Positions 1-64,000 of a stretch of DNA of 64,000 bases are shown one piece after another. Source of the stretch: a virus. The translations under genes and the position numbers were made by a program. Every line of letters starts with the position of its first letter. The stretch's first letter is position 1. The notes below the pieces were generated by a model, which worked only from the letters and a program-made list of their open reading frames with translations, did no database searches and was not told the DNA's origin. The stretch lies in the IMG/VR virus record IMGVR_UViG_3300048592_000564, positions 8,345 to 72,344 of that record. One strand, written 5' to 3'.

Positions 1-2
1 TG

Positions 3-914
3 ACCGACGTGGAGGTCCAGACCGTGACCATCAACGGGACGCCCACAGGGGGCCGCTACACGCTGACGTTCCACGACCGCTGGGGCGAACTTCACACCAC
101 CACGGCCCTGCCCTACAACGCCTCCGGGTCGGAGGTCCAGAGTGCGCTCCGTAAGCTCCCCGGCCTCTCGGCCATTACCGTGACCTCGACCGGCACGGGC
201 GCGAACCTGACCCATACCGTCACGTTCCTGAACGTCCCGAACCCGAGCCAGCTGACCAGTACCTCGGCGCTCACAGGCGGCAGCCCGACGATCACGCACG
301 CGACCGCCCAGGCCGGAAGCACTTACGTGGCGCGTGGCGCCCGATGCCTGGAGATCGACGGGGACGGCTCGAACCTGACCACGCTCCAGATTCCTGTGAC
401 CCTCACGGCCCAGACGTGCTATTGTGTCAACCTCTGGGCCGCGGTGGACGTTGTGCCGGCCGCGGGCGTGCTGGTGGTCGACCTCGTGGACGGAATCGGC
501 GGAACCGTGGTGGCCGACGACGAGGGGACGAACAATACTTTCTCGATCGACCTCACGGGACTGACGGCCACCCACTCGGCCCACAACGGATGTTTCCATA
601 CTCCGCTCGTGATGCCGAGCCAGGTGTACTTGAGAATCCGCCTCACGACCGCGCTGTCGAGCGGCTCGAGTGCGTTCCTGGACGAACTGTGCCTCGTGGC
701 CATGCAGGAACTCTACGCCGGGGGCCTGTTCGCCGCAGCGTTCAGTGGCCCGAATGACTTTCAGAAAGAGGACTACGCGGAAATCGTGGTGACGAATGAC
801 CGAGAGGGCAGCCTGCAAGAATGGCTACACCGGTTTTTTAACCTCGGGGGCAAGCGGTTCCTGTTCCCGGTTGAAACCGCCCCCGCGACACAACCCGACA
901 GCCTGATCGCATAG
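3..914 (+). CDS. Virion structural/tail-associated protein, probably 5'-truncated by the window edge
   Basis: Frame is open from base 3. EVQTVTI-GTPTGG-YTLTF...YNASGSEVQSAL is a motif seen in phage structural proteins. Thr/Gly-rich. Confidence 0.6.
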   Translation, partial: TDVEVQTVTINGTPTGGRYTLTFHDRWGELHTTTALPYNASGSEVQSALRKLPGLSAITVTSTGTGANLTHTVTFLNVPNPSQLTSTSALTGGSPTITHATAQAGSTYVARGARCLEIDGDGSNLTTLQIPVTLTAQTCYCVNLWAAVDVVPAAGVLVVDLVDGIGGTVVADDEGTNNTFSIDLTGLTATHSAHNGCFHTPLVMPSQVYLRIRLTTALSSGSSAFLDELCLVAMQELYAGGLFAAAFSGPNDFQKEDYAEIVVTNDREGSLQEWLHRFFNLGGKRFLFPVETAPATQPDSLIA

Positions 915-921
915 GATCAAC

Positions 922-2619
922 ATGGCCGACGCGGTATTCAGCTATAACGAGATCCCGCTCCTGTTCGACCAGGACCGCCAGGCCCAGCGCTTCCTCGATC
1001 GGTTCCTTCCCTTCCAGGACCTCGTGGTCCCGCCCGACAACCCCGCGCACCACGACTGGCAGGGCAACACCTACGGGCAGGGCCGCGCGGGCTTGCCCCG
1101 GCCCAACTACCCGCCGCCACCACAGCCGCGGATCAATACCCTCTACTGGCCGACCGGCGCGGTCCGGTGGGCCAGGGGATGGTTTCTGTGTGACCAAGCG
1201 GGCGTGGACGCGTTGACCGACTTCAACGACCCGGATTCCTGCTGGGTGGACGGTTACGCGGTCCCGAAGACGCTCAAGGTCTCGACTCCGAGCACCAAGG
1301 ACCCGGATCCACCCGATCCCTACGTGCTCGAATGCGAGATGTACCTGCTCAGGCCGCTACGGGTCACCGCGACCGACGACGAGGCGTTCGGGGACCTCTG
1401 GTTGCTCCCGTTGGTTGATGCCCGCTACTGGTGGCAGTTCCAGCGATGCGGGGACCTGACCGCAAGCCTGGCCGATTGGGCCACGCTTGTCACGGCCCTC
1501 GGGACCCGGATCGGCAAGACCATTACCTGCTATGCGGTCAACTCCGCCTACATGGTCCCCGACCGGATCGAACTCGCGCGTAGCGAGGACAATGTCGCGG
1601 TCGTGCTGGACGCGGTCGCGCACTCGATCGGGCGCCGGGTCGTGGTCGGCTACGACGGGGCGGTCAAGATCGTGAACTACGTGCCAGAACAAACCCAGCT
1701 AACCACCAACCGCACGACCGTTCGCGATGCCGATCACCGCTACATGGCGATCCAGGGCGGAACCCCCGACGACGAAACCCCGCCGCCCGCCTACCCGTGG
1801 CCCGACGAGGTCCGGATTGCATTCCAGAAAATCGAGGACCCGGCGGACAGTGGATCGGCAAAGTTCTGGACCTCCGCGATCCCGGCCGACACGATCGCGA
1901 CCGCGATCGCGGCCGAGGACCTCGTGACCGTTGAGGACTCAACTAAGACCGTGCATTGCTGCGCTTGGGCGATGTTTCAGTGCGGCGGCGCGACCGAATA
2001 CCCGGCCAACAAAACCAACCTTGACAACCTGGTTGAGCAATACGCAACCGACTACTACGGTTGGCTGTTGTACCAGTACGATCACAGCTGGCCCGGCGTC
2101 CAGGAATGGGAACCGACCGGCTACGACGACCACGTTTTGTTTGAACTCGGGACGGAATACGTGGACTCCATCGAGGCGATCGCGAATTACCTCGACACCG
2201 CGATCCCGGACGTGATGGTGCGGGAGAACCTGCAGCGCCGCTACCAGACCCGCGTGCAATCGATGCCACTGAACTTTGGCGTCACATCGCTGCTTTGCCA
2301 GTACGACAGCGCCATTCCGGGCGTGGCCGACGGCCTCATGGTCAAGACGCCCGTCGCAGGCATCAGCGCTCGCGCGTGCGATGAAATCTCTTCGGCGTGC
2401 TGCTTGGTCTACACCGAGGAACCCAACGGCGACGGGACCGCGACCATGATGCCCGTATACTGCGACGACGATTCCACGCACTGGCAAATCCGGGTTTACA
2501 ATATCGCGAACGCGGCCGTGGAAGGCAACGCCAGGGTGTTGACTGACCTTCTCAAGAGCGGGCTTCGCGTCGTCACGGTCGAGAGCTGCGAGGCCGACGA
2601 CTGCAGCAGTAGTAGTTGA
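922..2619 (+). CDS. Putative tail/baseplate hub-like virion protein
   Basis: 565 aa acidic ORF, AGGA RBS, co-oriented within the structural block. Function inferred from context only. Confidence 0.45.
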   Translation: MADAVFSYNEIPLLFDQDRQAQRFLDRFLPFQDLVVPPDNPAHHDWQGNTYGQGRAGLPRPNYPPPPQPRINTLYWPTGAVRWARGWFLCDQAGVDALTDFNDPDSCWVDGYAVPKTLKVSTPSTKDPDPPDPYVLECEMYLLRPLRVTATDDEAFGDLWLLPLVDARYWWQFQRCGDLTASLADWATLVTALGTRIGKTITCYAVNSAYMVPDRIELARSEDNVAVVLDAVAHSIGRRVVVGYDGAVKIVNYVPEQTQLTTNRTTVRDADHRYMAIQGGTPDDETPPPAYPWPDEVRIAFQKIEDPADSGSAKFWTSAIPADTIATAIAAEDLVTVEDSTKTVHCCAWAMFQCGGATEYPANKTNLDNLVEQYATDYYGWLLYQYDHSWPGVQEWEPTGYDDHVLFELGTEYVDSIEAIANYLDTAIPDVMVRENLQRRYQTRVQSMPLNFGVTSLLCQYDSAIPGVADGLMVKTPVAGISARACDEISSACCLVYTEEPNGDGTATMMPVYCDDDSTHWQIRVYNIANAAVEGNARVLTDLLKSGLRVVTVESCEADDCSSSS

Positions 2620-2627
2620 GGTACGAG

Positions 2628-4262
2628 ATGCCATTCAAAAAGGGCAATCCGGGCTGCCCATGCTGCTCGTGTCTTTTGTTTCAGGAGCACTTCACCAGTG
2701 CGACCTGGACATCCAGCTACGAGACCGCCGACACATGGACCCAGGCGGGCACCACACTGTCGGTCACGTCCGCCGACGCCTCCTTGCTTTCAAAAGCGTC
2801 TCACGCCAACGGAATGTGGGTCTTCAAGCTATCGAGCGACATGCCCGCCTTTGACGAAACCGACCCCGCGACCTACGACTACGGAACGGTCGACATGCGG
2901 GTCAAGGTCAAGGACGCCGACAACTTCATTTTCCTGCGCGTCACCTACTCGCGCATCTATGAGTGGACGACCCCGCACCCGAACGTCATGGCCACACACT
3001 GGCGTGTTGAATGGACCTTGCAACTCTTTGAGCGCATCGCTGGTACCGATACCGCGATTTCGGATGCCATCGAGTATTCCATCAACCCAACCGAAGGAAC
3101 GGAATCACAGCAAATCGCCTCTCTGCCGTACTCTCAATGGTTTTTCATTTGTGTCAGTCCATTCGAGGCCGACGGGTACTACACTGACACGACCGACACC
3201 GACAAGCTCGAAGTCCGGGCCGGGACCCTAACGTTTAGCACTACGCCAGAGGCCGACGAAATCCCGCAGCCAAAGTACACACAAGATGTGCTCTATGGAC
3301 TCTATGGCGAAACCAGTTCTTCGTCAGTGTTTGGAAACAAGCACGGACTGCGCGTTGACGCCAGCGGGATCGAGACCGGCGTTGACGTAATCCGCGTGTA
3401 CGAGTACGACAACGACTGTCGCTGGTGCGAATGCACCGCGTGCGAAAAAGGCACCAGTCCAAACGTGCTGGACGTGACGTTCTCCGGCATGGCGACGCGG
3501 GTTGTTGGCAGCGGAAACTGCACGGAGTTCAACGCCTACACGGTGCGACTGACCCGAGACGATAACCCCATTCATCCCAGCGACGACTTTACAGAAACCG
3601 TCGGGGGCGGAATCCCGTGTGCGATGCGGGGCTACCCCTGGGCCGCGTACCCGTGGGATGAGTCAGGGCACCAGGACGGCGTGTGTTGCTACCACGGGAT
3701 CATCTACCCCGCGATCGTCAACGGAACCTACACGCGGGTCTCGCTTTGTCTTTACCGAGACGGGGACGACAACGTGACGGCCCAGCTGGTCGTCTATGGC
3801 TACTGGGGATTTACGTTGATCAACGGCATTGAGTGCTACCCGGTATGGAGCCGGGCGACGGTCTCACTGGGCGTCGCGCCAATCGATTGTTGGAACGTCC
3901 TCGACTACCTGATAATGCAGCCGTTTGAATGCACCAACACGCCCACGGCGATCCAGCAGGCGGACTGCACTTGCCCGTTCGCCGACATCGTGGAACAAAA
4001 CGAGGTATCGTCGAACACCACGACCTCATTCGTGTGCTGGCGATTTTCATCCAACGTACCAAATAACGACTGGACCACGCTCGCCAGCGGTGGACTGCTG
4101 GTCGTAGGCAGCGACACCTTTACCGTCCAGGCAATTGTCCAAACGGCACCCGACTGGGTGCGGGTTGATGTCGCGGAAGCGATCGTGGGCGACCGAACCG
4201 GCGAGGACATGACCTACACAATCACGAGCGCGGTACAGGCCCAGGTGGTGGTGGTGGAATGA
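2628..4262 (+). CDS. Cys/Thr-rich putative tail or receptor-binding virion protein
   Basis: GAGG RBS then ATG 2628. N-terminus MPFKKGNPGCPCC. Beta-rich Thr/Ser composition. Confidence 0.45.
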   Translation: MPFKKGNPGCPCCSCLLFQEHFTSATWTSSYETADTWTQAGTTLSVTSADASLLSKASHANGMWVFKLSSDMPAFDETDPATYDYGTVDMRVKVKDADNFIFLRVTYSRIYEWTTPHPNVMATHWRVEWTLQLFERIAGTDTAISDAIEYSINPTEGTESQQIASLPYSQWFFICVSPFEADGYYTDTTDTDKLEVRAGTLTFSTTPEADEIPQPKYTQDVLYGLYGETSSSSVFGNKHGLRVDASGIETGVDVIRVYEYDNDCRWCECTACEKGTSPNVLDVTFSGMATRVVGSGNCTEFNAYTVRLTRDDNPIHPSDDFTETVGGGIPCAMRGYPWAAYPWDESGHQDGVCCYHGIIYPAIVNGTYTRVSLCLYRDGDDNVTAQLVVYGYWGFTLINGIECYPVWSRATVSLGVAPIDCWNVLDYLIMQPFECTNTPTAIQQADCTCPFADIVEQNEVSSNTTTSFVCWRFSSNVPNNDWTTLASGGLLVVGSDTFTVQAIVQTAPDWVRVDVAEAIVGDRTGEDMTYTITSAVQAQVVVVE

Positions 4263-5611
4263 CGACCTGTAAGTTTGAAGAAACGCAAATCGACGACCGG
4301 TGGCAGTATCGCTGTGTCAACGAGGGATGCTCGATTGTTTTGCGGTACGCGGTGCGAAAAACTGGGCTGAAAATTAAGTGCATCGGCACCGCTAGTTCGC
4401 CCCATTGGTTGACATGCCGGCACCGCAGCCGACAGGCAATTGTTACGGTCAGTGGGCGAGTGGCAGGCTGCGGCTGCCCTGGCTCAAGCGTCGAGGTTTA
4501 CCGCTGCCACCACCCAGACATCAATGAACCCGTCATCAAGTATGGCCACCCGCCGTGTATCGACACGCTCAGGAAGCAGGTACCGGGGGCAACCGGCCGG
4601 ACGTGCCACAAATGCTTGATCCCTGCAGGTCTCGCGAATCCGCAAGCCGACATCCTGCACGTCACGCCAAAGCCAGATTGGCAACACGTCACGACCCGCG
4701 GACTGTTCGCGCTTCGACAAGCGGGCTTGACAGCGACCTGTGAGGAAATCGTCAAGCCAACACCTGGGCAGCTCGACCAACACATAGCCGCTCGCCGGCC
4801 GCGTATCGTGTTCGTCCATGCGTTTTCGGTTGCGGCTTCTGAGGTTATTCGACTGACTGAAAAGTGGTCCCGCGTTCGGTTTGTGGTGGTCAGTCATTCA
4901 ATGGAAAACCACGTTTTGACGTGGCCGCAATACTTTGGTGAAATGCGGCTGATTCTCGATGCGTCGAGGCGGCTTGGCAATCTGCAGTTCGCCGGCTCAG
5001 AAGATTGCGGCCATTGGCTCGAGCTCGGCTACGACGTGCTTCGGTGGCACTGGCCGTGCGCACTTGCTGACGACTACTCAGACCCGCCGACAATCGACCC
5101 GCCGACGGTGCTGATCGCTTCGCGGGCCGATATCGTGAAGGCCCTGCCGGCTCAGATTCTCGCCGCTGCGATCCTCCAGAGGCGACTTGGTGTGCGAGTG
5201 CTGTATTGCGTGAACGGGGAGGTCGGAACCAGAAGCAAAGGCCTGGATGACTTGACGGCGACTGCAGGGCTTGAATGCGAGCGACTCGGGTGGGTTGGCT
5301 ACGACAACTTCCTTGATCGCCTACACAAAGAAGTGTCTATTGTCCTGCAGCCATCAATGAGCGAAACATTCAATTACATCAGCTGGGAAGCTGGCTCTGT
5401 TGGCAGGCCGTGGGTGGGCTCGCAAGCAATCAAGCACACCCCACCTGCATGGCAAGTCGACCCCAACGACGCCACGCAGATCGCACGTGTGGCGGAAACG
5501 ATTTTGGAAAACTACCAAAACTCCAGTCAGAAGGCAAGGCAAATTGCCGTGGAGGTAGCGTCACGAAATAATGCCGCCTATGCCGAGGCGGTCGGTCGAT
5601 GGATTGGGTAG
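4259..5611 (+). CDS. GT-B (GT4-like) glycosyltransferase with an N-terminal Cys-rich domain
   Basis: C-terminal LQPSMSETFNYISWEAGSVGRPWV matches the GT4 E-x7-E motif. ATGA overlap with the upstream structural gene. Confidence 0.7.
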   Translation: MTTCKFEETQIDDRWQYRCVNEGCSIVLRYAVRKTGLKIKCIGTASSPHWLTCRHRSRQAIVTVSGRVAGCGCPGSSVEVYRCHHPDINEPVIKYGHPPCIDTLRKQVPGATGRTCHKCLIPAGLANPQADILHVTPKPDWQHVTTRGLFALRQAGLTATCEEIVKPTPGQLDQHIAARRPRIVFVHAFSVAASEVIRLTEKWSRVRFVVVSHSMENHVLTWPQYFGEMRLILDASRRLGNLQFAGSEDCGHWLELGYDVLRWHWPCALADDYSDPPTIDPPTVLIASRADIVKALPAQILAAAILQRRLGVRVLYCVNGEVGTRSKGLDDLTATAGLECERLGWVGYDNFLDRLHKEVSIVLQPSMSETFNYISWEAGSVGRPWVGSQAIKHTPPAWQVDPNDATQIARVAETILENYQNSSQKARQIAVEVASRNNAAYAEAVGRWIG

Positions 5612-5824
5612 CTACAGTCGTTGCATTTGTGATTCAATTACCGGCTTTAGGTTTCGACGTTCGTCGGCGGTCAATTGATCGGACCCGCACAGCGACACAA
5701 GAGACTCCAACGACTCCCGTCGCACATCCGCGCCGTTACGGTATGCCTCCGCGCGGCGAACCGCCCACGCGCCAATGACCAGCAAAACCCCAAGCACCCC
5801 AAAAGAAATCAAGGCGTCCATCAC
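5612..5824 (-). CDS. Small membrane protein
   Basis: N-terminal hydrophobic helix. GGAGGAG RBS. Coupled to the pilin-like gene. Confidence 0.6.
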   Translation of the reverse strand: MMDALISFGVLGVLLVIGAWAVRRAEAYRNGADVRRESLESLVSLCGSDQLTADERRNLKPVIESQMQRL

Positions 5825-6822
5825 TACTCCTCCATCTTGATTGTTTTTTCATACACGGCCACCACACGATCGATCACGGCGATTTGTGTTTCCGAAGGAC
5901 CAAGCGGCCACGCGGGTCCCTGGGTCGAGATAAACCGAGTGTCGACCGCCGACACGTCCCCGTAGATGTCCGGTGTCCCGGCAGGCAGAACGTCACCAAT
6001 TGAGACCACGAGGTGCCACCGAAACCAGTACATCCCCGACGACGCGCCGGTCACCAGGACCCAGGATCGCTCCCGAACATCCAGGTCACCCGAGGTCCGG
6101 CCGGCACGAACCGCCAACTTCCAGGTCCGGCCACGATTCGACCGATCGGCCGGTAGCGGCAGGGCCGGGTTCTCTTCATCGATTCGCTCAACGGCCAGCA
6201 GCCGCTCCGCCCCCGGGTCCGCGACGTCCCGGCGATGACACACCACGACGTGCATGATCGCGTTTTCGCCCCGATAGTTCGCCCCCTGGAAGGTCGCAAA
6301 CCAGGAGAACGCCCCCTCGCTGGCCCGCGACTCGAAGCCGGCCGGCACCTGCTGGGGCGCCAACGTGCGGTCGCCGGGGAGCGAAAACACGAGGTCGTCG
6401 TTTGCCCGGAAGATTGAGTCGGCCAGCATTTGACCTGCAGGCACCATCGCGCCACCAGGAAACGACCGGACGCTCACGCGGTGCATCCTCGCCCCCGGAA
6501 TCGTCGCGGGATCGAAGGCCGGGAACCAGTTGTGCGGCGAGGCCGTGCCGTTGGATGCCACGTAGAGTGGATCCAAGCAGTACGCATGCCCGCCGATCGG
6601 CACCGTGGACCATGTCCCGCGAGGCCCAGCGGCCCGGTTGAAGCCGCGCACCGCTACCTCCCGGATTGCGTTACGCCCCAGGCGGTCCGCCCCATCCAGC
6701 GCGGCCCCGTTCGCGGCCTGCCGGCCCGCCACCACCAGGGTCGCGAGCACACCAAGGATCCCAACGGCCGCAATCGCGATCCCAAACAGCACCTCCACCA
6801 GAGTTACACCAGAGCGTTTCAT
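5824..6822 (-). CDS. Type IV prepilin-like (PilV-like) protein
   Basis: MKRSG|VTLVEVLFGIAIAAVGILG is a prepilin peptidase cleavage/N-methylation motif with Glu+5 and a hydrophobic helix. GGGAGG RBS. Confidence 0.8.
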   Translation of the reverse strand: MKRSGVTLVEVLFGIAIAAVGILGVLATLVVAGRQAANGAALDGADRLGRNAIREVAVRGFNRAAGPRGTWSTVPIGGHAYCLDPLYVASNGTASPHNWFPAFDPATIPGARMHRVSVRSFPGGAMVPAGQMLADSIFRANDDLVFSLPGDRTLAPQQVPAGFESRASEGAFSWFATFQGANYRGENAIMHVVVCHRRDVADPGAERLLAVERIDEENPALPLPADRSNRGRTWKLAVRAGRTSGDLDVRERSWVLVTGASSGMYWFRWHLVVSIGDVLPAGTPDIYGDVSAVDTRFISTQGPAWPLGPSETQIAVIDRVVAVYEKTIKMEE

Positions 6823-6930
6823 CGTCCACCTCCCTTTCTACCGCTATTGTGGCCCTGTCCCGCCAGTCAAGCAACACCGGATCAGGATTTTCCCGCTAGA
6901 ATCCTGCCGAGCAGCGGGTAAACTCCCGCG

Positions 6931-7371
6931 ATGGACGTGAATTGCCCCCACCGCTCCCCGAATCCCCTCGGCCTCGTGTACTGTGGCTGCGGGGGCACGA
7001 GAACCGCCTACCGGTGCGACCATCCCGCGATCGCCGGCCCCGTGACGCGCCATGCCGCGCACCCGAGGAAGCGGGAGATCCGGGCCCCGGACGGCACCGT
7101 GGTGGCACGGCTCCAGCGGTTCAAGATTCCCGCCTGCGCGGCTTGCCCGCACCGCCCCGCCGAGGAACCCGGCCCGGACCCTAGCGAGCCCGCAGCAGCC
7201 CAGGACTGCCTGCGGGCCACGATCTGCGGGGGATGCCCGACCCTGGACCGCCAGGGCCAACCGTTTGAATGCCCGGGCCCCGAGGGTGCGTCGTGTCCGC
7301 TCGACCTCTGGCCCGTGATCACAAGAAGCCGACGCGGCGCCAAGCGGCGGGGATGTGGCGGCTGTAAATAG
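6931..7371 (+). CDS. Stand-alone Cys-rich protein, paralogous to the N-terminal domain of 4259-5611
   Basis: CPHRS..CGCGG..YRCDHPAIAGPV aligns with CRHRS..CGCPG..YRCHHPDINEPV. Confidence 0.6.
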   Translation: MDVNCPHRSPNPLGLVYCGCGGTRTAYRCDHPAIAGPVTRHAAHPRKREIRAPDGTVVARLQRFKIPACAACPHRPAEEPGPDPSEPAAAQDCLRATICGGCPTLDRQGQPFECPGPEGASCPLDLWPVITRSRRGAKRRGCGGCK

Positions 7372-7441
7372 AAAACCCCCGCCCGCTGGAACGCCCAGCG
7401 GGTCGGGGGAGAAGAAGTCCCCGGCCTGAATCAACCGGGGA
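7372..7441. terminator. Hairpins between convergent transcription units; probable terminator
   Basis: cccccgcccgctgg/ccagcgggtcggggg stem with a T-run on the minus strand, plus a second ccccgg/ccgggg hairpin. Confidence 0.6.
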
Positions 7442-7442
7442 G

Positions 7443-7522
7443 TGAAACCGTCAGGGCTCGAACCTGAATATGCCAGCCGCGTTAGCGTGTCTGGTGCGTT
7501 TGTCCACTTTCGCCACGGTCCC
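7443..7522 (-). ncRNA. tRNA-like RNA 1 (aberrant, extended anticodon arm)
   Basis: GGGACCG/CGGTTTC acceptor stem, GCG/CGC D-arm with TGG, TCAGG-TTCGAGC-CCTGA T-arm. The anticodon arm is 22 nt and non-canonical. No encoded CCA. Confidence 0.7.
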
Positions 7523-7528
7523 ATTAAT

Positions 7529-7750
7529 TCATGCTGCCTCTTGGCTTTTTGCGTCGAATTCAATCTGTTCGCGCCCGTTGCGATCAACGAAATATGCGCC
7601 CGACCACGGCAGCACTCGCGGAGGATTCTGTGGGCCAGCGGTGGTGGGCTTAACGCACACATGACCGCACTGAATGCCTTTTGCGGTTGGTTTTGCGTTA
7701 ACCTTGCCGCATCTGGGGCACATTTCGTCGCATCGCTTCTTAATGGCCAC
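7529..7750 (-). CDS. Small Cys-containing hypothetical protein between the two tRNA-like genes
   Basis: 73 aa, CPRCG motif, GAGG RBS. Confidence 0.45.
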   Translation of the reverse strand: MAIKKRCDEMCPRCGKVNAKPTAKGIQCGHVCVKPTTAGPQNPPRVLPWSGAYFVDRNGREQIEFDAKSQEAA

Positions 7751-7791
7751 GATTGCCTCACTTGCATCGACTGTTCAGCGCCGTTTTTTAT

Positions 7792-7866
7792 CGGGACCGG
7801 CGGGATTCGAACCCGCGACCTCCCAGCGTCTATTGCCAGGTGGGCTGACCACTGCCCCACGGTCCC
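7792..7866 (-). tRNA. tRNA-like RNA 2 (atypical anticodon arm, central TAG)
   Basis: GGGACCG/CGGTCCC acceptor stem, GGGC-AGTGGTCA-GCCC D-arm, AGGTC variable loop, GCGGG-TTCGAAT-CCCGC T-arm. Anticodon arm CCTGGC-AATAGAC-GCTGGG lacks U33. Confidence 0.75.
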
Positions 7867-7941
7867 AGTGGAACAAGAGGAAGTTGAATCCTCGCGCCCG
7901 TGACAAAGCGTCACGGGCGCCCGCCCGGTTGTCCCGTCGCA

Positions 7942-8262
7942 CTAGCGACCGATCCGAAGTTCCTCGACACGACCAACGCACGCCTGCATCGGCGGCGGAC
8001 AGTCGGTGGCCGGGTAATTCGTCTGCCCGCAGCACTCGGGCTCCAGCGGCATCGGGCCGTTCATGGTGTGCTTGATGTTGAAGCACTTGCCCTTGAGCGA
8101 CTCCTGCTCGGTCTTGTCCGGGTCCATCAGGTACGCCTCCAGGTCGCGACAAAGCGCCCCGACCGCGGCCGCGCGGCAGTCGCCCCCGTAGACCAATCGC
8201 TGGCATCCCACATGGGCCACAAACCCGTTCGCGACAACCTCGATTTCCAATCTGCGATACAT
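7942..8262 (-). CDS. Hypothetical protein
   Basis: AAGGAGG RBS, 106 aa. Confidence 0.6.
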   Translation of the reverse strand: MYRRLEIEVVANGFVAHVGCQRLVYGGDCRAAAVGALCRDLEAYLMDPDKTEQESLKGKCFNIKHTMNGPMPLEPECCGQTNYPATDCPPPMQACVGRVEELRIGR

Positions 8263-8295
8263 CGTTGCCTCCTTGAAATGAACTACTGAAACCCC

Positions 8296-8916
8296 TCACG
8301 AAAGCATATCCAGCGACACCTTGGCGGCAACCTGAATTTCCAGGCCACGCCGCAGCATTTCATAGAAACACCGGGCGGTTGCGACCATGTCGGCGTCGGC
8401 CCTGTGGGCGCCCTGGAGCGACTCACCAAACAGGTGCCAGTAGAGTTCCTGCAGCTTGGGCCACTTGTACCCGTACCGGCCATGTATTTTGCACAAGTCC
8501 GTCCCGAGCTTCATGGTGCAAACTGACGGCCACCCCATCCACTGGCTCGCGACCGTCGGGAGCCCGACGCGGACCAACTCGGCCCCGATAATCGGCCGGT
8601 CGAAGTCCACGTTATGGCCCACCAGGAGCCCGCAGTCCGCCGCGTCGTCAAACAACTCCATCAAGACCTCGTCCAACGGCCGGCCTTCCGCCACGGCCTG
8701 CGCGGTCGTGATCCCGTGGATGTCCGATGCCTCCTGGGGGATCTCGAACCCATCGGGCCGCACGATCCGGCACTGGACGTCCCCGGGGTCGACCTCATCG
8801 TCGCCCACCAGCCACGCGACCTGGACCAATCGCGGCCAGTTCGCCCCATCGGTCACCGGGGCCGTGTAGCTGCGCGGCTTGCCGGTTGTCTCGCAGTCGA
8901 AAAAGCAGTATTTCAT
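8296..8916 (-). CDS. DEDDh 3'-5' exonuclease (DnaQ-like)
   Basis: FDCETTG (Exo I), GHNVDFD (Exo II), AHRADAD (Exo III). Confidence 0.9.
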   Translation of the reverse strand: MKYCFFDCETTGKPRSYTAPVTDGANWPRLVQVAWLVGDDEVDPGDVQCRIVRPDGFEIPQEASDIHGITTAQAVAEGRPLDEVLMELFDDAADCGLLVGHNVDFDRPIIGAELVRVGLPTVASQWMGWPSVCTMKLGTDLCKIHGRYGYKWPKLQELYWHLFGESLQGAHRADADMVATARCFYEMLRRGLEIQVAAKVSLDMLS

Positions 8917-9851
8917 TTCGGGAACTCCTGTACTCTGAGATCGCCTGGCCACTGTTCGGGATCACCCGACACCCGTCCGCCGATCGGCATTTGCTTATGA
9001 AAACAGCTGACGCCGAAGTACCGGCATTGTTTCACGAGCGCCCGCGCGGCCGACTCGTAACCGTCCGCAAACCGCCCGGCCTTGTGCCCCGGCAGCTGCT
9101 CGCAGCCCACGATCGCCCAGTCGATCCCCGGATCGTCCCGGTCCCGCTCCACCAACGCGGAATCGCTGTGGCACCGCGGACAGACCCACCGGGTACCGTT
9201 CTCGTCGACATCCTCGTCGGACTGCCTCGGGTCAGGCACCAGATCATCCTCCCGGCCCGCGAAATCGCAATGGTTCTCGCACGCGACTTCCCAGAAGTTG
9301 CCCCGCAGATCGTAGGGAGTGTCAACCTGTCCGCCGCCCAGGAAGCAGAGATCCAGCGGCCCCAGGAGCGGCTCGGCGGAAATAAACCGCACGCGGGCAG
9401 GCACGGACAGTAACACGGGCACGCGCTCGTCCGCGAAACACTGGCTCTCGGCCGTGACGCCCAGCCAAACATTCTCGTAGCCGTCGCCCCAGTCCGCGGG
9501 CAAGCAATCCAGCATCCGCTGGTGCCGTTTGGTTAGAACCTGGAACACCAAATTCGGGCAATCGCGAACGACCCTCCAGGCATCGGCACGCCACGAATCC
9601 GCAGCGCCGTGGAACCAGTCCGACCACGAGCAGGTGAACACGAGATCCCGCCTGCCCGCCGCCTCGGCGTCCCGCTGCCATTTGCGCGGCTGGCCCCATG
9701 TTTTCGTCCGAACAACCTGCTCGGGATCGAGACCGTACCGTCGCTGCTCGGCAAACATATAGCACGCCGCGCAGCCAGGCGAGACTCGCGCGCAGCCTCG
9801 CCACGGGTTCCATGTTCTCTTGGTCCAAGAAATCCCCGTTGTAGCACCCAT
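8913..9851 (-). CDS. Phage Gp37/Gp68 (DUF5131) family protein
   Basis: TGISWT..TWNPWRGC..VSPGC..CY, FQVLTKR, NVWLGVT, RFISAEPLLG. Start taken at MGATTG. Confidence 0.85.
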   Translation of the reverse strand: MGATTGISWTKRTWNPWRGCARVSPGCAACYMFAEQRRYGLDPEQVVRTKTWGQPRKWQRDAEAAGRRDLVFTCSWSDWFHGAADSWRADAWRVVRDCPNLVFQVLTKRHQRMLDCLPADWGDGYENVWLGVTAESQCFADERVPVLLSVPARVRFISAEPLLGPLDLCFLGGGQVDTPYDLRGNFWEVACENHCDFAGREDDLVPDPRQSDEDVDENGTRWVCPRCHSDSALVERDRDDPGIDWAIVGCEQLPGHKAGRFADGYESAARALVKQCRYFGVSCFHKQMPIGGRVSGDPEQWPGDLRVQEFPK

Positions 9852-10042
9852 CACTTCGGCTCCCGTAAATTCCCCGCCGGCACGATCCAGACCGTACCGT
9901 CGATCTCGACCCCGTGATTCCGTGGCCGCCCCCTGGAGGACACGACCACACGCCCGACCTTGCCATGCAGGGGCATGAACGCCCGCCACTTGGCCGCGTA
10001 CCAGACCTGGACCACCTGATTGAGTTTCGGGCACGAAATCAT
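9851..10042 (-). CDS. Small hypothetical protein
   Basis: 63 aa, coupled to the DUF5131 gene. Confidence 0.55.
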   Translation of the reverse strand: MISCPKLNQVVQVWYAAKWRAFMPLHGKVGRVVVSSRGRPRNHGVEIDGTVWIVPAGNLREPK

Positions 10043-10065
10043 TTTTTGTGTTGGTTTCCACGGAG

Positions 10066-10094
10066 ATGGTAGCTACACTGCCCACGCAGGACAA
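10066..10094 (-). promoter_or_regulatory. Sigma70-like leftward promoter
   Basis: TTGTCC-17-TACCAT on the minus strand. Confidence 0.5.
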
Positions 10095-10116
10095 CATTTT
10101 CTTTCGGAGGATTCCC

Positions 10117-10326
10117 ATGAGAACCGATTTGAAAGACTACATCCCGCGCCCCGCGACCTGGATTGCGCCCGATGGCCCGGCGGACCACCGGGTAATCCGG
10201 GTCCGGGTCAGCCCCGCCCAACGCCAGACCTTCGACGACGCGGCCGCGCGGGCCGGCAAGACCCTTTCGGGCTGGCTGCGTGATCTCGCGATCGAGGCGG
10301 CCCAGCACCAAGAGGCTGTGGCGTGA
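10117..10326 (+). CDS. Ribbon-helix-helix DNA-binding protein
   Basis: IRVRVSPAQRQTFDDAAARAGKTLSGWLRD RHH pattern. GGAGG RBS. Divergent from the leftward operon. Confidence 0.7.
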   Translation: MRTDLKDYIPRPATWIAPDGPADHRVIRVRVSPAQRQTFDDAAARAGKTLSGWLRDLAIEAAQHQEAVA

Positions 10327-10558
10327 TCCAAATTCTCTTACTCCTTGTCGCCCTCCGGCCGCACCCGCGGCGACAGGCCGCCGACCGTCGGCCACGGTCC
10401 CGAGACCCCGGCTATGATTCGCCGCACCAGGCCGAACCGGCGCGAATGATCGGTCGCTACCCGGCGGGATACGCTTAGCTCTGCCCCGTGGCGGTCGCGT
10501 GCCGGGCGATTGACCACGGGCCGGCGATCCCGAGGAGGGACGTCGACAACAAAATGCG

Positions 10559-10587
10559 CGGCCCCGGCGACCCCGGGGCCGTTTTTC
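10559..10587 (+). terminator. Intrinsic terminator
   Basis: cggccccgg/ccggggccg stem followed by ttttt. Confidence 0.75.
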
Positions 10588-10591
10588 GTTC

Positions 10592-10619
10592 TTGAAACCA
10601 CGCCAGATCCTGCTACCAT
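10592..10619 (+). promoter_or_regulatory. Sigma70-like promoter for the rightward accessory region
   Basis: TTGAAA-16-TACCAT with an extended -10 TG. Confidence 0.5.
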
Positions 10620-10750
10620 TTCGCAACCCCCAGGAACCCCAAGATGAAACTGACCAAGAAAACCGCCAAGCGGATTCACAGCATCAAGGCCGCGCGACAG
10701 GCCCGGAGAGCCAAGCTGCCCCCGATCCTGCCCAGGGCCCGACGACGCCC

Positions 10751-11296
10751 ATGTCCGCCGACGGAACCGAACTCGACCTGCTGAGTCAAATCCAGGACCG
10801 CTTGCGCGAAAAAGTACCGTTTACGGTCCCGCAGTGCTTCCTGTGCGACATGCCGGTCCCGGAAATCTTCCCGCCCAGTGACCCGATTTGCACCATCAGC
10901 GTCGGGGCGTCGAACTTCGACCCCGAGTTGTTCGATGGCGGCGGCTTCAACCAGTTGACCCAGCACACGCCCATCTACGTGACGGTCCTGGTCCGCAGCA
11001 CCCTCGACCACCCGCCCGCGATCGAGACCGCGTTGCTCGATCCCAACCGCGGCCTCCTGATGCGATACAAGCCCAGGATCTTGCGTGCCCTCTTGGCCGA
11101 GTGCGATTCCGCCCAGCACGACCAAGGCCCCACGATCCCGTGGTCACCCGAGTACGAGGGAGAGCCAATCCTCCGCGACTGGATCAAGCCCGTGAGCTGT
11201 TCCCAGCCGACCTACATGCAGACAAGTGACCGCGGGGGCGCGCGATTCCTTGGCATTACCCTGACGTTCCGCTGCTCGTTTGACTGGCGGCTTTGA
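10751..11296 (+). CDS. Hypothetical protein, possibly tail-completion-like
   Basis: About 180 aa alpha/beta pattern ending in GITLTFRCSFDW. Weak resemblance only. Confidence 0.35.
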   Translation: MSADGTELDLLSQIQDRLREKVPFTVPQCFLCDMPVPEIFPPSDPICTISVGASNFDPELFDGGGFNQLTQHTPIYVTVLVRSTLDHPPAIETALLDPNRGLLMRYKPRILRALLAECDSAQHDQGPTIPWSPEYEGEPILRDWIKPVSCSQPTYMQTSDRGGARFLGITLTFRCSFDWRL

Positions 11297-11392
11297 TGCC
11301 GAGAATTCTGAAAAGATTCCTGCTTGAAATCCGATCACTACCTCGCTAACGTGCCTCGTGCTAATTCTGACACGACCCACAGGGAGGTGGCG

Positions 11393-11692
11393 ATGCTCGA
11401 AACCCCGGATGTCCGCTATCGGGTCAACGACAGCGAGGGCAACTATTCCGCCGAGGCCGTGAAAGAGATCGCGTTGCTGCACGGCTGGCCCGACGGCAAA
11501 AACGCGCTCTTCGGCAAGTCGATGCCCAGCGGGGGCATGATCCAGAAGCTCAACGGCATGACGCTCTCGGCCGGAATCGCGTGGCTCGGCCCGATCGCGG
11601 ACGAGCAGGTCGAGATCATGGCCAGCCTGGAGGTCGCGAGCGCGATCCGGTATCTGGTCAAGCACCGTGGCCACAAGATCGCGAGGGCATGA
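11393..11692 (+). CDS. Hypothetical protein
   Basis: GGGAGG RBS. TTGAAA-17-TAACGT promoter-like sequence upstream at 11324. Confidence 0.6.
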   Translation: MLETPDVRYRVNDSEGNYSAEAVKEIALLHGWPDGKNALFGKSMPSGGMIQKLNGMTLSAGIAWLGPIADEQVEIMASLEVASAIRYLVKHRGHKIARA

Positions 11693-12051
11693 TGACTAAG
11701 CGACTCTACGTGGCCGGAGCCTACTCTGGCCCGGACGTGATCTCGGTGATGGGCAACATGCGACGCGGCCTGCAGCTTTCCGCCGAGGCGATGCGGCTTG
11801 GATTCGCGGTCTATAGCCCGTGGTGCGATTGCCTGCTGCACTTCCAGCAAGAGATCCCGCTCGAGACCTGCTACAGGGTCTCGCTCCCGTGGCTGGAGGT
11901 CAGCGATGCCGTGCTGCTGGTCGAGCAGGGAGCCGGGCAATCCCGCGGCACCCAGGCCGAACTGTCCCGAGCACGTGAGCTCGGGATTCCGATTTTCACC
12001 AATACCGGGGACTTGTGCGAATGGGCGCACGGGACCGGGATTTACGACTAG
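11689..12051 (+). CDS. Nucleoside 2-deoxyribosyltransferase-like (DUF4406/DUF1937-like) protein
   Basis: LYVAGAYSG...SP...SDAVLL...SRGTQAEL..ARELGIPIF. Confidence 0.75.
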   Translation: MMTKRLYVAGAYSGPDVISVMGNMRRGLQLSAEAMRLGFAVYSPWCDCLLHFQQEIPLETCYRVSLPWLEVSDAVLLVEQGAGQSRGTQAELSRARELGIPIFTNTGDLCEWAHGTGIYD

Positions 12052-12060
12052 GAGACGGAC

Positions 12061-12579
12061 TTGACACCCGACCAGCTACTTGACCTTCACCGCGTGCTCT
12101 GCGGCAGAGCGCAGACGATCATGGTTTCCAAGAACCGAGACTACCGGGGCGCGGGCGACGATCCGTTCGCGAACTTCCGCGGTTCCGAGTTTCTGGGCGT
12201 TGACCCGATCCTTGGAATCCTGATGCGTTGCATGGACAAGTTCCAGCGGATTCGCAGTTTTGCGAACACTGGCACCCTGGCGGTCAAGAGCGAGTCATTC
12301 GAGGACGCGGTCGTGGACGTGATCAACTACATGGTGCTCGCGGCCGGGATGGCGCAGGAGCGGACTAGGCCCAACGAGACAGCCAACATGGCCTACGAGA
12401 TGGGCGTCCAGATCGGAATTCCTGGATTGTTTGACATCCAGGAAGAGGCGAGGAAGATTCGCGACGAAATCGCCGACGACGTCCCGATCGCCGCCCCCGA
12501 TGAACCGCTCGACGCCAACATCGCGTACCTGAAATCCCTCCCGGAGTCCCAGATCCCCGAGGAACCCCCGGCCACGTAA
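12061..12579 (+). CDS. Nucleotide-modification-associated (DUF1599/Nmad1-like, MazG-related) protein
   Basis: KNRDY..DDPFANF...RCMDKFQRI...ESFEDAVVDVINY. Confidence 0.7.
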   Translation: MTPDQLLDLHRVLCGRAQTIMVSKNRDYRGAGDDPFANFRGSEFLGVDPILGILMRCMDKFQRIRSFANTGTLAVKSESFEDAVVDVINYMVLAAGMAQERTRPNETANMAYEMGVQIGIPGLFDIQEEARKIRDEIADDVPIAAPDEPLDANIAYLKSLPESQIPEEPPAT

Positions 12580-12588
12580 GGACGCACT

Positions 12589-12885
12589 GTGCCGAAACGA
12601 ACCCACCAACACGTCACCCCGGCCCCAAGCCCCAGCGAACGCGAGATCGGCGCCGAGGTCCGGGTAACATGGCTTGATCATGCCTGCGTGGCCGAGTGGC
12701 ACGACTCAGCGGAACGCGAATATGCCCTCCGGACGTTCCACACCTACGGGACCGTGATCGAATCCCACGACGACCGACTCGTGGTCGCCAGCACGATCGG
12801 GGACGGGTGCGTGGGCGACGTGAACATTATCGGGCGAGCGATGATTACGGAAATTCACATCCTTGGCGACGGAGCAGCCACATGA
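12589..12885 (+). CDS. Hypothetical protein
   Basis: VRVTWLDH...TYGTVI..LVVAST pattern of small phage proteins. Confidence 0.55.
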   Translation: MPKRTHQHVTPAPSPSEREIGAEVRVTWLDHACVAEWHDSAEREYALRTFHTYGTVIESHDDRLVVASTIGDGCVGDVNIIGRAMITEIHILGDGAAT

Positions 12886-13163
12886 CCTCACTCCTGGAAC
12901 GTGTCACCACCACGCCAGCCCGCGCCCTTGGGGCACCCGACTGGTTCAAGGCCATGAGCGCCGCCGACCAGCAGGACATCCGAGACCTCTTGGCCGTTCG
13001 GCTGCGCGACGACGGGACTGTCCGGCACTCGTTTCAGCAGCTGGCCGAGATCGTGATTGAGCACTACGGGCTAGCGGTCAAACCCAACAGCGTCCGGATG
13101 CGATTGGCCGAAATCACCCGCGAGATTCAGCAATGCCCAAGAAAAGCCTCCAAGAAAAAGTAG
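12882..13163 (+). CDS. Hypothetical, possibly HTH, protein
   Basis: ATGA-coupled, helical. Confidence 0.5.
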   Translation: MTSLLERVTTTPARALGAPDWFKAMSAADQQDIRDLLAVRLRDDGTVRHSFQQLAEIVIEHYGLAVKPNSVRMRLAEITREIQQCPRKASKKK

Positions 13164-14119
13164 CCTCGACCCCGACGGCCGGTCAACGCGAGGTCCAGGG
13201 CCTGAAGGAGCAATTGCGCGAGGCCCACCGGCTGATCGAGCAGCAGGCCGAGCGGATCGAGCGAATGGGTCGACCGGGCGTCAAGATCCCAGCCGGGAAA
13301 GCGCCCCGGCGACACAAAGGGTCCTATCTCCGGGTCGTGGTCCCCGATACCCACGGGAGCCAGTGTGACCCGCGGGCCGTCGCGGCATTCTTGGCCGACC
13401 TGGAGCACCTCCAGCCCCGCGAGATCGTACTCTTGGGCGACCACCTGGACTGCGGCGGGTTCTTGGCCGAGCATCACACGTGGGGCTACGTGGCCGAGAC
13501 CGACTACACGTTCGAGGACGACATCCGAGCCGCAAACGACTTCCTGGATCGAATCCAGGCCACGAAGTCCAATCCCACGATCCACTACTGTGAGGGCAAC
13601 CACGAACGACGAATTGTTGCGTTTGGGATCACGCAGTCGCTGAAAATGCGGAGCGACCGCAAGTTTATTCTGCAAAAGTGGATCGAGATGTTTGCCCCCA
13701 TGAGCGTGCTCAACATCGAGAAGCGAGGAATTCATTACTACCAACAGGGCGAGTTCTACAGCGAGAACGCGATCCCGGCCACGATCACGCTCGGGCAGGA
13801 GATGCTGACCCACGGGAGTTTCTGTGGTCGCCATTCCGCCAAGCAGCACGTCCAGGAGTTCGCCGCCAATGTGACGTTCGGACACACGCACCGCGCGCAG
13901 TCCTACATCACCAGGACCGCAACCGGCAAGACGATCGTGGGCCAGAGCCACGGGTGCCTGTCCAGGCTCCAGCCGCTCTGGCAGCACACGAGCCCGACCG
14001 GCTGGTCACACGGCTACGGGATCCGGCTGGTTCATCCCAGCGGGGAATTCCTGCCCTTCCATGTCCCGATCGTCGACGGACGATCACTACTCGTTGATCT
14101 CGCGGACCGGCTGAGGTAG
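13133..14119 (+). CDS. Calcineurin-like metallophosphoesterase
   Basis: PDTHG, LGDHLD, EGNHE, THG, GHTHR motifs. Confidence 0.9.
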   Translation: MPKKSLQEKVASTPTAGQREVQGLKEQLREAHRLIEQQAERIERMGRPGVKIPAGKAPRRHKGSYLRVVVPDTHGSQCDPRAVAAFLADLEHLQPREIVLLGDHLDCGGFLAEHHTWGYVAETDYTFEDDIRAANDFLDRIQATKSNPTIHYCEGNHERRIVAFGITQSLKMRSDRKFILQKWIEMFAPMSVLNIEKRGIHYYQQGEFYSENAIPATITLGQEMLTHGSFCGRHSAKQHVQEFAANVTFGHTHRAQSYITRTATGKTIVGQSHGCLSRLQPLWQHTSPTGWSHGYGIRLVHPSGEFLPFHVPIVDGRSLLVDLADRLR

Positions 14120-14444
14120 GAGTTTTAACCTAGCATTGTCGAATGTGCGTAAACAGTGTGATATGTAGCCATAGGGAACATGTTTTAGTAACCCGGCAGA
14201 TCGCGGTATTGCAAATGATTCTCTCCCACAAGATCCAGCTCGATCCGACAATGAAACAGCGGGGCTATTTTGCCCGCGCAGCCGGCACGTCGCATGTCGT
14301 GCCCGACAAGGGACCGGAGATCAGGACGCCGTTGACTTGGCAGGAGTGGGACGCGCTCAAGCGTGCCGTCCGGGCCATGCGGGCACATGAAAAACAGGTT
14401 GACGATCAAGCCTGAGCGACAATGCTTTGCCAAGGAGTAACGCA

Positions 14445-15056
14445 ATGAAACACGCATGGACGCTTGCCTGCCTGCTATTCGCCACGACGGCCTGCGCGGA
14501 CTGGCCCCAGGTCGTGAGCGCGACGGCCCGAATCACCACCCCGGGCACCGGCACCGCGGTCGTGTACCGGGTGGACGATGATTCGATTTGGCTCTTGACC
14601 GCCGGCCACTGCACGGCCCACACGGATACCGTCCAGGTCGAGTTCTTTCGTGACGGCCGCCCGCTGCCGCTCGTGCGCGGCCAGGTCGTGCTGGCCATCA
14701 ATGAGTCACGGGAGCGGGACGTCGGGATCGTGAAAGTCGCCGCGAAGGACCTCGGTCACTACCGCCCGCCCGCAATTCCCCTCGGGGACCCTGAGCGGGA
14801 TCCCGCACTGGGCCAGCAGGTCGTGAGTTGCGGCTGCTCGGACGGCGCGTGGCCGACGCTGTTCCTGGGCCACGTCGATGAAATCGAAAGCCCCCGGATG
14901 TTCAACGTCACCCCGTCGGTGCGCCCGGGCCGCAGTGGCTCCGGGGTATTCGACCACACGGGAGAAAGAATCCTGGGCATCCTGACCCGCGAGAGCGGCG
15001 GGACCGTGGGATTGCGACAGATCAAGGCCCTGGCGGGCCGCTGGACCTGGAGGTGA
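14445..15056 (+). CDS. Secreted trypsin-like serine protease
   Basis: Signal peptide. TAGHC (His), DVG (Asp) and GRSGSG (Ser) form the catalytic triad. Confidence 0.85.
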   Translation: MKHAWTLACLLFATTACADWPQVVSATARITTPGTGTAVVYRVDDDSIWLLTAGHCTAHTDTVQVEFFRDGRPLPLVRGQVVLAINESRERDVGIVKVAAKDLGHYRPPAIPLGDPERDPALGQQVVSCGCSDGAWPTLFLGHVDEIESPRMFNVTPSVRPGRSGSGVFDHTGERILGILTRESGGTVGLRQIKALAGRWTWR

Positions 15057-15057
15057 C

Positions 15058-15486
15058 ATGATCGCGAAATCGAAACACGCCCGAGCGCTCGCGATTGAGT
15101 ATCGCGATGCACGCAGGCTGGTGGCATCAATGCGACAGACCAATCGCGAACTCGCGGCCAAACAGCGAGAACTCGCGATTGCCAAGCGGGACCTTGAATC
15201 CGCAAGGACAACAATCCGCGATGCCCTGCCGGTCTATGTCCGCGCCCAGGAAATGGAACGCCACCACTTCGGTCAGCAGTTCGTGCTGTCGGTCGCGTTC
15301 AACCCCCATTGCATCTGGCGGGCAAGTTTTGACGTAAACCTTCATCGCCACGGTGGCGACGTGTACGAACTCGACAGCCATGCCCGCTGGGTCGCCCAAG
15401 ATGCCGCCGAGAAAATCCACCACACCATCATGGACGAGATCCGCAAGCAAACCGGAATCCCTGGAGGACCCTATGGCCGCTTCTGA
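15058..15486 (+). CDS. Hypothetical coiled-coil protein
   Basis: GGAGG RBS, 142 aa. Confidence 0.55.
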   Translation: MIAKSKHARALAIEYRDARRLVASMRQTNRELAAKQRELAIAKRDLESARTTIRDALPVYVRAQEMERHHFGQQFVLSVAFNPHCIWRASFDVNLHRHGGDVYELDSHARWVAQDAAEKIHHTIMDEIRKQTGIPGGPYGRF

Positions 15487-15826
15487 CCTCTGGCTCTACC
15501 GAGCCGACACCGACCTCCTGCGACCCGTCCGGGTCCACTGCCCCGACGGCCGCTACCCGGCCCACGACGCCGACGGCAAGATCGTGTACGAGAACACGCA
15601 CTTTGATTCCGAGCGAGATGCCTGGGAATGCTTGTTCCGCAACGCCCAGGCCGGGGTGAGCCTCGCGGGCGGGCGCGTCAAAGAAGCCCGCCAGCGGGTC
15701 CTGGAGGCCAACCAGTACGCGGCCGACATGGCGGTCGAGTTCGAGACCGTGCGGGACGGATGCAGGGACTTCGCACGGGCACAGGAGAGCATGGACATCC
15801 CCACGGAGGAATTGTGCGATGAGTGA
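15473..15826 (+). CDS. Hypothetical protein
   Basis: GGAGG RBS, overlaps both neighbours. Confidence 0.55.
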   Translation: MAASDLWLYRADTDLLRPVRVHCPDGRYPAHDADGKIVYENTHFDSERDAWECLFRNAQAGVSLAGGRVKEARQRVLEANQYAADMAVEFETVRDGCRDFARAQESMDIPTEELCDE

Positions 15827-17282
15827 GCGTCGAGTGGTCCAGGCCGGATTCAGTGGTGCGGTCGGGGGTGCGGGAACGGAAGCGTTCGAGACCGCCCGAT
15901 TCTTCATTTCCCGAGGGCTAGAGGTCCACATGGTGCCGACCTGGGAATCGCCCGACCCGGTGCGCCGCCAAGAGGTCGAGCAGCTGGGCGTCACGGTCCA
16001 CTGCATCAAGCCCGCGGGGGTCGGGGACCTGTTACGCGAACTCGGGGGCCCGCCGGTGGTCTCGTTTTGCAACCCCGGCTTTCTGACGCACTACCGCCGC
16101 TTCAAGGAGCACAGCCCGACCGTCTGGGTGAACTGCATGACCTCGATCTCAGGCGAGGAACGGGCCGCGTGGAAGAAAAACGGGCTCCCGGCCGCGTTCG
16201 TGTTCCAGAGCGAATTCCAGCGGCGGCTCCTGGAGCTACGGCTCCAGCGTCACCAGTACCGCCAGGAGCTCGGGCACCTGATCCGCGGGGCGTTCTGCTT
16301 CGACACCTGGGACTTCGACCCGCTGGCCCGCGTCGAGGGCGAGCCGTTCGTGGTCGGACGCGCGGCCCGGCCCGACCCGTCGAAGTGGTCGAGCAATACC
16401 CTGGAGGCACTCGACCCCGTGCCGAACGTCCGGGCGCTATTCCTCGGCGCCGACGAGCGGGTCCGCCGACAACTCGGGCGGCGACGCTGGGCCGACATGC
16501 TCGCGCCGGGAGCCGTGCAGGCAAAGTCCTACTACAAGCGGCTCCACGCGATGATCTGCTATAACAGCACCGCCAAGGAGAACTGGCCCCGGGTCGGGTT
16601 GGAAGCGATGGCGACCGGGGTCCCGCTCGTGGTCGACGGCCACTGGGGCTGGACCGAGATGGTGCGCCACGGCGAAACCGGGTTCTTGGCCCAGCGGACA
16701 TCCGAATTCACCGAGTACCTCCGCATCCTGGAGGCCGACGAGGCCCTGCGGCACCGGATCGCCCAGCAGGCCCGGCACTCCCTGGAGACGGAACTCGCGA
16801 ACCCAGACGCGATCTGGGGCGGCTGGTGCGGGATCTGGCGCGCCATCGGGGCCGAGCACTTGTGCGACGTCACGGGACCGTCGCCGCTTGCCCCCTCGAT
16901 CGAGAACGTGCGGGACCTGCTGGCCGCCCAGCGATCCGACGACGAGGCGCTCATGGGCAACGCCCGTGCGATCCTGGGCGTCACGGAACCGCCCGGCCAG
17001 CAGTTTATCGCCAGCAAGAACATCGAACTGGGCCATCCGGTCTGCTGGCAAGACGGGATGATTTTAGGATATCCGGTGGTCACCGACCGCTCGATGGAAC
17101 CGCTCAACCCTGGCGATTTCATGCTAGCCCGACCCGGCCAGCCAAGTGCATTCCGATTCGACGCCAAGGAACTGCAGCCCAAGGACTCCCACGAGGCGAC
17201 GGAGGACACACGGGAACAACTTTCCTGGACACCCGAGACCCCCGACCTACAATCCCGGCAAACCCCCGAGGAGGAATCATGA
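15819..17282 (+). CDS. GT4-family glycosyltransferase with a C-terminal extension
   Basis: GGAGTE N-terminal loop. KENWPRVGLEAMATGVPLV...EMVRHGETGFL. Confidence 0.9.
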   Translation: MSERRVVQAGFSGAVGGAGTEAFETARFFISRGLEVHMVPTWESPDPVRRQEVEQLGVTVHCIKPAGVGDLLRELGGPPVVSFCNPGFLTHYRRFKEHSPTVWVNCMTSISGEERAAWKKNGLPAAFVFQSEFQRRLLELRLQRHQYRQELGHLIRGAFCFDTWDFDPLARVEGEPFVVGRAARPDPSKWSSNTLEALDPVPNVRALFLGADERVRRQLGRRRWADMLAPGAVQAKSYYKRLHAMICYNSTAKENWPRVGLEAMATGVPLVVDGHWGWTEMVRHGETGFLAQRTSEFTEYLRILEADEALRHRIAQQARHSLETELANPDAIWGGWCGIWRAIGAEHLCDVTGPSPLAPSIENVRDLLAAQRSDDEALMGNARAILGVTEPPGQQFIASKNIELGHPVCWQDGMILGYPVVTDRSMEPLNPGDFMLARPGQPSAFRFDAKELQPKDSHEATEDTREQLSWTPETPDLQSRQTPEEES

Positions 17283-17761
17283 CAGGCCAGATCCCCATTG
17301 TGCAACTCAACGTCGAGTCCATGCGACACACGATGCAGCAGGCATTCAGCCAGCACCTGCTCGACATGGACAAGATGTTCCAGCACGCGATCGAGCAAGC
17401 GTGCCGGCCTGAAAACGTCCAGGCGGTCCTCCAGGATGCGGCCGAGCGGTTTCTCCGCGAGGCGGTTGACCAAGATGTCCGGGGCTTCTTCGCCCACGGG
17501 CCGGGCCGCGAGGAGGTGCGCCAGATGGTTGCCCGCGCGCTGACGCGCCACCAGGGGCCCACGGCCGAACAACTCCGTTATCTCGTCAAGTGCTTCGCCG
17601 ACGACCAGGAGGTCGCGGAGGCGCTCGACCGATTCGACGCCTACGAGCGTGGCGAAGCGGATCCCGAGCACCGGCCCGACATGGGACCTGAACTCGACCC
17701 CTGCGCGACCCCGACGGACCACGGGGCCGCCTATCTGGCAACCAAACAGGAGACCCGATGA
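17279..17761 (+). CDS. Hypothetical protein
   Basis: GAGGAG RBS, ATGA-coupled. Confidence 0.55.
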   Translation: MTGQIPIVQLNVESMRHTMQQAFSQHLLDMDKMFQHAIEQACRPENVQAVLQDAAERFLREAVDQDVRGFFAHGPGREEVRQMVARALTRHQGPTAEQLRYLVKCFADDQEVAEALDRFDAYERGEADPEHRPDMGPELDPCATPTDHGAAYLATKQETR

Positions 17762-18414
17762 ACACTTTCGACGCCCGAGCGATGCACCAAACGATCGGCC
17801 ACGACCACGGGATCGTGATCGAGGCCGGAAGCAATGAATTCGACGACACCGCCGGGTTCGTGGCCGAGATGCCGCTCGCCACGTTTCACTGCTTCGAGTG
17901 CGACCCCAGGGCGATCGCGAAGGCGAAAGCGAAGAACCTCCCCGCGAACGTCCACCTCTACGAGGTCGCGCTCTCGGACCAGGTCGGGACCCACGAGTTC
18001 CACCAGAGCGACGGCCAGCCGGACGGCGACTACTGGCGGGGCTACGGGAACCACTGGGACAAGAGCGGAAGTTTGCTCCCGAACGACCGCCACACCAAAT
18101 ACACGAACTGGATGTCGTTCCTGCCCCCGATCGTGGTCCCGACCACGACCCTGGACCACTGGGCGACCGAGTACCTCGCGCCCGACGCGGTCGTGGACCT
18201 GATTTGGGCTGACCTCCAGGGCTCGGAAGCCATGATGCTCCGCGGCGGCCAGCAGTTGATCAAGCGGCTCCGCTACCTGATCGCCGAATGCGACCCGCGG
18301 CCGTTATACAAAGGCATGGCCCGCCTCCAGGACCTCGACGCCCTGCTGCCGGGCTTTACCCGCGTGGCCGAGTACCGGGGATTCAATCACCTTTGGCGGA
18401 ACGACGCACTATGA
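17758..18414 (+). CDS. FkbM-family SAM methyltransferase
   Basis: IEAGS, FECDP, ALSD, TLD..DLIWADLQGSE. Confidence 0.85.
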   Translation: MNTFDARAMHQTIGHDHGIVIEAGSNEFDDTAGFVAEMPLATFHCFECDPRAIAKAKAKNLPANVHLYEVALSDQVGTHEFHQSDGQPDGDYWRGYGNHWDKSGSLLPNDRHTKYTNWMSFLPPIVVPTTTLDHWATEYLAPDAVVDLIWADLQGSEAMMLRGGQQLIKRLRYLIAECDPRPLYKGMARLQDLDALLPGFTRVAEYRGFNHLWRNDAL

Positions 18415-19256
18415 CGGCCATCCGGGTCAACCTGATCGGACAACTGGGAAACCAATTGTGCATCCATGTCTTCGCCAAGGTACTGGCAGTCAGGACCGGC
18501 CTTTGCTACCGCGCGCCGCGTTGCTTCCTGGACAAGCAGGGCCGCCCGCTCCAGTGGACCGGCGACCCGCTGTTCACCATGACACCCTCGCCAGGCCGAT
18601 CGGCCGGCGACCGGCGGCCCGTCAATCTCCGCTGCGGCCACTGGGTGGACGTGCCCGCACTCGAACACGCGACCCGGATCACGCTGAGTTGCGGCTACTA
18701 CCAGCGTTACGAGTATTTTCGCCCCTACGTGGACCAGATCAGGAACGAGTGGCTGAAGCTCCAGCGGCCGTTCCTGGAAACCGACCCCGCGGCGGTGTAC
18801 TGCCACGTTCGAAGACGTGATTACGTCCCGACCGCCCAGCGGCCCGTCACGCAACAGCAACAGCCGCTCGCCGCCACGCTGGACGAGTACGCGGCCTGCC
18901 TGCGGCACTTCCCGGACGCCCGACGACTCGTGGTCTGCACCGACGATCCCCGGGACCCGTGGCTCTACGAACTAAACCGCCTGGGGATCCCGGTGACGAT
19001 CAATGGCGGGACGTGGGACCACGACCTACTGACGCTCATGAGCGCCGAGAACCTGTTGATCTGCCAATCGACCTACAGCTGGTGGGCAGGCTTCCTGGGA
19101 CGCGCCCAGCGGATCGTCTGCCCGGTGTTTCCAGGGACGCACTGGCGGCTTGGACTGGATGGCGGACTCACGGGACCGCCCCGCAATGGCGACTACCCGT
19201 CGCTCTGTGTTGATGATGACCCCCGGTGGATTTGGGAACAAGGAGAGCAAGGATGA
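18411..19256 (+). CDS. GT11 alpha-1,2-fucosyltransferase-like protein
   Basis: GQLGNQ, GYYQ, HVRRRDY, TDD, STYSWWAGFL. Confidence 0.85.
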   Translation: MTAIRVNLIGQLGNQLCIHVFAKVLAVRTGLCYRAPRCFLDKQGRPLQWTGDPLFTMTPSPGRSAGDRRPVNLRCGHWVDVPALEHATRITLSCGYYQRYEYFRPYVDQIRNEWLKLQRPFLETDPAAVYCHVRRRDYVPTAQRPVTQQQQPLAATLDEYAACLRHFPDARRLVVCTDDPRDPWLYELNRLGIPVTINGGTWDHDLLTLMSAENLLICQSTYSWWAGFLGRAQRIVCPVFPGTHWRLGLDGGLTGPPRNGDYPSLCVDDDPRWIWEQGEQG

Positions 19257-20563
19257 TCGTAACGGTCGTGGGTACGGGAAAACTTGGTTCGTCGATGGCG
19301 GCCCTATTCGCCGCCGCGGGCCATACCGTCTATTGCGTGGACCGCAACCAGGAGTTCCTGGACGCGATCCGGGACCGGCGAGCACCCGTGCAAGAGCCGG
19401 GGCTCCAGGAGTTGATCGACCAGCATGGCGACCGGATGTTGCCAGTGGGGGTCGACCAGTGCCACGAGGCGGTGAGGCGAAGCGAATTCGTGTTTATCAT
19501 TGTCCCGACGCCCTCGACCGCGCGGGGCGACTTCTCGAACGAGTTTATCCTGGACGCCCTGGAGCCGATCAAGCAGGCGATCGTGGACGGCGCGCGGCCC
19601 CATATCGTGGTGACTTGTACCACCAGCCCCGGGGCATGCGAGAACGTCCTGATCCCGTCCCTGCAGGAGACCGGATGTTGCCCCGGGGTGGACTTCGGTT
19701 TCAGTTACAACCCGGAGTTTATTGCGCTCGGGAGCGTGATTCGGGACATGCGAAACCCGGACTTTATCCTGATTGGCTCAGTGTTGGTGCGCTGGGCCGA
19801 CCACCTCAGGCAGTTTTACGAAGAACTTCACCGAGACCTCGGTGACCCGCAGCCGACTGTCGCGAAGATGAGCCTCGTGAACGCCGAGATCACGAAACTG
19901 GCGGTCAATTGCTTTTGCACGATGAAGATCAGTTACGCGAACCAACTCGCGCGGCTCTGCGAGGCCATCCCGGGCGCCGACGCCAAAACGGTCACCGACG
20001 CCCTGGGGCTCGACGCGCGAATCGGCCGAAAGTACCTCGCCCCTGCGTCGATTTTCGGCGGCCCATGCTTCCCCCGTGACGGCCGCGCGTTCGAGCACGC
20101 CTGCCGAGCGACATCCACCACCGGATCGCCACTCGTCGAAGCCACGCAAGACATCAATCAGATGGTCGTCAATCACTTCGTGGACCTGATTGACCGCGGA
20201 ACACCAGACCGGCTCGCGATCTTGGGCCTGAGCTACAAGCCCGATACCCCGATGACCGACGAATCGCTCGCGACCCAGCTCATTCCCAGCTATGCGGGCC
20301 ACTTGACGGAGAACATTCGGCTTCACGACCCAATGGCCAAGATTCACGCCGCGCACTGCCGGCAATTCGAGAGTGCCCAGGAGGCCGTCCAGGACGCCGA
20401 CGTGGTCGTGATCGCGACCGCGTGGCCCGAGTACCGAGAACTCAAGCCCGAGTGGTTCAAGCGGTCCTGTCTGATCCTGGACCTCTGGAACGTGCTCGAC
20501 CCCGAGGCGTTTCGCAACCACAACCGTTATGTGCCCGGACGAGGACCCGCATGCAACGCTTGA
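19253..20563 (+). CDS. UDP-glucose/GDP-mannose dehydrogenase family protein
   Basis: GTGKLG, VPTP, NPEF, AEITKLAVN, FGGPCFPRD, LGLSYKPDT. Confidence 0.93.
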   Translation: MIVTVVGTGKLGSSMAALFAAAGHTVYCVDRNQEFLDAIRDRRAPVQEPGLQELIDQHGDRMLPVGVDQCHEAVRRSEFVFIIVPTPSTARGDFSNEFILDALEPIKQAIVDGARPHIVVTCTTSPGACENVLIPSLQETGCCPGVDFGFSYNPEFIALGSVIRDMRNPDFILIGSVLVRWADHLRQFYEELHRDLGDPQPTVAKMSLVNAEITKLAVNCFCTMKISYANQLARLCEAIPGADAKTVTDALGLDARIGRKYLAPASIFGGPCFPRDGRAFEHACRATSTTGSPLVEATQDINQMVVNHFVDLIDRGTPDRLAILGLSYKPDTPMTDESLATQLIPSYAGHLTENIRLHDPMAKIHAAHCRQFESAQEAVQDADVVVIATAWPEYRELKPEWFKRSCLILDLWNVLDPEAFRNHNRYVPGRGPACNA

Positions 20564-21546
20564 TCACGATGTCGACCTTGGGCCAGATCGCCCAAGCGGG
20601 TAATCACTTGGCCCAGTACGCGTTTCTCCGCTGGTACGCGCACCTCCACGGCGCCGAGTACCAGTGTCCACGCTGGGTCGGCCAGTATCTCTTTGGCTTC
20701 CAGGACCCGCCCGTGACCGTGAAGCTGCCCCAGGTCGAGGAACGGGTCGGCCCCGCGCCGCCCGGCCGGATCGGGATTCCGATTCCGCCCGTGGGCGACG
20801 AGTGGATCGGCCACGACTGGAAAGGCTACGGGCAATTCGACACCGCGTGGTACCAGCCCGGCCGAGAATTCATCCAGGGTCTCTACCGCGAACCCGCCGA
20901 GCCCCAGCGGTCCCGCGTGCTGCCGTTGGTCGACAAACTTCGCCAGCGAGGCAAGACCCTGATCGGGCTACACCTTCGAAGGGGCGACAGCGGCCGGGTA
21001 ATCTACCCATTTACGCCGATCGAGTGGTGCCTCCGCTGGCTCCACGACAACTGGCAACGCTTCGACGACCCCGTGCTCTATTGCTCGACCGAGCAGGCCA
21101 GTCTCGCGAGTTGGTTCTGTCACTACAACCCCGTGGTGGCCGAGGACCTTGGGATCACGTTCAAGGCGGAACCCTATCCCGGCTACCACTACCCGTTCCC
21201 GATCGAGCCCCGGAAGGCCCGGCAACTCGACTTCTTCCCCGATTGGGCGATCCTTCAGAGGTGCGATGTCCTGCTGGCCAGCGATTCAAGTTTCAGCATG
21301 ACGGCCGCCTGGACCAGCACTACACTGCGGGAGTGCTGGAGGATGAAACTCAGCCTCCGGGACTTCGAGCGCACTGATCCGTGGGACATGCACTTTTGCA
21401 ACCGCGAGCACCTGGACGACTACCCCGGCATCCCCGGGACGGCGATTGATTCCAACCCCGGATTCGGCTGGGAAGGATTCCGACCCAAGCACAAGGCCGT
21501 GCCCGAGGACCCCACGACGTTCCAACCTTACTTGAGGCCCCGATGA
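20551..21546 (+). CDS. Second, divergent GT11-like glycosyltransferase
   Basis: GNHLAQY, GYGQ, IGLHLRRGD, SSFSMTAAW. Confidence 0.75.
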   Translation: MQRLITMSTLGQIAQAGNHLAQYAFLRWYAHLHGAEYQCPRWVGQYLFGFQDPPVTVKLPQVEERVGPAPPGRIGIPIPPVGDEWIGHDWKGYGQFDTAWYQPGREFIQGLYREPAEPQRSRVLPLVDKLRQRGKTLIGLHLRRGDSGRVIYPFTPIEWCLRWLHDNWQRFDDPVLYCSTEQASLASWFCHYNPVVAEDLGITFKAEPYPGYHYPFPIEPRKARQLDFFPDWAILQRCDVLLASDSSFSMTAAWTSTTLRECWRMKLSLRDFERTDPWDMHFCNREHLDDYPGIPGTAIDSNPGFGWEGFRPKHKAVPEDPTTFQPYLRPR

Positions 21547-21719
21547 GCGAAGCACAGCGAATTTATCTCACGATCTACATGGGAGCAATCAGTGGATGGC
21601 TGGCCAATAAGTGGGCCAACCAAGGCGACCAAACAGCCGAGATGGCGCACAAAATCGCGGACGAGGTCGCAAAGCGCGGCACCATCGCGGTCGTGGACAT
21701 CGCAAAGGACGACGAATGA
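21543..21719 (+). CDS. Small hypothetical protein (58 aa, not in the ORF track)
   Basis: ATGA overlaps at both ends. Begins MSEAQRIYLTIYMG. Confidence 0.5.
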   Translation: MSEAQRIYLTIYMGAISGWLANKWANQGDQTAEMAHKIADEVAKRGTIAVVDIAKDDE

Positions 21720-22420
21720 TCACCGTCCTGATGGCCGCCAAGACCTCCGCCGAGTATATGCCCAACGCGATCGGGTCCCTGTTGGGCCAGACCTTCCAGG
21801 ACTGGCACCTCGTGATCGGGGTCAACGGCATCCCGGACCAACCGGCCGTCGCCAATCAAGCGTGGAGCACCGGCGAGCGCAGCATCCCGAACGACGTCTA
21901 CGAGATGGCGTGGCTCTACACGCGGCCGTTTTACTCGCGCGTGACCCTCATGAACATGCCGGACGCGCGCAATAAAGGCGAGGCCCTGAATCGCATGATG
22001 GAGCACGCCCAGGGCGAGTACGTCGCGATCCTGGACGTCGACGACCTCTGGCACCCGAGGAAACTGGAACTCCAACTCGAAACCGCCCGCCAGACCGGCG
22101 CGGACGTGATCGGGACCAGGGGGATGTATTTCGGGGCCGCGCGCGGCTCAATCGGGGTTCCGGCAGGGCCGGTGACGCTCGACTACCTGCGGCGGCAGAA
22201 CGGGATCTTGAATTCGTCCGCGCTGATCCGCCGCGAATTCGCCTGCTGGGAACCGATGGACGAACCCCTGGAGGATTACGAGCTTTGGCTCCGGCTCGCC
22301 AGCACGGGCCACCGGCTCCACAACGACTCCGACTACCTGACCTTCATCCGCTGCCACGCGGCCCAGTGGTCCCACGGAAATTGGCACATCGAAGAATTGA
22401 GGAAACGCTATGGCGGCTAA
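21716..22420 (+). CDS. GT2 glycosyltransferase
   Basis: SLLGQTFQDW, GEYVAILDVDDLW, EDYELWLR. Confidence 0.9.
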   Translation: MITVLMAAKTSAEYMPNAIGSLLGQTFQDWHLVIGVNGIPDQPAVANQAWSTGERSIPNDVYEMAWLYTRPFYSRVTLMNMPDARNKGEALNRMMEHAQGEYVAILDVDDLWHPRKLELQLETARQTGADVIGTRGMYFGAARGSIGVPAGPVTLDYLRRQNGILNSSALIRREFACWEPMDEPLEDYELWLRLASTGHRLHNDSDYLTFIRCHAAQWSHGNWHIEELRKRYGG

Positions 22421-23909
22421 CAAACGAGTTGCGCTCTGCTGTTTTGCGACCGGACGCTACAAGGAATTCCTTCCCGATCTGGCCCGCACCGCGAGGGAGC
22501 ACTTCGACCCCGGGGACACGCTCGACCTCGTGGGCTTCGTGGACAACGATCAAACGCCCGCCGGATTCGACCGCGTGTTCCAGATCCCGCACCTCCGCTG
22601 GCCCTACGGGACCCTCTACCGCTACCGCTGGCTGGCCGAGCGCGAGAAGGAACTCTCACAGTACGACTACCTGTTTATGTGCGATGTCGACATGCGGTTC
22701 GTCGGCCCGGTCGGGCCCGAGATCCTGGGCGGGCTCGTGGGGGTCCTGCATGCCGGGCACCTGAAGAAAAACCCCCAGGCGCTGCCCTACTGCCGCCACA
22801 AGGGTTCGACCGCGAGGGTGCGGCCCGGACTGGGCACCCGCTACTACGCGGGCGGGTTCCAGGGCGGGGCCGCGCGCCAGTACCTCAAGGCCTGCCGGCA
22901 CATCGCGGACAACATCACGCAGGACGAGCGACACCACTACATCGCGGACTGGCACGACGAGTCCCACTGGAACGCCTATCTGGTCAGCCGCCCGCCCGCG
23001 GTCTCGCTTTCGCCGCAATACTGCTGGGGTGAACCGGACGGCTGCCCACCAGGCACCAAGATTCTCGCGCTCGCGAAGGACCACGCGGCGTTCCGGAGTG
23101 ACGGGGCCGACCCGGCGTCCATCGCGCCCGTCACGGCACCGCCCGAACCCCCGGCCCCCGTGCCCGCCACGGCGCCCCAGAGCCGCCAGGACGTGAAGGA
23201 ACTGGTCCGGGCGGTCCAACGGTCCAACCTGCGGCCCGACGCACAGGCAAGCCTCCAGGGCCTGCTGGGTCAGCTCGACCGGGTACTCGACCGCGCGGCC
23301 CCGCGGGTCATGCACGCCGGCCCGCAGGGAGATCTTGCGGCGGTCCTGCGCGAACTCCTGCCACGCGACCCCGTGGTCTACGTGGACGTCGGGGCCTCGG
23401 AGCCGGTCGATTGCTCCAACACCCACCCGTTCTATCTCGCGGGCGGGCACGGGCTCTTGATCGAACCCCGGCCCAGCTGCTGGTACGCGATCCTGCTCCA
23501 ACGGCCGCGCGATCGCCTCTACCCGAAGGCGGTCGCGGCCCAGGAGGGCTGGGCCGACATGAAGCTCTGCGATGCCTGCTCGTCGCTCGACCAGACCTGG
23601 ACGAACGAAAAACGGGGCGAACTGCTGGTCCAGACCGAGCCCCTGGGTACCATTCTGCATCGCTTCCCCGAGATCCGAGACGCCTGCCAGTTGGTCTCGA
23701 TCGACACCGAGGGGACCGAGGAAGCGGTCATCGGGTCCGTGGACTGGACCACATTCCGCCCCCAGGTCGCGGTCGTCGAGCATGCGTCATTCCAGCGACC
23801 CGAGGAATCCGAGCACCGCGCGGACGCGATCCTGGGGCTCATGCGTGAAAGAGGCTACCGGGTCGTCCACCGGGACGCCATCAACCTAGTGTTCAAGAGG
23901 ATACCATGA
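22410..23909 (+). CDS. GT6 (ABO-like alpha-1,3-GalNAc/Gal transferase) fused to an FkbM methyltransferase
   Basis: ATGRY, YDYLFMCDVD, YYAGGFQGG, WHDESHWN, LSPQYCW, KDH. C-terminal YVDVGA...LIEP...SIDTEGTE. Confidence 0.9.
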   Translation: MAANKRVALCCFATGRYKEFLPDLARTAREHFDPGDTLDLVGFVDNDQTPAGFDRVFQIPHLRWPYGTLYRYRWLAEREKELSQYDYLFMCDVDMRFVGPVGPEILGGLVGVLHAGHLKKNPQALPYCRHKGSTARVRPGLGTRYYAGGFQGGAARQYLKACRHIADNITQDERHHYIADWHDESHWNAYLVSRPPAVSLSPQYCWGEPDGCPPGTKILALAKDHAAFRSDGADPASIAPVTAPPEPPAPVPATAPQSRQDVKELVRAVQRSNLRPDAQASLQGLLGQLDRVLDRAAPRVMHAGPQGDLAAVLRELLPRDPVVYVDVGASEPVDCSNTHPFYLAGGHGLLIEPRPSCWYAILLQRPRDRLYPKAVAAQEGWADMKLCDACSSLDQTWTNEKRGELLVQTEPLGTILHRFPEIRDACQLVSIDTEGTEEAVIGSVDWTTFRPQVAVVEHASFQRPEESEHRADAILGLMRERGYRVVHRDAINLVFKRIP

Positions 23910-24466
23910 TTCTGGAAAGCAATCTCCCCCGCTGGCTCGTCCGCGCCTTGTCGGTGCGGTTTGGCATCCGGCAATTCGTCGAAACCGGGACCCTGGAGGG
24001 CCACACGGCCGCACTGGTGGCCGAGGTCATCCCCGTGGTCCACACGATCGAGATCAGCCGCTCGATGTACGACCGGGCTACGAGTGAATGCCGCAAGAAC
24101 CCTCGGATCACCCGGCACCTCGGGAGTTCGGTGGACGTCATTCCTCAGCTTCTACCCAGCCTTGCCGGCCCGACGCTCTGGTACCTGGACGGGCACTGGT
24201 CCGGCATGGGGCCGAAACTCGGGATCGAGTGCCCGGTCCTGCAGGAACTGGCGCTCATCCAGGACAGGCCGCAGGACGTGATCGTGATCGACGACGCCCG
24301 GCTGTTCGACGCCCCGCCCTCGCCCCCGCATGATCCCGCCCAGTGGCCCAGCACTGCCGAGGTCGTGGCCGCCGCAAGGGCGCCGGGACGACACGTCGCC
24401 CGATTCCTCGACAGCATCGTGGCCAGCCCCACGCCGCTCTTTGCCGCCTTCCAGGAGACCCATTGA
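23906..24466 (+). CDS. Class I SAM methyltransferase-like protein
   Basis: FVETGTLEG, TIEIS, YLDGHWSG, VIDDARLF. Confidence 0.75.
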   Translation: MILESNLPRWLVRALSVRFGIRQFVETGTLEGHTAALVAEVIPVVHTIEISRSMYDRATSECRKNPRITRHLGSSVDVIPQLLPSLAGPTLWYLDGHWSGMGPKLGIECPVLQELALIQDRPQDVIVIDDARLFDAPPSPPHDPAQWPSTAEVVAAARAPGRHVARFLDSIVASPTPLFAAFQETH

Positions 24467-25203
24467 TGCGTATCCAGGCATTTCTTCCCACATTAGGACG
24501 CCCGCACCTGATCGAAGAGGCAATCACGATGTTCTGCCTCCAGAGTTATCAGGACCGCGAGCTCTTGATCTACGACACCGCGAACCAGATGCCCGAGCAA
24601 CAGGGCGACCGCTGGCGGATCGTCCACCAGGGCGAGCATCCGTGGTCGATGGGCACGACCTGCAACGTCGGGATCAGGATGTCGGACGCCGAACTGGTGT
24701 GTCGCTGGGACGATGATGATATGTACGCCCCTTGGCACCTTGAAGCCATCGTGGAAGCCCTGCAGACGAAGCCCTGGGCCTGCCCGTACAGCGTCTGGGA
24801 CGCGCAATTCAACCTGGACCGCCCACTGCTCTGCCGGCCCTACCGGAAGACCACTGAGGATCTCGCCTACGCGGGCACCTGGGCATTCACCCGCGCGGCC
24901 TTCGAAGAAATCGGGGGCTACCGCGAAGATTGCTTCCGCGAAGAGGAATGCGAGTTCCGCACGAGGCTCCACAACCGCTACGGGCCGCCGGCGGATTCCA
25001 CGGCCGGCCGATTTCCAGCGACCAGCTACGTGTACGCGTGCAACCAGGACCGGGTTCCCCACTACGGCCAGATGACCGACGACCAGCGACGCGCCCACCA
25101 GCGGAAGGCGTGGCCCCGGTGCGACAAGATCGAACCGAAATGGCCCCGCCGCTACATGCTCGGGCTGGCGAATGACGGCAAAATCCATCCCCGGAAGTTC
25201 TGA
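24466..25203 (+). CDS. GT2 glycosyltransferase
   Basis: PTLGRP, QSY..ELLIYD, RWDDDD, IGGY. Confidence 0.85.
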   Translation: MRIQAFLPTLGRPHLIEEAITMFCLQSYQDRELLIYDTANQMPEQQGDRWRIVHQGEHPWSMGTTCNVGIRMSDAELVCRWDDDDMYAPWHLEAIVEALQTKPWACPYSVWDAQFNLDRPLLCRPYRKTTEDLAYAGTWAFTRAAFEEIGGYREDCFREEECEFRTRLHNRYGPPADSTAGRFPATSYVYACNQDRVPHYGQMTDDQRRAHQRKAWPRCDKIEPKWPRRYMLGLANDGKIHPRKF

Positions 25204-25204
25204 G

Positions 25205-25831
25205 ATGCCAATCCCTAATCAGGTCCGGAACGATAACAGCGACGGATTGCGAGAATCCGACGTGACACTCGTGGTCTTCGCCCCGCCCCGCAGCGGCAGC
25301 ACCTGGGTGGGACAAATCTGCGGTGACGTGCTGGGCCACGGGGTCGTGAACACCCACACGTGGCTGGACCTTCCTGGCGTGCCGGTCCTGGCCGTGATCC
25401 GGGACCCACGGGATTGCGTGATCTCCCACTGGCGATTCCGCTGGCCCCAGGAGGTCGAGCAGTACGGCACGATTCCCCGCGAGCGGGCCGTGAACCTCGC
25501 GGCGTTCTACGGCCAGGAGTTCCTGATCCTGGAACGGTGGAACCAAACCAACGAGCCCGTGGTGCTCCACTACGAAAAGCTCCGGCGCTGGCCCACGCTG
25601 GTGTTCGACGCCCTGGAGTCAATGCTTGGCCTGCCCACAAAGAAACGCGACCGACGCCGCATCCTGGCCGCCCGGTCGCTCCGGTCCAATCGCCGCGCCC
25701 TGGAGCCAGGCCACGTCCACGAGGGCCGGGTCGGGACTTGGAAGCAATTCGTCAACCAGGACTCGGCCCGGTTGCTCACTTGGTTGCTGGGGCCGATCTG
25801 CCGGCACTACGGATACAAGGAGGCGAGATGA
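25205..25831 (+). CDS. Sulfotransferase-domain protein
   Basis: PRSGSTW (5'-PSB loop), RDPRDCVIS (3'-PB), YEKL, GRVGTWK. Confidence 0.8.
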   Translation: MPIPNQVRNDNSDGLRESDVTLVVFAPPRSGSTWVGQICGDVLGHGVVNTHTWLDLPGVPVLAVIRDPRDCVISHWRFRWPQEVEQYGTIPRERAVNLAAFYGQEFLILERWNQTNEPVVLHYEKLRRWPTLVFDALESMLGLPTKKRDRRRILAARSLRSNRRALEPGHVHEGRVGTWKQFVNQDSARLLTWLLGPICRHYGYKEAR

Positions 25832-26496
25832 TTCCCAAGCAGGTTCCACTACGCGTTGACCTGGGGGGTGGGTGGCTTGACTGCGCAAGATTCTCCCGCC
25901 CCGGCGCCTACGTGGTGAACCTCGCGATCCAGCCGCTGGTCTCGCTGGACCACTGGCCCTACCGCCGTGGCAGCGGCCTCGGGGGATCGGCGGCCCACGC
26001 GATTTTGAATGGCCTGGACCCGTTCGCGTCCGAGGGCGCGCTCGGGGTCGGGTGGCAGGACCCGGCGGTGATCCTCGAAACTGGCCTTTGCGTTTGGCGC
26101 TCCGGCCCGGCGCCGGTCCTGGAACTGAAGCGCAACCCCGATTTTCTCGCCGGCCACTTGGGCCTGCTCTGGACCGGCCAGGACCACCACACACCCAGCA
26201 ACGTGGACCGGGAGCGTGATTACAACGTGATCGAGGACGCGGGCCACGAAGCAGCCGCGGGAGCGGCGCAGCGATGGTATCCAGGAATCCTGAAGGCCAT
26301 TCGCTGGAGCTACCAGGCTCAGAAACGCGAAGGCATGGACACCCTGCCGGGCATCCAGGAAGCCCTGGCGTGGAAGTATTGCGGGGGCGGCTGGGGCGGC
26401 TACGCGCTATACTGCTTCGCCACCAGGGAGCACCGGGACGCCAGTGGCCTGATCCCGATTGAACCGTACCTCCGACCCGCAGGTGAGCCGACATGA
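25828..26496 (+). CDS. Compact GHMP-family sugar kinase (fucokinase/HddA-like)
   Basis: PLRVDLGGGWLD, GSGLGGS, GWQD, KYCGGGWGGY. Confidence 0.75.
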   Translation: MIPKQVPLRVDLGGGWLDCARFSRPGAYVVNLAIQPLVSLDHWPYRRGSGLGGSAAHAILNGLDPFASEGALGVGWQDPAVILETGLCVWRSGPAPVLELKRNPDFLAGHLGLLWTGQDHHTPSNVDRERDYNVIEDAGHEAAAGAAQRWYPGILKAIRWSYQAQKREGMDTLPGIQEALAWKYCGGGWGGYALYCFATREHRDASGLIPIEPYLRPAGEPT

Positions 26497-26750
26497 CCAC
26501 GCCCAAGATCGACAGCCTGGAGGCAATGGAACGATTTATGGACGCCGTCCAGAAGGACTATCGGCTATTCGCCCATCCGGACACGATCCAGCAAATGAGC
26601 GACATGCCCGCCACCCGCGACTTTGCGTCCAGGTTTGAAGCGAATCGCCACCTCGAGCCCGGCGACCTGATCGCGATCGATCCCGCGGTCTGGACGTTTA
26701 CTAAGCCGCCACTTACCATCGCGCCAGGAGCCACCAATGGGCGTGTTTGA
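26493..26750 (+). CDS. Hypothetical protein
   Basis: ATGA-coupled, 85 aa. Confidence 0.5.
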   Translation: MTTPKIDSLEAMERFMDAVQKDYRLFAHPDTIQQMSDMPATRDFASRFEANRHLEPGDLIAIDPAVWTFTKPPLTIAPGATNGRV

Positions 26751-27099
26751 TTACGTGACCTGCCGCTACGAGCTCCCGCCTGAGTTCCCCCGGGACCTTG
26801 AATGGCAAAGCAAGAGCACCCCGGCCCAGTACCTGGACCACTACGAGATCCGCGAGGATGGGTCACTGTGGCACGAAACCTATGTCCATCGGGTCGAGAC
26901 TCAATCAGATGGCTATTTCAACGTGCAGATGTATCGCGACAACCCGGAGTGGAAACGCGAGGACTTCACTGGCGAGCTGGAGATCCACAGTAGCGACGAC
27001 CGGCACTGGTACACGGTCCAGTTCTGGTTCCGCGACGGCGTCGTGAAGGATTTTGTGGCCAACGCCACCCCGTTACACAAAAAGGAGTGTGTCACATGA
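26737..27099 (+). CDS. Hypothetical phage protein
   Basis: MGVFDYVTC...WQSK...F.DG pattern. AGGAG RBS. Confidence 0.65.
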   Translation: MGVFDYVTCRYELPPEFPRDLEWQSKSTPAQYLDHYEIREDGSLWHETYVHRVETQSDGYFNVQMYRDNPEWKREDFTGELEIHSSDDRHWYTVQFWFRDGVVKDFVANATPLHKKECVT

Positions 27100-28055
27100 A
27101 GGTACTGGTCACCGGAGCCGCAGGCTATATCGGGAGTGCCGTTTGCTGGAAACTCCTGGAACACGGCCACGAGGTCGTGGCGCTCGACAACCTCAAGTAC
27201 GGGACCGCCGACTCCGTGCCGCCCGGCGTGCCGCTGATCCGCCGCGACCTCGCGAGCCCCCAGGATCAACTCGCGATCGTGTACGCGCTAGAGAGCAACC
27301 AGATCGAGGCCGTGGCCCACCTCGCGGCCGAGAGCCTGATTCCCCTTTCGTTCGAGCAGCCCGAGCTATTCTGGCGGGTCAATGTCACCGGTGGGTTGAT
27401 GTTGCTCGACGCCATGCGGCGCGCGGGCGTGCGGCGAATCCTCTACAGTTCCACGAGCTCCGTCTATGCCGAGCACCAGCCGATGCCGCTCACGGAGCAG
27501 AGCCCGATCGGGCCCAGCAGTTGCTACGGTGCGTCGAAATATGCGTTCGAGGATGCCCTGCGGTGGATGCGTAATTTGTCGTGGGTGGCGTTCCGGTACT
27601 TCAATGTCTGCGGCGCGACCGAGCACGTAACGGAAAAGCCGTACCATAGAAGCCGTTTAGTTCCAGTGGCCCTGGACGTCGCCTATGGCCGAGTCCCAGG
27701 GCCAATGCCGCTCAATGGAATCGACTACCAGGAAACGCGGGACCACACATGCTTGCGTGATTACATTCACGTCGACGATATCGCTCAGGCTCACGTCGCG
27801 GCCCTGGAGCACCCCGGTGCCACGGGTGTGTTCAATCTCGGGATTGGACGAGGATACACCAATCGAGAAGTCATCGAGGCCGTTCGCCGAGTAGCAGGCA
27901 AGCCAGTTCCAGTCGTCGAAAAGCCGCGCCGCCCAGGAGACCCAGCCATGCTGGTTGCTGACGCTTCAAAGGCAGGCCGTGAACTGGACTGGGGCCCGGC
28001 CTACACCACCATTGAGCAAATGATTGAAACGTGCTGCAAATACGAACAGTTGTGA
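27096..28055 (+). CDS. galE: UDP-glucose 4-epimerase
   Basis: TGAAGYIGS, YGASK, RYFNVCGA, RDYIHVDD, RRPGDP. Confidence 0.93.
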   Translation: MKVLVTGAAGYIGSAVCWKLLEHGHEVVALDNLKYGTADSVPPGVPLIRRDLASPQDQLAIVYALESNQIEAVAHLAAESLIPLSFEQPELFWRVNVTGGLMLLDAMRRAGVRRILYSSTSSVYAEHQPMPLTEQSPIGPSSCYGASKYAFEDALRWMRNLSWVAFRYFNVCGATEHVTEKPYHRSRLVPVALDVAYGRVPGPMPLNGIDYQETRDHTCLRDYIHVDDIAQAHVAALEHPGATGVFNLGIGRGYTNREVIEAVRRVAGKPVPVVEKPRRPGDPAMLVADASKAGRELDWGPAYTTIEQMIETCCKYEQL

Positions 28056-28064
28056 TTTTGTCCA

Positions 28065-28161
28065 TTGAACTCGTGCTTTCAAAACGCTAAAATGCGAACG
28101 GCCCGAGCGTCGTTACCGCCCGAGCCGTTCTAACCACTTCAACCTGCAAGGAGGTTTCATC
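28065..28161 (+). promoter_or_regulatory. HNH cassette leader, copy 1 (promoter + hairpin + conserved tail + RBS)
   Basis: TTGAAC-17-TAAAAT, gc, GAACGGC...GCCGTTC, TAACCACTTCAAC, AAGGAGG. Confidence 0.75.
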
Positions 28162-29115
28162 GTGGCTCAAACATATTCTAGCGATCCGAGGCGTCCAGCG
28201 AAAGGCCAAATTGGTGACAGGTTTGGTCACTGGAAACTCATTGGCTTTGAAAGATGCGTCAAGCGAAACAAGCTCATGTATTTGTGCAAATGTGACTGCG
28301 GAACCGTTCGGGCACTGCAACCCGGCGCGCTGTTTGGATGTACCAGTACGTCGTGCGGGTGCCATAGAACCGCGATTCCGCCAGCACCTCCGCTGCCCAC
28401 TGTCGATTCCGTAGAGTTCAGGACGCTCGAGCAATATCCTGGATATGCGTTTGGAAGCGACGGGTCGGTTTGGGGTTGCAGGGCAAGAGTGGTGGGGCGT
28501 GAACGCGGAAGGTGGACCAAGATAAATGGAGCCAAGGACAAAAACGGGTATCTTCGCGTGACAATCACGACGAGGTCCAGTTCCAAGACTCTCAAAATTC
28601 ATGCCCTCATCCTTGAGGCGTTTACCGGCCCAAGGCCGCAGGGTTGTGTAAGCCGCCACCTGGACGGAAACCAAGCAAATAACGCAATAGCCAATTTGGC
28701 GTGGGGAACTCCCGCAGAAAACCAACGGGACTCTATATTGCATCGCACGCACGCAGGGCTGCGAAACAGCGGACGCGACAACCCAAATGCCAAGTTGTCG
28801 TTTAGTGACGTGGCTGAGATCATGCGACTAAAGCACGAGATGCCTTGTCGGGACATCGCGAAACGATTTGACGTAACCGAAGGTGCCATCAAGTCCATAT
28901 TCTCAGGCCGAACATGGTCGCACCTCACTGGAGCTGACGAAGAGTCCCAGACAATGAACCAACATGTGCGCGAATGGATTTCCTCGATCATGCAGTCTCC
29001 GCTTGGCATTGATTCAATCGCCTCCGCCCTGGATGAACTTGGGTATCGCTTAGCCGAAAAATGCACAGGCCGACATTTCGACGAACCAAATCAAACCGCC
29101 CAGGCATGCTTATGA
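28162..29115 (+). CDS. Free-standing HNH homing endonuclease
   Basis: CKCDCG/SCGC domain, HALILEAFTGPRP..RHLDGNQANN..NLAWGT..EN, C-terminal HTH. Composition less GC-biased than the flanks. Confidence 0.9.
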   Translation: MAQTYSSDPRRPAKGQIGDRFGHWKLIGFERCVKRNKLMYLCKCDCGTVRALQPGALFGCTSTSCGCHRTAIPPAPPLPTVDSVEFRTLEQYPGYAFGSDGSVWGCRARVVGRERGRWTKINGAKDKNGYLRVTITTRSSSKTLKIHALILEAFTGPRPQGCVSRHLDGNQANNAIANLAWGTPAENQRDSILHRTHAGLRNSGRDNPNAKLSFSDVAEIMRLKHEMPCRDIAKRFDVTEGAIKSIFSGRTWSHLTGADEESQTMNQHVREWISSIMQSPLGIDSIASALDELGYRLAEKCTGRHFDEPNQTAQACL

Positions 29116-29154
29116 CCGATGGCCCCATGACCTTCAAGTGGACGCCACCAAAGT

Positions 29155-29220
29155 CCCCGCTACACTTCCCTGGAGCAAATGATTGAGTCCTGCTGGAAGT
29201 GGGAGCCGAAGTCTCAATAA
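29155..29220 (+). pseudogene. galE: Orphaned duplicate of the galE 3' end
   Basis: Reads PRYTSLEQMIESCWKWEPKSQ* versus the galE end PAYTTIEQMIETCCKYEQL*. Shared 14-mer gagcaaatgattga at 28014-28027 and 29173-29186. Confidence 0.75.
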
Positions 29221-29236
29221 CCGAAGGAAAGTATCT

Positions 29237-29614
29237 ATGTTGAATCGACGCACCCTACTAGGCGGCCTTGCTGCCATTGCTTCTGGAGTTTGGTGTCAAG
29301 CAAAAACACTCGCCGCCCAGCGACACGATGGCGATGGTTCGACCATCTCTCCAGGCCAGCCCACCTGCCGAACTGCCTGGGTGTCCAGTGGACGCAAGCT
29401 GGATTTCGAGCGGTTTCATCGCGAATTTTCTATGGCGAGCTATCAGGGCCACAGGGTCGTGAACGCAATCAGCGTCTCCGATCGCAAGGGACGGACCGAA
29501 TGGTATATCTGCCTGTCCGACGACACGGCCGAGAATCCCTACGATGAGATGCCGGCCAGGTTTGCGGGCCTCTTGTGCGAGGAAGCCAAGCGTCGACAGG
29601 AGCCCGCCGCATGA
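29237..29614 (+). CDS. Hypothetical protein with a Tat-like N-terminus
   Basis: MLNRRTLLGGLAAIA twin-arginine-like motif. Confidence 0.5.
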   Translation: MLNRRTLLGGLAAIASGVWCQAKTLAAQRHDGDGSTISPGQPTCRTAWVSSGRKLDFERFHREFSMASYQGHRVVNAISVSDRKGRTEWYICLSDDTAENPYDEMPARFAGLLCEEAKRRQEPAA

Positions 29615-29768
29615 AAGCGTTTTGGTGGTGGTTTTGGACAATCAGTTCATTTCTGTACGCGATATTCTGGCTTCACGCTGCCGCGACTCGCAATACCGAC
29701 CACATGATGTCCTGTTTTGCAGCAGTGATCGCCTGCGGCGCGATGACCCGAACCTACGAGGAGAAGCC

Positions 29769-30149
29769 ATGCACGCCTACCGCCCCGTGATTGACCGCTG
29801 CTGGATTGAACGCGAGAACGGCCACCAGCGCGACTACATCGACGCCATCGTGGCCCGCTACAACCAGCTGACGCTCGACCCCGACCGCAAAGAGCGAATG
29901 GCCGCCCAGCAGTGCGTGGTCTGCTGGAAGACCAGCCGGATTGGCGGCGCGGCCTGCACCCAGAGGCAGTGTGGACTTTGCGACACCACGCTCCACAGCG
30001 GTAGCACTAACATTGACGTATTGTGCCCTGAGTGCGCGCGACGTGCCAAACTGTGCCGGCACTGCGGGGCCGACTTGGAGCTGAAGAACCGACGCACCCG
30101 AGACATGCCGGAGCGAACGCCCGATATCAAGGAGGACGAGGAGTGCTAG
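29769..30149 (+). CDS. Cys-rich (Zn-finger-like) protein
   Basis: Four CxxC pairs. Confidence 0.6.
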   Translation: MHAYRPVIDRCWIERENGHQRDYIDAIVARYNQLTLDPDRKERMAAQQCVVCWKTSRIGGAACTQRQCGLCDTTLHSGSTNIDVLCPECARRAKLCRHCGADLELKNRRTRDMPERTPDIKEDEEC

Positions 30150-30535
30150 TTTGCCGAATCGAAATCTGGCCCCACGGATCATACGCCCGTCGGCGCACCC
30201 TCGGGACGCTCGTGATCGCGAACGACGGGACGGGCACCCAGGAGATCGGGCACTACGACTGCGCGGTCGCGCACGCGGGACCGTATGCGGGAAAACCGGG
30301 GGCATGGCGAGGCGGTCGAGTGATCGGACACCTGCGGAAGCTCTCGCCCTATCACCTTGTGCGTGAAGCCCTGGCGGCGTGCCTGGAGGGGCGGCGTAGC
30401 AAGCGGGCCGACGGTCTGATCCAGCAGGTTCGCGACGCCGAGAGCGCCAAGCCGATGATTGCGTTCGACAGCGCGGAAGAAATGCGAAAATTCACCGAGG
30501 GGTTCGCATACCGGCCCCAGGAGCAAGGATTATGA
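30143..30535 (+). CDS. Hypothetical phage protein
   Basis: LV.RIEIWPHG...IANDGTG...G.Y pattern. GGAGG RBS, GTG start. Confidence 0.55.
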   Translation: MLVCRIEIWPHGSYARRRTLGTLVIANDGTGTQEIGHYDCAVAHAGPYAGKPGAWRGGRVIGHLRKLSPYHLVREALAACLEGRRSKRADGLIQQVRDAESAKPMIAFDSAEEMRKFTEGFAYRPQEQGL

Positions 30536-30770
30536 AGCTCGTCATCCAAGAACAAAAAACCAACGGCGTGGTGGCGAAATCCAGCACGACCACAACCTAC
30601 CAGCCGGACGACGAACTTCGAGAGGTTGTCCATTATCTCGTGCGATGTCTCCAGAGCCTCACCCTGACGGCCGAACGTATCGTCAAGGTGATCGAACGCG
30701 AAACCAAGGGCGATTAGTCAAGGACGACCCAAAGGCCCAGGGATGGGCCACTTTTTGGAAATTTTGCATG

Positions 30771-30864
30771 TGGATCTGTCCACTGAAAGTCTGTACAATG
30801 CGAACGGCCGCTGGGGTGTCGCCCAACGGCCGTTCTGACCACCATCAACTTCAAGGAGTATCAG
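30771..30864 (+). promoter_or_regulatory. HNH cassette leader, copy 2
   Basis: TACAAT (30794-30799), gc, GAACGGCCG...CGGCCGTTC, TGACCACCATCAAC, AAGGAG. Preceded by a ggccc/gggcc hairpin with a T-run. Confidence 0.7.
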
Positions 30865-31830
30865 ATGGCTAGCACCAATCCTAGCACGCGCAGCCCAAGA
30901 TTCAAGGATGAAACAGGAAAACGATACGGGCGATGGCTTGTTGTGTCTCACGTCGGTGGCGAATATTGCCAGTGCAAATGCGACTGCGGAACCGTTAAAG
31001 ACGTGCTTCTTGCGGCGATACGCAAGGGCCAGTCAAAGAGCTGTGGATGCGCCCGCTATGACAACCTTCCAGATTTGACAGGCGCAGTCGTCGGCAAATG
31101 GACGGTTCTGGCGATGTGCGAAAAGTCCTCACCGAATGACGCACGCCGTTGGCTATGTAAATGCGTGTGCGGCACAGAGAAGTCGGTGCGCGACGAATCA
31201 CTGCGAAACGGAGAATCTACATCTTGTCGATGCGAACAAAAGAATGCTCATCCGAGGCTGTCCACAACCGACCAGTGCCCAATATTTCCAGTCAGCGAAT
31301 CGGCAATAATCAAGCATTGCCCAGGGTATCTCGGCTATGCCGTCAGCGATCACGGGGATTTGTTCAGCTGTAGAAATAGAAACGGTTTCGCTGGGGCAGC
31401 AAAGCAATGGAGGCAATTGACGCGTCTCGGGTCCGACAAGGACGGCTATCGACGGACAGTGTTTACGATTGACGGCAAACCGCATTACGTTAGACGCTGT
31501 GTTTTAGTGTTAGAGGCATTTATTGGGCCACGTCCAGAAGGAATGATGGTGAGACACCTTGACGGGCATAACACCAATGATCGCTTGGACAATCTGGCCT
31601 GGGGTACTGCATCAGAAAACCAGCAAGATGCTGTCAGGCACGGAACGCAATCAGGACTAAAGGTGCGCGGTGAATCCACGCCTAACCATAAGATCACCGA
31701 GGCCGATGTTATCGAAATACGACGCTTGGCAGGAACCATGCCCCAGAGGGCAATTGGCGAACTAGTCGGATTAACCCAAACCACGGTTGGTCAAATAATC
31801 AGGAGACAGGCATGGAAGCATGTCGCGTAA
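30865..31830 (+). CDS. Free-standing HNH homing endonuclease
   Basis: Two CKC(D/V)CG domains, LVLEAFIGPRP..VRHLDGHNTND..NLAWGT..EN, HTH tail. Overlaps the start of the downstream kinase. Confidence 0.9.
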   Translation: MASTNPSTRSPRFKDETGKRYGRWLVVSHVGGEYCQCKCDCGTVKDVLLAAIRKGQSKSCGCARYDNLPDLTGAVVGKWTVLAMCEKSSPNDARRWLCKCVCGTEKSVRDESLRNGESTSCRCEQKNAHPRLSTTDQCPIFPVSESAIIKHCPGYLGYAVSDHGDLFSCRNRNGFAGAAKQWRQLTRLGSDKDGYRRTVFTIDGKPHYVRRCVLVLEAFIGPRPEGMMVRHLDGHNTNDRLDNLAWGTASENQQDAVRHGTQSGLKVRGESTPNHKITEADVIEIRRLAGTMPQRAIGELVGLTQTTVGQIIRRQAWKHVA

Positions 31831-32729
31831 TCAAATCCCAGGCACCCTGTAGGATTTCCATCTGCGGCGGTTCGAGCGACCTGTCCTACCACTGGAGGCG
31901 ACATCGTGGCTTTTTGGTCACGGCCGCGATCGATAAATACGTGACCGTCACGGTGCAGCCGGGAAATCGAATTGACACATCGCCCCAGCACCCATACGCG
32001 ACCGCAGCAGGCTGGAGTTCACGCGATCTGGTCACCATCGAAAGTGACCTGCTTCCTGGAAGTGGGCTGGGCGGAAGTTCGTGTCTTATGACTGCACTCC
32101 TGCGCGCCCGCCATTCTGACCTTCCGGTTCACGAGCTTGCGATGGCGGCCTACCACGCCGAAAGGTTTGGTCAAATCGCAGCCCCAATTGGGTACCAGGA
32201 CGGCTTCGCGGCAGCGTTCGGCGGTTGCATTGCCCTGGAGATCGACCACGCGGGCCGGGTCGCAACATGGCCCGTCGCGCTCCCCGCCGACTTCGAGCGC
32301 CGCCTTGTCCTGATGAACACTGGGGTTCAGCGCCCAGCCGCCGACGTGCTAAGGAAGCAAGAGGCGGCGACCAGCACGTCACTGGTAAGCCGGGAAGCGA
32401 TGGAGTCGATAGCCAATCTTGGCCACGAAATCTACGCCGATATTCGCGACAACCAAGGCCAGAATTTCGGCCCCATGCTTGATCGTCACTGGAAATACAA
32501 ACGAGCAGTTGCTAGTGTGATGTCAAATCCAGCGATCGACGCATGGTACGACCTCGCCCTGGATCACGGTGCCACCGGAGGAAAACTGATTGGCGCAGGG
32601 AGCTCCGGCTTCTTTTTGTTTGTCGTCCCGCCCGACCGTCGCTACCATTTTGTCGACACCATGACGGCCGCGGGCCTGACGGAGCTTCCGTTCCAGTTTA
32701 CCGACCAGGGGGCGAGGATTATCAAATGA
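31812..32729 (+). CDS. hddA: GHMP kinase, D-glycero-alpha-D-manno-heptose-7-phosphate kinase-like
   Basis: APCRISICGGSSD, PGSGLGGSS, GYQD..AAFGG, HWKYK, GGKLIGAGSSGF. Confidence 0.8.
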   Translation: MEACRVIKSQAPCRISICGGSSDLSYHWRRHRGFLVTAAIDKYVTVTVQPGNRIDTSPQHPYATAAGWSSRDLVTIESDLLPGSGLGGSSCLMTALLRARHSDLPVHELAMAAYHAERFGQIAAPIGYQDGFAAAFGGCIALEIDHAGRVATWPVALPADFERRLVLMNTGVQRPAADVLRKQEAATSTSLVSREAMESIANLGHEIYADIRDNQGQNFGPMLDRHWKYKRAVASVMSNPAIDAWYDLALDHGATGGKLIGAGSSGFFLFVVPPDRRYHFVDTMTAAGLTELPFQFTDQGARIIK

Positions 32730-33320
32730 ACGACCTCATCGAAGCGCTGACGATCCTCCTGAAATACGGGAATCCCCGAAATCCGACGCACTGCGAGCAC
32801 GACCAGCTCACGATCGCGGAAATCGACCCGAACGACGTCTCGCCAGAGGACCGGGCCAGGCTCTACGAACTCGGGTTTTTAGTGTCCGAGGCCGACGAGT
32901 GCTTTATGTCATTTCGATACGGGAGTGCGTGATGACACCCGAGCAAGCCATTGAACTGATCGAGAGAACCCTTGTGGAGCAGAAGCTAGCTCTACAGGCG
33001 TGGCACGACGCTTGGCTAATGCAGGGCGAGGGCCGCGTGCTCGCGATGGTGGAGGCCCACCGGAAGACCTGCCGGGCACTGGGGATGGAGGAGAACACGT
33101 GAGCGCCGAATTTTTCGCCGTCCAGGAACAAGATCGCTCACGGCTAGACCGCGCGACCAAGACTACCTACGTGAACCTGGACGCGATCCTGTACGTCGAC
33201 GACTACGGGGTTCGAGGCGAGCCCATGCGGGTGTCGTGCGTCGGAAAGGAAACCTACTGGCTTGTAAACGACGACGCCGAACGGCTCGTCGCAAAGCTGA
33301 AGGAACGGTGCAAGTCATGA
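32726..33320 (+). other. Three coupled small hypothetical CDSs (32726-32932, 32932-33102, 33099-33320)
   Basis: Start/stop overlaps with RBS-like purine runs. Confidence 0.5.
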
Positions 33321-33913
33321 GCCCAACTACCAACCTCCTGGACTGCTGCGTGCGGTCCATCCAAGGGCTCGACCACGAGCAGATCGACGACGCAGCCAGA
33401 ATACTCTCCCGCGTTAGACGCGAACGCGGTCGGCTATTTCTCGCCGGCTCAGGCGGCGGGGCCGCGCACGCCTCGCACGCCTGCTGCGATTTCAGAAAAC
33501 TTTGCGGCATCGAGGCATACTGTGTCTCGGACAACGCCGCCGAATTGACGGCCCGCGTCAACGACGACGGCTGGGAATCCAGTTATGCGAACTGGCTTCG
33601 GGTGCCCCGGCTTGATCGCAACGACGCCCTACTGATCGTGAGCGTCGGAGGAGGATCCACGCACCCACCGGTATCCACGAACCTCGTGACCGCAATGGAG
33701 TTCGCTCGATCGCTCGGGGCCGCTACCCTGGCCGTGGTTGGCCGTGATGGAGGACACGCGGGCCGGGTGGCCGATGTCGCGGTCCTGATCCCGTGCGATC
33801 GGCCGGAATTCGTGACGCCGGTCACGGAGGCGGTCCAGAGCGTAGTGCTCCACGCCCTCGCGGTCCATCCCCTGTTGGCAATCCTGAAGGCGAAATGGGA
33901 GGGACTTGTATGA
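33317..33913 (+). CDS. gmhA: SIS-domain phosphoheptose isomerase
   Basis: GSGGGAAHASH..D, TARVNDDGW, SVGGG, VGRDGG, TEAVQSVVLH. Confidence 0.85.
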   Translation: MSPTTNLLDCCVRSIQGLDHEQIDDAARILSRVRRERGRLFLAGSGGGAAHASHACCDFRKLCGIEAYCVSDNAAELTARVNDDGWESSYANWLRVPRLDRNDALLIVSVGGGSTHPPVSTNLVTAMEFARSLGAATLAVVGRDGGHAGRVADVAVLIPCDRPEFVTPVTEAVQSVVLHALAVHPLLAILKAKWEGLV

Positions 33914-34073
33914 ACGCGAGGACGTTGCGGTTTGCGATGAGCTTCATTACCGGATCACTGACAGGAGTTGCCATTGCGGAACTCAATCGCGGCCATCTCG
34001 CGACCGCAATTGGATTGACGCTTGCCGTTGCTGTGTCGGTGTTTTTCCGCTGCCTAACGATCGAGCATTCGCC

Positions 34074-34400
34074 ATGAACCCCTACGAACAATGCTTCCAT
34101 GACCTCGGGATCGAGTCCCCCACGATTGAAGACCGCCGGGCCCTGCGCCGTCTGGTCGCCACCGTGGCGCCCGACGTCCGGACGGTCGAGCGAGCCCGCC
34201 TCGAGGCGTCCACGCAGCGTCGACGGTGCCGCGAGGACGACGCCAGGGTCGACGTGTTGCGAGACGCCATCGAGGCCGTGCTGGCGCTACCGCGTGTCCC
34301 GGGCACGATTGAACGCAGGCTCCAGGCCGCGATGGACGCGACCGCCTACGACGGCCGGACCGTGCAAGAGATCGTCCGCGCCGCCGGGGAGGTGACGTGA
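34074..34400 (+). CDS. Hypothetical protein
   Basis: ATGA-coupled to a small membrane ORF at 33910-34077. Confidence 0.5.
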   Translation: MNPYEQCFHDLGIESPTIEDRRALRRLVATVAPDVRTVERARLEASTQRRRCREDDARVDVLRDAIEAVLALPRVPGTIERRLQAAMDATAYDGRTVQEIVRAAGEVT

Positions 34401-34492
34401 CGAGCAGATTTTTGTTGTTTTGTCGCCATGACGTGGCTACCATCCTGCAGGAACGCTACGCATCTACGCGGTTGGGATTGAAAGCAAGTCAC

Positions 34493-35404
34493 ATGGGACC
34501 CAAGAGAATTAAGCCGCATACCAAAATAGTTGATGTTCGCCGCGAACCAGACAAAATCCTTCCCGTGTCGTGGATCAGCCTTGCTGAATCAACCGCCCAT
34601 GAACTTGCGTATCGCTTTGGCATGTCCTACGAGCACGTTATCTCGATTTCAAATGCAATCAAAGACGGAATGGCTCACGTGTATCCGTCTCTAAATGGAA
34701 TATCCAGAATCGACGCAGGCAAACAGCACACGTGGTTTGCCCGAATCCATCGCGGCGCAGTGTCCGGCAGTCACACCGCAGCCAAGTCGTTCGCCGACAG
34801 CCGATGCGGTGGGCGAGAAAAGGCCCTTCAGGCAGCAAGGCAGTGGCGAGACGACACGCTGGCTACGATAGTAATCGCAACACCAAAGGAACACGCCTGT
34901 GTAAAAACGACCAATCGGCAGCGGCGCGAAACTATGGAGAAGCAATTGCAGGTGCATGGCAAGTGCTACATGCGAACCGGAACCGGCTTACTGGCAAGCA
35001 AGCGAGCCGCGATTGAGTTTGGCCAGCACGGCAAGACCTGTGCGGCGATTCGCGATGGTGCTCAGGACGGCTTCTACCTTGGCGGCAACCGGCCGCGTTA
35101 CGCCGTCGCCGGCTTCATGAATGAAATCACGCCCAGGATTGAAAAGCAGATCCGACGAGAAATCAGGAGACGAGCCAGGCACTGGATGTCCAGCGAGGAC
35201 ATTGAACTGGCGGCGAGCAACGCTATGATGTCCTGGGCGTCAATCGACCTGTCTAGCGTATCGGAAGACTATATTGAACGACTGGCAGGAAGCGTGGTCA
35301 GGACCGCCGACCGAAGACGCTCGGCAGAACGAAAAAAACAGGGGGTATCGCTTGATCTTAATGGCGAGATCGAAACCCTAGAGCGACAAAGAGAACGATG
35401 GTAG
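34493..35404 (+). CDS. AP2-domain DNA-binding protein
   Basis: GISRID...WFARI...KSFAD...GGREKALQAARQWRD AP2-like motif. Lower GC. Start chosen downstream of a TACCAT -10-like site. Confidence 0.6.
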   Translation: MGPKRIKPHTKIVDVRREPDKILPVSWISLAESTAHELAYRFGMSYEHVISISNAIKDGMAHVYPSLNGISRIDAGKQHTWFARIHRGAVSGSHTAAKSFADSRCGGREKALQAARQWRDDTLATIVIATPKEHACVKTTNRQRRETMEKQLQVHGKCYMRTGTGLLASKRAAIEFGQHGKTCAAIRDGAQDGFYLGGNRPRYAVAGFMNEITPRIEKQIRREIRRRARHWMSSEDIELAASNAMMSWASIDLSSVSEDYIERLAGSVVRTADRRRSAERKKQGVSLDLNGEIETLERQRERW

Positions 35405-35625
35405 CAACGGGCCATTTGCCGCGCATTCTTGTTGAGTGCTCGGTGTCCTCTTCAGCTTTCTGGCTGACCGCGGGGGGACGGCATATATGGAAGCGTCACC
35501 GCCATCTGGCCCATTGCTACCTCGACAGCAAATTAAGACAACGCCCCGGTTCACCCAGTCGCCGAGGTGGACCTTCCATTTGAATCCGACCCAACCGGCG
35601 GCTTGGGTGCAACCGATGGTTCGCC

Positions 35626-36221
35626 ATGACGTTCGCGTGCTATTGGGATCGCCTCCGGGCCGCAACACCCGGCCTGAGCAACGACGAGACCTCGATGCGG
35701 ATCAGCGTCTTGAACTTCCGGCTCGCGATCAGCCGAGCCTACGCGGCCGGACGTGACGAGGCCCGGCAGCACATCGAGCGAACCGCCGACGAACTCACGG
35801 GCGACCAGGGCATCATGGACGTGTTCAAGGGGATTTTCGGGGACAAGCGATGACAAGATTTGAAAAGTTACTCGCGTACCTGCTCAAGTACCATTTTACC
35901 TACGACGAACTGGAAAAAATCGTCGACCTCAAACTGGAATGCGAGCACTATAGCGACATCGAGAGAGTCGTGTTTCCTGAATTGTCCCCAGCGGTCAATA
36001 AGCTATTGGCCCGGATGGGATGGGACGAAAAGCCGTACATTGAACGACTTCTTGATGAGCAAAGGCTCTATATGCAGGCGATCCATCAAGACGAACTGGC
36101 AGAACGGCAGGCCCTTATCGAACGCATGCACACGCAATGCCATTCGGTTCGCAACCTTGCTAGCATGCGCGACGCCGCCCAAAGGTTTTTGCGTGACACC
36201 GAGGACTGTAAGGTCTCATGA
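35626..36221 (+). other. Two coupled hypothetical CDSs (35626-35853, 35850-36221)
   Basis: ATGA overlaps. Confidence 0.5.
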
Positions 36222-36715
36222 ATCAGGCATGCTTTTTCGATCTCGACGGAACTTTGGTCCGCGCTTTCCCCGAGGGCGACACCACCCGTGGACCACGGAC
36301 CCGCGATGAGGTTGAAATCCTGCCGGGCACCAAAGAGTCGCTCGACCGACTATTCGACGCAGGCTACGCGTTGCTTGTGGTCACGAACCAGCCGGGACTT
36401 GCCCGCGGCGACCTCGACCCATTGGAACACGCGGGCGTTCGGCTGATGATCCGCGTGGAACTGCCGGTTCGCAAAATCTATACTTGCCCGCACGACGGCG
36501 ACTGGTGCGCATGCAGGAAGCCGCGGCCGGGGCTCATCATCGGAGCCGCGGTCGAATACGAACTCGACCTCGCCCGCTGCTGGATGATCGGCGACCGGGA
36601 GTCGGACCGTGAGGCCGCGATCCGGGCCGGGATCCCGCAGGCCCAGACGATCAAGCTCGAAACCAACCAAGGCATCAAGGAGGCGGTGGACGCAATCCTT
36701 GCCTTTGCAAAATGA
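36218..36715 (+). CDS. gmhB: HAD-IIIA heptose-1,7-bisphosphate phosphatase
   Basis: FDLDGT, VTNQPG, CPH..C.CRKPRPG, MIGDRESD. Confidence 0.88.
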   Translation: MNQACFFDLDGTLVRAFPEGDTTRGPRTRDEVEILPGTKESLDRLFDAGYALLVVTNQPGLARGDLDPLEHAGVRLMIRVELPVRKIYTCPHDGDWCACRKPRPGLIIGAAVEYELDLARCWMIGDRESDREAAIRAGIPQAQTIKLETNQGIKEAVDAILAFAK

Positions 36716-36727
36716 CCGTTTTTATAC

Positions 36728-36821
36728 TTGAACGACCGTACAGTAATCGGTAACATGCGAACGGCCCGGACGTTGGAGCGCCCGAGCCGTTCTAACCACC
36801 ATCAGCTGTAGGGAGCGTCAA
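36728..36821 (+). promoter_or_regulatory. HNH cassette leader, copy 3
   Basis: TTGAAC-17-TAACAT, gc, GAACGGC...GCCGTTC, TAACCACCATCAGC, GGGAG. Confidence 0.75.
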
Positions 36822-37412
36822 GTGGCTTCGATAAATTGTATCATGGACTGCCCGCCGTTGCCAGTTGTAGAAGGTGTTGAAATTCGGCACTGCGAAGGAT
36901 ATCCAGGGTACGCCATTGGCAGCGATGGCTCCCCGTGGTCGTGCCGGCCGTGCGTCCGAACTGGGCTCAAAATAGCATGGAGGCGACTTACGCCATGCCC
37001 AGACAAACAAGGCTACCTGCACATCAGTTGCCAGGTGAACGGGCGGCTGATTCGCCCCAAAATAGGCCACCTTGTAGCCAACGCATTCATCGGGCCAAAT
37101 CCAGGAAAGCTGGATTTGTGTCACGGGGACGGCAATAAGCAGAACAACCGCGTCGAAAACCTGCGGTGGGGGACTCGCAGCGAGAACACGCAGGACGCAT
37201 TACGGCACGGCACGTTTCACATTGTTGGGCATCCAGGGGAACGTAACGCAAACTCCAAAATTACCGCATCGCAGGTCAAGGAAATTCGCAGCACCCCAGG
37301 GAAAAGCCACGTCGAATGGGCGCGCGAACTTGGCGTTACCCCAACGGCAATTTATTCAATTCGCGCAGGAAGGACATGGAAGAATGAACCAAGCCCTCGA
37401 CATAACGATTGA
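36822..37412 (+). CDS. Free-standing HNH homing endonuclease
   Basis: YPGYAIGSDG, HLVANAFIGP..CHGDGNKQNNRVENLRWGT..EN, HTH tail. Overlaps the transaldolase start. Confidence 0.9.
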   Translation: MASINCIMDCPPLPVVEGVEIRHCEGYPGYAIGSDGSPWSCRPCVRTGLKIAWRRLTPCPDKQGYLHISCQVNGRLIRPKIGHLVANAFIGPNPGKLDLCHGDGNKQNNRVENLRWGTRSENTQDALRHGTFHIVGHPGERNANSKITASQVKEIRSTPGKSHVEWARELGVTPTAIYSIRAGRTWKNEPSPRHND

Positions 37413-38115
37413 CGTGTTTTGCGACTCCGCCGACCTCACGATCATGCACGGAATCGTGGAGCAGTACCCCTATGTGCGAGGCTGGACCACCAACCCTTCG
37501 ATCTGCCGACGCTGTGGGGTCGTGGACTACAAGGGCTTTATCGTGGACGCGCTCACGAAGCTGCCACCGCTCCCCTTGTCCGTCGAGGTTGTGGCCGACG
37601 AGCCACGCGAGATTGATAAGCAGGCCCGCTACCTGGAACGCTTGGCTCGCTTGCACGGTCGGCGAGATACGCTGTATGTCAAGGTCCCAGCCGTGAACTC
37701 GCGCGGCATTTCGCTCGCGCCATTGATGCGAGAACTTGCCCAGGATGGCGTGCAGATCAACGCCACGGCGGTGCTGTCCTACGAGAGCGCCGAACTGGTT
37801 ACCGACGCCCTGTCGGGCGGTCCCGCCTCTTGGGTCTCGGTCTTTGTCGGGAGACTGGCCGACCGAGGCACTGAACCACTGGACGAAATGCCGCGATATG
37901 TGAAGCGGATCAACGAAGCGACCCGCACAATCTGGGCCAGTCCCCGAGAACCGCTAAACGTGCTTCAAGCGCAACGCCTCGGCTTCGACGCTATCACGGT
38001 GTTTCACGACTTCATCAAAAAGCTCCACCTGTTCGGCAAGGACTTGCGTGAGTTTGAGATTGAGACGAGCCGTATGTTCTTGCAGGATTCCATTTCGGCG
38101 GGGTACCAGATATGA
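37384..38115 (+). CDS. tal: Transaldolase (TalC/FSA-like)
   Basis: FCDSAD, GWTTNPS, YVKVP (Schiff-base Lys), INATAV, SVFVGRLAD, WASPRE. Confidence 0.88.
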   Translation: MNQALDITIDVFCDSADLTIMHGIVEQYPYVRGWTTNPSICRRCGVVDYKGFIVDALTKLPPLPLSVEVVADEPREIDKQARYLERLARLHGRRDTLYVKVPAVNSRGISLAPLMRELAQDGVQINATAVLSYESAELVTDALSGGPASWVSVFVGRLADRGTEPLDEMPRYVKRINEATRTIWASPREPLNVLQAQRLGFDAITVFHDFIKKLHLFGKDLREFEIETSRMFLQDSISAGYQI

Positions 38116-38332
38116 CAAACCGCCCCCTTCAATACGGCCGATGGAACATCCGATGCCGACTGACCGTTGACTGCCTGCGCCGAACCTACGACCGCGACCC
38201 CGGCTGGAGACTACTCAGCATCGGGATATTCCGGCTCGCGCCCATGATCCCCGTTGGCGATGATCCCCGTTACCACGTCGAGCGGGGCTTCTGGTGGGAA
38301 ATCGACATCTGGCTCCCGTGGAGGATTCGCTC

Positions 38333-38620
38333 GTGAAAATCGCCCTCGACTTCGACGACACCCTGACGGCCGACCCGAGGCTCTGGGCCGTGTTCGTAAA
38401 TGCCGCCCGCAGCCGCGGCCACGAGGTCTGGCTCGTGACCGCCCGACGGGACACCGAGGAGAACCGCCAGATCATCGAGGCATGGCTCGACCACTGGGGC
38501 CACAATCTCCCGGTCCTGTTTACCAATCTCGGCAGCAAACTCGCGGCCGTGGAGCGGCAGGGCATCAAGATCGACATCTGGATCGATGACGACCCCGCGA
38601 GCCTTGTAAACGGACGCTGA
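38333..38620 (+). CDS. Small HAD-like protein
   Basis: IALDFDDT, VTAR, K, WIDD. Confidence 0.7.
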   Translation: MKIALDFDDTLTADPRLWAVFVNAARSRGHEVWLVTARRDTEENRQIIEAWLDHWGHNLPVLFTNLGSKLAAVERQGIKIDIWIDDDPASLVNGR

Positions 38621-38621
38621 A

Positions 38622-39194
38622 ATGAAACTTGGCCTGCACGCATCAGCTTTCGACCCGATCCACCCAGGCTATCTGTACGCGTGGCATCAGGCCCTGGACG
38701 CCGGGGCGTGCGACGGCATCGTGGCCGCGATCCATGCAGACCCAAGTACCGAAAGGTCAGAGAAACGCCGCCCGGCCATGACGGTCAAGGAACGAATCGC
38801 GATCCTGGAGCAATTCCGCGTCGTCCAGACGGTCTGCGTCTACGTCGACGAACGGCAGTTGTACGAGATGATCAGGAGCACCCGTCCCGCGTGCCTGATC
38901 ATAGGCGAAGACCACGAGTTCGACCGCGTGACCGGCGCCGACCTCGCGCCAGTGTTTTGGGCCAAACGCAATCCCGAGTGGTCCGGTACCCAGATCGCGA
39001 GACGCATTGCCGCCAGTTTGCCCGACGTGGCCGCGAGCCTACGATTCACCGAAGGACTCGACCCCGAGGTCATGGCCCGCTATCCTGCCCAGGACCTCCT
39101 GAGCATCCACGCGATCTTCAAGTCCATCGGGGACGCGTTCGACCGCCACCTGGCCGACCGCGCGGCCCGTGGATGCGAGCCCGGCCAGATGTAA
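38622..39194 (+). CDS. Cytidylyltransferase-family nucleotidyltransferase (TagD/RfaE domain II-like)
   Basis: SAFDPIHPGY (variant HxGH), KRRPAMTVKER, IIGED. Confidence 0.75.
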   Translation: MKLGLHASAFDPIHPGYLYAWHQALDAGACDGIVAAIHADPSTERSEKRRPAMTVKERIAILEQFRVVQTVCVYVDERQLYEMIRSTRPACLIIGEDHEFDRVTGADLAPVFWAKRNPEWSGTQIARRIAASLPDVAASLRFTEGLDPEVMARYPAQDLLSIHAIFKSIGDAFDRHLADRAARGCEPGQM

Positions 39195-39421
39195 CGAAAG
39201 GACCGCGATGCCAACCGACCTTAAACTTGTGCAACGGCGTACTAACGCCATGCTGTGGTGTGTCCGATGCGGATACCTCGGCGGCGTATCCGTGACACTC
39301 AAGGGCGGGGCATGGATTCCCGCGGCGATCTGGCGATTCCTGGAACGAATCAGGACGGCGTTTAGTGACCAGTTTCGCGACGACATGATCTGGTGCCTAG
39401 AATCCTTTGAAAGGACCGCCG

Positions 39422-39712
39422 ATGCCAAGCCGCCGAGCCAAAGCGTACCGGGCCAAGGAAATCCGCCGTCTGATCCAGGAGTTCAAGGCCCAGGGGTGCC
39501 GGGTGTGCGGTGAGCAGGATCCGTGCTGCCTGACGGCCCATCATCTCGACCCGGCAAAGAAGAGGTTTAGCGTCTCACCCGCGGCCCTGATTCGTTCGAG
39601 AATTGGACTGCAGGCCATCCGGGCGGAACTCGCGGGATGCACGCCCCTCTGTGCAAATTGCCACCAAAAGCACAATCACGCCAAACTGGAGATTCCATGC
39701 ACGCAATCTTGA
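39422..39712 (+). CDS. Small HNH-like protein
   Basis: CRVCG...AHHLDP...CTPLCANCH. Confidence 0.7.
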   Translation: MPSRRAKAYRAKEIRRLIQEFKAQGCRVCGEQDPCCLTAHHLDPAKKRFSVSPAALIRSRIGLQAIRAELAGCTPLCANCHQKHNHAKLEIPCTQS

Positions 39713-40041
39713 CCGTTCCGTTCAGCCAGTCCCGCGGTCGAGTGGTCGACCAAGTGATCTATTCCAAATACGCCGAGGCCGCGATCGTGCGGTGGCAGGA
39801 CGGGGCCTATTCGTTCATCGGCTACAAGCCCGGATACGAGGCAGGCGACGGCGAGCTTCGGGACGAAGAATGGGACGACCGACAGTTCTCGGAACAGGAG
39901 ATTATGGCGGCCGGGATCGCGACCCAACAGGACCTTGACCAGCGGAAAGCCGAAATTGCGGCGCGGTTTGAAAGCAACCAACGAACCGCAAGGCTGCTTC
40001 AGTTTCAGCGGCTCAAGCAAGAGTTCGAACCGGGGGAATAG
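39697..40041 (+). CDS. Hypothetical protein
   Basis: GGAG RBS, acidic, helical C-terminus. Confidence 0.55.
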   Translation: MHAILTVPFSQSRGRVVDQVIYSKYAEAAIVRWQDGAYSFIGYKPGYEAGDGELRDEEWDDRQFSEQEIMAAGIATQQDLDQRKAEIAARFESNQRTARLLQFQRLKQEFEPGE

Positions 40042-40043
40042 CC

Positions 40044-40700
40044 ATGTCGATCCTGATCGGCCTCTTGACCTGCCATGCCCACCGGGAGCGGGACCTGCTC
40101 GTCGAGCAGACCTGGAAGCCCGTCGCGGAATCCTTGGGCATGCGGGTCGTGTTCCTGATCGGGGACGGCCCCAAGGTACCGCCGACGTGGCTCGACGGGG
40201 ACTATCTGCGGATCCCGTGCCCGGACGACTACCCACATTTGCCGCAGCGATCGGCTGGATTCTTCCGTTGGGCGCTCACGCAGCCCGACTGGGATGTGCT
40301 TGTCAAAGGAGACAACGATTCCCTGATCATTCCCGAGCGACTCGCGGCCGTCTCGATGGAGGACGTGGACTACCGTGGCGCCGAGTGGAAACCGGGGGTC
40401 AATTATGCGAGCGGCGGGGCAGGCTACATGCTTTCCCGCCACGCCACCCAGATCGCGGCCGAGAGACTGAAGGAGCGGGCGGGCGCCGAAGACCTCCTAA
40501 CTGGAAAGCACTTGCGACGGGCCGGGATCAAGTTCACGATCGACCAACGCTTCGACCCGTGGGGCCGCGACCCGCCGACACCCGAGAACGACAAGATCAC
40601 GACCCACAAGCTCGACCGGGAGCGGTGGCTGGCGTGCTGGGGGCAGTTTCAGCGGTCGAGTCCGCAGACCCGACAGAATGTGGACGAGCACCCAGAGTAA
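40044..40700 (+). CDS. GT31-like (beta-1,3-galactosyltransferase/fringe-like) glycosyltransferase
   Basis: DDYPHLPQR, KGDND, YASGGAGYMLSR, EDLLTG, THK. Confidence 0.75.
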   Translation: MSILIGLLTCHAHRERDLLVEQTWKPVAESLGMRVVFLIGDGPKVPPTWLDGDYLRIPCPDDYPHLPQRSAGFFRWALTQPDWDVLVKGDNDSLIIPERLAAVSMEDVDYRGAEWKPGVNYASGGAGYMLSRHATQIAAERLKERAGAEDLLTGKHLRRAGIKFTIDQRFDPWGRDPPTPENDKITTHKLDRERWLACWGQFQRSSPQTRQNVDEHPE

Positions 40701-42081
40701 TCCTTGGCCGTGACCTGTTCGGACGCCGGGTGCTCACAGAACCGCTGGATTGCGTCGATGTGAGCCGCTACCCGGCTCAGTTCGGACCGGACAAACAGCT
40801 GCGCCAGTCGAGCTTCGGCGATACACCGCTTGACGCCAGTCTGATCTACTGGGACCTTAAGCGATCCGACTATCGAATATCGTTTTTCGTCCATATTGCA
40901 CCTCACAGCATCCAGTCCGGCAACCGTCCCTCGGCACGTTCCGCCACGGGCTCGGGGGCCGCCCGCAACCTGACATTTACGACCCGGTATCGCCAGCACC
41001 GGTTATCTGAGTCGTACCAGGACTCGATCCTGTCACCGGGTGACCCAGCGTCCATATAAAGATTCGACAAATGAAGCTCGCCCCCGTTGGCCCGAATCGC
41101 CGCAACAAGGATGCGGAAAAACTCGTCACGCTCGCGGCGGAGAGACCACTGCTCTTGGCGATTGGCTTCCGCGAACTGGACCGCCAGTTTGTTCAACGCA
41201 TCAGCCACGGACGTGCTCCCATTGATCGTATTCCCAAGTGGTCCAGGTCCTGACGCACAGCCAGTGAAACGCCCCGCAGTAGTGGCCGATGAACGGTCGC
41301 CAGTTCCAGTCCGTGACGTTGATCGCCAGCTTGAACGAGATCCCGACGATCCGCTGTCCGTTGTATCTACCACGAGGCCATCGGATCTGCGGTATTCCCG
41401 CAAACCACCACCAAACCGCAATGGCCAACATCACCGCCACGGACACGCCAAGCCAAAACATCACGCACCTCCCTGCCCGTGAAACTCCTCAACCCTGACC
41501 ACCGCTTGAGACCGAGCGTGCGGGCAATCAGGATACCACCAGCAGACCCCATCGACGCGGCAAAGATACCACGACCGGCCGCTGGCCTCTCGATACCACG
41601 GAATCCAGCCAAGCAAGTAATCCATGAAGCTCATCGGAGTTGACCAGAAATCACTTGTGATCGGAAGTACATCGCGGCCCGCCCGTGCAGCCGACGAATC
41701 CAGCGCCGCAGCACAGGTTACGCTCCAGCTTCGACAACCGGCGTTCCAGGTCTCGTCGCGCCGCCCATTCCACGCGAGCGCGCATCCAGGCACAGAACCA
41801 CACGATTCCCAGCGACAGGAAGGCCCCAAGGGCAAATTGCAGATCCATATTGCACCTCATACCGGCGGCGGATTCTTTCGGTACCAGCGGACAATGTCGG
41901 CATGCCGGGGCGGCTTCTGGCCCGCATACGTTCCACCCGATGGATCGTCTGGAGAATCTTTGTCCGGCAGCCACGTTTCAATGTCCATCCAGCGACCGTT
42001 AATCCTCACGCGTGTGTGCTTGACCCGTCGGTTTCCAAACAGCGTTTCGTCGATGATCGCATTCAGTTCGTCGTCGCTCAT
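40649..42081 (-). other. Run of six small leftward hypothetical CDSs (40649-40894, 40903-41208, 41201-41464, 41461-41634, 41651-41848, 41857-42081)
   Basis: Closely spaced ORFs with GAGG/GGAG RBSs. Two have an N-terminal TM helix. Confidence 0.5.
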
Positions 42082-42089
42082 GGTTCACC

Positions 42090-42557
42090 TCAAAATGGGA
42101 GATCTGGTTCTAACTCACCCACCGGCGCCGCCCGCGGCGGTTCATCGTACTGGGCCGGCGGAGCACTCGGGGCCGCGCCGCCCTGCCGGTAGCCCTCTTC
42201 GGCCGGCGGCGGGCCGCTGTCCCGCTTGCTGCCCACGAACACCAGCTTGTCACCCGTGACCCGGAGCTTCGACCGCTTCTCGTTCGTGTTCCGGTCGTTC
42301 CAGGTGTCGAGTTTCAACCGCCCCTCGACCAGGATCTGCTGGCCCTTCGTGACATGCTCGCCGCACACCTCGGCGGTCTTTCCCCAGAACGTGATATCGA
42401 CGAACACAGCCTCATCGACCCACTCGCCGGCCGCGTTCTTTCGTTTCTCGTTGACCGCGAGCCCGAGTTCCACGACCGCCATCCCGCCCTGTGTATATTT
42501 CAGTTCGACCTCGCGAGTCACATTACCGACCAGCACGACCCTGTTATAACTTGCCAT
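42090..42557 (-). CDS. ssb: Single-stranded DNA-binding protein
   Basis: NRVVLVGNVTRE, EGRL..DTW, acidic DLPF tail. Confidence 0.95.
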   Translation of the reverse strand: MASYNRVVLVGNVTREVELKYTQGGMAVVELGLAVNEKRKNAAGEWVDEAVFVDITFWGKTAEVCGEHVTKGQQILVEGRLKLDTWNDRNTNEKRSKLRVTGDKLVFVGSKRDSGPPPAEEGYRQGGAAPSAPPAQYDEPPRAAPVGELEPDLPF

Positions 42558-42568
42558 CCCGCACCTCC

Positions 42569-42793
42569 TCAGAAAATCCTCACCACCCGCCCCAGCGCCA
42601 CCCTGGGCTGGGCGTCAATCCAATCCTGCCACAACTCCGGGTCAGCCGCCCTCATCTTCTGGAGCGCGAGACGTTCGAGGTACTGGACCTGTTGCCTCGC
42701 ATCCGTGGGCAGCACCCCACGGGCATGCAGCACCCGGGCCGCTTCGTCTTGGCTCATCAGGCACCCGTGAAATGGTTTGCGTCCTTGCGTCAT
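42569..42793 (-). CDS. Small sigma70 region-4-like HTH protein
   Basis: MSQDEAARVL...RQQVQYLERLALQKMR. Confidence 0.5.
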   Translation of the reverse strand: MTQGRKPFHGCLMSQDEAARVLHARGVLPTDARQQVQYLERLALQKMRAADPELWQDWIDAQPRVALGRVVRIF

Positions 42794-43825
42794 CAGTTTG
42801 GCCCGACCCACCAGCCGTCGGCCGGTTGCTCGATGGTTGTTCGACAAACCCCGCTCCGCAGCACCTCGAACGCATACCAGGATAGCCGCAGGCCCCCGCC
42901 GTCGGCCACAAACTCCATGCCGTCCAGGTCGCTGTCTCGCGCGATCTCCATCTCGTCCCCGGCCCGGCTCTTGATCCAGGCCAGGAGCCATTCGAGGTCG
43001 TCGGGGTCCGAGAGCTGGCCCAACATGGTGCGGTCCTTAACGGCCTGTCGGCTTGGCAAGTTCAGTAATTTTTTCCAGGACCGTGACCCGTGGAGCAAAA
43101 TGCGCTTTTCCGGACTCGTAAGCGCAAACCACGCTTATGATCACAAAAACAAAGGCCCCAAGGCCACCGCAGACATACCCAATGAACCACGGAGCATCAT
43201 CGTTCTTTTGTTGGCCTATCCAGCACCTGCGGGCCACGACGCCACACGCTATCGCGAGCACCAGCCACACGATGGCAGCGGCTAAATTCGACCAGACTTG
43301 CCACGCCAGCCACTCCTGGGCGACCAGCGGGGCCTGTTCGGCCACGAACCCGCCCGCCTGCCGGACCGCCCCATCGAGCGAACCGAGATATTCCAACAAC
43401 CGATCCTGTAGTTCCTTGTTCACGATCAACCCTCCTCGTACTCGCGACACAACACCACGGCGGCATCCCGAAGCTCTTTCGATCGTGCCTCGTGAAACGC
43501 CACGCAGCCGCCAAAGTCCCCAATCGCATCCGCCATCGTGGCCTGCGCAGAATGATAGTCCGCCAACGCGACCAAAACCTGTGGCAGCATCGGCAATATC
43601 GCGATTTCTTCCGGCCTGAACACTACGCCCGCCATCGGATCAACCCTCCACTCGCTGATCGGAAAACATGGCTCTCGATGCCTGGACCAGGATCGCGATC
43701 ATGCAGCACAGCACAGCCCGCGCCCCATCGCTCGAATGGCCGCCGTTCATCAGCTGATGAAAGCCGATCGCGATTGCAAGTACCGTTGCCAAATCGTGAC
43801 ACCGCAAGATTGCCCACATGATCAA
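42793..43825 (-). other. Four small hypothetical CDSs, two with TM helices (42793-43026, 43037-43423, 43426-43635, 43640-43825)
   Basis: Tightly packed, with GGAGG RBSs. Confidence 0.5.
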
Positions 43826-45408
43826 TTCTCCGCCCCAACAGGATAAACGACCCCCGCCCCGACGTCACCCCCGAACACCTCGGCCCGCAGGTCCCCGTCG
43901 CCGATCTGGCCGGTCCAGAGCCAGATCTTGTGAGCCCGGCACATGGCCGCGATCTCCTGCCGGGCACTGTCAAGCTGACCCTGCCATGCCTCCTGGGAGA
44001 ACGGGACGAACGAGCTCGGGGGCAGCTTTTCCGCGTACCAGCGGAAGACCGTCTGGTATCGCTCGCCCTCGCTGAGATCGTCGAACAACTCTAGGTGCCC
44101 GTCGAGCCCCCGGTCGGATTCCACGTAGAGCCGACCGTCCCGCCACGTCAAGCCCGCGAACCCGGCGGCCCGCAGGGCTTCCTCAAGCACCATGTCGGTG
44201 GACCGTGCGAGCGACCGCAGGGCCTTGCCCCGCGTTTCCGACGCGGTAGCGGCCTGTCTCGCGGCCTCGGCGTCCGCGTGGGTCTTTTGTCCTTCCCTGG
44301 CCCGCTGGCCCGCCAGGATCGCGGCGTGGGCCTGTTCTTTGGCGATCCGGGCTTGTTCGATCACTTCCAGCGACGGCCCGTCCACGACCCCGCCCTCCAC
44401 GGTGGCGCGCAGTTCCGCGACCGCGAAGTGCTGGGCCTTGGCGGTTTTCATCCTGGCCGACGCGTCCGCGCTGGCCTGGGTCGCGGTATCGATGCCCCGG
44501 ATTGCCTCCTCGCGTTTGCGGCGCAGTTCCGCGATCTGGAGGTCGATGGTCGCCACCTCCTGCTGGCCGACCGAACGACGAGCTTCTGCGGCATCGATCT
44601 CGGCCTTAATGGCCGCGACATCGGGCAGCGATGCCTGGACGCCAGCCAGTTTCTTGCGAGCCGCCTCGACGGCCTCCGCTTGTTCGCGAGCCTGCTTGGC
44701 CTCGGCTTCCACGCGGGAGAATTGGTGCAACGCCACCTCATAGGCTCGCTGGAGCATCTCGGGATCCTGGGGCACCGTGAGGTCCACGCCCGCGAGTTGC
44801 CCGGCCAGGGTCTCGGCCCGGCCGGTCTGGCGGACCGCCTCCTGCTCGGCCGCGAGCGCGAGTGCATGGACGCGCGCCCGCACGACCTCCGCGGACCCCA
44901 CGGGGTTCCGGGGATCAATGCCCGCAAGGATTTCCTCGACGCGTTCCGGCACCACGTCGGCCAAGTGGCATCCCCACTGCTCGCCCGTGACCTCGACCTG
45001 CCCGACCCGGACAAGCATTCGAAGCCGCAGCGAGTCCCGTTCGGTTTTTCCCTTGAGCTTGGGCTCGACCAGCACCGAGGGATCGCACTCGGGGTCGACC
45101 ATCTCCATCTCGAGTTCACCCGAGGCCGTGTTGCGACGCCCGATCCTGACCAGGATGCCGGGCGCCCGGATGGTCCCGTGGTCGCAACCGTCGCGGGGCA
45201 CGAGACTGGACCGCACCTCCGTGTTGTTCAGCGCCGCGACACACCGGACCGAAGTTGTTTTCCCAACCCCGTGACGCCCACGCCAGACCACCACCCCGCC
45301 CTGCTCGGGCAGTTCAGCCCGCGCGTAGGCGATCGCCTGCACGTTCTCGATCTCCAGGGCCGGCTTGCCGTTGCCCTGCTCAGGTTTCGTTTTCTTTGCC
45401 ACCGCCAT
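43822..45408 (-). CDS. SMC/SbcC-like coiled-coil ATPase
   Basis: Walker A GRHGVGKT, long coiled coil, LSEGER signature. Confidence 0.75.
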   Translation of the reverse strand: MAVAKKTKPEQGNGKPALEIENVQAIAYARAELPEQGGVVVWRGRHGVGKTTSVRCVAALNNTEVRSSLVPRDGCDHGTIRAPGILVRIGRRNTASGELEMEMVDPECDPSVLVEPKLKGKTERDSLRLRMLVRVGQVEVTGEQWGCHLADVVPERVEEILAGIDPRNPVGSAEVVRARVHALALAAEQEAVRQTGRAETLAGQLAGVDLTVPQDPEMLQRAYEVALHQFSRVEAEAKQAREQAEAVEAARKKLAGVQASLPDVAAIKAEIDAAEARRSVGQQEVATIDLQIAELRRKREEAIRGIDTATQASADASARMKTAKAQHFAVAELRATVEGGVVDGPSLEVIEQARIAKEQAHAAILAGQRAREGQKTHADAEAARQAATASETRGKALRSLARSTDMVLEEALRAAGFAGLTWRDGRLYVESDRGLDGHLELFDDLSEGERYQTVFRWYAEKLPPSSFVPFSQEAWQGQLDSARQEIAAMCRAHKIWLWTGQIGDGDLRAEVFGGDVGAGVVYPVGAEN

Positions 45409-45417
45409 GCTCCTTTG

Positions 45418-46161
45418 TTAAACCCTTCCCAATCCCGAAACCACTTCCCCGGCCCCCAGGCGACCGGCCAACTTCGTCAGCGCCGACCACTCGACCTGAC
45501 GCGCCCGCTCTTTCGAGATCCCGTGCCGGCGCCCCGCCTCCGCGAGGGTCTCGCGTTCCCGCCCGGCCCGCGCGAGCACGATGTCGCGTTCCCGATCGTC
45601 CAGATGCGCAAGTGCCTGCTGGATGTCCAGTGGCCCCGCGGGATCCTGCCCGGCGTCCTCGTAATAGTAGCCCGCGAGTTCTTCCAAATCCCGTTCATCC
45701 CGCAGGACCGTCTGGCGAGCCCGACGAGCCCGCTCTTTCTGGATCGCGTGCCAGAACTCCCGGCGAAGCGCGACCGTCAGGTATGTCGACAACGCGAACC
45801 CCCGGTGGGGATCGTATGAGTCCAAAGCGACCAAGAGTTTGAACGTGCCCAGTTCGACCAAATCATCGACCGTCAAGGGGTCCCGGAGGCACTTTTGCGC
45901 GACCCAACAGACCAGGCTCATATTGCTCTCCCACAGCACATTCCGGACCCGCTCGTAAGCCCGCTGGGCCTCCCGCTGCAGTTCATCGTAGCGCCGCCAC
46001 GACAACAGGTCCTGGGTCCGGCAGGCCGCAAGTTTCCAGAGCCGCAAGTACCGGACCCGGCTTCGAAGGTGCGCCATCTCGCGTGCCAGTTCGGTCTGCC
46101 GCTCCCTGGGAAGCGGCTCCGGCCACGCCCTGAATCCCGCCCCGTCCCGTTTTCGCTTCAT
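45418..46161 (-). CDS. Sigma-70 family RNA polymerase sigma factor
   Basis: SNMSLVCWVAQK, DDLVELG..L..A.DSYDPHRGFALSTY (region 2), TLAEAGRRHGISKERARQVE (region 4). Confidence 0.9.
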   Translation of the reverse strand: MKRKRDGAGFRAWPEPLPRERQTELAREMAHLRSRVRYLRLWKLAACRTQDLLSWRRYDELQREAQRAYERVRNVLWESNMSLVCWVAQKCLRDPLTVDDLVELGTFKLLVALDSYDPHRGFALSTYLTVALRREFWHAIQKERARRARQTVLRDERDLEELAGYYYEDAGQDPAGPLDIQQALAHLDDRERDIVLARAGRERETLAEAGRRHGISKERARQVEWSALTKLAGRLGAGEVVSGLGRV

Positions 46162-46231
46162 GCGATCCTCCCCCGGGGTCAATCCCGGTCGTAAACAAGA
46201 TGCCCGAACACCCACGAGACCAACAACCCAA

Positions 46232-46450
46232 TTAGCAATTTTGCGAACATCGCCGATCCCCCAGCGCCCAGTCGAACCACCGTTGACGATCCAGCGGCCG
46301 GGGCGACGGCCTCGCGACTCGCTCGACCGGAGCCCGGATGCCAAGCCGCGCCGCACATTCCGGCCCATACCCGGCCTGGACGCTCGCGGGACGGGTCAGC
46401 ACCCGACCGCAGCGTCCACACCGGATTTGGTTCGGTTTCGCCATCGTCAC
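46232..46450 (-). CDS. DUF6011-like Zn-binding protein
   Basis: CGRCGRVLT..SVQAGYGPEC. Confidence 0.75.
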   Translation of the reverse strand: MTMAKPNQIRCGRCGRVLTRPASVQAGYGPECAARLGIRAPVERVARPSPRPLDRQRWFDWALGDRRCSQNC

Positions 46451-47436
46451 GCCGCCGCGTTCTTTCGTGCCGCCAGATCCTTGAGGTACTGATCGGCCTC
46501 AGCCGTGATGTCCTGCCCGGCATCGTGCGCCGCCTTGACCCACGCCGACACCGCTTTGGCGGGCTTTTTGTAGAGACCATCCAGCCACATTTTCCGATCC
46601 GCGTTGTCGGCCACGGGACCCGGAGTCCCGACGGGCGTCTGTTCGCCCAGCGCCGAGGTTGCGTCGGCCGCGATGTCGTCGCCGGGGTTCTCGGGCAACT
46701 TACGCTCGAACTCCGCATCTTCGGCCGGCCGTCCGTCGCCCTGCTGTGTTCCCGGTTCCACGATCGTGCCCTCGACGGTCGCCTCTTCGTCGTCCACGAC
46801 ATGCTGGCCCGACACCACCGCGTAGGCGGTCTGGTAAAGCCGCTTCTTCACCTTGCCGTAAATCGCGTCAAGCCCCATGCCCTTGTTGACCACGACCGTG
46901 ATCGCGGCATCGCCGGTGCGGTCCAGGGTCTGGAGCTTGCCATCGAGCCGGTACACCAGCTTGGTCTGGACCGTCGCGTAATTGCGTTCGCAAAGCACCT
47001 GATAGCGAGGCAACCCCATCGCGGGCGGCTGGACGTTCGTGACACCGGGAAATTCCTTGAAGCGGCGTTCCCAATACGCCTTGGTCATGTAGCACCGCCC
47101 GGACGCGATGTGGATCTCGCCGCCGACGATCCTGCCACCCTGGAGGACGCCTTGCAGCACCACGTCGCCCACGACCTTGTCGGGCCACTGGGCACCTTGT
47201 TCGCAGGAAATCCCGAGCGGGCTCCCGACCAGCTGCCGGATGTCGGGCATCACCTTTTCGATCAGGCCCCGGAGCTGATTCATCGCCCCCGCGGCCACCA
47301 TCGCTTTCACGACGTCGTCGCCGCTCGCCTCCGCGAGCGCCATCTCGGACTGACAGGTTTTGACCACGCGGTTGAGTTCCAGGACCTGCTGGACGCTGGA
47401 TTGCGGGATCAGGGTGTAGTTCTGGGGGTCGGCCAT
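46447..47436 (-). CDS. Putative ssDNA-annealing/recombination protein
   Basis: Sits in the operon with SSB and the SMC-like ATPase. Acidic linker after the core. Family not firmly recognised. Confidence 0.4.
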   Translation of the reverse strand: MADPQNYTLIPQSSVQQVLELNRVVKTCQSEMALAEASGDDVVKAMVAAGAMNQLRGLIEKVMPDIRQLVGSPLGISCEQGAQWPDKVVGDVVLQGVLQGGRIVGGEIHIASGRCYMTKAYWERRFKEFPGVTNVQPPAMGLPRYQVLCERNYATVQTKLVYRLDGKLQTLDRTGDAAITVVVNKGMGLDAIYGKVKKRLYQTAYAVVSGQHVVDDEEATVEGTIVEPGTQQGDGRPAEDAEFERKLPENPGDDIAADATSALGEQTPVGTPGPVADNADRKMWLDGLYKKPAKAVSAWVKAAHDAGQDITAEADQYLKDLAARKNAAA

Positions 47437-47438
47437 TG

Positions 47439-48054
47439 TCACGTTCCTTCCACGAGAGAAAAAAGGGCTAGAATTTGTTTCAGTCGCACTTGGTCGTCGG
47501 CACGCCGCTTGGCGTTGTACTGTTTGAGTCGCCGTCGCAGCAGCACGCTGGACCGCCTGTCCACGCGTTGAACCGCTTGGTCGCACGGTACATGGAAAAT
47601 CGTATTGCGCATTTCGCACAGCGTTTCCCAGTCGGCCAGCTGCCGCATGTCGCGAAGCTCGCGGTCGTCCACGGGCTCGGTGACCGGCACCACGGGAGTC
47701 GGAATTGCCGGCGGCGGGACGTTGCCTGGGGCCTGCTGGTCGGCCATCCAGTCCAAGAACCGGTCCTCGCACGCCATCCCGTAATTGATCCGGGCATGGA
47801 ATTGCTCCGAGGCCGTAATCGGAAACTCCCCGCTATACCCGTGCGCGTGAAACATCGTCCACCTCCGCGGGCTCGGCGTTGAGTGCCTCGTCGTAGCCCT
47901 CGCGGGCACGGCGCAGTTTATGCGCCAGTCCGTCGAGGGCCAGGAGCCGGTGCGGGGGCGATTGGGCCAGCACCAGCAGGACTTCGTCGACCGCGTCATA
48001 CAAACTGTCGGCGGCTTTCAGAAGTGTGTCGTTGACCGTTACGGTAGTGGACAT
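47439..48054 (-). other. Two hypothetical CDSs (47439-47855, 47833-48054)
   Basis: GGAGG RBSs. Confidence 0.5.
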
Positions 48055-48106
48055 CGCGACCTCCAGGCAATAAAAAAAGGTTGCGTGCCAAATGGCCCGC
48101 AACCAC

Positions 48107-48134
48107 ATTGTAGCCCTGTAGGTGGACAACGCAA
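48107..48134 (-). promoter_or_regulatory. Leftward early promoter overlapping a terminator hairpin
   Basis: TTGCGT-16-TACAAT followed by a GGTTGCG/CGCAACC stem and a T-run. Confidence 0.55.
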
Positions 48135-48136
48135 TA

Positions 48137-48364
48137 TCAAACAGAAACTTTTTCCGCAATTGGTTTGCGCGGCTTGCGATGCTCGCGACGATAGCGCTCG
48201 ACCTCTGTCCTGGAGAACAGGTTGTAATTACCGAGCCGGTCGGAGGCGGCCAGCTGCCCGCGTTCCACGGCCTTTTTGATTGCCCAAGGGGTGCAACCAA
48301 GCTCCCTCGCCGCCCCCACGGCGGTAAAATACTCCACGTTGTCGATCGTTAGGCTGGTCGTCAT
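48137..48364 (-). CDS. HTH DNA-binding regulator (MerR/Xis-like), probably leaderless
   Basis: YFTAVGAARELGCT..AI..G.L...LFSRTEVERY. TTGTCC-17-TACAAT ends 6 nt before the ATG. Confidence 0.75.
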   Translation of the reverse strand: MTTSLTIDNVEYFTAVGAARELGCTPWAIKKAVERGQLAASDRLGNYNLFSRTEVERYRREHRKPRKPIAEKVSV

Positions 48365-48487
48365 GCCAACATTGTAGCACCGACGACCCCACAGGACAAC
48401 ACGCGAACCGCCGCGCGGATCACCAGGCCACTACGAAGCCGACGCATCAAAAACAACCACACCAAAAAATAATTTTCGCTTTTGGGA

Positions 48488-48516
48488 TTGGCGTTGTCCG
48501 GTCACGCGGCTACAAT
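48488..48516 (+). promoter_or_regulatory. Rightward early promoter
   Basis: TTGGCG-17-TACAAT with an AT-rich UP-like tract upstream. Confidence 0.6.
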
Positions 48517-48715
48517 CCCGTCAGCGCCGCCAATTGCGGCCAGGAATCCGAAGGACCGGCAGGATGCCGGATCGCACGAGGCAGTCACCATTAACGAGCA
48601 CCCCCGGTCCCGCAGGGGAGCCGGACAGGGCCAAGCGGCCGTGCGCACTGCGGCTGACGGAGAGACGGGGATCGCGAGCAGGAAGCCGGCGGGCCCGGGG
48701 GTGCGGGAGGAAGCG

Positions 48716-49231
48716 ATGAGCGCCATCGAGGAACTGCAGCAAGCGGAACAAGAGGTCGCGGCTTGCCACCTTCACGGGCTCCGCGAGTACCTGGACATGG
48801 CCGACCTCCTGGAGCAGCAGGCCGACCGCGGAGGTGTTCAGGGGGTCTCGCCCCCGGGCCTACGTGCCGCCGCCGCGCGGGTCCGCGCCCAGGGCCAGCG
48901 CTACCTGGAGGCCCACCGATGTCCAGCGGCCTGATCGCGATTCTTTCTGTCGTGTTCGCGGCCGTGCTGGTGATCGGCACCGGTGCGGTGGCGATCTCGA
49001 TCGAGTACCTCAAGATGCAAAGGATTCACCGTGAATATCGCAGCCGAAACCGCCGCAATTCGCGCCCAGTGGTCTAACGCGACCCGCCGTCGCCGAGCCG
49101 GAACCTCGATTCTGCGATGGCAGGTCCCTACGATCTCGACGGGCACGTTGCTCGACGCCGCCAGGGAGCGGATCGAGGACGAGCAGCAAGAGTTTCAGAT
49201 GCCCGAGGCCCAGCATGCGACACGCAGATGA
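48716..49231 (+). other. Three small hypothetical CDSs (48716-48934, 48919-49077, about 49031-49231)
   Basis: RBSs and overlapping ends. Confidence 0.45.
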
Positions 49232-50070
49232 AAGACCGCACGCAACGTGTGGATGCGGTGACGGCACCTGCAGGTTTTGCGAAGAAGATCGGATACAAGA
49301 TGCGACACTACCACGGGACCCCGATGGGCAGCAAGAGGAACGAAGTCGCGCGATTTGCAATCGGGCGCCACTTCCTAATCCCGTTCGGCCGCCACGAGGA
49401 CCTGCCGGTCGTCGCTGAGGCGTCCAGGGGCTTCGTGTTCGACAACGGGGCCTTCACGGCATGGCGGACCGGCAAGCCAATCACGGACTGGTCTGACTAC
49501 TATGCGTGGTGCAAGGAATGGTGCAAGCACCCAGCCTTTGACTGGGCCCTGATCCCCGATGTGATTGACGGAACCGAGCAAGACAACGACGACCTGATTG
49601 CCGAGTGGGACAGGAAAATGTGGCATCCCGTGCGAGTCCAGGGGGTGCCGGTCTGGCATTTTCACGAGTCCCTGCCACGACTTCATCGACTGACGCGAGG
49701 CCGATGGCCTATCGTGGCCTTGGGATCATCCGGCGAGTGGCCGACACCTGGGACCGATAAATGGTGGTCGCGAGCCCGAGACGCCATGCAGGCCGCGTGC
49801 GACCCCGACGGCCGGCCCCATTGCAAGCTCCACGGCCTCCGAATGCTCGACCCTGATATTTTCACGCGACTGCCGCTCGCGAGCGCCGACAGCACGAACT
49901 GCGCCCAGAACGGGAACCTGCTGCCGCGATTTGGGGGCTACAAGCCACCGACGATTAGCCAGCGGTGGGAAGTGATCGCACAGCGGATTGAGGTCCACAA
50001 CTCGGCCGCGCGATGGATGCCTCAGACGGATCGGCAATTTCGATTGACGTGCAACGAGGAGTTCCGATGA
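49228..50070 (+). CDS. TGT/DpdA-like TIM-barrel protein
   Basis: HYHGTP, FDNGAF, IPDVIDG, PVWH, LHGL, ASADSTN resemble tRNA-guanine transglycosylase-like phage proteins. Start may be 49300. Confidence 0.55.
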   Translation: MKDRTQRVDAVTAPAGFAKKIGYKMRHYHGTPMGSKRNEVARFAIGRHFLIPFGRHEDLPVVAEASRGFVFDNGAFTAWRTGKPITDWSDYYAWCKEWCKHPAFDWALIPDVIDGTEQDNDDLIAEWDRKMWHPVRVQGVPVWHFHESLPRLHRLTRGRWPIVALGSSGEWPTPGTDKWWSRARDAMQAACDPDGRPHCKLHGLRMLDPDIFTRLPLASADSTNCAQNGNLLPRFGGYKPPTISQRWEVIAQRIEVHNSAARWMPQTDRQFRLTCNEEFR

Positions 50071-50462
50071 AGCCCCGTCAGCCAATTCGCCGCCAGAATC
50101 CAAAGCGAGCCCCAGCACGCCGCCGCGCCAACCGGATCGCGGCCATGATCCTGGAGGAACGCGGCCCGCGGTGCCAGGCGTGCCGCGAGATCCGACGGCT
50201 TGAGGCTCACGAGATCGCCCGAGGGTGCGACCGCGCGGGCGCCAGGGGTGCAAGATTCGCCACCTTGGCGCTATGCGGCGAATGCCACCGCGCGATGGAT
50301 CACGCGAGCGAATGGCCCCGGGAACGGCAGCTGGCCCTTCTGCTGGCCCGCTGCCCACATGACTACGACCTCGAGGCTTTCAATCGAATCGCGTTGAAAA
50401 TCTACCACCAGAGCGACGTAGACGTTTTCCTTTCTCAATTCCAGGAGCAACCCAATGTCTAA
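50067..50462 (+). CDS. HNH-like protein
   Basis: CQAC..LEAHEI...LCGECH. Confidence 0.6.
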   Translation: MKPRQPIRRQNPKRAPARRRANRIAAMILEERGPRCQACREIRRLEAHEIARGCDRAGARGARFATLALCGECHRAMDHASEWPRERQLALLLARCPHDYDLEAFNRIALKIYHQSDVDVFLSQFQEQPNV

Positions 50463-51075
50463 TTTCTCCACCGCAGGACCGCTGGTCGACGAAGCCCAGG
50501 AGGTCGTCCAAGAGGTCATGGCAAAGCACCACCAGGGCCTCGCGGATTGCGGAACCACGGTCGCGATCTTGATGTACTACCCGGAAGAGGACAGCGAGAA
50601 ACCCGCCTTGACGGACCGGGGGCGCAAGATTCGGGCCAAGATCGACAACACGCCGCTCAAGTACCGCAAGCTGGGCGTGCCAGACCTGCAAATCTCGATT
50701 GACGCCGACTGGTGGGGAATGGCGACCCGGCCCCAGCAAGAGGCGCTGATCCACCATGAATTATGCCACCGCGCCCCCAAGGTGGACGACAAAGGCGCGG
50801 TGAAGCGTGACGATGCCGACCGGCCCATGTTCGAGCGAATCCTGCACGACTTCGACATCGGGGTCTTCACCCGCGTGGTCCAGGACTACGGGGAAGCCTC
50901 GAGTGAAATCGAGATCATGCGGGAGTTTGACGAACACCGCCGCCAGCAGTGGCTGTTTTCCGAACTCGAACCCGAGGACGAAGACGAGCCCGAGGACGAC
51001 GACGTCGCGACGCTCGCGATGGACCGGAAGCAGGCCGCCCAGATCAGCCGCAGGATGGCAGGAGCAAGCCGATGA
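50455..51075 (+). CDS. Putative phage metallopeptidase
   Basis: ALIHHELCH (HExxH) followed by HDF..F..VVQDYG. Confidence 0.75.
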   Translation: MSNFSTAGPLVDEAQEVVQEVMAKHHQGLADCGTTVAILMYYPEEDSEKPALTDRGRKIRAKIDNTPLKYRKLGVPDLQISIDADWWGMATRPQQEALIHHELCHRAPKVDDKGAVKRDDADRPMFERILHDFDIGVFTRVVQDYGEASSEIEIMREFDEHRRQQWLFSELEPEDEDEPEDDDVATLAMDRKQAAQISRRMAGASR

Positions 51076-51671
51076 AGACCATCGAATACGAACCGCTGGC
51101 CGGCAGCCATATCGATTACGCGATCCAGCACGCGGTCGGGTTTGCGAAACACCACCACGCCCGCGTGCGAATGCGATTCAACGACGTCACGCTGGTCGCA
51201 ACCCCCAAGACGTCCCGTGATTCCTTGCGGTGGACGTTCGACAAAACCCAGGGGGAATCGGCCCAGCACTGGCGAACCACGCCCCGGGGTCTCGCGTCCG
51301 CGCGAAGGCGCAAACGAGAGCTTGCCGCCAACCAGCGGATCGTCGACGACCTGATCGGCGAGTTGCCGGCCTCGCTCGCGAGCGGCCTGGATGACACGGT
51401 CGCGTGGCTATCGAGATTCGCGCGGGTCGCGGACGACTGCGGACTCCGCTACTCCAAGCCCGAGATCGCGCAGGCCCTCCGGGCCGCGGGCTACACGAAC
51501 AACCAGCACGTCGGCCGACCCCAAGAGGACTTCGACAGCAGTCTTGTGACCGGCCAATGGATCGTCGGGCAGGCGATCAACTGCCTGGAACACGGCATGC
51601 CCCCGCATCCGATCACGCGGAAGTTTGCGGCCAAGTACCAGGAGCGAAAGCGATTGGAGAGCAAGCAATGA
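51072..51671 (+). CDS. Hypothetical phage protein
   Basis: ATGA-coupled, 199 aa. Confidence 0.6.
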   Translation: MKTIEYEPLAGSHIDYAIQHAVGFAKHHHARVRMRFNDVTLVATPKTSRDSLRWTFDKTQGESAQHWRTTPRGLASARRRKRELAANQRIVDDLIGELPASLASGLDDTVAWLSRFARVADDCGLRYSKPEIAQALRAAGYTNNQHVGRPQEDFDSSLVTGQWIVGQAINCLEHGMPPHPITRKFAAKYQERKRLESKQ

Positions 51672-52246
51672 CCTGCACAAAATCCGAATTTGACCAACGG
51701 ACCACCGAGCACCAGCTCGAGATCCTGCGCGACGATGGACTTTACCGCCACCTCCGATGCCGCAAGCCCTACACGGGAATCGATGGCTTCGACCTCGTGA
51801 CGTGGCCGGGATTTCTGTGCTATTGCGGCGACATGGGCGAGTACGTGTTTCAGCGCAGCGACGACATGCTGGGATTCTTCCGGCGTGGCCTCGACCTGGA
51901 GCCGCCACTTGAATACTGGGCCGAAAAATGCGTGGCCCAAGACCGCGACGGCATCAAGGAATACTGCTCCGACCGAGCCCGGCAGGTCATCACCGAATGG
52001 CTCGACGACCGCGATGCCACACCGGCGCTCCGCGAGGAAGTCGAAGACGAGATCCTGTGCCTGCTGGACGACGGCGAGGACGTGGTGCGCGGCGCCGTGG
52101 AGGCGTTCCAGCACCAGGGCTGGCGGTTCGACGACTTCTACGAGGCAGACCTGACGGTCTACACCTACCGGTTTCGATTCTGCTGCTACGCGCTCGCGTG
52201 GGCGGTGCAGCGGTACGACGAATACCGTGCGGGAGATCTGCGATGA
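51668..52246 (+). CDS. Conserved hypothetical phage protein
   Basis: DDGLYRHL...DLVTWPG..GDMG.YVF.R..DM..FFR..YWAEK. Confidence 0.7.
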   Translation: MTCTKSEFDQRTTEHQLEILRDDGLYRHLRCRKPYTGIDGFDLVTWPGFLCYCGDMGEYVFQRSDDMLGFFRRGLDLEPPLEYWAEKCVAQDRDGIKEYCSDRARQVITEWLDDRDATPALREEVEDEILCLLDDGEDVVRGAVEAFQHQGWRFDDFYEADLTVYTYRFRFCCYALAWAVQRYDEYRAGDLR

Positions 52247-52923
52247 CACGCGAAATCCCACTGCTATGCACCGACGAGGTCGTGCGGGCCTACCTGGCGG
52301 GCCGCAAGACCCAAACCCGCCGACCGATCAAGTGGGCCACGAACCCATGCGGTGAACCAGCCGACCATCTGTGCCAGATCGGCACCACGGGCCGCTGGAT
52401 CGCGTGGTGGGGACCGGCCGACCAGGAGGCGTGCCAGCAGCTGACTGACCGGGTCTACCGACCAGAGGTCGGGCTACCAGGATTGTGCCAGCCCGGCGAC
52501 CGCGTCTGGATCCGGGAGACATGGTGGCAGCGCCCCAGCGACGGCGTGATCATATACGCGGCCGATGGGGCGATGGGGTTCGACGAAACCTCGATGGCAC
52601 ACAGGATGGGCATCGGGAACATCGCCAACGAGAAAGTTCCCGATGCCGAACTGCGGCGATGCGAATTCGTAAAGCGGCCGTCCATCCACATGCCCCGCTG
52701 GGCCGCCCGGATCGTGCTCCCCGTGGTGAGCGTCCGGGCCGAGCGGGTACGGGACATCACCCCCGAGGACTGCCGGGCCGAGGGCAGTCACTACCCCGTC
52801 GACCAAGACGACGAGGGCGGGTTTTTCAACTTATGGAATTCCCTCTACGGCGACCGGCACCCCGTCGAGACCACGTGGTGCTGGGTGATCGAGACCAAAC
52901 CCTTCAAAGGAGCAAGCCAGTGA
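52243..52923 (+). CDS. ASCH-like phage protein
   Basis: GRKTQTRR, GDRVWIRETW, PSIHMPRWAARI. Confidence 0.75.
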   Translation: MTREIPLLCTDEVVRAYLAGRKTQTRRPIKWATNPCGEPADHLCQIGTTGRWIAWWGPADQEACQQLTDRVYRPEVGLPGLCQPGDRVWIRETWWQRPSDGVIIYAADGAMGFDETSMAHRMGIGNIANEKVPDAELRRCEFVKRPSIHMPRWAARIVLPVVSVRAERVRDITPEDCRAEGSHYPVDQDDEGGFFNLWNSLYGDRHPVETTWCWVIETKPFKGASQ

Positions 52924-53255
52924 AGATCGAGAAACCGGGATTTTACCGAACACGAAACAATCAGCGGGTCGAGGTCGTGGCCGTCCGGGGAGGCTTCGCG
53001 GTCGGATTTTGCCAACTATGCGCCCGCACGTGGCTCGACGATGGACGACACTGGAACTACGCCAGTGGCGCCGAGGGAAGCAACCGGAACCTCGACATCC
53101 TGGCGGAGTGGCGGGACCCCATCCAGCAGACCGTCACGTTCGCGCTCGTCGAGCGACAGTGCTTTCCCGAGGTCGTGTTGGAAAGAAACATCGGAGTATC
53201 CAAGGTCCTGGCAACCAGGACCATCACCATCACCGAAGGGGAGGGCATGCAGTGA
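52920..53255 (+). CDS. Hypothetical protein, tandem paralog A
   Basis: MKIEKPGFYRT...EWRDP...TITITEGEGM. Confidence 0.7.
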   Translation: MKIEKPGFYRTRNNQRVEVVAVRGGFAVGFCQLCARTWLDDGRHWNYASGAEGSNRNLDILAEWRDPIQQTVTFALVERQCFPEVVLERNIGVSKVLATRTITITEGEGMQ

Positions 53256-53611
53256 AGATCGAAAAACCAGGATTCTACCGAACAGCCGGCGGGCACAAGG
53301 CCCAGGTGATCGATATCCAGGGTAATTTTGCCGTCGGGTGGGTGCCAAGGAGGGGGCTTTTGAACCCGCACCACTGGCGAACAAATGGCAGCGTTTGGAA
53401 TGGTGACTGCGACACTGACATCGTGTCCGAGTGGCGAGACCCGGTGTCCCATTCGATCACACTGGAGCTTTGCCTCAATACCGCCGACCAGCCCTTCATC
53501 CGCACAGCAGGAAACTACGGCCAAGACCTCAAGGTCCTGGCCCGCAAGACCATCACGATCACCGAAGGTGAGGGGATGTCCACCGCTGGAGAAAAATCAC
53601 CGGATTTGTAG
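53252..53611 (+). CDS. Hypothetical protein, tandem paralog B
   Basis: Same terminal motifs as paralog A. Confidence 0.7.
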   Translation: MKIEKPGFYRTAGGHKAQVIDIQGNFAVGWVPRRGLLNPHHWRTNGSVWNGDCDTDIVSEWRDPVSHSITLELCLNTADQPFIRTAGNYGQDLKVLARKTITITEGEGMSTAGEKSPDL

Positions 53612-53718
53612 TTGAAACCCGCCGCGAACCTGCGAATATCCCGAACGCCTGGAACGGCCTTGCCAGCCCCCAGGTCCACGCCCGAGACTGAGATCCCATG
53701 TCGAACCACGCCGAACAC

Positions 53719-53800
53719 GACCCACGACCCCCAAGGACCCGCTTGTCGGGACGGCCTCTCAGTCGGCCGGGCAAACCCTTGGGGGTCGTGGGTCTTTTTC
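53719..53800 (+). terminator. Long-stem terminator/attenuator upstream of the replication genes
   Basis: Perfect 18-bp inverted repeat gacccacgacccccaagg/ccttgggggtcgtgggtc followed by ttttt. Confidence 0.75.
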
Positions 53801-53817
53801 TGCGCAAGGAGTGACGC

Positions 53818-54213
53818 ATGTCTTACGCTGATTACGGCGACAAGCTGAGAGACCCAAGATGGCAGAAATTTCGACTTGAAGTATTCACGCGAGACAATTT
53901 TACCTGCCAAAAGTGCCAATCAACAGCCAAGACGCTGCACGCTCACCACAAATATTACCAGTACGGCCTGGAGCCCTGGGAATACGACATCGCCACCGTC
54001 GTGACGGTCTGTGAGGATTGCCACTATTCCGCAAACGATTTGCGGCATGACCTTCAAATGCAGGTCGCAAAACTGAACCTCAAGGCCCAACTTGCCCTGT
54101 TGGTGGCAGTCGCTGACCTTTGCGACCACGCACCCAGCGACTTGGCGGTGTCCTTCATTGAACAAATGGCCACGGAAGCACGAAAGGCCGGAAATGAAGC
54201 GCGGAACCATTGA
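53818..54213 (+). CDS. HNH-domain protein
   Basis: DPRWQKFR..RDNFTCQKC..LHAHH...TVCEDCH. Confidence 0.8.
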   Translation: MSYADYGDKLRDPRWQKFRLEVFTRDNFTCQKCQSTAKTLHAHHKYYQYGLEPWEYDIATVVTVCEDCHYSANDLRHDLQMQVAKLNLKAQLALLVAVADLCDHAPSDLAVSFIEQMATEARKAGNEARNH

Positions 54214-55159
54214 ACACCCGAAGATGAAACGGCTCGCTCGCAAGCTCCGATGCCACCACCTGATGGCCGTTGGGATCATGGAGGCGATCTGGCACTGGAC
54301 CGCCAAGTATGCGCCGGCAGGCGATATCGGGAAGCACTCCGACGACGATATCGCGGACGGGATCGGGTACGACGACGATCCCGCGACGCTGATCGACGCC
54401 CTGGCGTACAGCGGGTGGCTTGACCGAGATCAGCGATACCGACTGGTCGTTCATGACTGGGATCAACACGCCGACGACGCGGTCAAAAAGGCCGCAGATC
54501 GGAACAAGATTCAACTCATCTCCGACGTGGTCCCTCCGCTGTCGCGACTTGTCGCGAATTGTCGCGACACAGTTTCCCAGTCGGCCGGACAAAAAAAAAC
54601 GTGGCCTTCGGAGCAAGAAAACACCACCTTTGAGGATAGCGGCGAAGAGTGGCCGCAGGAGGCCGATCACGGGGCCGAAACCGCCCTCGATGCCCCGTTT
54701 TCTCAGGAAAAACCGCATGTCGAGACAAGTCCAGACACCGTCGAGACAAGTCCCGACAAAAACTGCCTGCCAGAGCCTAGCCTAGCCAAGCCAGAGCCTT
54801 CTTTTTGCGGAGAGACGAAAGCCGTCGAGACAAGTCCAGAGGACGCAGGAACCGAGTTCACGTTCACAGTCACTGGAACACCGGACACCCCGAACTGGAC
54901 GATGCCCAGGTCGCTGTACGACACGCTTGCGAAATGCTACCCGGCGATCGAACTGGAGGACGAACTGCGCAAAGCGGTTGCGTGGTGCGTGACCAACAGC
55001 AAAGAACGCAAGACCGCGCGAGGGATGCCAAGGTTTTTGAACGCGTGGCTGGCCCGCGCCCAAAACCGCCGACGCGATCCGATTCAGCCTGTAACTCGCC
55101 ACGTGCCGCCAGCGGCCCGCGTGGCCACCAAGGAAGACGCAAGGAACTGGACCCCATGA
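54194..55159 (+). CDS. Phage replication initiator (lambda O-like organisation)
   Basis: N-terminal wHTH-like HPK..RLAR...GWLD...VHDW, repeat-rich linker, C-terminal RFLNAWLAR. Upstream of the helicase. Confidence 0.7.
   Translation: MKRGTIEHPKMKRLARKLRCHHLMAVGIMEAIWHWTAKYAPAGDIGKHSDDDIADGIGYDDDPATLIDALAYSGWLDRDQRYRLVVHDWDQHADDAVKKAADRNKIQLISDVVPPLSRLVANCRDTVSQSAGQKKTWPSEQENTTFEDSGEEWPQEADHGAETALDAPFSQEKPHVETSPDTVETSPDKNCLPEPSLAKPEPSFCGETKAVETSPEDAGTEFTFTVTGTPDTPNWTMPRSLYDTLAKCYPAIELEDELRKAVAWCVTNSKERKTARGMPRFLNAWLARAQNRRRDPIQPVTRHVPPAARVATKEDARNWTP
54540..54840 (+). repeat. Iteron-like repeats, putative replication origin
   Basis: gtcgagacaagtcc at 54719, 54740 and 54824. tgtcgcga three times with a 10-bp period from 54540. 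Confidence 0.65.
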
Positions 55160-55734
55160 AACTCGACCCCACGGGCGTACTGCGAGAAGACGACGGCCGG
55201 ATTCCGCAATGCCCAAAATGCGGCAAGCGGTTTGAACCGACCTTTGAGATCGGACCGTTCGGTCCCCACTGGGCCAAATGCACGTGCCTAAACTGCCGGG
55301 CCGTTTGGTTTCCAAAAAAGCCCGGCAAAGAAACCAAGCACCGCGAGTCCCGCCACCAGGATCTGGTCCGCCGGTTCAGCCGAGGCTTTTGCGAACTCTG
55401 CGGCATCCTGGCCGAACGAGTCCCTGCCTGCGAATCCCTAGAGGCCCACCACGTCGACGAGTACGCCCGCGGGGGCGAAGCCGACCGGACGAATCTTTGG
55501 ATCGTCTGCACCCGCTGCCACAAGCTCATTCACCACCAGCGAACCTACATCGCCCACCTGATTCCCCAAGGAGTCCGAAATGTTGATCGCCAAGAATGTC
55601 CCGTCGTCCATGAAAGCCAAACCCCAGTGGGTCTGCTGGAAAACCGTCATGCGGGATCGCCCGACCAAGGTCCCGATGCAGCAGACCGGCTCGGCGGCCA
55701 GCAGCACGAACCCCGAGACCTGGACGAGTTTTGA
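55156..55734 (+). CDS. Zn-ribbon + HNH protein
   Basis: CPKC/CLNC, CELCG..LEAHH..NLWIVCTRCH. Overlaps the primase-helicase gene by about 155 bp. Confidence 0.7.
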   Translation: MKLDPTGVLREDDGRIPQCPKCGKRFEPTFEIGPFGPHWAKCTCLNCRAVWFPKKPGKETKHRESRHQDLVRRFSRGFCELCGILAERVPACESLEAHHVDEYARGGEADRTNLWIVCTRCHKLIHHQRTYIAHLIPQGVRNVDRQECPVVHESQTPVGLLENRHAGSPDQGPDAADRLGGQQHEPRDLDEF

Positions 55735-57400
55735 GGAAGCGTTCGCGGCCTCGGGAAAGTTCGACGGCATCGGGTTTGTGTTCGGGCCGGAACGCGACAT
55801 GTTCGGAATTGACCTTGACGGTTGCCGGGACCCCGAGACCGGCCGCGTGGCCGAGTGGGCACGGGAAATTATCATTTTGCTGAATAGCTACTCGGAGGTG
55901 TCGCCAAGCAAGACGGGCGTGAAAATCTACTGCTTGGGACGGTTGCCATTCGATACCGGCAAAAAAGTCGCGGTCGCGGTCGAGCGGGTCGTGGCCGAAA
56001 AGGATCCCGCGATCGAGGCATACGACCACGCCCGTTACTTTGCGGTCACGGGCGTGACCCTGGCCGGCATGCCCGCCGAGCCGCAGGACCGAACCGAACA
56101 GGTCAAGCACGTCTGTGCGGTGTACTTCAAGGAAAAAACGCTTGACCGCCCCCGCCCCCAGGAACGCACGAGCCGACTCTCCGTGATCGAACGGGCCCGC
56201 AAGTACCTGGACCGACTCCCGGCCTCGGTGAGCGGCCAGGGCGGCCACAACGCGGCCTTCCACGCGGCCTGCGTGCTGGTGCTTGGCTTCGGGCTGAACC
56301 GCACCGAGGCCATGATCCTGATGTCGGAGTTCAACCAGCGATGCCAGCCCCCGTGGTCCGAACGAGAGTTGGAACACAAGGTCGACTCGGCCGAAAAGCA
56401 GCCCGGCGACCGCGGGTTCTTGCGTGACACCAAGCCCGAGCAGTGGGACACAACCCCAGTGCCGAGCTACCAAGACCCCGAGACCCCCGTGGCCCCGACG
56501 GAAATCAAGATCACGACGCTCGAAACCGCAGCCGCCAAGTATCTCGCGAGCCTCGAAAGCGGGAACAACGACCTCGTGAGCCTTGGGATCGGGGACCTGG
56601 ACCACGCGCTCGCTGGCGGTTGCAGTTTCGGCGAAATGGTGATCGTGGCAGCCCGGCCCTCACACGGCAAGACCGCGTTCGCGATGCAGTGCCTGGACGC
56701 GTTCGCGACCAACGGACTCCCGAGCGCGATGATCAGCGAGGAAATGTCCGAACTGGCACTCGGCAAACGAACCGTCCAGTACGCGGTCGACACCCCGGAG
56801 GAACACTGGTTGACCAGGGTCGAAAAAGTGCGGTCAGACCTGACGGTTCACTTTCGCGACCGAAGCCCCTGCTATGTCGTGGAAGCATGCCGGACCGCCG
56901 AGGCCGCCGGCGCCGCGATTAAGCGGCTCGCGGACGAGAAGGGCGTGCGGTGTGTCGCGGTCGATTACGCGCAGCTTCTGACCGCCAAGGGGAAGTCCCG
57001 CTACGAGCAAATCACCAACACCTCGATTGCGCTCAGGCAGGCCGCCAACGCCACCAACGTGCTCCTGATTGTGTTGTGCCAGCTCAACCGCGAGATCGAG
57101 GCCAGGGAGAAGTTTGTCCCAAAGCTCTGCGACCTCAAGGACAGCGGCCAGCTGGAACAAGACGCCGACGTGGTTTCGTTTTTGGTCTGGCCCCACAAGA
57201 TCAATCCCCAGAACGACCCGAAAGAATTTCAGATTTGGATTGCCAAGAACCGCAACCGGGCGATCAACAACCACTTCGTGGAATGCGAATTTCGGCCGTC
57301 GCGACTCAGGATCGTAGAATCCCGCAAGCCTATCGAGGAGCACCGAAACTACCATGCAGAATTCGCGGACTACAACGAATCGACCACGCGAGAATTCTAA
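55580..57400 (+). CDS. Primase-polymerase / DnaB-like helicase fusion
   Basis: QWVCW, GIDLDGC, SYSEVSPSKTG (AEP/PrimPol), PriCT-like PPWSERE, AARPSHGKT Walker A, VDYAQL, QLNR, SGQLEQDAD, KNRN. Confidence 0.9.
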   Translation: MLIAKNVPSSMKAKPQWVCWKTVMRDRPTKVPMQQTGSAASSTNPETWTSFEEAFAASGKFDGIGFVFGPERDMFGIDLDGCRDPETGRVAEWAREIIILLNSYSEVSPSKTGVKIYCLGRLPFDTGKKVAVAVERVVAEKDPAIEAYDHARYFAVTGVTLAGMPAEPQDRTEQVKHVCAVYFKEKTLDRPRPQERTSRLSVIERARKYLDRLPASVSGQGGHNAAFHAACVLVLGFGLNRTEAMILMSEFNQRCQPPWSERELEHKVDSAEKQPGDRGFLRDTKPEQWDTTPVPSYQDPETPVAPTEIKITTLETAAAKYLASLESGNNDLVSLGIGDLDHALAGGCSFGEMVIVAARPSHGKTAFAMQCLDAFATNGLPSAMISEEMSELALGKRTVQYAVDTPEEHWLTRVEKVRSDLTVHFRDRSPCYVVEACRTAEAAGAAIKRLADEKGVRCVAVDYAQLLTAKGKSRYEQITNTSIALRQAANATNVLLIVLCQLNREIEAREKFVPKLCDLKDSGQLEQDADVVSFLVWPHKINPQNDPKEFQIWIAKNRNRAINNHFVECEFRPSRLRIVESRKPIEEHRNYHAEFADYNESTTREF

Positions 57401-57926
57401 GCCCCCATGCCCCGACGGCTGCTTCAACCGCGAGGAACGCTGGCACCGCGTCCCAAGTAAGAAGCGACCCGGCGAGCACGAGATCAGATGCAAGTTCTGT
57501 GACAAGTTCATCGGGTACGAAAGGAAGCGATGATGCAGGAAGGCTTATTCCGCTGCTGGTCACCCCACGGTGAGCACACCTGGACCCGCTGGATATTCGA
57601 TTGCCTGAGACCCTGGCGTTACCGGCACTGTACGGTTTGCCACATGCGAGAAAGGAAATGCACGATATGAAATGCCCCCATTGCTTTCAAGAGATGCCAG
57701 CCCCCGAGGCCCCGGTGGCACACCCGCTCCACATGCAGTTCGTCGGCCGCCAGGTCTTCACGGTCGACGGCCACCCCGGAATCTGGTGCGGAGAACCCGA
57801 TCGCTTTGACGACGGGGACAAGATCGGACTCACGGTCAAGTTCGAGAACCCGCAGCGAGGACGCGAGCGCCGCAAGACCCTCTACCGACTCGACACCCTG
57901 ACGGCCAAGATCAAGCGAGCCCTGGA

Positions 57927-58571
57927 ATGCACGCCCTAGAGTGGATCCAACAACACGGCCACCACCTCCGCAGCATCAATGCCGCGAAGCTCCGGCGGGA
58001 ACTTCACCGCGAGAAGCGTACCTGCACGTGGTGCGGGGAACCGGTCGGGAAGAACCGCTCGACGTGGTGCAGCGGAAAGTGCGTGGAGGAGTTTCGGATG
58101 CGGTGCGACCCCGCGGCGATTCGGCACCACATCGAACGCACGAGGCCGCTCGTGTGTGCGATCTGCGGGCGGGATATCGAGTGGCTGAAATCACTGGAGC
58201 CCCGAGCAAAAAAGGCGTGGCACGCCCTGGAGCACCAACCAGACAAATGCCGCCGAGGCCACCTGATCATCAATCGCCGAGGCCGACGCAACCACCGTCG
58301 CATGGAGCGGTGGGCCAAGCTCTGGAACTACGGGTTGACGCGTTCGATCCGGTCCTGGATGGCCACCCGAGGGCTTGCGGGAATCTGGGAAGCCGACCAC
58401 ATCACGCCCGTCGTGGAAGGCGGCGGCCTATGTTCTAGCGACGGATACAGAATTTTGTGCGTGCCCTGTCATCACGCCGAGACCGCCGCGCTCGCGGGCC
58501 GGCGAGCCGAGGCACGACGACCCAAGAGGAAATCACGGGACCACCAGACTACACTCTCGCTGGAGAAGTGA
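57927..58571 (+). CDS. HNH endonuclease-like protein
   Basis: CTWCG, CAICG, WEADHITPVVEGGG...RILCVPCH. Confidence 0.8.
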   Translation: MHALEWIQQHGHHLRSINAAKLRRELHREKRTCTWCGEPVGKNRSTWCSGKCVEEFRMRCDPAAIRHHIERTRPLVCAICGRDIEWLKSLEPRAKKAWHALEHQPDKCRRGHLIINRRGRRNHRRMERWAKLWNYGLTRSIRSWMATRGLAGIWEADHITPVVEGGGLCSSDGYRILCVPCHHAETAALAGRRAEARRPKRKSRDHQTTLSLEK

Positions 58572-58572
58572 C

Positions 58573-59099
58573 ATGCAGACCGCCCTATTCGACAAGCAGG
58601 CATCAGAACTCGCGAAAGAGCGAGGCATGGTGTACGCCGCCGTGAAGCACCAGGACGCACTGGACTTGGCGCGTGGCATTGCCCGAACGATTGCCCTTCA
58701 GGCCCCAGATGGCATCACGGCCGACGATGTCGTCCAGGAGCTGGTCCGACGCGGCCACGGGATCCACTGCCTTGGAAACGCGGCCGGAAGCCTTTTCCGT
58801 GGACCCGAGTGGATCTTTACCGGACAGCGACGCAAGAGCGCGAGGGTTCACGCACACAGCAACGAACTCAAGGTCTGGAGGCTCAGATGACACGACAGCC
58901 AAAATCCAGAGAGGACGTCGGCAAGCTATTTGCGAACGGATCTCGCGTTTTGAAAATGATCTCCTTTGAGGCGCGTCCCACTTTCACGCTGAAGAACCTA
59001 GAGACCGGCGAAACGGAAACCTGGGCCGTCGGCTCAATACAGGATGAGTGCTTTCACCGACTGGTCCCAGAGGGCCGCGACGCCGCGGTAATCCCATGA
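58573..59099 (+). other. Two hypothetical CDSs (58573-58890, 58887-59099)
   Basis: Coupled ORFs with RBSs. Confidence 0.5.
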
Positions 59100-59674
59100 T
59101 CCAGCTCACGCTCCCCCAGGTCCCCGAATACGAGCCGTGGCTCCAGAGCTGCGCATTCTTGCTTGGCGTGGCCAACAGTGGTTGCCGGACCTGGAACGCC
59201 TACGACCTACGGACCCACGAGGGATTCAGGGAGCGGTTCTACGCTTTGAAAAAGGAGATCCTGCTCGCCCACGCGCACCAGCAAGGATTCGACATCCAGC
59301 ACCTTGTGAAGCGATGTTGGAACTGCGGGGGCACGGGAACCGTGCAGTACGACGACGACCTGGAGCGATGCTGCCGTTGCGACGGCACCGGGATCTACCA
59401 GGAACGCTGGGTCCTGCTGGGCCGCTACTCGCTCGCGGGCCACGTTTTCCATTGCCCGGCCGGCTACATCCCGGACCCCGGCACCAAGCCGACCATTGAG
59501 GGCCTGATCGAACACCAGGCATCCCCGCACGCCTGGGAGGCGTTTAGGTGTCTCGCGGACGGCCGCTATTCGCTCAAGGAGCGGTGCAGCAACCAGGCCG
59601 CCCAAGACCTGATCACCAGAATCCAATTCGAGGAACGCGATGAACGACTGCCGCAAAATACTGTCGTGGTTTAA
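59096..59674 (+). CDS. Protein with DnaJ-type CxxCxGxG zinc-finger repeats
   Basis: CWNCGGTG and CCRCDGTG. Confidence 0.6.
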   Translation: MIQLTLPQVPEYEPWLQSCAFLLGVANSGCRTWNAYDLRTHEGFRERFYALKKEILLAHAHQQGFDIQHLVKRCWNCGGTGTVQYDDDLERCCRCDGTGIYQERWVLLGRYSLAGHVFHCPAGYIPDPGTKPTIEGLIEHQASPHAWEAFRCLADGRYSLKERCSNQAAQDLITRIQFEERDERLPQNTVVV

Positions 59675-61064
59675 GCCGCCGACTCGCGCAACGCGTCGGA
59701 TCGTCAAAGAGCTTCGCCGTACCTGGGCCAAGCTCGACGGCCGGGCGGCCACGATCCGGCGACTCAGCGAACAGGTCACGCGACAGCAGGATGCACTCAC
59801 GATGCTGCGTGTCGAACTATCTTGTAGCACATGGCGCATCGGCCGCGCCAATTGCCGACTCGACAAGATCGTCGCGGACGTGCAACGCATGACCGAGGAA
59901 ATCGAGCAAGCCAGACAGGCGATGCGAACACAGAGCCAGGACGGTGGCGAGGCCGCAAAACTGCGCGACGCCATCAAGCGTGCCGGGTTCGCGGTCTGCC
60001 AAAGCGCGGGCGACTGGACGATCCACGACGTGTCGGAATACGCCAAGGCCGGGGAGGAAAAAGTCGCGGCCGTGATCAGCCGTAACATCGACCTGGAAGT
60101 GGAAAATGAGCGATTGCGTGACCAGCTTCCGGCTTCCATGCCGAACTGCAAAATCGAGTTTAAGGAATGCGAGCAAGGCCACGGTCGCTTGACGGCCACG
60201 AACTGGATCGACCACGGGTGCCCGCATTGCGAGAACGAGCGACTGCGCGACCTACTGAAGCACGCACCACTATGCCAAGCCTGCCTCGGCAACCCGATGG
60301 TGCAGGAGTGCCAACCGTGGTGCCGAGAGGCACAGAAGATCAAGAGAGCCGACGAACCAACGAGGAACCCATGACCGAACCCGACCACAACAACCCGACC
60401 TGCTTTGAGGCGTTTCATGATTTGGGAGCGCAGAAGCAATGGAAACTTTACCGTAACGCGATCCAGCAGCGAGACGCCGCCAGAATCGATCGAGACGAGC
60501 AACGCAAGGTTTGCGACAGCTGGGTCGATGAGGCAGTGCGATTGTCTCGCGTCAATCACCGCCAGCAAGTCAAGCTCCGCAACCGCGCGGCCTTGATCTG
60601 GCAACTCTGGCGCGGCATGGAGGAAGCCCGCGCGTGGCTCCGGGGAGAATTCCGCGAGGAACTCGGGGACCCGGCGAGCAAAAGCTGGGCATGCCTCTAT
60701 TGCGGCGAAATGCTTCACGGACGCGAAGACGCTAAGGAGCATGTCCAGCATTGCCCCGACCACCCACTGGTAAAGCGCATCCAGGAACTGGAACAGCAGA
60801 TCGCCGACCCCACGGCCCCGTGGAACAACGCCTGAGATGCCATACGCCAAAGTCAAAGACCCGACCCCCGCCCAGATCCGCCGACGCGCGGCCCAGATCC
60901 AAGCGACCTGGACCGCCGCCGACGAGGCATTGCGCCGCGGCGTCCACCACCTGCAGATCCGGGACTCGCGGGGCCACCCACGGGACCTCGTGCTGGACCA
61001 AGACGGGCACCTCACACTGCCGGTCTATGTTCGCGGGATCGAATGGGTGGACGACAGGGCCTAG
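59640..61064 (+). other. Three hypothetical CDSs (59640-60374, 60371-60835, 60837-61064)
   Basis: Coiled-coil and CxxC content, coupled starts. Confidence 0.5.
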
Positions 61065-61090
61065 AGACCCAATAGTTTCGCGGAGATCAC

Positions 61091-62134
61091 ATGACGCTGG
61101 AATTTATCAAAGCCGACTGCCTGAAGTGGATGCGCGAGCAGCCCGACGGTCGCTTTGACCTCGCGTTCGGTTCTCCGCCCTACGCGGACGCGAGGCTCTA
61201 CCTGGAGGACGGCCAGGATCTCGGGATCTCGCGGAATTGCGTCCAGTGGGTCGAGTGGATGCTTGAGGTTACACGCGAGGCCCACCGGATCAGCCGCGGC
61301 CCCGTGATCTGGGTCGCGGCCGCAATGCACCGCGATCGCAACTACTGGCCGGCCTGCGAGGGCCTGATGTGGGAATGGTGGAAACTCGGGGGCGACCACC
61401 AACTCTATCGACCGTGCGTGTTCCATCGGGTCGGAATCCCAGGCAGCGGCGGGAGCGATTGGTTCCGGGCCGACTGGGAATACGTGATGTGTTTCAAGCA
61501 CGAGGGCGAACTACCCTGGAGCGACAACACGGCTTGCGGGCACCCACCCAAGTGGGCGCCGGGCGGGGAGATGAGTTACCGCAACAGCGAGGGCACGAGA
61601 CGGAATCAGTGGGGCGCAAAAACGGGCGTCCAGCACGACCGCAACCAAGCGGGTGAACTCGTGGGCCGCGCACGCCCGAGCCACCAGGACCTGTCGAACC
61701 GCGATCGCTGGGGCGGAACGGGGCACGCAAGCAGCGGCGAAGGCCGCAGCCCAAACGGCAAGCACAAAACCAGACCGTCAAAGCGATTTGCACATGCCAA
61801 GGACGGAACCGTCAAAGGCGAACACGACCGCGACATCGTGGCAATCGCAAACCCCGGCAATGTGTGGAACATCCCGGTCGGCGGCGGCCTAATGGCAAGC
61901 CGGCTCTGCCATGAAAACGAAGCTCCGTTCCCCGAACGACTAGCCGAAATCGTGGTCCGATCCTGCTGCCCGCCCGACGGCCTCGTGCTCGATCCATTCA
62001 GCGGGAGCGGAACCACCGCATCGGTCTGCCGCCAGCACAACCGCAACTGCATCGGGATCGACCTACGGGAATCACAGGTCGAACTCGCGCAGCGCCGCAC
62101 CCGAGACGCCCAGCCCCGCCTACTGGACACCTGA
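61091..62134 (+). CDS. Beta-class amino-DNA methyltransferase (probably N4-cytosine)
   Basis: SPPY catalytic motif precedes the VLDPFSGSGTT SAM-binding motif. Confidence 0.9.
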   Translation: MTLEFIKADCLKWMREQPDGRFDLAFGSPPYADARLYLEDGQDLGISRNCVQWVEWMLEVTREAHRISRGPVIWVAAAMHRDRNYWPACEGLMWEWWKLGGDHQLYRPCVFHRVGIPGSGGSDWFRADWEYVMCFKHEGELPWSDNTACGHPPKWAPGGEMSYRNSEGTRRNQWGAKTGVQHDRNQAGELVGRARPSHQDLSNRDRWGGTGHASSGEGRSPNGKHKTRPSKRFAHAKDGTVKGEHDRDIVAIANPGNVWNIPVGGGLMASRLCHENEAPFPERLAEIVVRSCCPPDGLVLDPFSGSGTTASVCRQHNRNCIGIDLRESQVELAQRRTRDAQPRLLDT

Positions 62135-62136
62135 CC

Positions 62137-62697
62137 ATGACGACCACCCACCACCGAGGACTCAAGATCATCACCGGCAGCACACGCCTGCCCGGCGACA
62201 ACAAACCCCATCCGCCCCCCACCGGGGAGCCGTCTGGTCTGGGTCACGAGGGTCTTTGCACCCTTTCGCCCTCGCGAGACCCTGATCCCCGGTCGGGGGC
62301 TTCGTCCACACGCGAAATCGTGATCGTGGTACCAGGGTGCCCACGAGGCAAACCTCGCATGACCCAGCGGGACAAGTGGAAGCAGCGCCCCTGCGTGATG
62401 GCCTATCGGGCGTGGGCTGATCGGGTGCGGGCCGCAGCGGGCCAGATGCCACCCGCCGAAACGGTGCTGTCGCTGTCCTGGACCGCGAGCTTTATCCCGC
62501 CGATCAACTGGCCCAAGGACCGTCGCCACGGCGCACTCGGAACGCCGCATCGCCAAAAACCCGACCGCGACAACATCGACAAGGCCGTGCTCGACATCCT
62601 CTACCCGAAAGGCGACCAGGCGATCGCGGCCGGGACGATCGAGAAGCAATGGGGATACGTGGAGCAACTTGAAATCAGGATCACGGTAAGCCTATGA
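62137..62697 (+). CDS. rusA: RusA-family Holliday junction resolvase
   Basis: KPRMTQRDKW, KPDRDNIDKAVLD..D. Confidence 0.85.
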   Translation: MTTTHHRGLKIITGSTRLPGDNKPHPPPTGEPSGLGHEGLCTLSPSRDPDPRSGASSTREIVIVVPGCPRGKPRMTQRDKWKQRPCVMAYRAWADRVRAAAGQMPPAETVLSLSWTASFIPPINWPKDRRHGALGTPHRQKPDRDNIDKAVLDILYPKGDQAIAAGTIEKQWGYVEQLEIRITVSL

Positions 62698-63191
62698 CCC
62701 GCCACGACCGCCCAGTACGCGCCCGCCGGCCCGCCTCAACCAAGCCACCCGAGGACGCCGACGAGCCCCAGGCTGAATTCGCACCGCCCCAGGTCGTCCC
62801 CGAGGAACTGGTCCGCAGCGTCATGCTGAGGATCAACCACGCGGTCCGGTGGGGCAACTGGGCGATGGTGGACCGCGTGATCCAGGACGCCCGCCGCCAG
62901 TCCCGCGAGATCGCGCACGAAATTCTCTGTCCCCTGGAGGACCGACCGGTAGAATGCCTGCACGAACTCGCGGGCTTGCCCGAGCACCTGATCAAACCCC
63001 TGCGACTCGTGAACCGCTTCGCCCGTCGGCCGGTCACGATTGGCGAGGTTCTGGCCTACGGGTCCAGGCTATCGGACCACGAACCCTACCTGGGCCGCAG
63101 AGCAGAATACGTCTGGGCCGCGATCCGGGCCGCACGGCGCCGAATCGAACGCGAGACCCAAGCCCTGACCTGTTGGAGCATCACATGCTAG
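62694..63191 (+). CDS. Hypothetical protein
   Basis: ATGA-coupled, 165 aa. Confidence 0.5.
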   Translation: MTRHDRPVRARRPASTKPPEDADEPQAEFAPPQVVPEELVRSVMLRINHAVRWGNWAMVDRVIQDARRQSREIAHEILCPLEDRPVECLHELAGLPEHLIKPLRLVNRFARRPVTIGEVLAYGSRLSDHEPYLGRRAEYVWAAIRAARRRIERETQALTCWSITC

Positions 63192-63679
63192 ATCCGCACA
63201 TTCGCTGGATGATCAACCGCGACATGCCGTCCGTGTACGTGATCGAGCACCACAGCTTCGAGTTCCCTTGGACCCGCGACGATTTCTGGCGTTGCCTTCG
63301 AACCCGCAACTGCATCGCGCTTGTGGCCGAGTGCGAGGAGGCGGTCGCGGGCTATGTGGTGTACGAGATCCACCGGGACCGGCTCCGCATCCTGAATTTT
63401 GCCGTCCACCAGGATCTCCGTCGCCAGCACGTCGGGGACACGATGGTGCGGAAACTAATCGGCAAACTCACGCCCCTGCGCCGCAACCGCATCACGCTGG
63501 AGGTCCGGGAATCCAACCTCCAGGCCCAACTGTTTTGGCGCGCAATGGGCTTTCGGGCCATCGGGATCGAGCACCGGTTCTACGACGAGACCAACGAGGA
63601 CGCCTACGTGTTTCAATATCAAATCTCCAGCACAGAAAGGCCCGACCGTGAAATCATCCGATCAATCCGCCTATCGTGA
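63185..63679 (+). CDS. rimI: RimI-like GNAT N-acetyltransferase
   Basis: IE..SFEFPW, LNFAV..RRQHVG, LEVRESNLQAQ, FY..TNEDAY. Confidence 0.88.
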   Translation: MLDPHIRWMINRDMPSVYVIEHHSFEFPWTRDDFWRCLRTRNCIALVAECEEAVAGYVVYEIHRDRLRILNFAVHQDLRRQHVGDTMVRKLIGKLTPLRRNRITLEVRESNLQAQLFWRAMGFRAIGIEHRFYDETNEDAYVFQYQISSTERPDREIIRSIRLS

Positions 63680-63977
63680 ATGCCAGCAGCCCAAAACCCC
63701 CGAGCAAGCCTCGAAGGACTGGGAGGCGTTCTGCGAGGAGTGCTACGAACTTCGCCGCAAGCACCGGATCGCCGACCTCTACCTCGTGGGCCAGCACGCG
63801 ATCGTGTACCCGGACGGCGAAGGCCAGGTCAACGGGGCCGCGCACTTCGGGGACCAGACCAAACGCGAGGCCATCGCGGCCTGGGCGCTCGGCTTCGAAT
63901 CCGCCCAGCGGCAGGCCATGATCTCGCAAATCATGAGCGACGCCGCGACGGGGATCAAAAACAAGAAACGACCATGA
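63648..63977 (+). CDS. Hypothetical protein
   Basis: 109 aa ORF, ATGA-coupled to a further ORF that runs off the window. Confidence 0.5.
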   Translation: MKSSDQSAYRECQQPKTPEQASKDWEAFCEECYELRRKHRIADLYLVGQHAIVYPDGEGQVNGAAHFGDQTKREAIAAWALGFESAQRQAMISQIMSDAATGIKNKKRP

Positions 63978-64000
63978 CGTAGCTACGCTGAAAAAATCCT

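What the first reader, a model, noticed from the sequence alone, without database searches (positions are those of the whole stretch)
18411..40700. Phage-encoded GT31 + GT11 + GT6 set that could build a blood-group-A-like glycan
Seen: a GT6 domain (22410) with the DVD motif, WHDESH and YYAGGFQGG; two GT11-like genes (18411, 20551); a GT31-like gene (40044); and galE. Known: GT31 makes beta-1,3 linkages, GT11 adds alpha-1,2-fucose (H antigen), and GT6 adds alpha-1,3-GalNAc or Gal (A or B antigen). The tripeptide at the human LGG/MGA position sets donor choice, and AGG is associated with UDP-GalNAc. Most bacterial GT6 enzymes have NxN in place of DxD; this one has the vertebrate/phage-type DVD. 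Inference: one phage carries the full ordered enzyme set for a GalNAc-alpha1,3(Fuc-alpha1,2)Gal-type cap, and the FkbM domain fused to the GT6 may O-methylate it. No gmd/fcl genes are present in the window, so the GT11 donor is uncertain.
Basis: partly seen in the sequence, partly recalled or inferred. Interest (0 to 1): 0.88.

Follow-up and report, generated by a model that had tools for sequence, protein, structure and literature searches.

The report
Phage glycan island with blood-group-type enzymes
A high-GC phage fragment carries a large sugar-chain-building gene island whose core enzyme closely resembles the human and bacterial blood-group-A synthase, but such enzyme sets turn out to be common in environmental viruses and bacteria, so it is a good new example, not a new kind of thing.

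Summary
22410-23909 encodes a true GT6 domain (Pfam 1.3e-34) with DVD, YYAGGFQGG and WHDESH, fused to an FkbM methyltransferase. 40044-40700 is a true GT31 by profile and by fold. 27087-28055 is GalE. 18411-19256 and 20551-21546 belong to the GDP-fucose fucosyltransferase superfamily; the first is borderline for Pfam GT11 and the second gets no Pfam match.

The GT6 shares with the characterised A-antigen synthase BoGT6a the AGG donor tripeptide and three acceptor determinants (His, Gly, small residue). In other viral contigs, adjacent GT31-GT6-GT11 cassettes recur in 5 of 80 loci, with Pfam-confirmed flanks. GT11-like/GT6, FkbM/GT11-like and GT6/FkbM fusions also exist. An A-like GalNAc-alpha1,3(Fuc-alpha1,2)Gal motif is therefore plausible.

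The reading needs correcting in four ways:
- The island is much larger: GT4, two GT2, UDP-sugar dehydrogenase, sulfotransferase, more methyltransferases and a heptose-nucleotide pathway.
- GT31 lies 16 kb from GT6.
- The second GT11-like gene's conserved partners are methyltransferases, GT2 and the dehydrogenase; GT6 is near it in only 4 of 80 loci.
- DxD-type GT6 is the rule in bacterial relatives (77 of 80).

Phage P-SSM2 already has the GT11-like/FkbM/GT6/epimerase arrangement. No biochemistry exists, and no capsid or terminase gene was found.

The parts
15819..17282 (+). GT4-type (GT-B) glycosyltransferase
   Evidence: PF00534 E 4.6e-12. Relatives at 41-55% identity lie beside GT6 and GT31 in Planctomycetota MAG loci L085, L086 and L140.
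17758..18414 (+). Free-standing FkbM-family methyltransferase; its stop overlaps the start of GT11a
   Evidence: PF05050 E 2.9e-11. TIGR01444 56.4 bits against a cut-off of 37.7. FkbM1-like genes occur in 30 of 80 GT11b-family loci, often directly upstream.
18411..19256 (+). GT11-like fucosyltransferase-superfamily gene 'GT11a' (HVRRRDY motif)
   Evidence: PF01531 23.0-23.7 bits against a cut-off of 23.9. 25 of 34 relatives carry PF01531. tblastn links it to Pfam-confirmed GT11 genes next to GT6 in viral loci.
19226..20563 (+). UDP-glucose/nucleotide-sugar 6-dehydrogenase
   Evidence: PF03721, PF00984 and PF03720. TIGR03026 282.8 bits against a cut-off of 189.8.
20551..21546 (+). Divergent fucosyltransferase-superfamily gene 'GT11b' (HLRRGD motif)
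   Evidence: No Pfam match. hhalign to the GT11a family at 99%. Profile hits only FUT8, E 0.017. AF2 pLDDT 94.2. All printed Foldseek matches are fucosyltransferases. P0055 is a fusion of this family with GT6.
21611..22420 (+). GT2 glycosyltransferase 'GT2a' between GT11b and GT6
   Evidence: PF00535 E 1.5e-15. The order GT11b-GT2a-GT6 is kept in metagenome loci L167, L169 and L172. GT6-GT2a-GT31 occurs in L086.
22410..23909 (+). GT6 catalytic domain (residues ~4-222; DVD 22683-22691, YYAGGFQGG 22842-22868, WHDESH 22950-22967) fused through a Pro/Ala-rich linker to an FkbM methyltransferase domain (residues ~326-485)
23906..24466 (+). orf186, a probable class I SAM-dependent methyltransferase (lead only)
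   Evidence: No Pfam or NCBIfam match. ESM Atlas feature scores of 0.97-0.98 to clusters auto-named SAM methyltransferase; structural matches include fusions to GT2 and FkbM. It recurs in 18 of 161 GT6 loci (the 160 fetched plus P-SSM2) and in 23 of 80 GT11b loci.
24343..25203 (+). Second GT2 glycosyltransferase 'GT2b' (start uncertain; overlaps orf186)
   Evidence: PF00535 E 2.5e-6, 28 bits against a cut-off of 23.3. Present in 21 of 80 GT11b loci.
25172..25831 (+). Sulfotransferase
   Evidence: PF00685 E 2.5e-8.
27087..28055 (+). UDP-glucose 4-epimerase GalE
   Evidence: TIGR01179 294.2 bits against a cut-off of 262.3. Best PDB match 2c20, E 2e-63.
28162..29115 (+). HNH_3 endonuclease, first of three inside the island (also 30865-31830 and 36822-37412), in a lower-GC stretch
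   Evidence: PF13392 E 9.3e-11, 1.6e-10 and 2.8e-11. GC is 0.56 at 28-32 kb against about 0.63 elsewhere.
31812..32729 (+). GHMP sugar kinase, HddA-like (heptose-7-phosphate kinase type)
   Evidence: PF00288 and PF08544. NF049969 E 1.6e-38, but 133 bits against a cut-off of 600.
33236..33913 (+). SIS-domain protein, GmhA-like (sedoheptulose-7-P isomerase type)
   Evidence: PF13580. TIGR00441 E 1.4e-11, below its cut-off.
36218..36715 (+). HAD-IIIA phosphatase, GmhB-like
   Evidence: NF006506 E 9.6e-25, 87 bits against a cut-off of 178. TIGR01662 76 bits against a cut-off of 44.6.
37222..38115 (+). Transaldolase (a possible sedoheptulose-7-P supply)
   Evidence: PF00923 E 3e-27. TIGR02134 213 bits against a cut-off of 282.
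38622..39194 (+). Cytidylyl/adenylyl-transferase-like nucleotidyltransferase (RfaE domain II-like)
   Evidence: PF01467 E 1.8e-9. TIGR02199 E 2e-11, below its cut-off.
40044..40700 (+). GT31 glycosyltransferase (beta-1,3 type; DND in place of DDD)

Best explanation
What it is. The window is most of a 72-kb fragment of a high-GC phage. The host is possibly in Planctomycetota or another PVC phylum. From at least 15.8 kb to 40.7 kb the fragment carries a surface-glycan biosynthesis island made of several modules.

The core module runs, in order: dehydrogenase, GT11b, GT2a, GT6-FkbM, orf186 (methyltransferase-like), GT2b, sulfotransferase. Much the same gene set (all of these but GT2b, plus a free-standing FkbM) is found in one metagenome relative at 30-52% identity.

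Proposed chemistry (inferred, not shown):
1. A beta-linked galactose is laid down by GT2a or by the GT31 enzyme.
2. One of the two fucosyltransferase-superfamily enzymes adds fucose from host-made GDP-fucose, giving a Fuc-alpha1,2-Gal acceptor.
3. The metal-dependent GT6 domain adds alpha-1,3-GalNAc. UDP-GalNAc may come through the phage GalE.
4. The FkbM domain fused to GT6, and/or the neighbouring methyltransferases and the sulfotransferase, cap the product.

The resulting blood-group-A-like motif would be one part of a larger glycan that also draws on a uronic acid and a phage-made nucleotide-heptose.

The likely target is the infected or lysogenised cell's envelope polysaccharide, for receptor masking or superinfection exclusion, as proposed for cyanophage cell-wall gene clusters. 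Virion glycosylation is not excluded.

Shown here: the family and fold assignments, the motifs, the gene order, and the recurrence in other loci. Inferred: the donors, acceptors, linkages, order of steps and target.
For: GT6 identity and catalytic residues:
- PF03414 scores 1.3e-34. 72 distinct PDB GT6 sequences match at E<=1e-3, the best being BoGT6a at 1e-31.
- DVD, WHDESH and YYAGGFQGG are present.

Substrate determinants:
- In the BoGT6a alignment, BoGT6a YYAGGLSGG pairs with YYAGGFQGG. His122, Gly124, Tyr153 and Trp189-Glu192 pair with His114, Gly116, Tyr145 and Trp181-Glu184.
- By ungapped counting from the aligned Y214/W206, Ile228 and Lys231 pair with Ala220 and Lys223. Both are invariant in the fusion family.
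- PMC3516806 (passages) names His, Gly and a small residue at these three sites as what lets GTA, GTB and BoGT6a take 2'-fucosylated acceptors. The alpha-3GalT enzyme has Gln, Trp and Trp there.
- The same paper (section 8) reports that PaGT6, the DxD-type relative of the P-SSM2 enzyme, transfers GalNAc to H antigen and needs Mn or Mg.

Linkage to fucosyltransferases:
- GT11a-like genes lie in 31 of 80 viral GT6 loci, 12 of them within 300 bp of GT6, and in 10 of 80 genome loci.
- Five viral loci have GT31-GT6-GT11 side by side. Their flanks score 35-43 bits for PF01762 and 71-97 bits for PF01531. Their GT6 proteins are only 47-88% identical to one another.
- P0055 is a GT11b-like/GT6 fusion.
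- The GT11b fold matches only fucosyltransferases among the printed rows.

Linkage to methylation:
- The GT6-FkbM architecture occurs in 7 other protein clusters, in viral loci L011 and L026, and in Bacteroidota loci L095 and L102.
- In P-SSM2 a methyltransferase gene ends where the GT6 gene starts.
- P0084 and P0031 are FkbM/GT11-like fusions.
- Precedent: the third domain of chlorovirus A064R methylates the rhamnose that its second domain adds (PMC9614988, passages).

Phage context:
- The record is an IMG/VR virus record, CheckV estimate 56% complete.
- PHROG matches include primase-helicase, replication initiator, RusA, DNA methylase and HNH endonucleases.
- Three HNH_3 genes lie inside the island.
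Against: - No enzyme of this family branch has been assayed.
- GT11a is only at the Pfam threshold, and GT11b has no GT11 match. Neither the alpha-1,2 linkage nor GDP-fucose use can be read from sequence.
- The record has no gmd, so the donor must come from the host.
- The GT11b family is found with GT6 in only 4 of 80 loci. It is found with FkbM1-like genes in 30, orf186-like in 23, GT2b-like in 21 and the dehydrogenase in 12. Its primary partnership is therefore not with GT6.
- GT11a and GT31 relatives are absent from all 80 of those loci.
- BoGT6a Thr134, an acceptor hydrogen-bond donor, aligns with Pro126.
- The NCBIfam model that matches best is named 'family 6 glucosyltransferase'. The match scores 142 bits against a cut-off of 250. 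The name is unexplained.
- GT31 lies 16 kb from GT6.
- No flippase, polymerase or priming transferase was seen among the ORFs scanned.
- No capsid, tail or terminase gene was found among the 20 large non-island ORFs scanned in the record.
- The host assignment rests on a FastTree placement (SH-like 93) and on identity ranks.
Confidence: 0.5

Rival explanations
1. The enzymes are as assigned, but no A-like epitope is made. The GT11-like enzymes work with the FkbM and orf186 methyltransferases, GT2b and the dehydrogenase in a separate branch, for example a methylated deoxyhexose plus uronic acid. GT6 adds its sugar (GalNAc, Gal or Glc) to an acceptor that is not fucosylated or not galactose-based.
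For: - In 80 loci fetched with the GT11b family, GT6 is present in 4. FkbM1-like is present in 30, orf186-like in 23, GT2b-like in 21 and the dehydrogenase in 12.
- FkbM/GT11-like fusions exist: P0084 and P0031.
- There is no gmd in the record.
- BoGT6a Thr134 is not conserved.
- The best-matching NCBIfam model is named 'family 6 glucosyltransferase'.
- GT11a-like genes are absent from 49 of 80 viral and 70 of 80 genome GT6 loci within the flanks fetched.
Against: - Three acceptor determinants (His, Gly, small residue) and the AGG tripeptide match the fucosyl-acceptor, GalNAc-donor enzymes and not alpha-3GalT.
- The only assayed DxD-type prokaryotic GT6 makes A antigen on H acceptors.
- GT11 genes directly abut GT6 in 12 of 80 viral loci.
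- A GT11b-like/GT6 fusion exists.
Confidence: 0.3
2. The contig is not a phage. It is a bacterial polysaccharide gene island, or a degraded prophage region, that was classed as viral. The glycan genes would then be ordinary host genes.
For: - No capsid, portal, tail or terminase match was found among the ORFs scanned.
- Several large ORFs have no family at all.
- GT4, GT6, GT2a and GT31 have 38-55% relatives clustered in Planctomycetota MAGs.
- A pilin-type N-terminal methylation motif protein and a sigma factor are present.
Against: - The record is an IMG/VR virus record with a CheckV estimate.
- It has a coherent phage replication module: initiator, primase-helicase, RusA, DNA methylase and a queuine-tRNA-ribosyltransferase-like gene.
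- Four HNH endonuclease genes lie between genes.
- Nearly all genes are on one strand.
- The estimated 44% missing could hold the structural genes.
Confidence: 0.12
3. The island decorates the phage's own virion proteins, as chloroviruses and some mycobacteriophages glycosylate their capsids. It does not act on the host envelope.
For: - No flippase, polymerase or lipid-carrier priming enzyme was seen among the scanned ORFs.
- All transferases look soluble.
- Precedent: the virus-encoded multi-domain GT-methyltransferase A064R acts on the capsid protein (PMC9614988, passages).
Against: - No structural genes are in the record to link with.
- Uronic acid, heptose and sulfate point to envelope-type polysaccharide.
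- Cyanophage clusters of this kind are interpreted as host cell-surface modifiers (PMC12801897, passages).
- Close relatives of four of the genes sit in bacterial gene clusters.
Confidence: 0.2

Closest known systems
Cyanophage P-SSM2 GT6 (PSSM2_268) and its LPS/cell-wall gene cluster
   Same: A phage-encoded DxD-type GT6 with DVD, YYAGGFNGG and WHDESH, 37% identical over residues 6-230. A methyltransferase gene lies directly upstream, a GT11a-like gene 1.5 kb upstream, and sugar epimerases and GT2 genes around it. It is placed in the 'minimal catalytic domain, DxD' clade in PMC3516806.
   Different: In P-SSM2 the methyltransferase is a separate gene; here it is fused to GT6. P-SSM2 is a low-GC T4-like cyanomyovirus. 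There is no DNA similarity, and this fragment has a lambdoid-style replication module. No GT31-like, sulfotransferase or heptose-gene match was found in the 18.7-kb P-SSM2 stretch fetched.
BoGT6a (Bacteroides ovatus) and PaGT6 (Parachlamydia acanthamoebae), prokaryotic blood-group-A synthases
   Same: BoGT6a is the best PDB match (E 1e-31). It shares the AGG tripeptide, the catalytic WHDE, and the His/Gly/small-residue acceptor sites. PaGT6 shares the DxD motif and metal dependence, and transfers GalNAc to H antigen.
   Different: BoGT6a has NxN, is metal-independent, and carries a C-terminal membrane-binding segment. Here the C-terminus is an FkbM domain. Thr134 is not conserved. The activity of the window protein is untested.
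E. coli O86 O-antigen genes (GT6 WbnI with a GT11 alpha-1,2-fucosyltransferase) and human FUT1/2 + GTA/GTB
   Same: The same logic applies: a GT11 enzyme makes H antigen and a GT6 enzyme then caps it (PMC4202792, passages).
   Different: Those systems make B or A antigen as proven structures. My recollection that the O86 beta-1,3-galactosyltransferase is a GT2 enzyme, which would parallel GT2a here, comes from no call. Those clusters have no methyltransferase fusion, sulfotransferase or heptose pathway.
Chlorovirus PBCV-1 A064R (two glycosyltransferase domains plus a methyltransferase domain)
   Same: A virus-encoded fusion in which a methyltransferase domain methylates the sugar added by the neighbouring transferase domain (PMC9614988, passages).
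   Different: The transferase families and sugar (rhamnose) are unrelated. The host is eukaryotic and the target is the capsid protein. The paper describes the methyltransferase as class I SAM-dependent, not as FkbM.
Cell-wall synthesis and modification gene sets of large cyanophages (S-SCSM2R, S-SCSM1)
   Same: Many glycosyltransferases, including GT11, together with nucleotide-sugar epimerases in one phage, read as host-surface modifiers (PMC12801897, passages).
   Different: The passages I read list no GT6, GT31, FkbM fusion, sulfotransferase or heptose pathway for those phages. I did not see their supplementary tables.

Membership tests
CAZy GT6 / Pfam PF03414 | Profile match above the curated cut-off | tested here: met
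   119.9 bits against a cut-off of 25; 120.9 bits in the six-frame search.
CAZy GT6 / Pfam PF03414 | DxD (or NxN) nucleotide-sugar/metal motif and the catalytic Glu in W-H-D-E | tested here: met
   DVD at 92-94; WHDESH at 181-186 aligned to BoGT6a Trp189-Glu192. PMC3516806 calls this Glu conserved in all known GT6.
CAZy GT6 / Pfam PF03414 | Retaining alpha-1,3 transfer of Gal/GalNAc to a beta-galactoside | not testable with these tools
   Needs an enzyme assay.
Blood-group-A-synthase type within GT6 (GTA, BoGT6a, PaGT6) | Donor-site tripeptide of the GalNAc type | tested here: met
   AGG, as in BoGT6a. It is also the commonest tripeptide in relatives: 38 of 80 viral and 53 of 80 genome loci.
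Blood-group-A-synthase type within GT6 (GTA, BoGT6a, PaGT6) | Acceptor sites that admit 2'-fucose (His at A1, Gly/Ser at A2, small residue at A7) | tested here: met
   His114 and Gly116 by alignment. Ala220 by ungapped counting past the end of the alignment; it is invariant in the fusion family. Site definitions come from PMC3516806. Thr134 aligns with Pro126 and is not conserved.
CAZy GT11 / Pfam PF01531 (alpha-1,2-fucosyltransferases) | Profile match above the curated cut-off | tested here: inconclusive
   GT11a: 23.0 and 23.7 bits against 23.9, or 24.4 summed; 25 of 34 relatives carry PF01531. GT11b: no match; 4 of 46 relatives carry PF01531.
CAZy GT11 / Pfam PF01531 (alpha-1,2-fucosyltransferases) | HxRRxD GDP-fucose motif and fucosyltransferase-type fold | tested here: met
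   HVRRRD and HLRRGD. The His, the first Arg and the Asp of this motif are invariant in both family alignments; the second Arg is nearly invariant. Both profiles hit only FUT8, at this motif. The GT11b model matches FUT8, NodZ, AtFUT1 and POFUT1. The motif is shared with GT23, GT37, GT65 and GT68, so it does not single out GT11. That it binds GDP-fucose is recalled knowledge.
CAZy GT11 / Pfam PF01531 (alpha-1,2-fucosyltransferases) | Alpha-1,2 transfer of L-fucose from GDP-fucose to galactose | not testable with these tools
   Needs an assay. No solved GT11 structure appeared among the matches.
CAZy GT31 / Pfam PF01762 | Profile match, relatives in the family, and GT-A fold closest to GT31 members | tested here: met
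   26.1 bits against a cut-off of 23. 43 of 45 aligned family members match PF01762. Profile against PDB: C1GalT1 2.7e-20, B3GalT6 2.1e-18, B3GNT2 8.9e-14. Foldseek top ranks are B3GNT2, B3GalT6 and C1GalT1, TM 0.68-0.76 by query.
CAZy GT31 / Pfam PF01762 | DxD motif (DDD in the family consensus) | tested here: met
   DND at the aligned site. The two outer Asp residues are nearly invariant (at least 90%) in the alignment, and the preceding Lys88 is invariant. DND is also seen in L068 and L074.
UDP-glucose 4-epimerase GalE (TIGR01179) | Equivalog model above its cut-off | tested here: met
   294.2 bits against 262.3.
Nucleotide-heptose pathway (GmhA, kinase, GmhB, nucleotidyltransferase) | All four steps present as equivalogs | tested here: inconclusive
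   All four steps have their best or near-best matches in this pathway and lie within 7.4 kb. Every equivalog score is below its cut-off. The kinase is GHMP type (GDP-heptose route) while the nucleotidyltransferase is RfaE-II type (ADP-heptose route), so the product nucleotide is unclear.
Tailed phage | Hallmark structural or packaging genes (capsid, portal, terminase, tail) | tested here: not met
   None found among the 20 large non-island ORFs scanned against PHROGs and/or Pfam. Replication-module PHROG matches are present. The record is estimated 56% complete.

The most novel reading that the evidence does not exclude
Environmental viruses carry a conserved, portable cassette for a complete histo-blood-group-A-like epitope. 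It appears as GT31-GT6-GT11 in some lineages and as GT11b-GT2-GT6 with FkbM in this one. Here GT6-FkbM would be a bifunctional 'add-and-cap' enzyme that attaches alpha-1,3-GalNAc and then O-methylates the product. Infected PVC-type bacteria, or the virions, would then display a methylated and sulfated A-like antigen. This would put metal-dependent A-synthase cassettes on mobile viral DNA, which bears on the proposed prokaryote-to-vertebrate transfer of GT6.
Probability: 0.3. Interest if true: 0.7.

Novelty: new member of a known kind. Interest (0 to 1): 0.5.

Why it matters
GT6 enzymes make the ABO, alpha-Gal and Forssman antigens. Their patchy spread between vertebrates, a few bacteria and a cyanophage has been explained by horizontal transfer (PMC3516806).

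This window and the loci fetched around it show three things:
- DxD-type GT6 genes are abundant in viral contigs (309 confirmed stretches in IMG/VR) and in PVC, Dependentiae and other bacteria (424 stretches).
- They repeatedly sit next to, or are fused with, GT11-type fucosyltransferases, GT31 enzymes and FkbM methyltransferases.
- A phage can carry them together with its own sugar-nucleotide supply.

If the chemistry is confirmed, these would be compact, soluble, metal-dependent A-antigen-type synthases with a built-in methyl cap. They would be useful for glycan synthesis, and for asking why viruses of environmental bacteria display or mask such epitopes. As it stands the case is well supported but untested, and its nearest model (P-SSM2) has been in the databases for years.

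Tried and rejected
DNA-level relatives. blastn of 18001-26000 against 50,697 phage records found nothing. The search for related loci with the single fusion protein found nothing in IMG/VR. Only the alignment-based scan worked.

GT11b as a plain GT11. This was rejected as a membership claim. It has no Pfam or NCBIfam match, and only 4 of 46 relatives carry PF01531. It is kept as a member of the fucosyltransferase superfamily.

GT11b and GT6 as an obligate pair. I expected this after finding the P0055 fusion. The metagenome scan did not bear it out: GT6 is present in 4 of 80 loci.

gmd in the record. None was found. I ran no separate model search for fcl. The only SDR-family protein I saw is GalE, whose weak partial match to the fcl model is 42 bits against a cut-off of 500.

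Structural genes. PHROGs and Pfam gave nothing for the large ORFs at the left end of the record and window, nor for 43822-45408 and 46447-47772. ESM Atlas gave no usable hit for the 1345-aa ORF.

Donor of the P-SSM2 enzyme. The NCBIfam name 'family 6 glucosyltransferase' made me look for a report of UDP-Glc use. I found none in the library (and a term search within PMC3516806).

Print searches for a phage GT31/GT11/GT6 set or a GT6-FkbM fusion. Searches found no such description. Subscription-journal papers and supplementary files were not visible. In particular I did not see the 2010 JBC review of GT6, which I only recall.

GalE specificity. The residue aligned with the Cys of 'AACYAD' in chain 6k0i is Leu, in '...GDPAMLVAD'. 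I recall, from no call, that this is the gatekeeper site, that Tyr there restricts the enzyme to non-acetylated substrates, and that smaller residues go with UDP-GalNAc/UDP-GlcNAc activity. I give this little weight.

NoeI. Passages of PMC6275314 say it is responsible for the methyl-fucose of Nod factors. That NoeI belongs to the FkbM family is my recollection only.

Rows left out:
- Alignment A1 used 28 of the 45 non-self hits.
- A2 used 27 of the 34 hits.
- A4 used 44 of the 150 listed hits, all of about 199-237 aa.
- Fragments, fusions and long multi-domain proteins were dropped.
- The loci sets are the best 80 of 309, 424 and 247 confirmed stretches, ranked by likeness to the query. The frequencies therefore describe near relatives, not the families at large.
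- The GT6 tree is FastTree with SH-like support only. Eight rows have deviant composition and four have long branches.

Full report
WHAT THE WINDOW IS

The window is bases 8345-72344 of a 72,344-base IMG/VR virus record. The record is classed linear, and CheckV estimates it 56% complete. GC is about 0.63, with a dip to 0.56 at 28-32 kb. Nearly all ORFs with codon-position GC typical of genes are on the + strand.

The right third (48-64 kb) is a phage replication module:
- a queuine-tRNA-ribosyltransferase-like gene (phrog_887, 1.8e-60), a sigma factor, a primase-helicase and a DNA methylase;
- a replication initiator, a further HNH endonuclease and RusA.

No capsid, portal, tail or terminase match was found among the 20 large non-island ORFs that I scanned in the window and in the 8.3 kb to its left. 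'Phage-encoded' therefore rests on the database class, the replication module and the HNH genes. It does not rest on structural genes. The DNA has no relative among 50,697 phage records.

THE OBSERVATION

22410-23909 encodes 499 residues:
- The N-terminal 222 match Pfam GT6 at 1.3e-34.
- Residues 326-485 match FkbM at 2e-13.
- The two domains are joined by a Pro/Ala-rich linker.
- DVD, YYAGGFQGG and WHDESH are all there.

27087-28055 passes the GalE equivalog model.

40044-40700 just passes Pfam Galactosyl_T, and the assignment becomes firm with more data:
- A full HMMER scan found 1259 relatives.
- 43 of the 45 that I aligned match PF01762.
- Their profile hits the solved GT31 enzymes C1GalT1, B3GalT6, B3GNT2 and B3GalT5 at 1e-13 to 1e-20.
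- A confident model (pLDDT 95.4) has those enzymes as its best fold matches.

The two 'GT11-like' genes are weaker as GT11 but solid as fucosyltransferase-superfamily members:
- GT11a sits at the Pfam threshold, and 25 of its 34 relatives are marked PF01531.
- GT11b has no family match at all.
- The GT11b family profile aligns with that of GT11a at 99% probability.
- Both profiles hit only FUT8, across the HxRRxD motif.
- The GT11b model (pLDDT 94.2) matches FUT8, NodZ, plant FUT1 and POFUT1 in every printed row.

There is no gmd in the record.

The same stretch also encodes:
- a GT4 (15819);
- a free-standing FkbM (17758), whose stop overlaps the GT11a start;
- a nucleotide-sugar 6-dehydrogenase (19226);
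- GT2a (21611), between GT11b and GT6;
- orf186 (23906), which the ESM Atlas points to as a further SAM methyltransferase (lead only);
- GT2b (24343);
- a sulfotransferase (25172).

After GalE come three HNH_3 endonuclease genes, interleaved with five more genes: a GHMP kinase closest to HddA, a SIS protein closest to GmhA, a HAD phosphatase closest to GmhB, a transaldolase, and an RfaE-domain-II-like nucleotidyltransferase. These cover four consecutive steps of nucleotide-heptose synthesis plus a possible sedoheptulose-7-phosphate supply. All score below the equivalog cut-offs. GT31 follows this block, 16 kb from GT6. A second GT4-like gene lies at 4259-5611.

DOES THE GT6 LOOK LIKE AN A-ANTIGEN SYNTHASE?

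The best solved relative is BoGT6a (1e-31). It transfers GalNAc to 2'-fucosyllactose (PMC3516806, passages). In the printed alignment:
- the donor-site tripeptide is the same (AGG);
- the catalytic WHDE is the same;
- BoGT6a His122, Gly124 and Tyr153 pair with His114, Gly116 and Tyr145.

The paper states that His, Gly and a small residue at three sites let GTA, GTB and BoGT6a take 2'-fucosylated acceptors. Alpha-3GalT has Gln, Trp and Trp at those sites.

The third site lies beyond the end of the HMMER alignment. Counting without gaps from the aligned Tyr214/Trp206 puts BoGT6a Ile228 and Lys231 on Ala220 and Lys223. Both are invariant in the fusion family. This last step is my inference.

One acceptor contact, Thr134, aligns with Pro126.

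The only assayed DxD-type prokaryotic GT6, PaGT6, makes A antigen on H acceptors and needs Mn or Mg (section 8 of the paper).

The donor and acceptor reading is therefore reasonable, but it is the default for this clade and not special to this protein. AGG is the commonest tripeptide among relatives (38 of 80 viral, 53 of 80 genome loci), and P-SSM2 has DVD/AGG/WHDESH too. DxD is not a vertebrate or phage hallmark either: all 80 viral and 77 of the 80 bacterial relatives have it. That sample is ranked by likeness to the query.

IS THERE A FUNCTIONAL SET?

I fetched the best 80 of 309 viral and the best 80 of 424 genome stretches that encode GT6 relatives. I then searched them with the window's proteins.

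| Gene found near GT6 | Viral loci (of 80) | Genome loci (of 80) |
|---|---|---|
| GT11a-like, anywhere in the flanks | 31 | 10 |
| GT11a-like within 300 bp of GT6 | 12 | 2 |
| GT31-like, anywhere in the flanks | 12 | 4 |
| GT31-like within 300 bp of GT6 | 8 | 2 |
| GT31, GT6 and GT11 side by side | 5 | 0 |

In the five viral loci with the adjacent trio, the flanking genes are clear family members. PF01762 scores 35-43 bits and PF01531 scores 71-97 bits. The GT6 proteins are 47-88% identical to one another. Synteny has therefore outlasted much sequence change.

Fusion proteins point the same way:
- P0055 joins a GT11b-like domain to GT6.
- P0084 and P0031 join FkbM to GT11-like domains.
- GT6-FkbM occurs in seven other clusters, and in separate viral and Bacteroidota loci.

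P-SSM2 has a GT11a-like gene, a methyltransferase that ends where GT6 starts, and an epimerase just downstream.

THE COUNTER-EVIDENCE

I fetched the best 80 of 247 metagenome stretches that encode GT11b relatives.

| Window gene with a relative in the locus | Loci (of 80) |
|---|---|
| GT6 | 4 |
| FkbM1-like | 30 |
| orf186-like | 23 |
| GT2b-like | 21 |
| dehydrogenase | 12 |
| GT11a | 0 |
| GT31 | 0 |

FkbM1-like genes are often directly upstream of GT11b. The GT11b family therefore belongs first to a methyltransferase/GT2/dehydrogenase module.

GT6, with GT2a, joins that module only in the nearest relatives. L167 holds dehydrogenase, two FkbM, orf186-like, GT11b, GT2a, GT6 and sulfotransferase. 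The order GT11b-GT2a-GT6 matches the window in L167, L169 and L172.

The window's island thus looks like a mosaic:
- a GT4/FkbM/GT11a unit;
- the core module;
- GalE;
- a heptose/GT31 unit.

Relatives of GT4, GT6, GT2a and GT31 at 38-55% identity cluster in Planctomycetota MAGs (L085, L086, L129, L140). In a FastTree of the GT6 domain, the window's fusion family is sister to a Phycisphaerae sequence (SH-like 93), inside a wider group that includes other Planctomycetota sequences. This is a weak pointer to the host.

MECHANISM AND STATUS

The most likely reading is the one given under Best explanation: a beta-galactoside made by GT2a or GT31, fucosylated by a GT11-like enzyme with host GDP-fucose, capped with alpha-1,3-GalNAc by GT6, then methylated and perhaps sulfated. 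This would happen on a larger envelope glycan of the infected cell.

The fused FkbM acting on the GT6 product has a viral precedent in A064R (PMC9614988, passages). The strong FkbM/GT11 association allows methylation of the fucose instead.

None of the donors, linkages or targets is shown.

NOVELTY

Three things are already known:
- phage GT6 (P-SSM2);
- its clade, and the A-synthase activity of a clade member (PMC3516806);
- large cyanophage clusters of GT11 and epimerase genes (PMC12801897, passages).

Four things I did not find described in the library:
- the recurrent viral GT31-GT6-GT11 cassette;
- the GT6-FkbM and GT11-like/GT6 fusions;
- the pairing of such a module with a sulfotransferase and a phage heptose pathway;
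- its presence in a high-GC, non-cyanophage contig.

I file it as a new member of a known kind with some new architectural variants.

Noticed in passing
window 31812-39194: A compact set of genes matching consecutive nucleotide-heptose steps: an HddA-like GHMP kinase, a GmhA-like SIS protein, a GmhB-like HAD phosphatase and an RfaE-II-like nucleotidyltransferase. A transaldolase lies among them and could supply sedoheptulose-7-phosphate. The kinase and the nucleotidyltransferase come from different canonical routes, so the activated heptose is unclear.
   Followed up: partly
window 28162-29115, 30865-31830, 36822-37412, 57927-58571: Four HNH endonuclease genes. Three are HNH_3 type and lie between sugar-metabolism genes, in or near a lower-GC stretch (0.56 at 28-32 kb). 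They look like homing-endonuclease insertions.
   Followed up: partly
window 23906-24466: orf186 has no Pfam or NCBIfam match. ESM Atlas places it with clusters auto-named class I SAM methyltransferase, and with fusions to GT2 and FkbM. Relatives lie in 18 of 161 GT6 loci (the 160 fetched plus P-SSM2) and 23 of 80 GT11b loci.
   Followed up: partly
window 49117-50070: A queuine tRNA-ribosyltransferase-like gene (phrog_887, E 1.8e-60) lies at the start of the replication module. It may be a DpdA-type enzyme for 7-deazaguanine DNA modification.
   Followed up: no
window 5824-6822 (-) and 7791-7867 (-): A 332-aa protein has a prepilin-type N-terminal methylation motif (20.7 bits, just under the cut-off). 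A tRNA-Leu (anticodon TAG) lies nearby. Both are on the minority strand.
   Followed up: no
L163 1665-5702 and 5630-7612; window 922-4262: Very large ORFs (1345, 660, 565 and 548 aa) at the left end have no Pfam, PHROG or Atlas match. They may be structural or fibre proteins of an undescribed phage lineage.
   Followed up: partly
window 4259-5611: A second GT4-like glycosyltransferase (PF00534, E 1.4e-7) lies 10 kb upstream of the main island.
   Followed up: no
L077 10001-10603 and 11454-12038: One viral contig carries two GT6 genes in tandem, next to a GT31-like gene.
   Followed up: no
proteins P0093, P0096, P0094: Metagenomic GT6 domains are also fused to GT2 domains, and to class I methyltransferase domains other than FkbM.
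   Followed up: no
window 25828-26496; L039 962 and L050 318: An unannotated ORF after the sulfotransferase has 53-54% identical relatives in two viral GT6 loci. No family match.
   Followed up: no

Follow-up and report, generated by a model that had tools for sequence, protein, structure and literature searches.

Predicted antisense RNA modules distantly related to SymR and RepX precede three HNH_3 homing-endonuclease genes in a phage contig

Homing-endonuclease genes encode selfish nucleases that need low expression. In phage T4, the controls described for such genes are promoter choice, autorepression and hairpins at the ribosome-binding site (RBS) (PMC2988022). Elsewhere, two small antisense RNAs act at the 5′ end of their target genes. 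RepX, an antisense RNA of 75 nt, lies across the repA RBS and start codon; besides its two stem-loops it has a GUUA spacer and ends in a short 3′ tail (PMC8136791). SymR is encoded antisense to the 5′ end of its target, symE, across both the RBS and the start codon, and mutation of the SymR promoter leads to seven-fold more SymE protein (PMC4147584). Here we describe a module in a phage contig that is best classed as a distant relative of this known SymR/RepX kind, rather than as an undescribed kind.

The window that we analysed is a 64,000-nt stretch (IMGVR_UViG_3300048592_000564:8345-72344) of a 72,344-bp phage contig. A block of ~85 nt precedes the HNH_3 genes at 28162, 30865 and 36822, and no other copy is present in the contig. 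The pattern GCGAACGGCC-N(10-40)-GCCGTTCTRACCAC has exactly three matches in the window, all on the plus strand (28094-28137, 30800-30842 and 36757-36799), and none in 100 dinucleotide shuffles. One base 5′ of the block lies TAAAAT, TACAAT or TAACAT (copies 1, 2 and 3, respectively), with TTGAAC 17 nt upstream of this sense -10 in copies 1 and 3; on its 3′ side, each copy is followed by a Shine-Dalgarno (SD) sequence and then RTGGCT (GTGGCT, ATGGCT and GTGGCT at the three gene starts). The interiors of the hairpins diverge among the three copies, with pairing retained. A preliminary description of the window had pointed to this shared promoter-hairpin-RBS-RTGGCT architecture and to the diverged but still pairing interiors, and both observations are confirmed.

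All three downstream ORFs match PF13392 (HNH_3; E 3e-11 to 2e-10; 41.6, 40.9 and 43.3 bits against a cut-off of 24.8) as well as phrog_59. They are the only HNH_3 matches in the whole contig, and 3/3 carry the block. Three PF01844-type HNH matches elsewhere in the contig, one of them above the cut-off, all lack it, in agreement with the earlier remark that other HNH-like ORFs are without the leader. The neighbours, too, are as described, the cassettes abutting or overlapping conserved enzyme genes (galE-like, GHMP kinase, HAD phosphatase and TAL_FSA; Table 1).

Table 1. Positions of observed and predicted features at the three cassettes, numbered from the first nucleotide of the window.
Feature	Position	Strand	Details
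Epimerase gene (galE-like)	ends 28055		upstream of cassette 1
Sense promoter-like site 1	28065..28093	+	TTGAAC-17-TAAAAT; consensus scan, 9/12 matches
Predicted antisense RNA 1	28086..28167	-	R2 match 65.3 bits, E 4.8e-16
Antisense RNA 1, predicted start	28167	-	A opposite the T of GTGGCT
Antisense RNA 1, predicted stem-loop I and spacer		-	stem-loop I over SD and start codon, then spacer UGGUUAGA
Antisense RNA 1, predicted stem-loop II and tail	complement of 28096-28130	-	tail GCAUUUUA
Putative antisense -10 box 1	28175..28180	-	TAGAAT; 7 nt 5′ of AGCCAC, in codons 5-7 of HNH1
HNH1 ORF	28162..29115	+	317 aa, GTG start; PF13392 E 9e-11; phrog_59 E 1.5e-31
Degenerate, frameshifted copy of galE 3′ end	29095..29221	+	behind HNH1; three-frame translations; blastn 23/27 identities to 28000-28026
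Predicted antisense RNA 2	30792..30870	-	R2 match 59.4 bits, E 1.8e-14; fold -37.1 kcal/mol, z -4.1
Antisense RNA 2, predicted stem-loop II	complement of 30802-30835	-	
Putative antisense extended -10 box 2	30878..30886	-	TGcTAGGAT; 7 nt 5′ of AGCCAT
TTGAAT hexamer		-	16 nt upstream of cassette 2 antisense -10; read by eye
HNH2 ORF	30865..31830	+	321 aa; 3′ end overlaps GHMP-kinase ORF starting 31812
HAD phosphatase gene	36218-36715		upstream of cassette 3
Sense promoter-like site 3	36728..36756	+	TTGAAC-17-TAACAT; read from sequence, under consensus-scan threshold
Predicted antisense RNA 3	36749..36827	-	R2 match 56.1 bits, E 1.5e-13; fold -38.2 kcal/mol, z -4.1
Antisense RNA 3, predicted stem-loop II	complement of 36759-36792	-	
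Putative antisense promoter 3	36835..36864	-	CTGGCA-18-(TGa)TACAAT; within first 14 codons of HNH3; consensus scan 9/12, TG before -10
HNH3 ORF	36822..37412	+	196 aa, GTG start; 3′ end overlaps TAL_FSA gene
TAL_FSA gene	37384-38115		overlapped by HNH3 3′ end

Folding pointed to the strand opposite the HNH genes. Of 47 family members, 46 have their better fold on the minus strand (mean -40.9 versus -30.3 kcal/mol; Wilcoxon p 3e-9), and across these 47 members stem-loop II contains 81 G.U pairs when read in the antisense direction versus 13 in the sense direction, the plus strand having C.A mismatches at such positions. For the window copies, the antisense folds have z-scores of about -4 and were equalled by 0/200 shuffles; at cassette 1 the two antisense stem-loops reach -40.8 kcal/mol (z -4.0), as against just -27.7 for the sense leader. 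These folds consist of two stem-loops and a spacer, (U)GGUYAGA, and span 69-72 nt to the end of stem-loop II, plus a tail. At the foot of stem-loop I is the helix AGCCAY:GUGGUU, with the anti-SD sequence higher up; stem-loop II has 14 bp, is rich in G+C and leads into a tail containing U. What had been described as a leader hairpin corresponds to the terminator stem-loop of the predicted antisense RNA; the conserved leader ends are the stem-loop II base, the UGGUYAGA spacer and the predicted 5′ end, and the variable interior is the predicted upper stems and loops. RTGGCT pairs with TAACCAC to close the predicted stem-loop I at its base.

U-rich tails are present in many viral members, and the sense -10 hexamer of cassette 1 doubles as the template for the U-rich tail of antisense RNA 1. 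In copies 2 and 3 the tails (GCAUUGUA and GCAUGUUA) have few U residues and are weak as intrinsic terminators. A terminator scan reported none of the three antisense terminators.

An alignment of 70 sequences in the antisense direction supported both helices by covariation. In stem-loop II, 11 of 12 pairs show changes on both sides, and the covariation score was 0.584 versus 0.175 in shuffled alignments (0/500 reach 0.584), falling to 0.15 or less with the partners slid. In the AGCCA:UGGUU helix, one pair is G.U in 67/70 sequences and compensatory changes from CG to UA, AU or GU occur in 6. Most family samples were picked by exact window patterns and many members are interrelated, and conservation of the patterned blocks themselves is partly circular. 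The earlier proposal that the structure is under selection stands, with the amendment that the selected strand is the opposite one.

These data bear on the most obvious alternative, that the HNH mRNA is controlled in cis by a 5′-UTR hairpin behind a sense promoter, which would either stabilise the 5′ end or, in the manner of T4 I-TevI, segB and mobE, sequester the RBS and AUG. We consider this improbable. RBS-sequestering hairpins are known at T4 homing-endonuclease genes (PMC2988022), and sigma-70-like sense promoters lie immediately 5′ of the hairpin in copies 1 and 3, as do extended -10 boxes at the sense site in many viral members. The sense RNA also folds: by our own reading, CCAC pairs with GUGG/AUGG and the SD lies in a small hairpin in ~42/47 members, with a terminal helix of at least 4 bp in 37/47 (shuffles, mean 26%, maximum 43%). 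The sense structure is nevertheless consistently worse, with a C.A mismatch where the antisense has G.U, and the second sense hairpin is weak in the window (-5.7 to -9.1 kcal/mol, z -0.3 to -1.4). A sense leader would also leave unexplained both a conserved -10 box within the coding region and the kinship with SymR and RepX described below. A sense hairpin may well coexist with the antisense RNA, since the target mRNA must carry the mirror image of the antisense structure. The T4 elements resemble the window's in combining a homing endonuclease held low with RNA structure at the RBS and a promoter beside or inside the hairpin, but they are purely cis-acting sense structures, and antisense RNA is unmentioned in the parts of the review that treat them (PMC2988022), whereas in the window the better structure and promoter are on the other strand.

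Putative antisense promoters were found at a fixed place. In 3/3 window copies, the antisense -10 boxes (TAGAAT, TGcTAGGAT and TGaTACAAT) lie 7 nt before AGCCAY. Among 46 unique family members, a sample ascertained by the hairpin base and linker only, TANNNT occurs 6-7 nt 5′ of AGCCAY in 31, of which 11 have the TG extension; 14 of the remaining 15 show NAnAAT at the same place, as read from a printed list. Sliding the same window over the coding region as a control gave 0-3/46 (mean 0.6). A consensus scanner independently called the minus-strand promoter of cassette 3 (36864-36835); infection by this phage may use promoters other than the host's sigma-70-type ones. The cassette 1 antisense promoter is without a good -35 and without a TG extension. 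Within HNH codons 5-7, the putative -10 box is placed for an RNA of ~75-80 nt starting from the A opposite the T of RTGGCT. Taken with the folds and the excess of antisense G.U pairs, this argues against the sense-strand leader or operator of the preliminary description, and the element is best read as a separate antisense RNA gene. Among the three functions offered there, an RNA limiting toxic expression comes nearest to the evidence, and an operator is not supported.

We found links to both SymR and RepX through related modules. The Rfam symR model (RF01809) matches the antisense strand of three viral modules before SymE_toxin genes, which share the linker, start-codon and -10 pattern of the window (54.8, 48.6 and 44.1 bits against a gathering threshold of 61). 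RF00043 (R1162/RepX region), which our own comparison with IncQ loci showed to model the mRNA-sense strand, matches a divergent Variovorax member (28 bits against 55; E 0.0048 in 301 nt), and a model built from phage and island leaders (R1) matches the IncQ repA leader (23.8 bits, E 5e-4). No window copy or related module tested reaches the gathering threshold of RF01809 or RF00043; the Rfam library gave no match at E 1 in window positions 26000-39000, and RF00043 none at E 10 in the whole contig. A match to an already described family, which had been named as a possible outcome, is thus half borne out: relatives match RF01809 and RF00043, and the window copies do not. Their placing as distant relatives of SymR and RepX rests on these intermediates and on a common architecture.

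That architecture is shared in some detail. Like the predicted RNAs, SymR is encoded over the RBS and start codon of its target (PMC4147584), which is a toxic, nuclease-like protein, and its Rfam consensus has the same plan, AGUCAU, stem-loop I, UGUGAUUAG, stem-loop II and tail. RepX, also antisense to an RBS and start codon, has the same two stem-loops, with its GUUA spacer and short tail (PMC8136791), and the IncQ loci read CGGCGC...GCGCC-TAACCA-hairpin-ATGGCTACC, with an antisense TGaTAGGCT 7 nt 5′ of AGCCAT. The targets differ: phage HNH_3 homing endonucleases in the window, SOS-induced SymE for SymR, and a replication helicase and plasmid copy number for RepX. Unlike in SymR, the sense promoter in the window adjoins the terminator hairpin. 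RepX is bound by FinO, whereas no FinO/ProQ domain (PF04352) matched in the 72-kb contig, a record estimated to be 56% complete. Homology to two experimentally demonstrated RNAs, the fixed-distance -10 box and the U-rich tails of many viral members all indicate transcription, which makes it very improbable that the selected structure is instead a minus-strand single-stranded DNA hairpin serving as a priming or replication signal or a hairpin promoter, even though G.T wobbles are tolerated in DNA hairpins and strand asymmetry alone cannot separate RNA from single-stranded DNA.

We think it likely that each HNH_3 homing-endonuclease gene carries a compact sense/antisense module of the SymR/RepX type that represses HNH translation. 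On the model of SymR/symE and RepX/repA, each antisense RNA would pair with its own HNH mRNA over the entire 5′ UTR, SD and start codon, blocking translation and holding a potentially toxic nuclease at a low level. The convergent sense promoter, whose -10 would double as the antisense terminator tail, may add transcriptional interference, and differing loops could restrict each of the three RNAs to the cassette that encodes it. The module and ORF would move together as a single mobile cassette.

Two observations support the earlier suggestion of a family of mobile HNH cassettes. The galE 3′ remnant behind HNH1 suggests that cassette 1, together with a replacement galE end, is an insertion. L067, a fragment of a related phage, has the block and an HNH gene as one insertion unit between two genes, and this unit begins, with the block, where the upstream gene has its stop codon; the equivalent flanking genes abut (TGATG) in the window at 24463, their 33-39% amino acid identity marking L067 as a distant relative. 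A search for close relatives of the window's own three cassettes found none.

Since the block is the 5′ boundary of the L067 unit, and conserved inverted-repeat ends surround variable DNA, we also considered an element acting as DNA: an operator for a dimeric regulator or the HNH protein, or a recombination hot spot that shuffles cassettes between phages in the manner of PeSLs, conserved promoter/terminator motifs for modular exchange in T4-like phages (PMC4122927). Double-stranded DNA sites are blind to G.U versus C.A, yet the asymmetry is strong, and in divergent members the stem base is swapped for unrelated sequence with pairing kept, which speaks against a fixed protein-binding sequence; we regard a DNA-level element as distinctly improbable. 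PeSLs likewise are repeated promoter-plus-hairpin motifs that border variable genes as candidate exchange points (PMC4122927), but they are sense-strand terminator/promoter composites of T4-like myoviruses, whereas the window structure is selected on the antisense strand. Identity with a PeSL cassette was rejected: the sense hairpin is followed by UCURACCAC, with no U-run, and none of the three sites received a plus-strand terminator call. The block may have a role in recombination as a by-product of the antisense module.

A broader interpretation, which we think possible but unlikely, is that one portable antisense "governor" cassette is common to RepX, SymR and integrative islands, and most of all to phage homing endonucleases, and that the homing-endonuclease cassettes are selfish modules resembling type I toxin-antitoxin systems. 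Its parts would be a sense -10/antisense terminator, the spacer, an SD hairpin, ATGGCT and an antisense promoter in the first eight codons. The stem base, spacer and tail would be where a FinO/ProQ-type chaperone docks, fast-evolving loops would make the RNAs private, so that three cassettes coexist in one genome without cross-talk, and the conserved ends would also serve as recombination points carrying the governor to new genes.

If the main reading, repression of HNH translation by a SymR/RepX-type antisense RNA, holds, two families that Rfam curates narrowly and separately, RF01809 for a chromosomal antitoxin and RF00043 for an IncQ copy-number RNA, would join one far wider family over plasmids, genomic islands and viruses. 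A large share of the free-standing HNH genes of environmental phages would use a built-in SymR/RepX-type antisense RNA, adding a different device to the described homing-endonuclease controls. The N-terminal "MAxx(D/N/H/Y)S" or "MAxxI(I/V)A" shared by unrelated proteins would be a promoter read in reverse, which bears on gene annotation. Three divergent copies in one genome would provide a test case for antisense RNA specificity.

The module is common in IMG/VR, with at least 119 stretches. Among 36 downstream proteins of a first sample, Pfam matches were to HNH_3 (8), HNH (1), HNH_5 (1) and Endonuclease_7 (1). Of 55 downstream ORFs in a viral sample, 33 fall into two HNH clusters of 21 and 12 members, whose identity (phrog_374 in 20 members, phrog_3377 in 13) was assigned via the member count and one checked member. 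Model R2 finds the module at 12/80 IMG/VR HNH_3 relatives, 9 of which were in its training set, always in the antisense direction and at the 5′ end. A sequence-free signature was present at 8/80 HNH ORFs versus 4/833 other ORFs (Fisher p 9e-7). The proposed linkage to HNH genes is therefore strong but not exclusive, as the module also occurs before genes for SymE toxin, RepA helicase, a recombinase and small proteins of unknown function.

The element of about 85 nt before the three HNH genes (HNH1, HNH2 and HNH3, with ORFs from 28162, 30865 and 36822; copies 1–3) had been put forward in the preliminary description as a shared promoter and hairpin leader. As a description of the sequence, this was accurate at every point we checked: a pattern scan recovered the three copies, each with a Shine-Dalgarno sequence and RTGGCT downstream, opening an HNH_3 ORF. 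The pattern was absent from 100 shuffles and had no further copy in the whole contig. These are the only HNH_3 genes in the contig, and the block is indeed missing from the other HNH-like ORFs, as its three PF01844-type HNH matches, one of them above cut-off, all lack it. Coordinates are collected in the table.

Features of the HNH cassettes and their surroundings (window positions unless a locus is named)
Feature	Position	Strand	Basis or remark
Block GCGAACGGCC...GCCGTTCTRACCAC, copy 1	28094-28137	+	pattern scan
Block, copy 2	30800-30842	+	pattern scan
Block, copy 3	36757-36799	+	pattern scan
Antisense -10 TAGAAT	28175-28180	minus	sequence reading
Antisense extended -10 TGcTAGGAT	30878-30886	minus	sequence reading
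Antisense extended -10 TGaTACAAT	36835-36843	minus	sequence reading
Decayed copy of galE 3' end	29095-29221		about 40 codons, one frameshift; directly behind HNH1
Terminator-like hairpin GGCCCAGGGATGGGCC then ACTTTTTGG	30734-30749	+	just 5' of cassette 2
Glycan-run genes: UDP-glucose dehydrogenase, two glycosyltransferases, sulfotransferase, epimerase, GHMP kinase, SIS isomerase, HAD phosphatase, TAL_FSA aldolase	19226-38115		encloses all three HNH cassettes
int-alpA RNA (RF02996)	L008 7042-7117		related locus
int-alpA RNA (RF02996)	L093 10975-11043		related locus
int-alpA RNA (RF02996)	L227 2967-3035		related locus

The structure under selection is best placed on the strand opposite to these leaders. 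The sense leaders of copies 1–3 fold moderately (-27.7, -31.7 and -29.2 kcal/mol), whereas their reverse complements reach -40.8, -37.1 and -38.2 kcal/mol, with z about -4. Every C.A mismatch in the sense hairpins is a G.U pair on the antisense strand, and G.U in place of a C.A mismatch is the classical mark of the strand that is transcribed and selected. We then compared both strands in a family set of 47 unique members, excluding rows without an RTGG start 12–50 nt downstream and ten doubtful ones; like most of our family samples it was gathered by exact sequence patterns, which is a weak point. All but one (46/47) fold better in the antisense direction, with a mean of -40.9 versus -30.3 kcal/mol for sense, and their long hairpins hold 81 G.U pairs on the antisense strand versus 13 on the sense strand. 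The fold that the comparison favors is that of a predicted minus-strand RNA of about 75–80 nt, made up of a stem-loop I that covers the start codon and Shine-Dalgarno sequence, a spacer, and a terminator-like stem-loop II.

A promoter for such an RNA can be read inside the HNH genes: in each, the first codons hold a minus-strand -10 box that precedes AGCCAY by 7 nt. For copy 3, a consensus scan independently reported CTGGCA-18-TACAAT with a TG extension (36864-36835, minus strand); the antisense -35 of copy 1 is weak. In a sample not ascertained on this feature, TANNNT stood at a spacing of 6–7 in 31 of 46 members, and by our reading of the printout 14 of the other 15 have NAnAAT at the same spot. 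A control window slid down the ORFs found a -10 box in only 0–3 of 46. The antisense promoter read backwards would also explain why unrelated downstream proteins start alike, with MAxxI(I/V)A or MAxx(D/N/H/Y)S.

Covariation, which the preliminary description had proposed as a check, was found in an antisense alignment of 70 sequences (window copies, viral modules, genomic-island copies, IncQ plasmids and SymE-linked copies). In stem-loop II, 11 of the 12 pairs show changes on both sides. Once the stem-loop I base helix was included (scored as AGCCA:UGGUU plus one pair), the covariation score was 0.584 versus 0.175 for shuffled alignments, a value reached by none of 500 shuffles, and slid partners gave at most 0.15. 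One pair of this base helix is G.U in 67 of the 70 rows and a mismatch in the mRNA, and rows with ACU, UCU or CCC as second codon carry matching changes in the linker. The covariation of the helix indicates that TAACCAC and RTGGCT are its two strands. We had considered the ACCAC block as a boxA/nut-like antitermination signal or, from its ACCA, as a tRNA-like minihelix, and dropped both because it pairs with the start-codon region. The interior of stem-loop I is too variable in length to align and was tested alignment-free: a terminal helix of 4 bp or more was present in 37 of 47 members, with 25 different helix sequences, against a shuffle control with a mean of 26% and a maximum of 43%. In our first, sense alignment, four variable hairpin pairs already covaried (0.243 versus 0.055, reached by 0 of 500 shuffles). 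The tails of copies 2 and 3 are U-poor, a further weak point. Some of the hairpin loops may resemble the SAS/ESAS of Cluster K mycobacteriophages.

Scanning for exact matches to the hairpin base and linker yielded 4 viral, 30 genomic and 69 metagenomic stretches; by our reading, about half of the genomic and metagenomic matches are chance occurrences within coding DNA, and the rest show the full architecture. Many members lie in Comamonadaceae chromosomes beside integrase genes and int-alpA RNAs, with eight matches in one Variovorax genome and five in one Hydrogenophaga genome. Divergent members keep the plan and have the stem sequence swapped outright, for example GAGCCUGCC/GGCAGGCUC in a second copy at locus L047 and GACGGCC/GGCCGUC in Variovorax, so the hairpin is conserved as structure and not as sequence. 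Variovorax (G003, loci L115-L125) and many other Comamonadaceae loci carry up to eight modules per chromosome, with a cargo of 80–110-aa proteins of unknown function that share the motif LLENKLxQLxSLLW. In Hydrogenophaga (G002 C1:5834149-5837558; loci L118, L120 and L122), three identical modules form a tandem repeat at 1.66 kb spacing, each before a small MAKSDVIANAL... ORF of slightly differing length. The int-alpA RNAs are about 1 kb or less from modules, both in integrative elements and in a virus; at L008 the order is integrase, weak module, strong module, int-alpA. A group II intron is close by as well.

We next asked what the modules precede. Among 36 downstream proteins of our first sample, Pfam assigned eight to HNH_3 and one each to HNH, HNH_5, Endonuclease_7, integrase, resolvase and HTH_3, leaving the rest without a family, and PHROG HNH families had up to eight members each. 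A viral scan with TAACCAC-N16-36-ATGGCT-N7-ATTCTA, a pattern that combines linker, start codon and the most frequent -10, matched at least 119 stretches, with 80 loci listed. Reading 66 unique sites among these listed matches, we accepted 61 as carrying the upstream hairpin and rejected 5 as false; 44 sites passed a strict automatic filter, and all 44 fold better antisense. When the 55 downstream ORFs from the listed matches that encode 80 aa or more were clustered with phmmer, two groups of 21 and 12 emerged, which are probably HNH proteins, as judged from member counts and one checked member. HNH tallies for the listed matches were phrog_374 20 and phrog_3377 13, with Pfam HNH_3 8, HNH 7 and HNH_5 7, and the other cargo among them included three SymE, two DUF2924, one GIY-YIG, one RadC, a five-member Cys-rich family and singletons. 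These Cys-rich proteins (81–97 aa; L250, L257, L262, L263 and L268) recur in viruses, have no Pfam match, and share C..C.(F/Y)(F/Y)...G.C(H/R)R(Y/F)P.

From the protein side, a pattern search for relatives of the window HNH_3 proteins gave 168 in IMG/VR, of which we kept the best 80. R1, a model built from phage and island leaders, found the block at 5 of these best 80. R2, a model of the antisense alignment, found it at 12, always on the opposite strand at the HNH 5' end (nine of these loci are in the R2 seed, and L147, L151 and L188 are outside it), plus one doubtful plus-strand match. A signature free of any conserved sequence was present at 8 of 80 HNH ORFs versus 4 of 833 other ORFs at the same loci (Fisher p 9e-7); it called for a correctly spaced antisense -10, a pair of antisense hairpins, and an advantage of 3 kcal/mol or more for the antisense over the sense fold. 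The proposed linkage to HNH genes is borne out as strong enrichment at homing-endonuclease genes, but not all such genes have the module, and it also precedes others.

Rfam at E 1 gave no match in window 26000-39000 to a riboswitch, ribozyme or other known cis-regulator, and at gathering scores its matches at 15 related loci were only tRNA, int-alpA and group II intron, all off the block. An N4-like hairpin promoter was set aside since there is no ORF for a giant virion RNA polymerase, the largest being 606 aa. In a lax Rfam scan, the R1162-like plasmid antisense RNA family (RF00043) matched a divergent Variovorax copy at 28 bits (gathering score 55; E 0.0048 in 301 nt). With a pattern drawn from the RF00043 consensus, hairpin-UAACCA-hairpin-AUGGCUAC, we collected IncQ loci, where the block lies directly 5' of a 279-aa RepA gene, the other strand reads TGaTAGGCT 7 nt before AGCCAT, and R1 matches at 23.8 bits (E 5e-4). 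Because the consensus reads into the repA start and the block precedes RepA in these loci, the RF00043 model represents the mRNA-sense strand, although the family is named as an antisense RNA.

In PMC8136791 and PMC9977716, RepX is a 75-nt antisense RNA that covers the RBS and start codon of repA-repC; it has two stem-loops with a GUUA spacer, ends in a short 3' tail, reduces copy number, and is both bound and stabilised by FinO. The former paper places FinO protection at the stem-loop II base and the tail, and describes conservation within IncQ-1 plasmids. On the antisense strand of the three SymE_toxin modules among the listed viral matches, Rfam symR (RF01809) scored 54.8, 48.6 and 44.1 bits (gathering score 61). 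According to PMC4147584, SymR overlaps the symE RBS and start codon, and mutating the symR promoter gave a seven-fold rise in SymE protein but hardly changed the mRNA; RNase III was not required. Neither RF01809 nor RF00043 matches the window copies (Rfam at E 1 in window 26000-39000; RF00043 at E 10 in the contig), and blastn for the E. coli symR locus gave no match. The module is like SymR and RepX in every architectural feature, whereas the window copies lie below the Rfam thresholds and membership of either curated family fails on score. R2 matches the window exactly three times, each time on the minus strand (E 5e-16 to 2e-13), as expected by construction with the window copies in its seed.

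These comparisons point to a minus-strand promoter, to a fold of two hairpins under selection on that strand, to a predicted RNA fully complementary to the 5' UTR, Shine-Dalgarno sequence and start codon, and, judged by sequence, to kinship with two experimentally proven antisense RNAs. Made from the minus-strand promoter, the RNA would block translation of its own HNH mRNA, by analogy with SymR and RepX on their targets. Predicted sense promoters abut the antisense unit in copy 1 (TTGAAC-17-TAAAAT) and copy 3 (TTGAAC-17-TAACAT); such a promoter would fire into the unit, and convergent transcription could then add interference. Given the FinO footprint on RepX, a chaperone may bind at the conserved stem base, spacer and tail; the 72-kb contig has no FinO/ProQ gene. 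The divergent loops would prevent cross-reaction among the three RNAs. Our literature searches turned up no report of phage homing-endonuclease genes being controlled by antisense RNA, and the part of PMC2988022 consulted names only promoter choice, autorepression and RBS hairpins as controls of T4 homing endonucleases. The kind of system is already known; its targets, viral setting and family breadth appear not to have been described previously.

A related fragment bears on how the cassettes move. The window genes 23906-24466 and 24463-25203 abut as TGATG, and in L067, a 2.6-kb fragment of a distantly related phage whose flanking proteins are 33–39% identical to those of the window, a module and a Zn-ribbon HNH gene stand between their homologues. 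This module begins at the upstream gene's stop codon, a TGA that supplies the TG of the extended sense -10, and the last 25 nt or so of its HNH ORF overlap the downstream gene, just as HNH2 and HNH3 run into the genes after them in the window. An intact galE end stands before cassette 1 and a decayed copy behind HNH1, so the cassette seems to have arrived with a replacement galE end. Empty alleles of the three window sites were not found: megablast against phages gave no match, and searches for related loci with the TAL protein and with HNH3 alone yielded no relative.

The window covers bases 8345-72344 of one 72,344-bp IMG/VR virus record (CheckV completeness estimate 56%), which had no megablast match among deposited phages and encodes a primase/helicase and many sugar genes. 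The long run of sugar-nucleotide and glycan genes around the cassettes resembles a gene set for modifying heptose or polysaccharide, and the terminator-like hairpin beside cassette 2 is probably the end of the preceding block of small ORFs.
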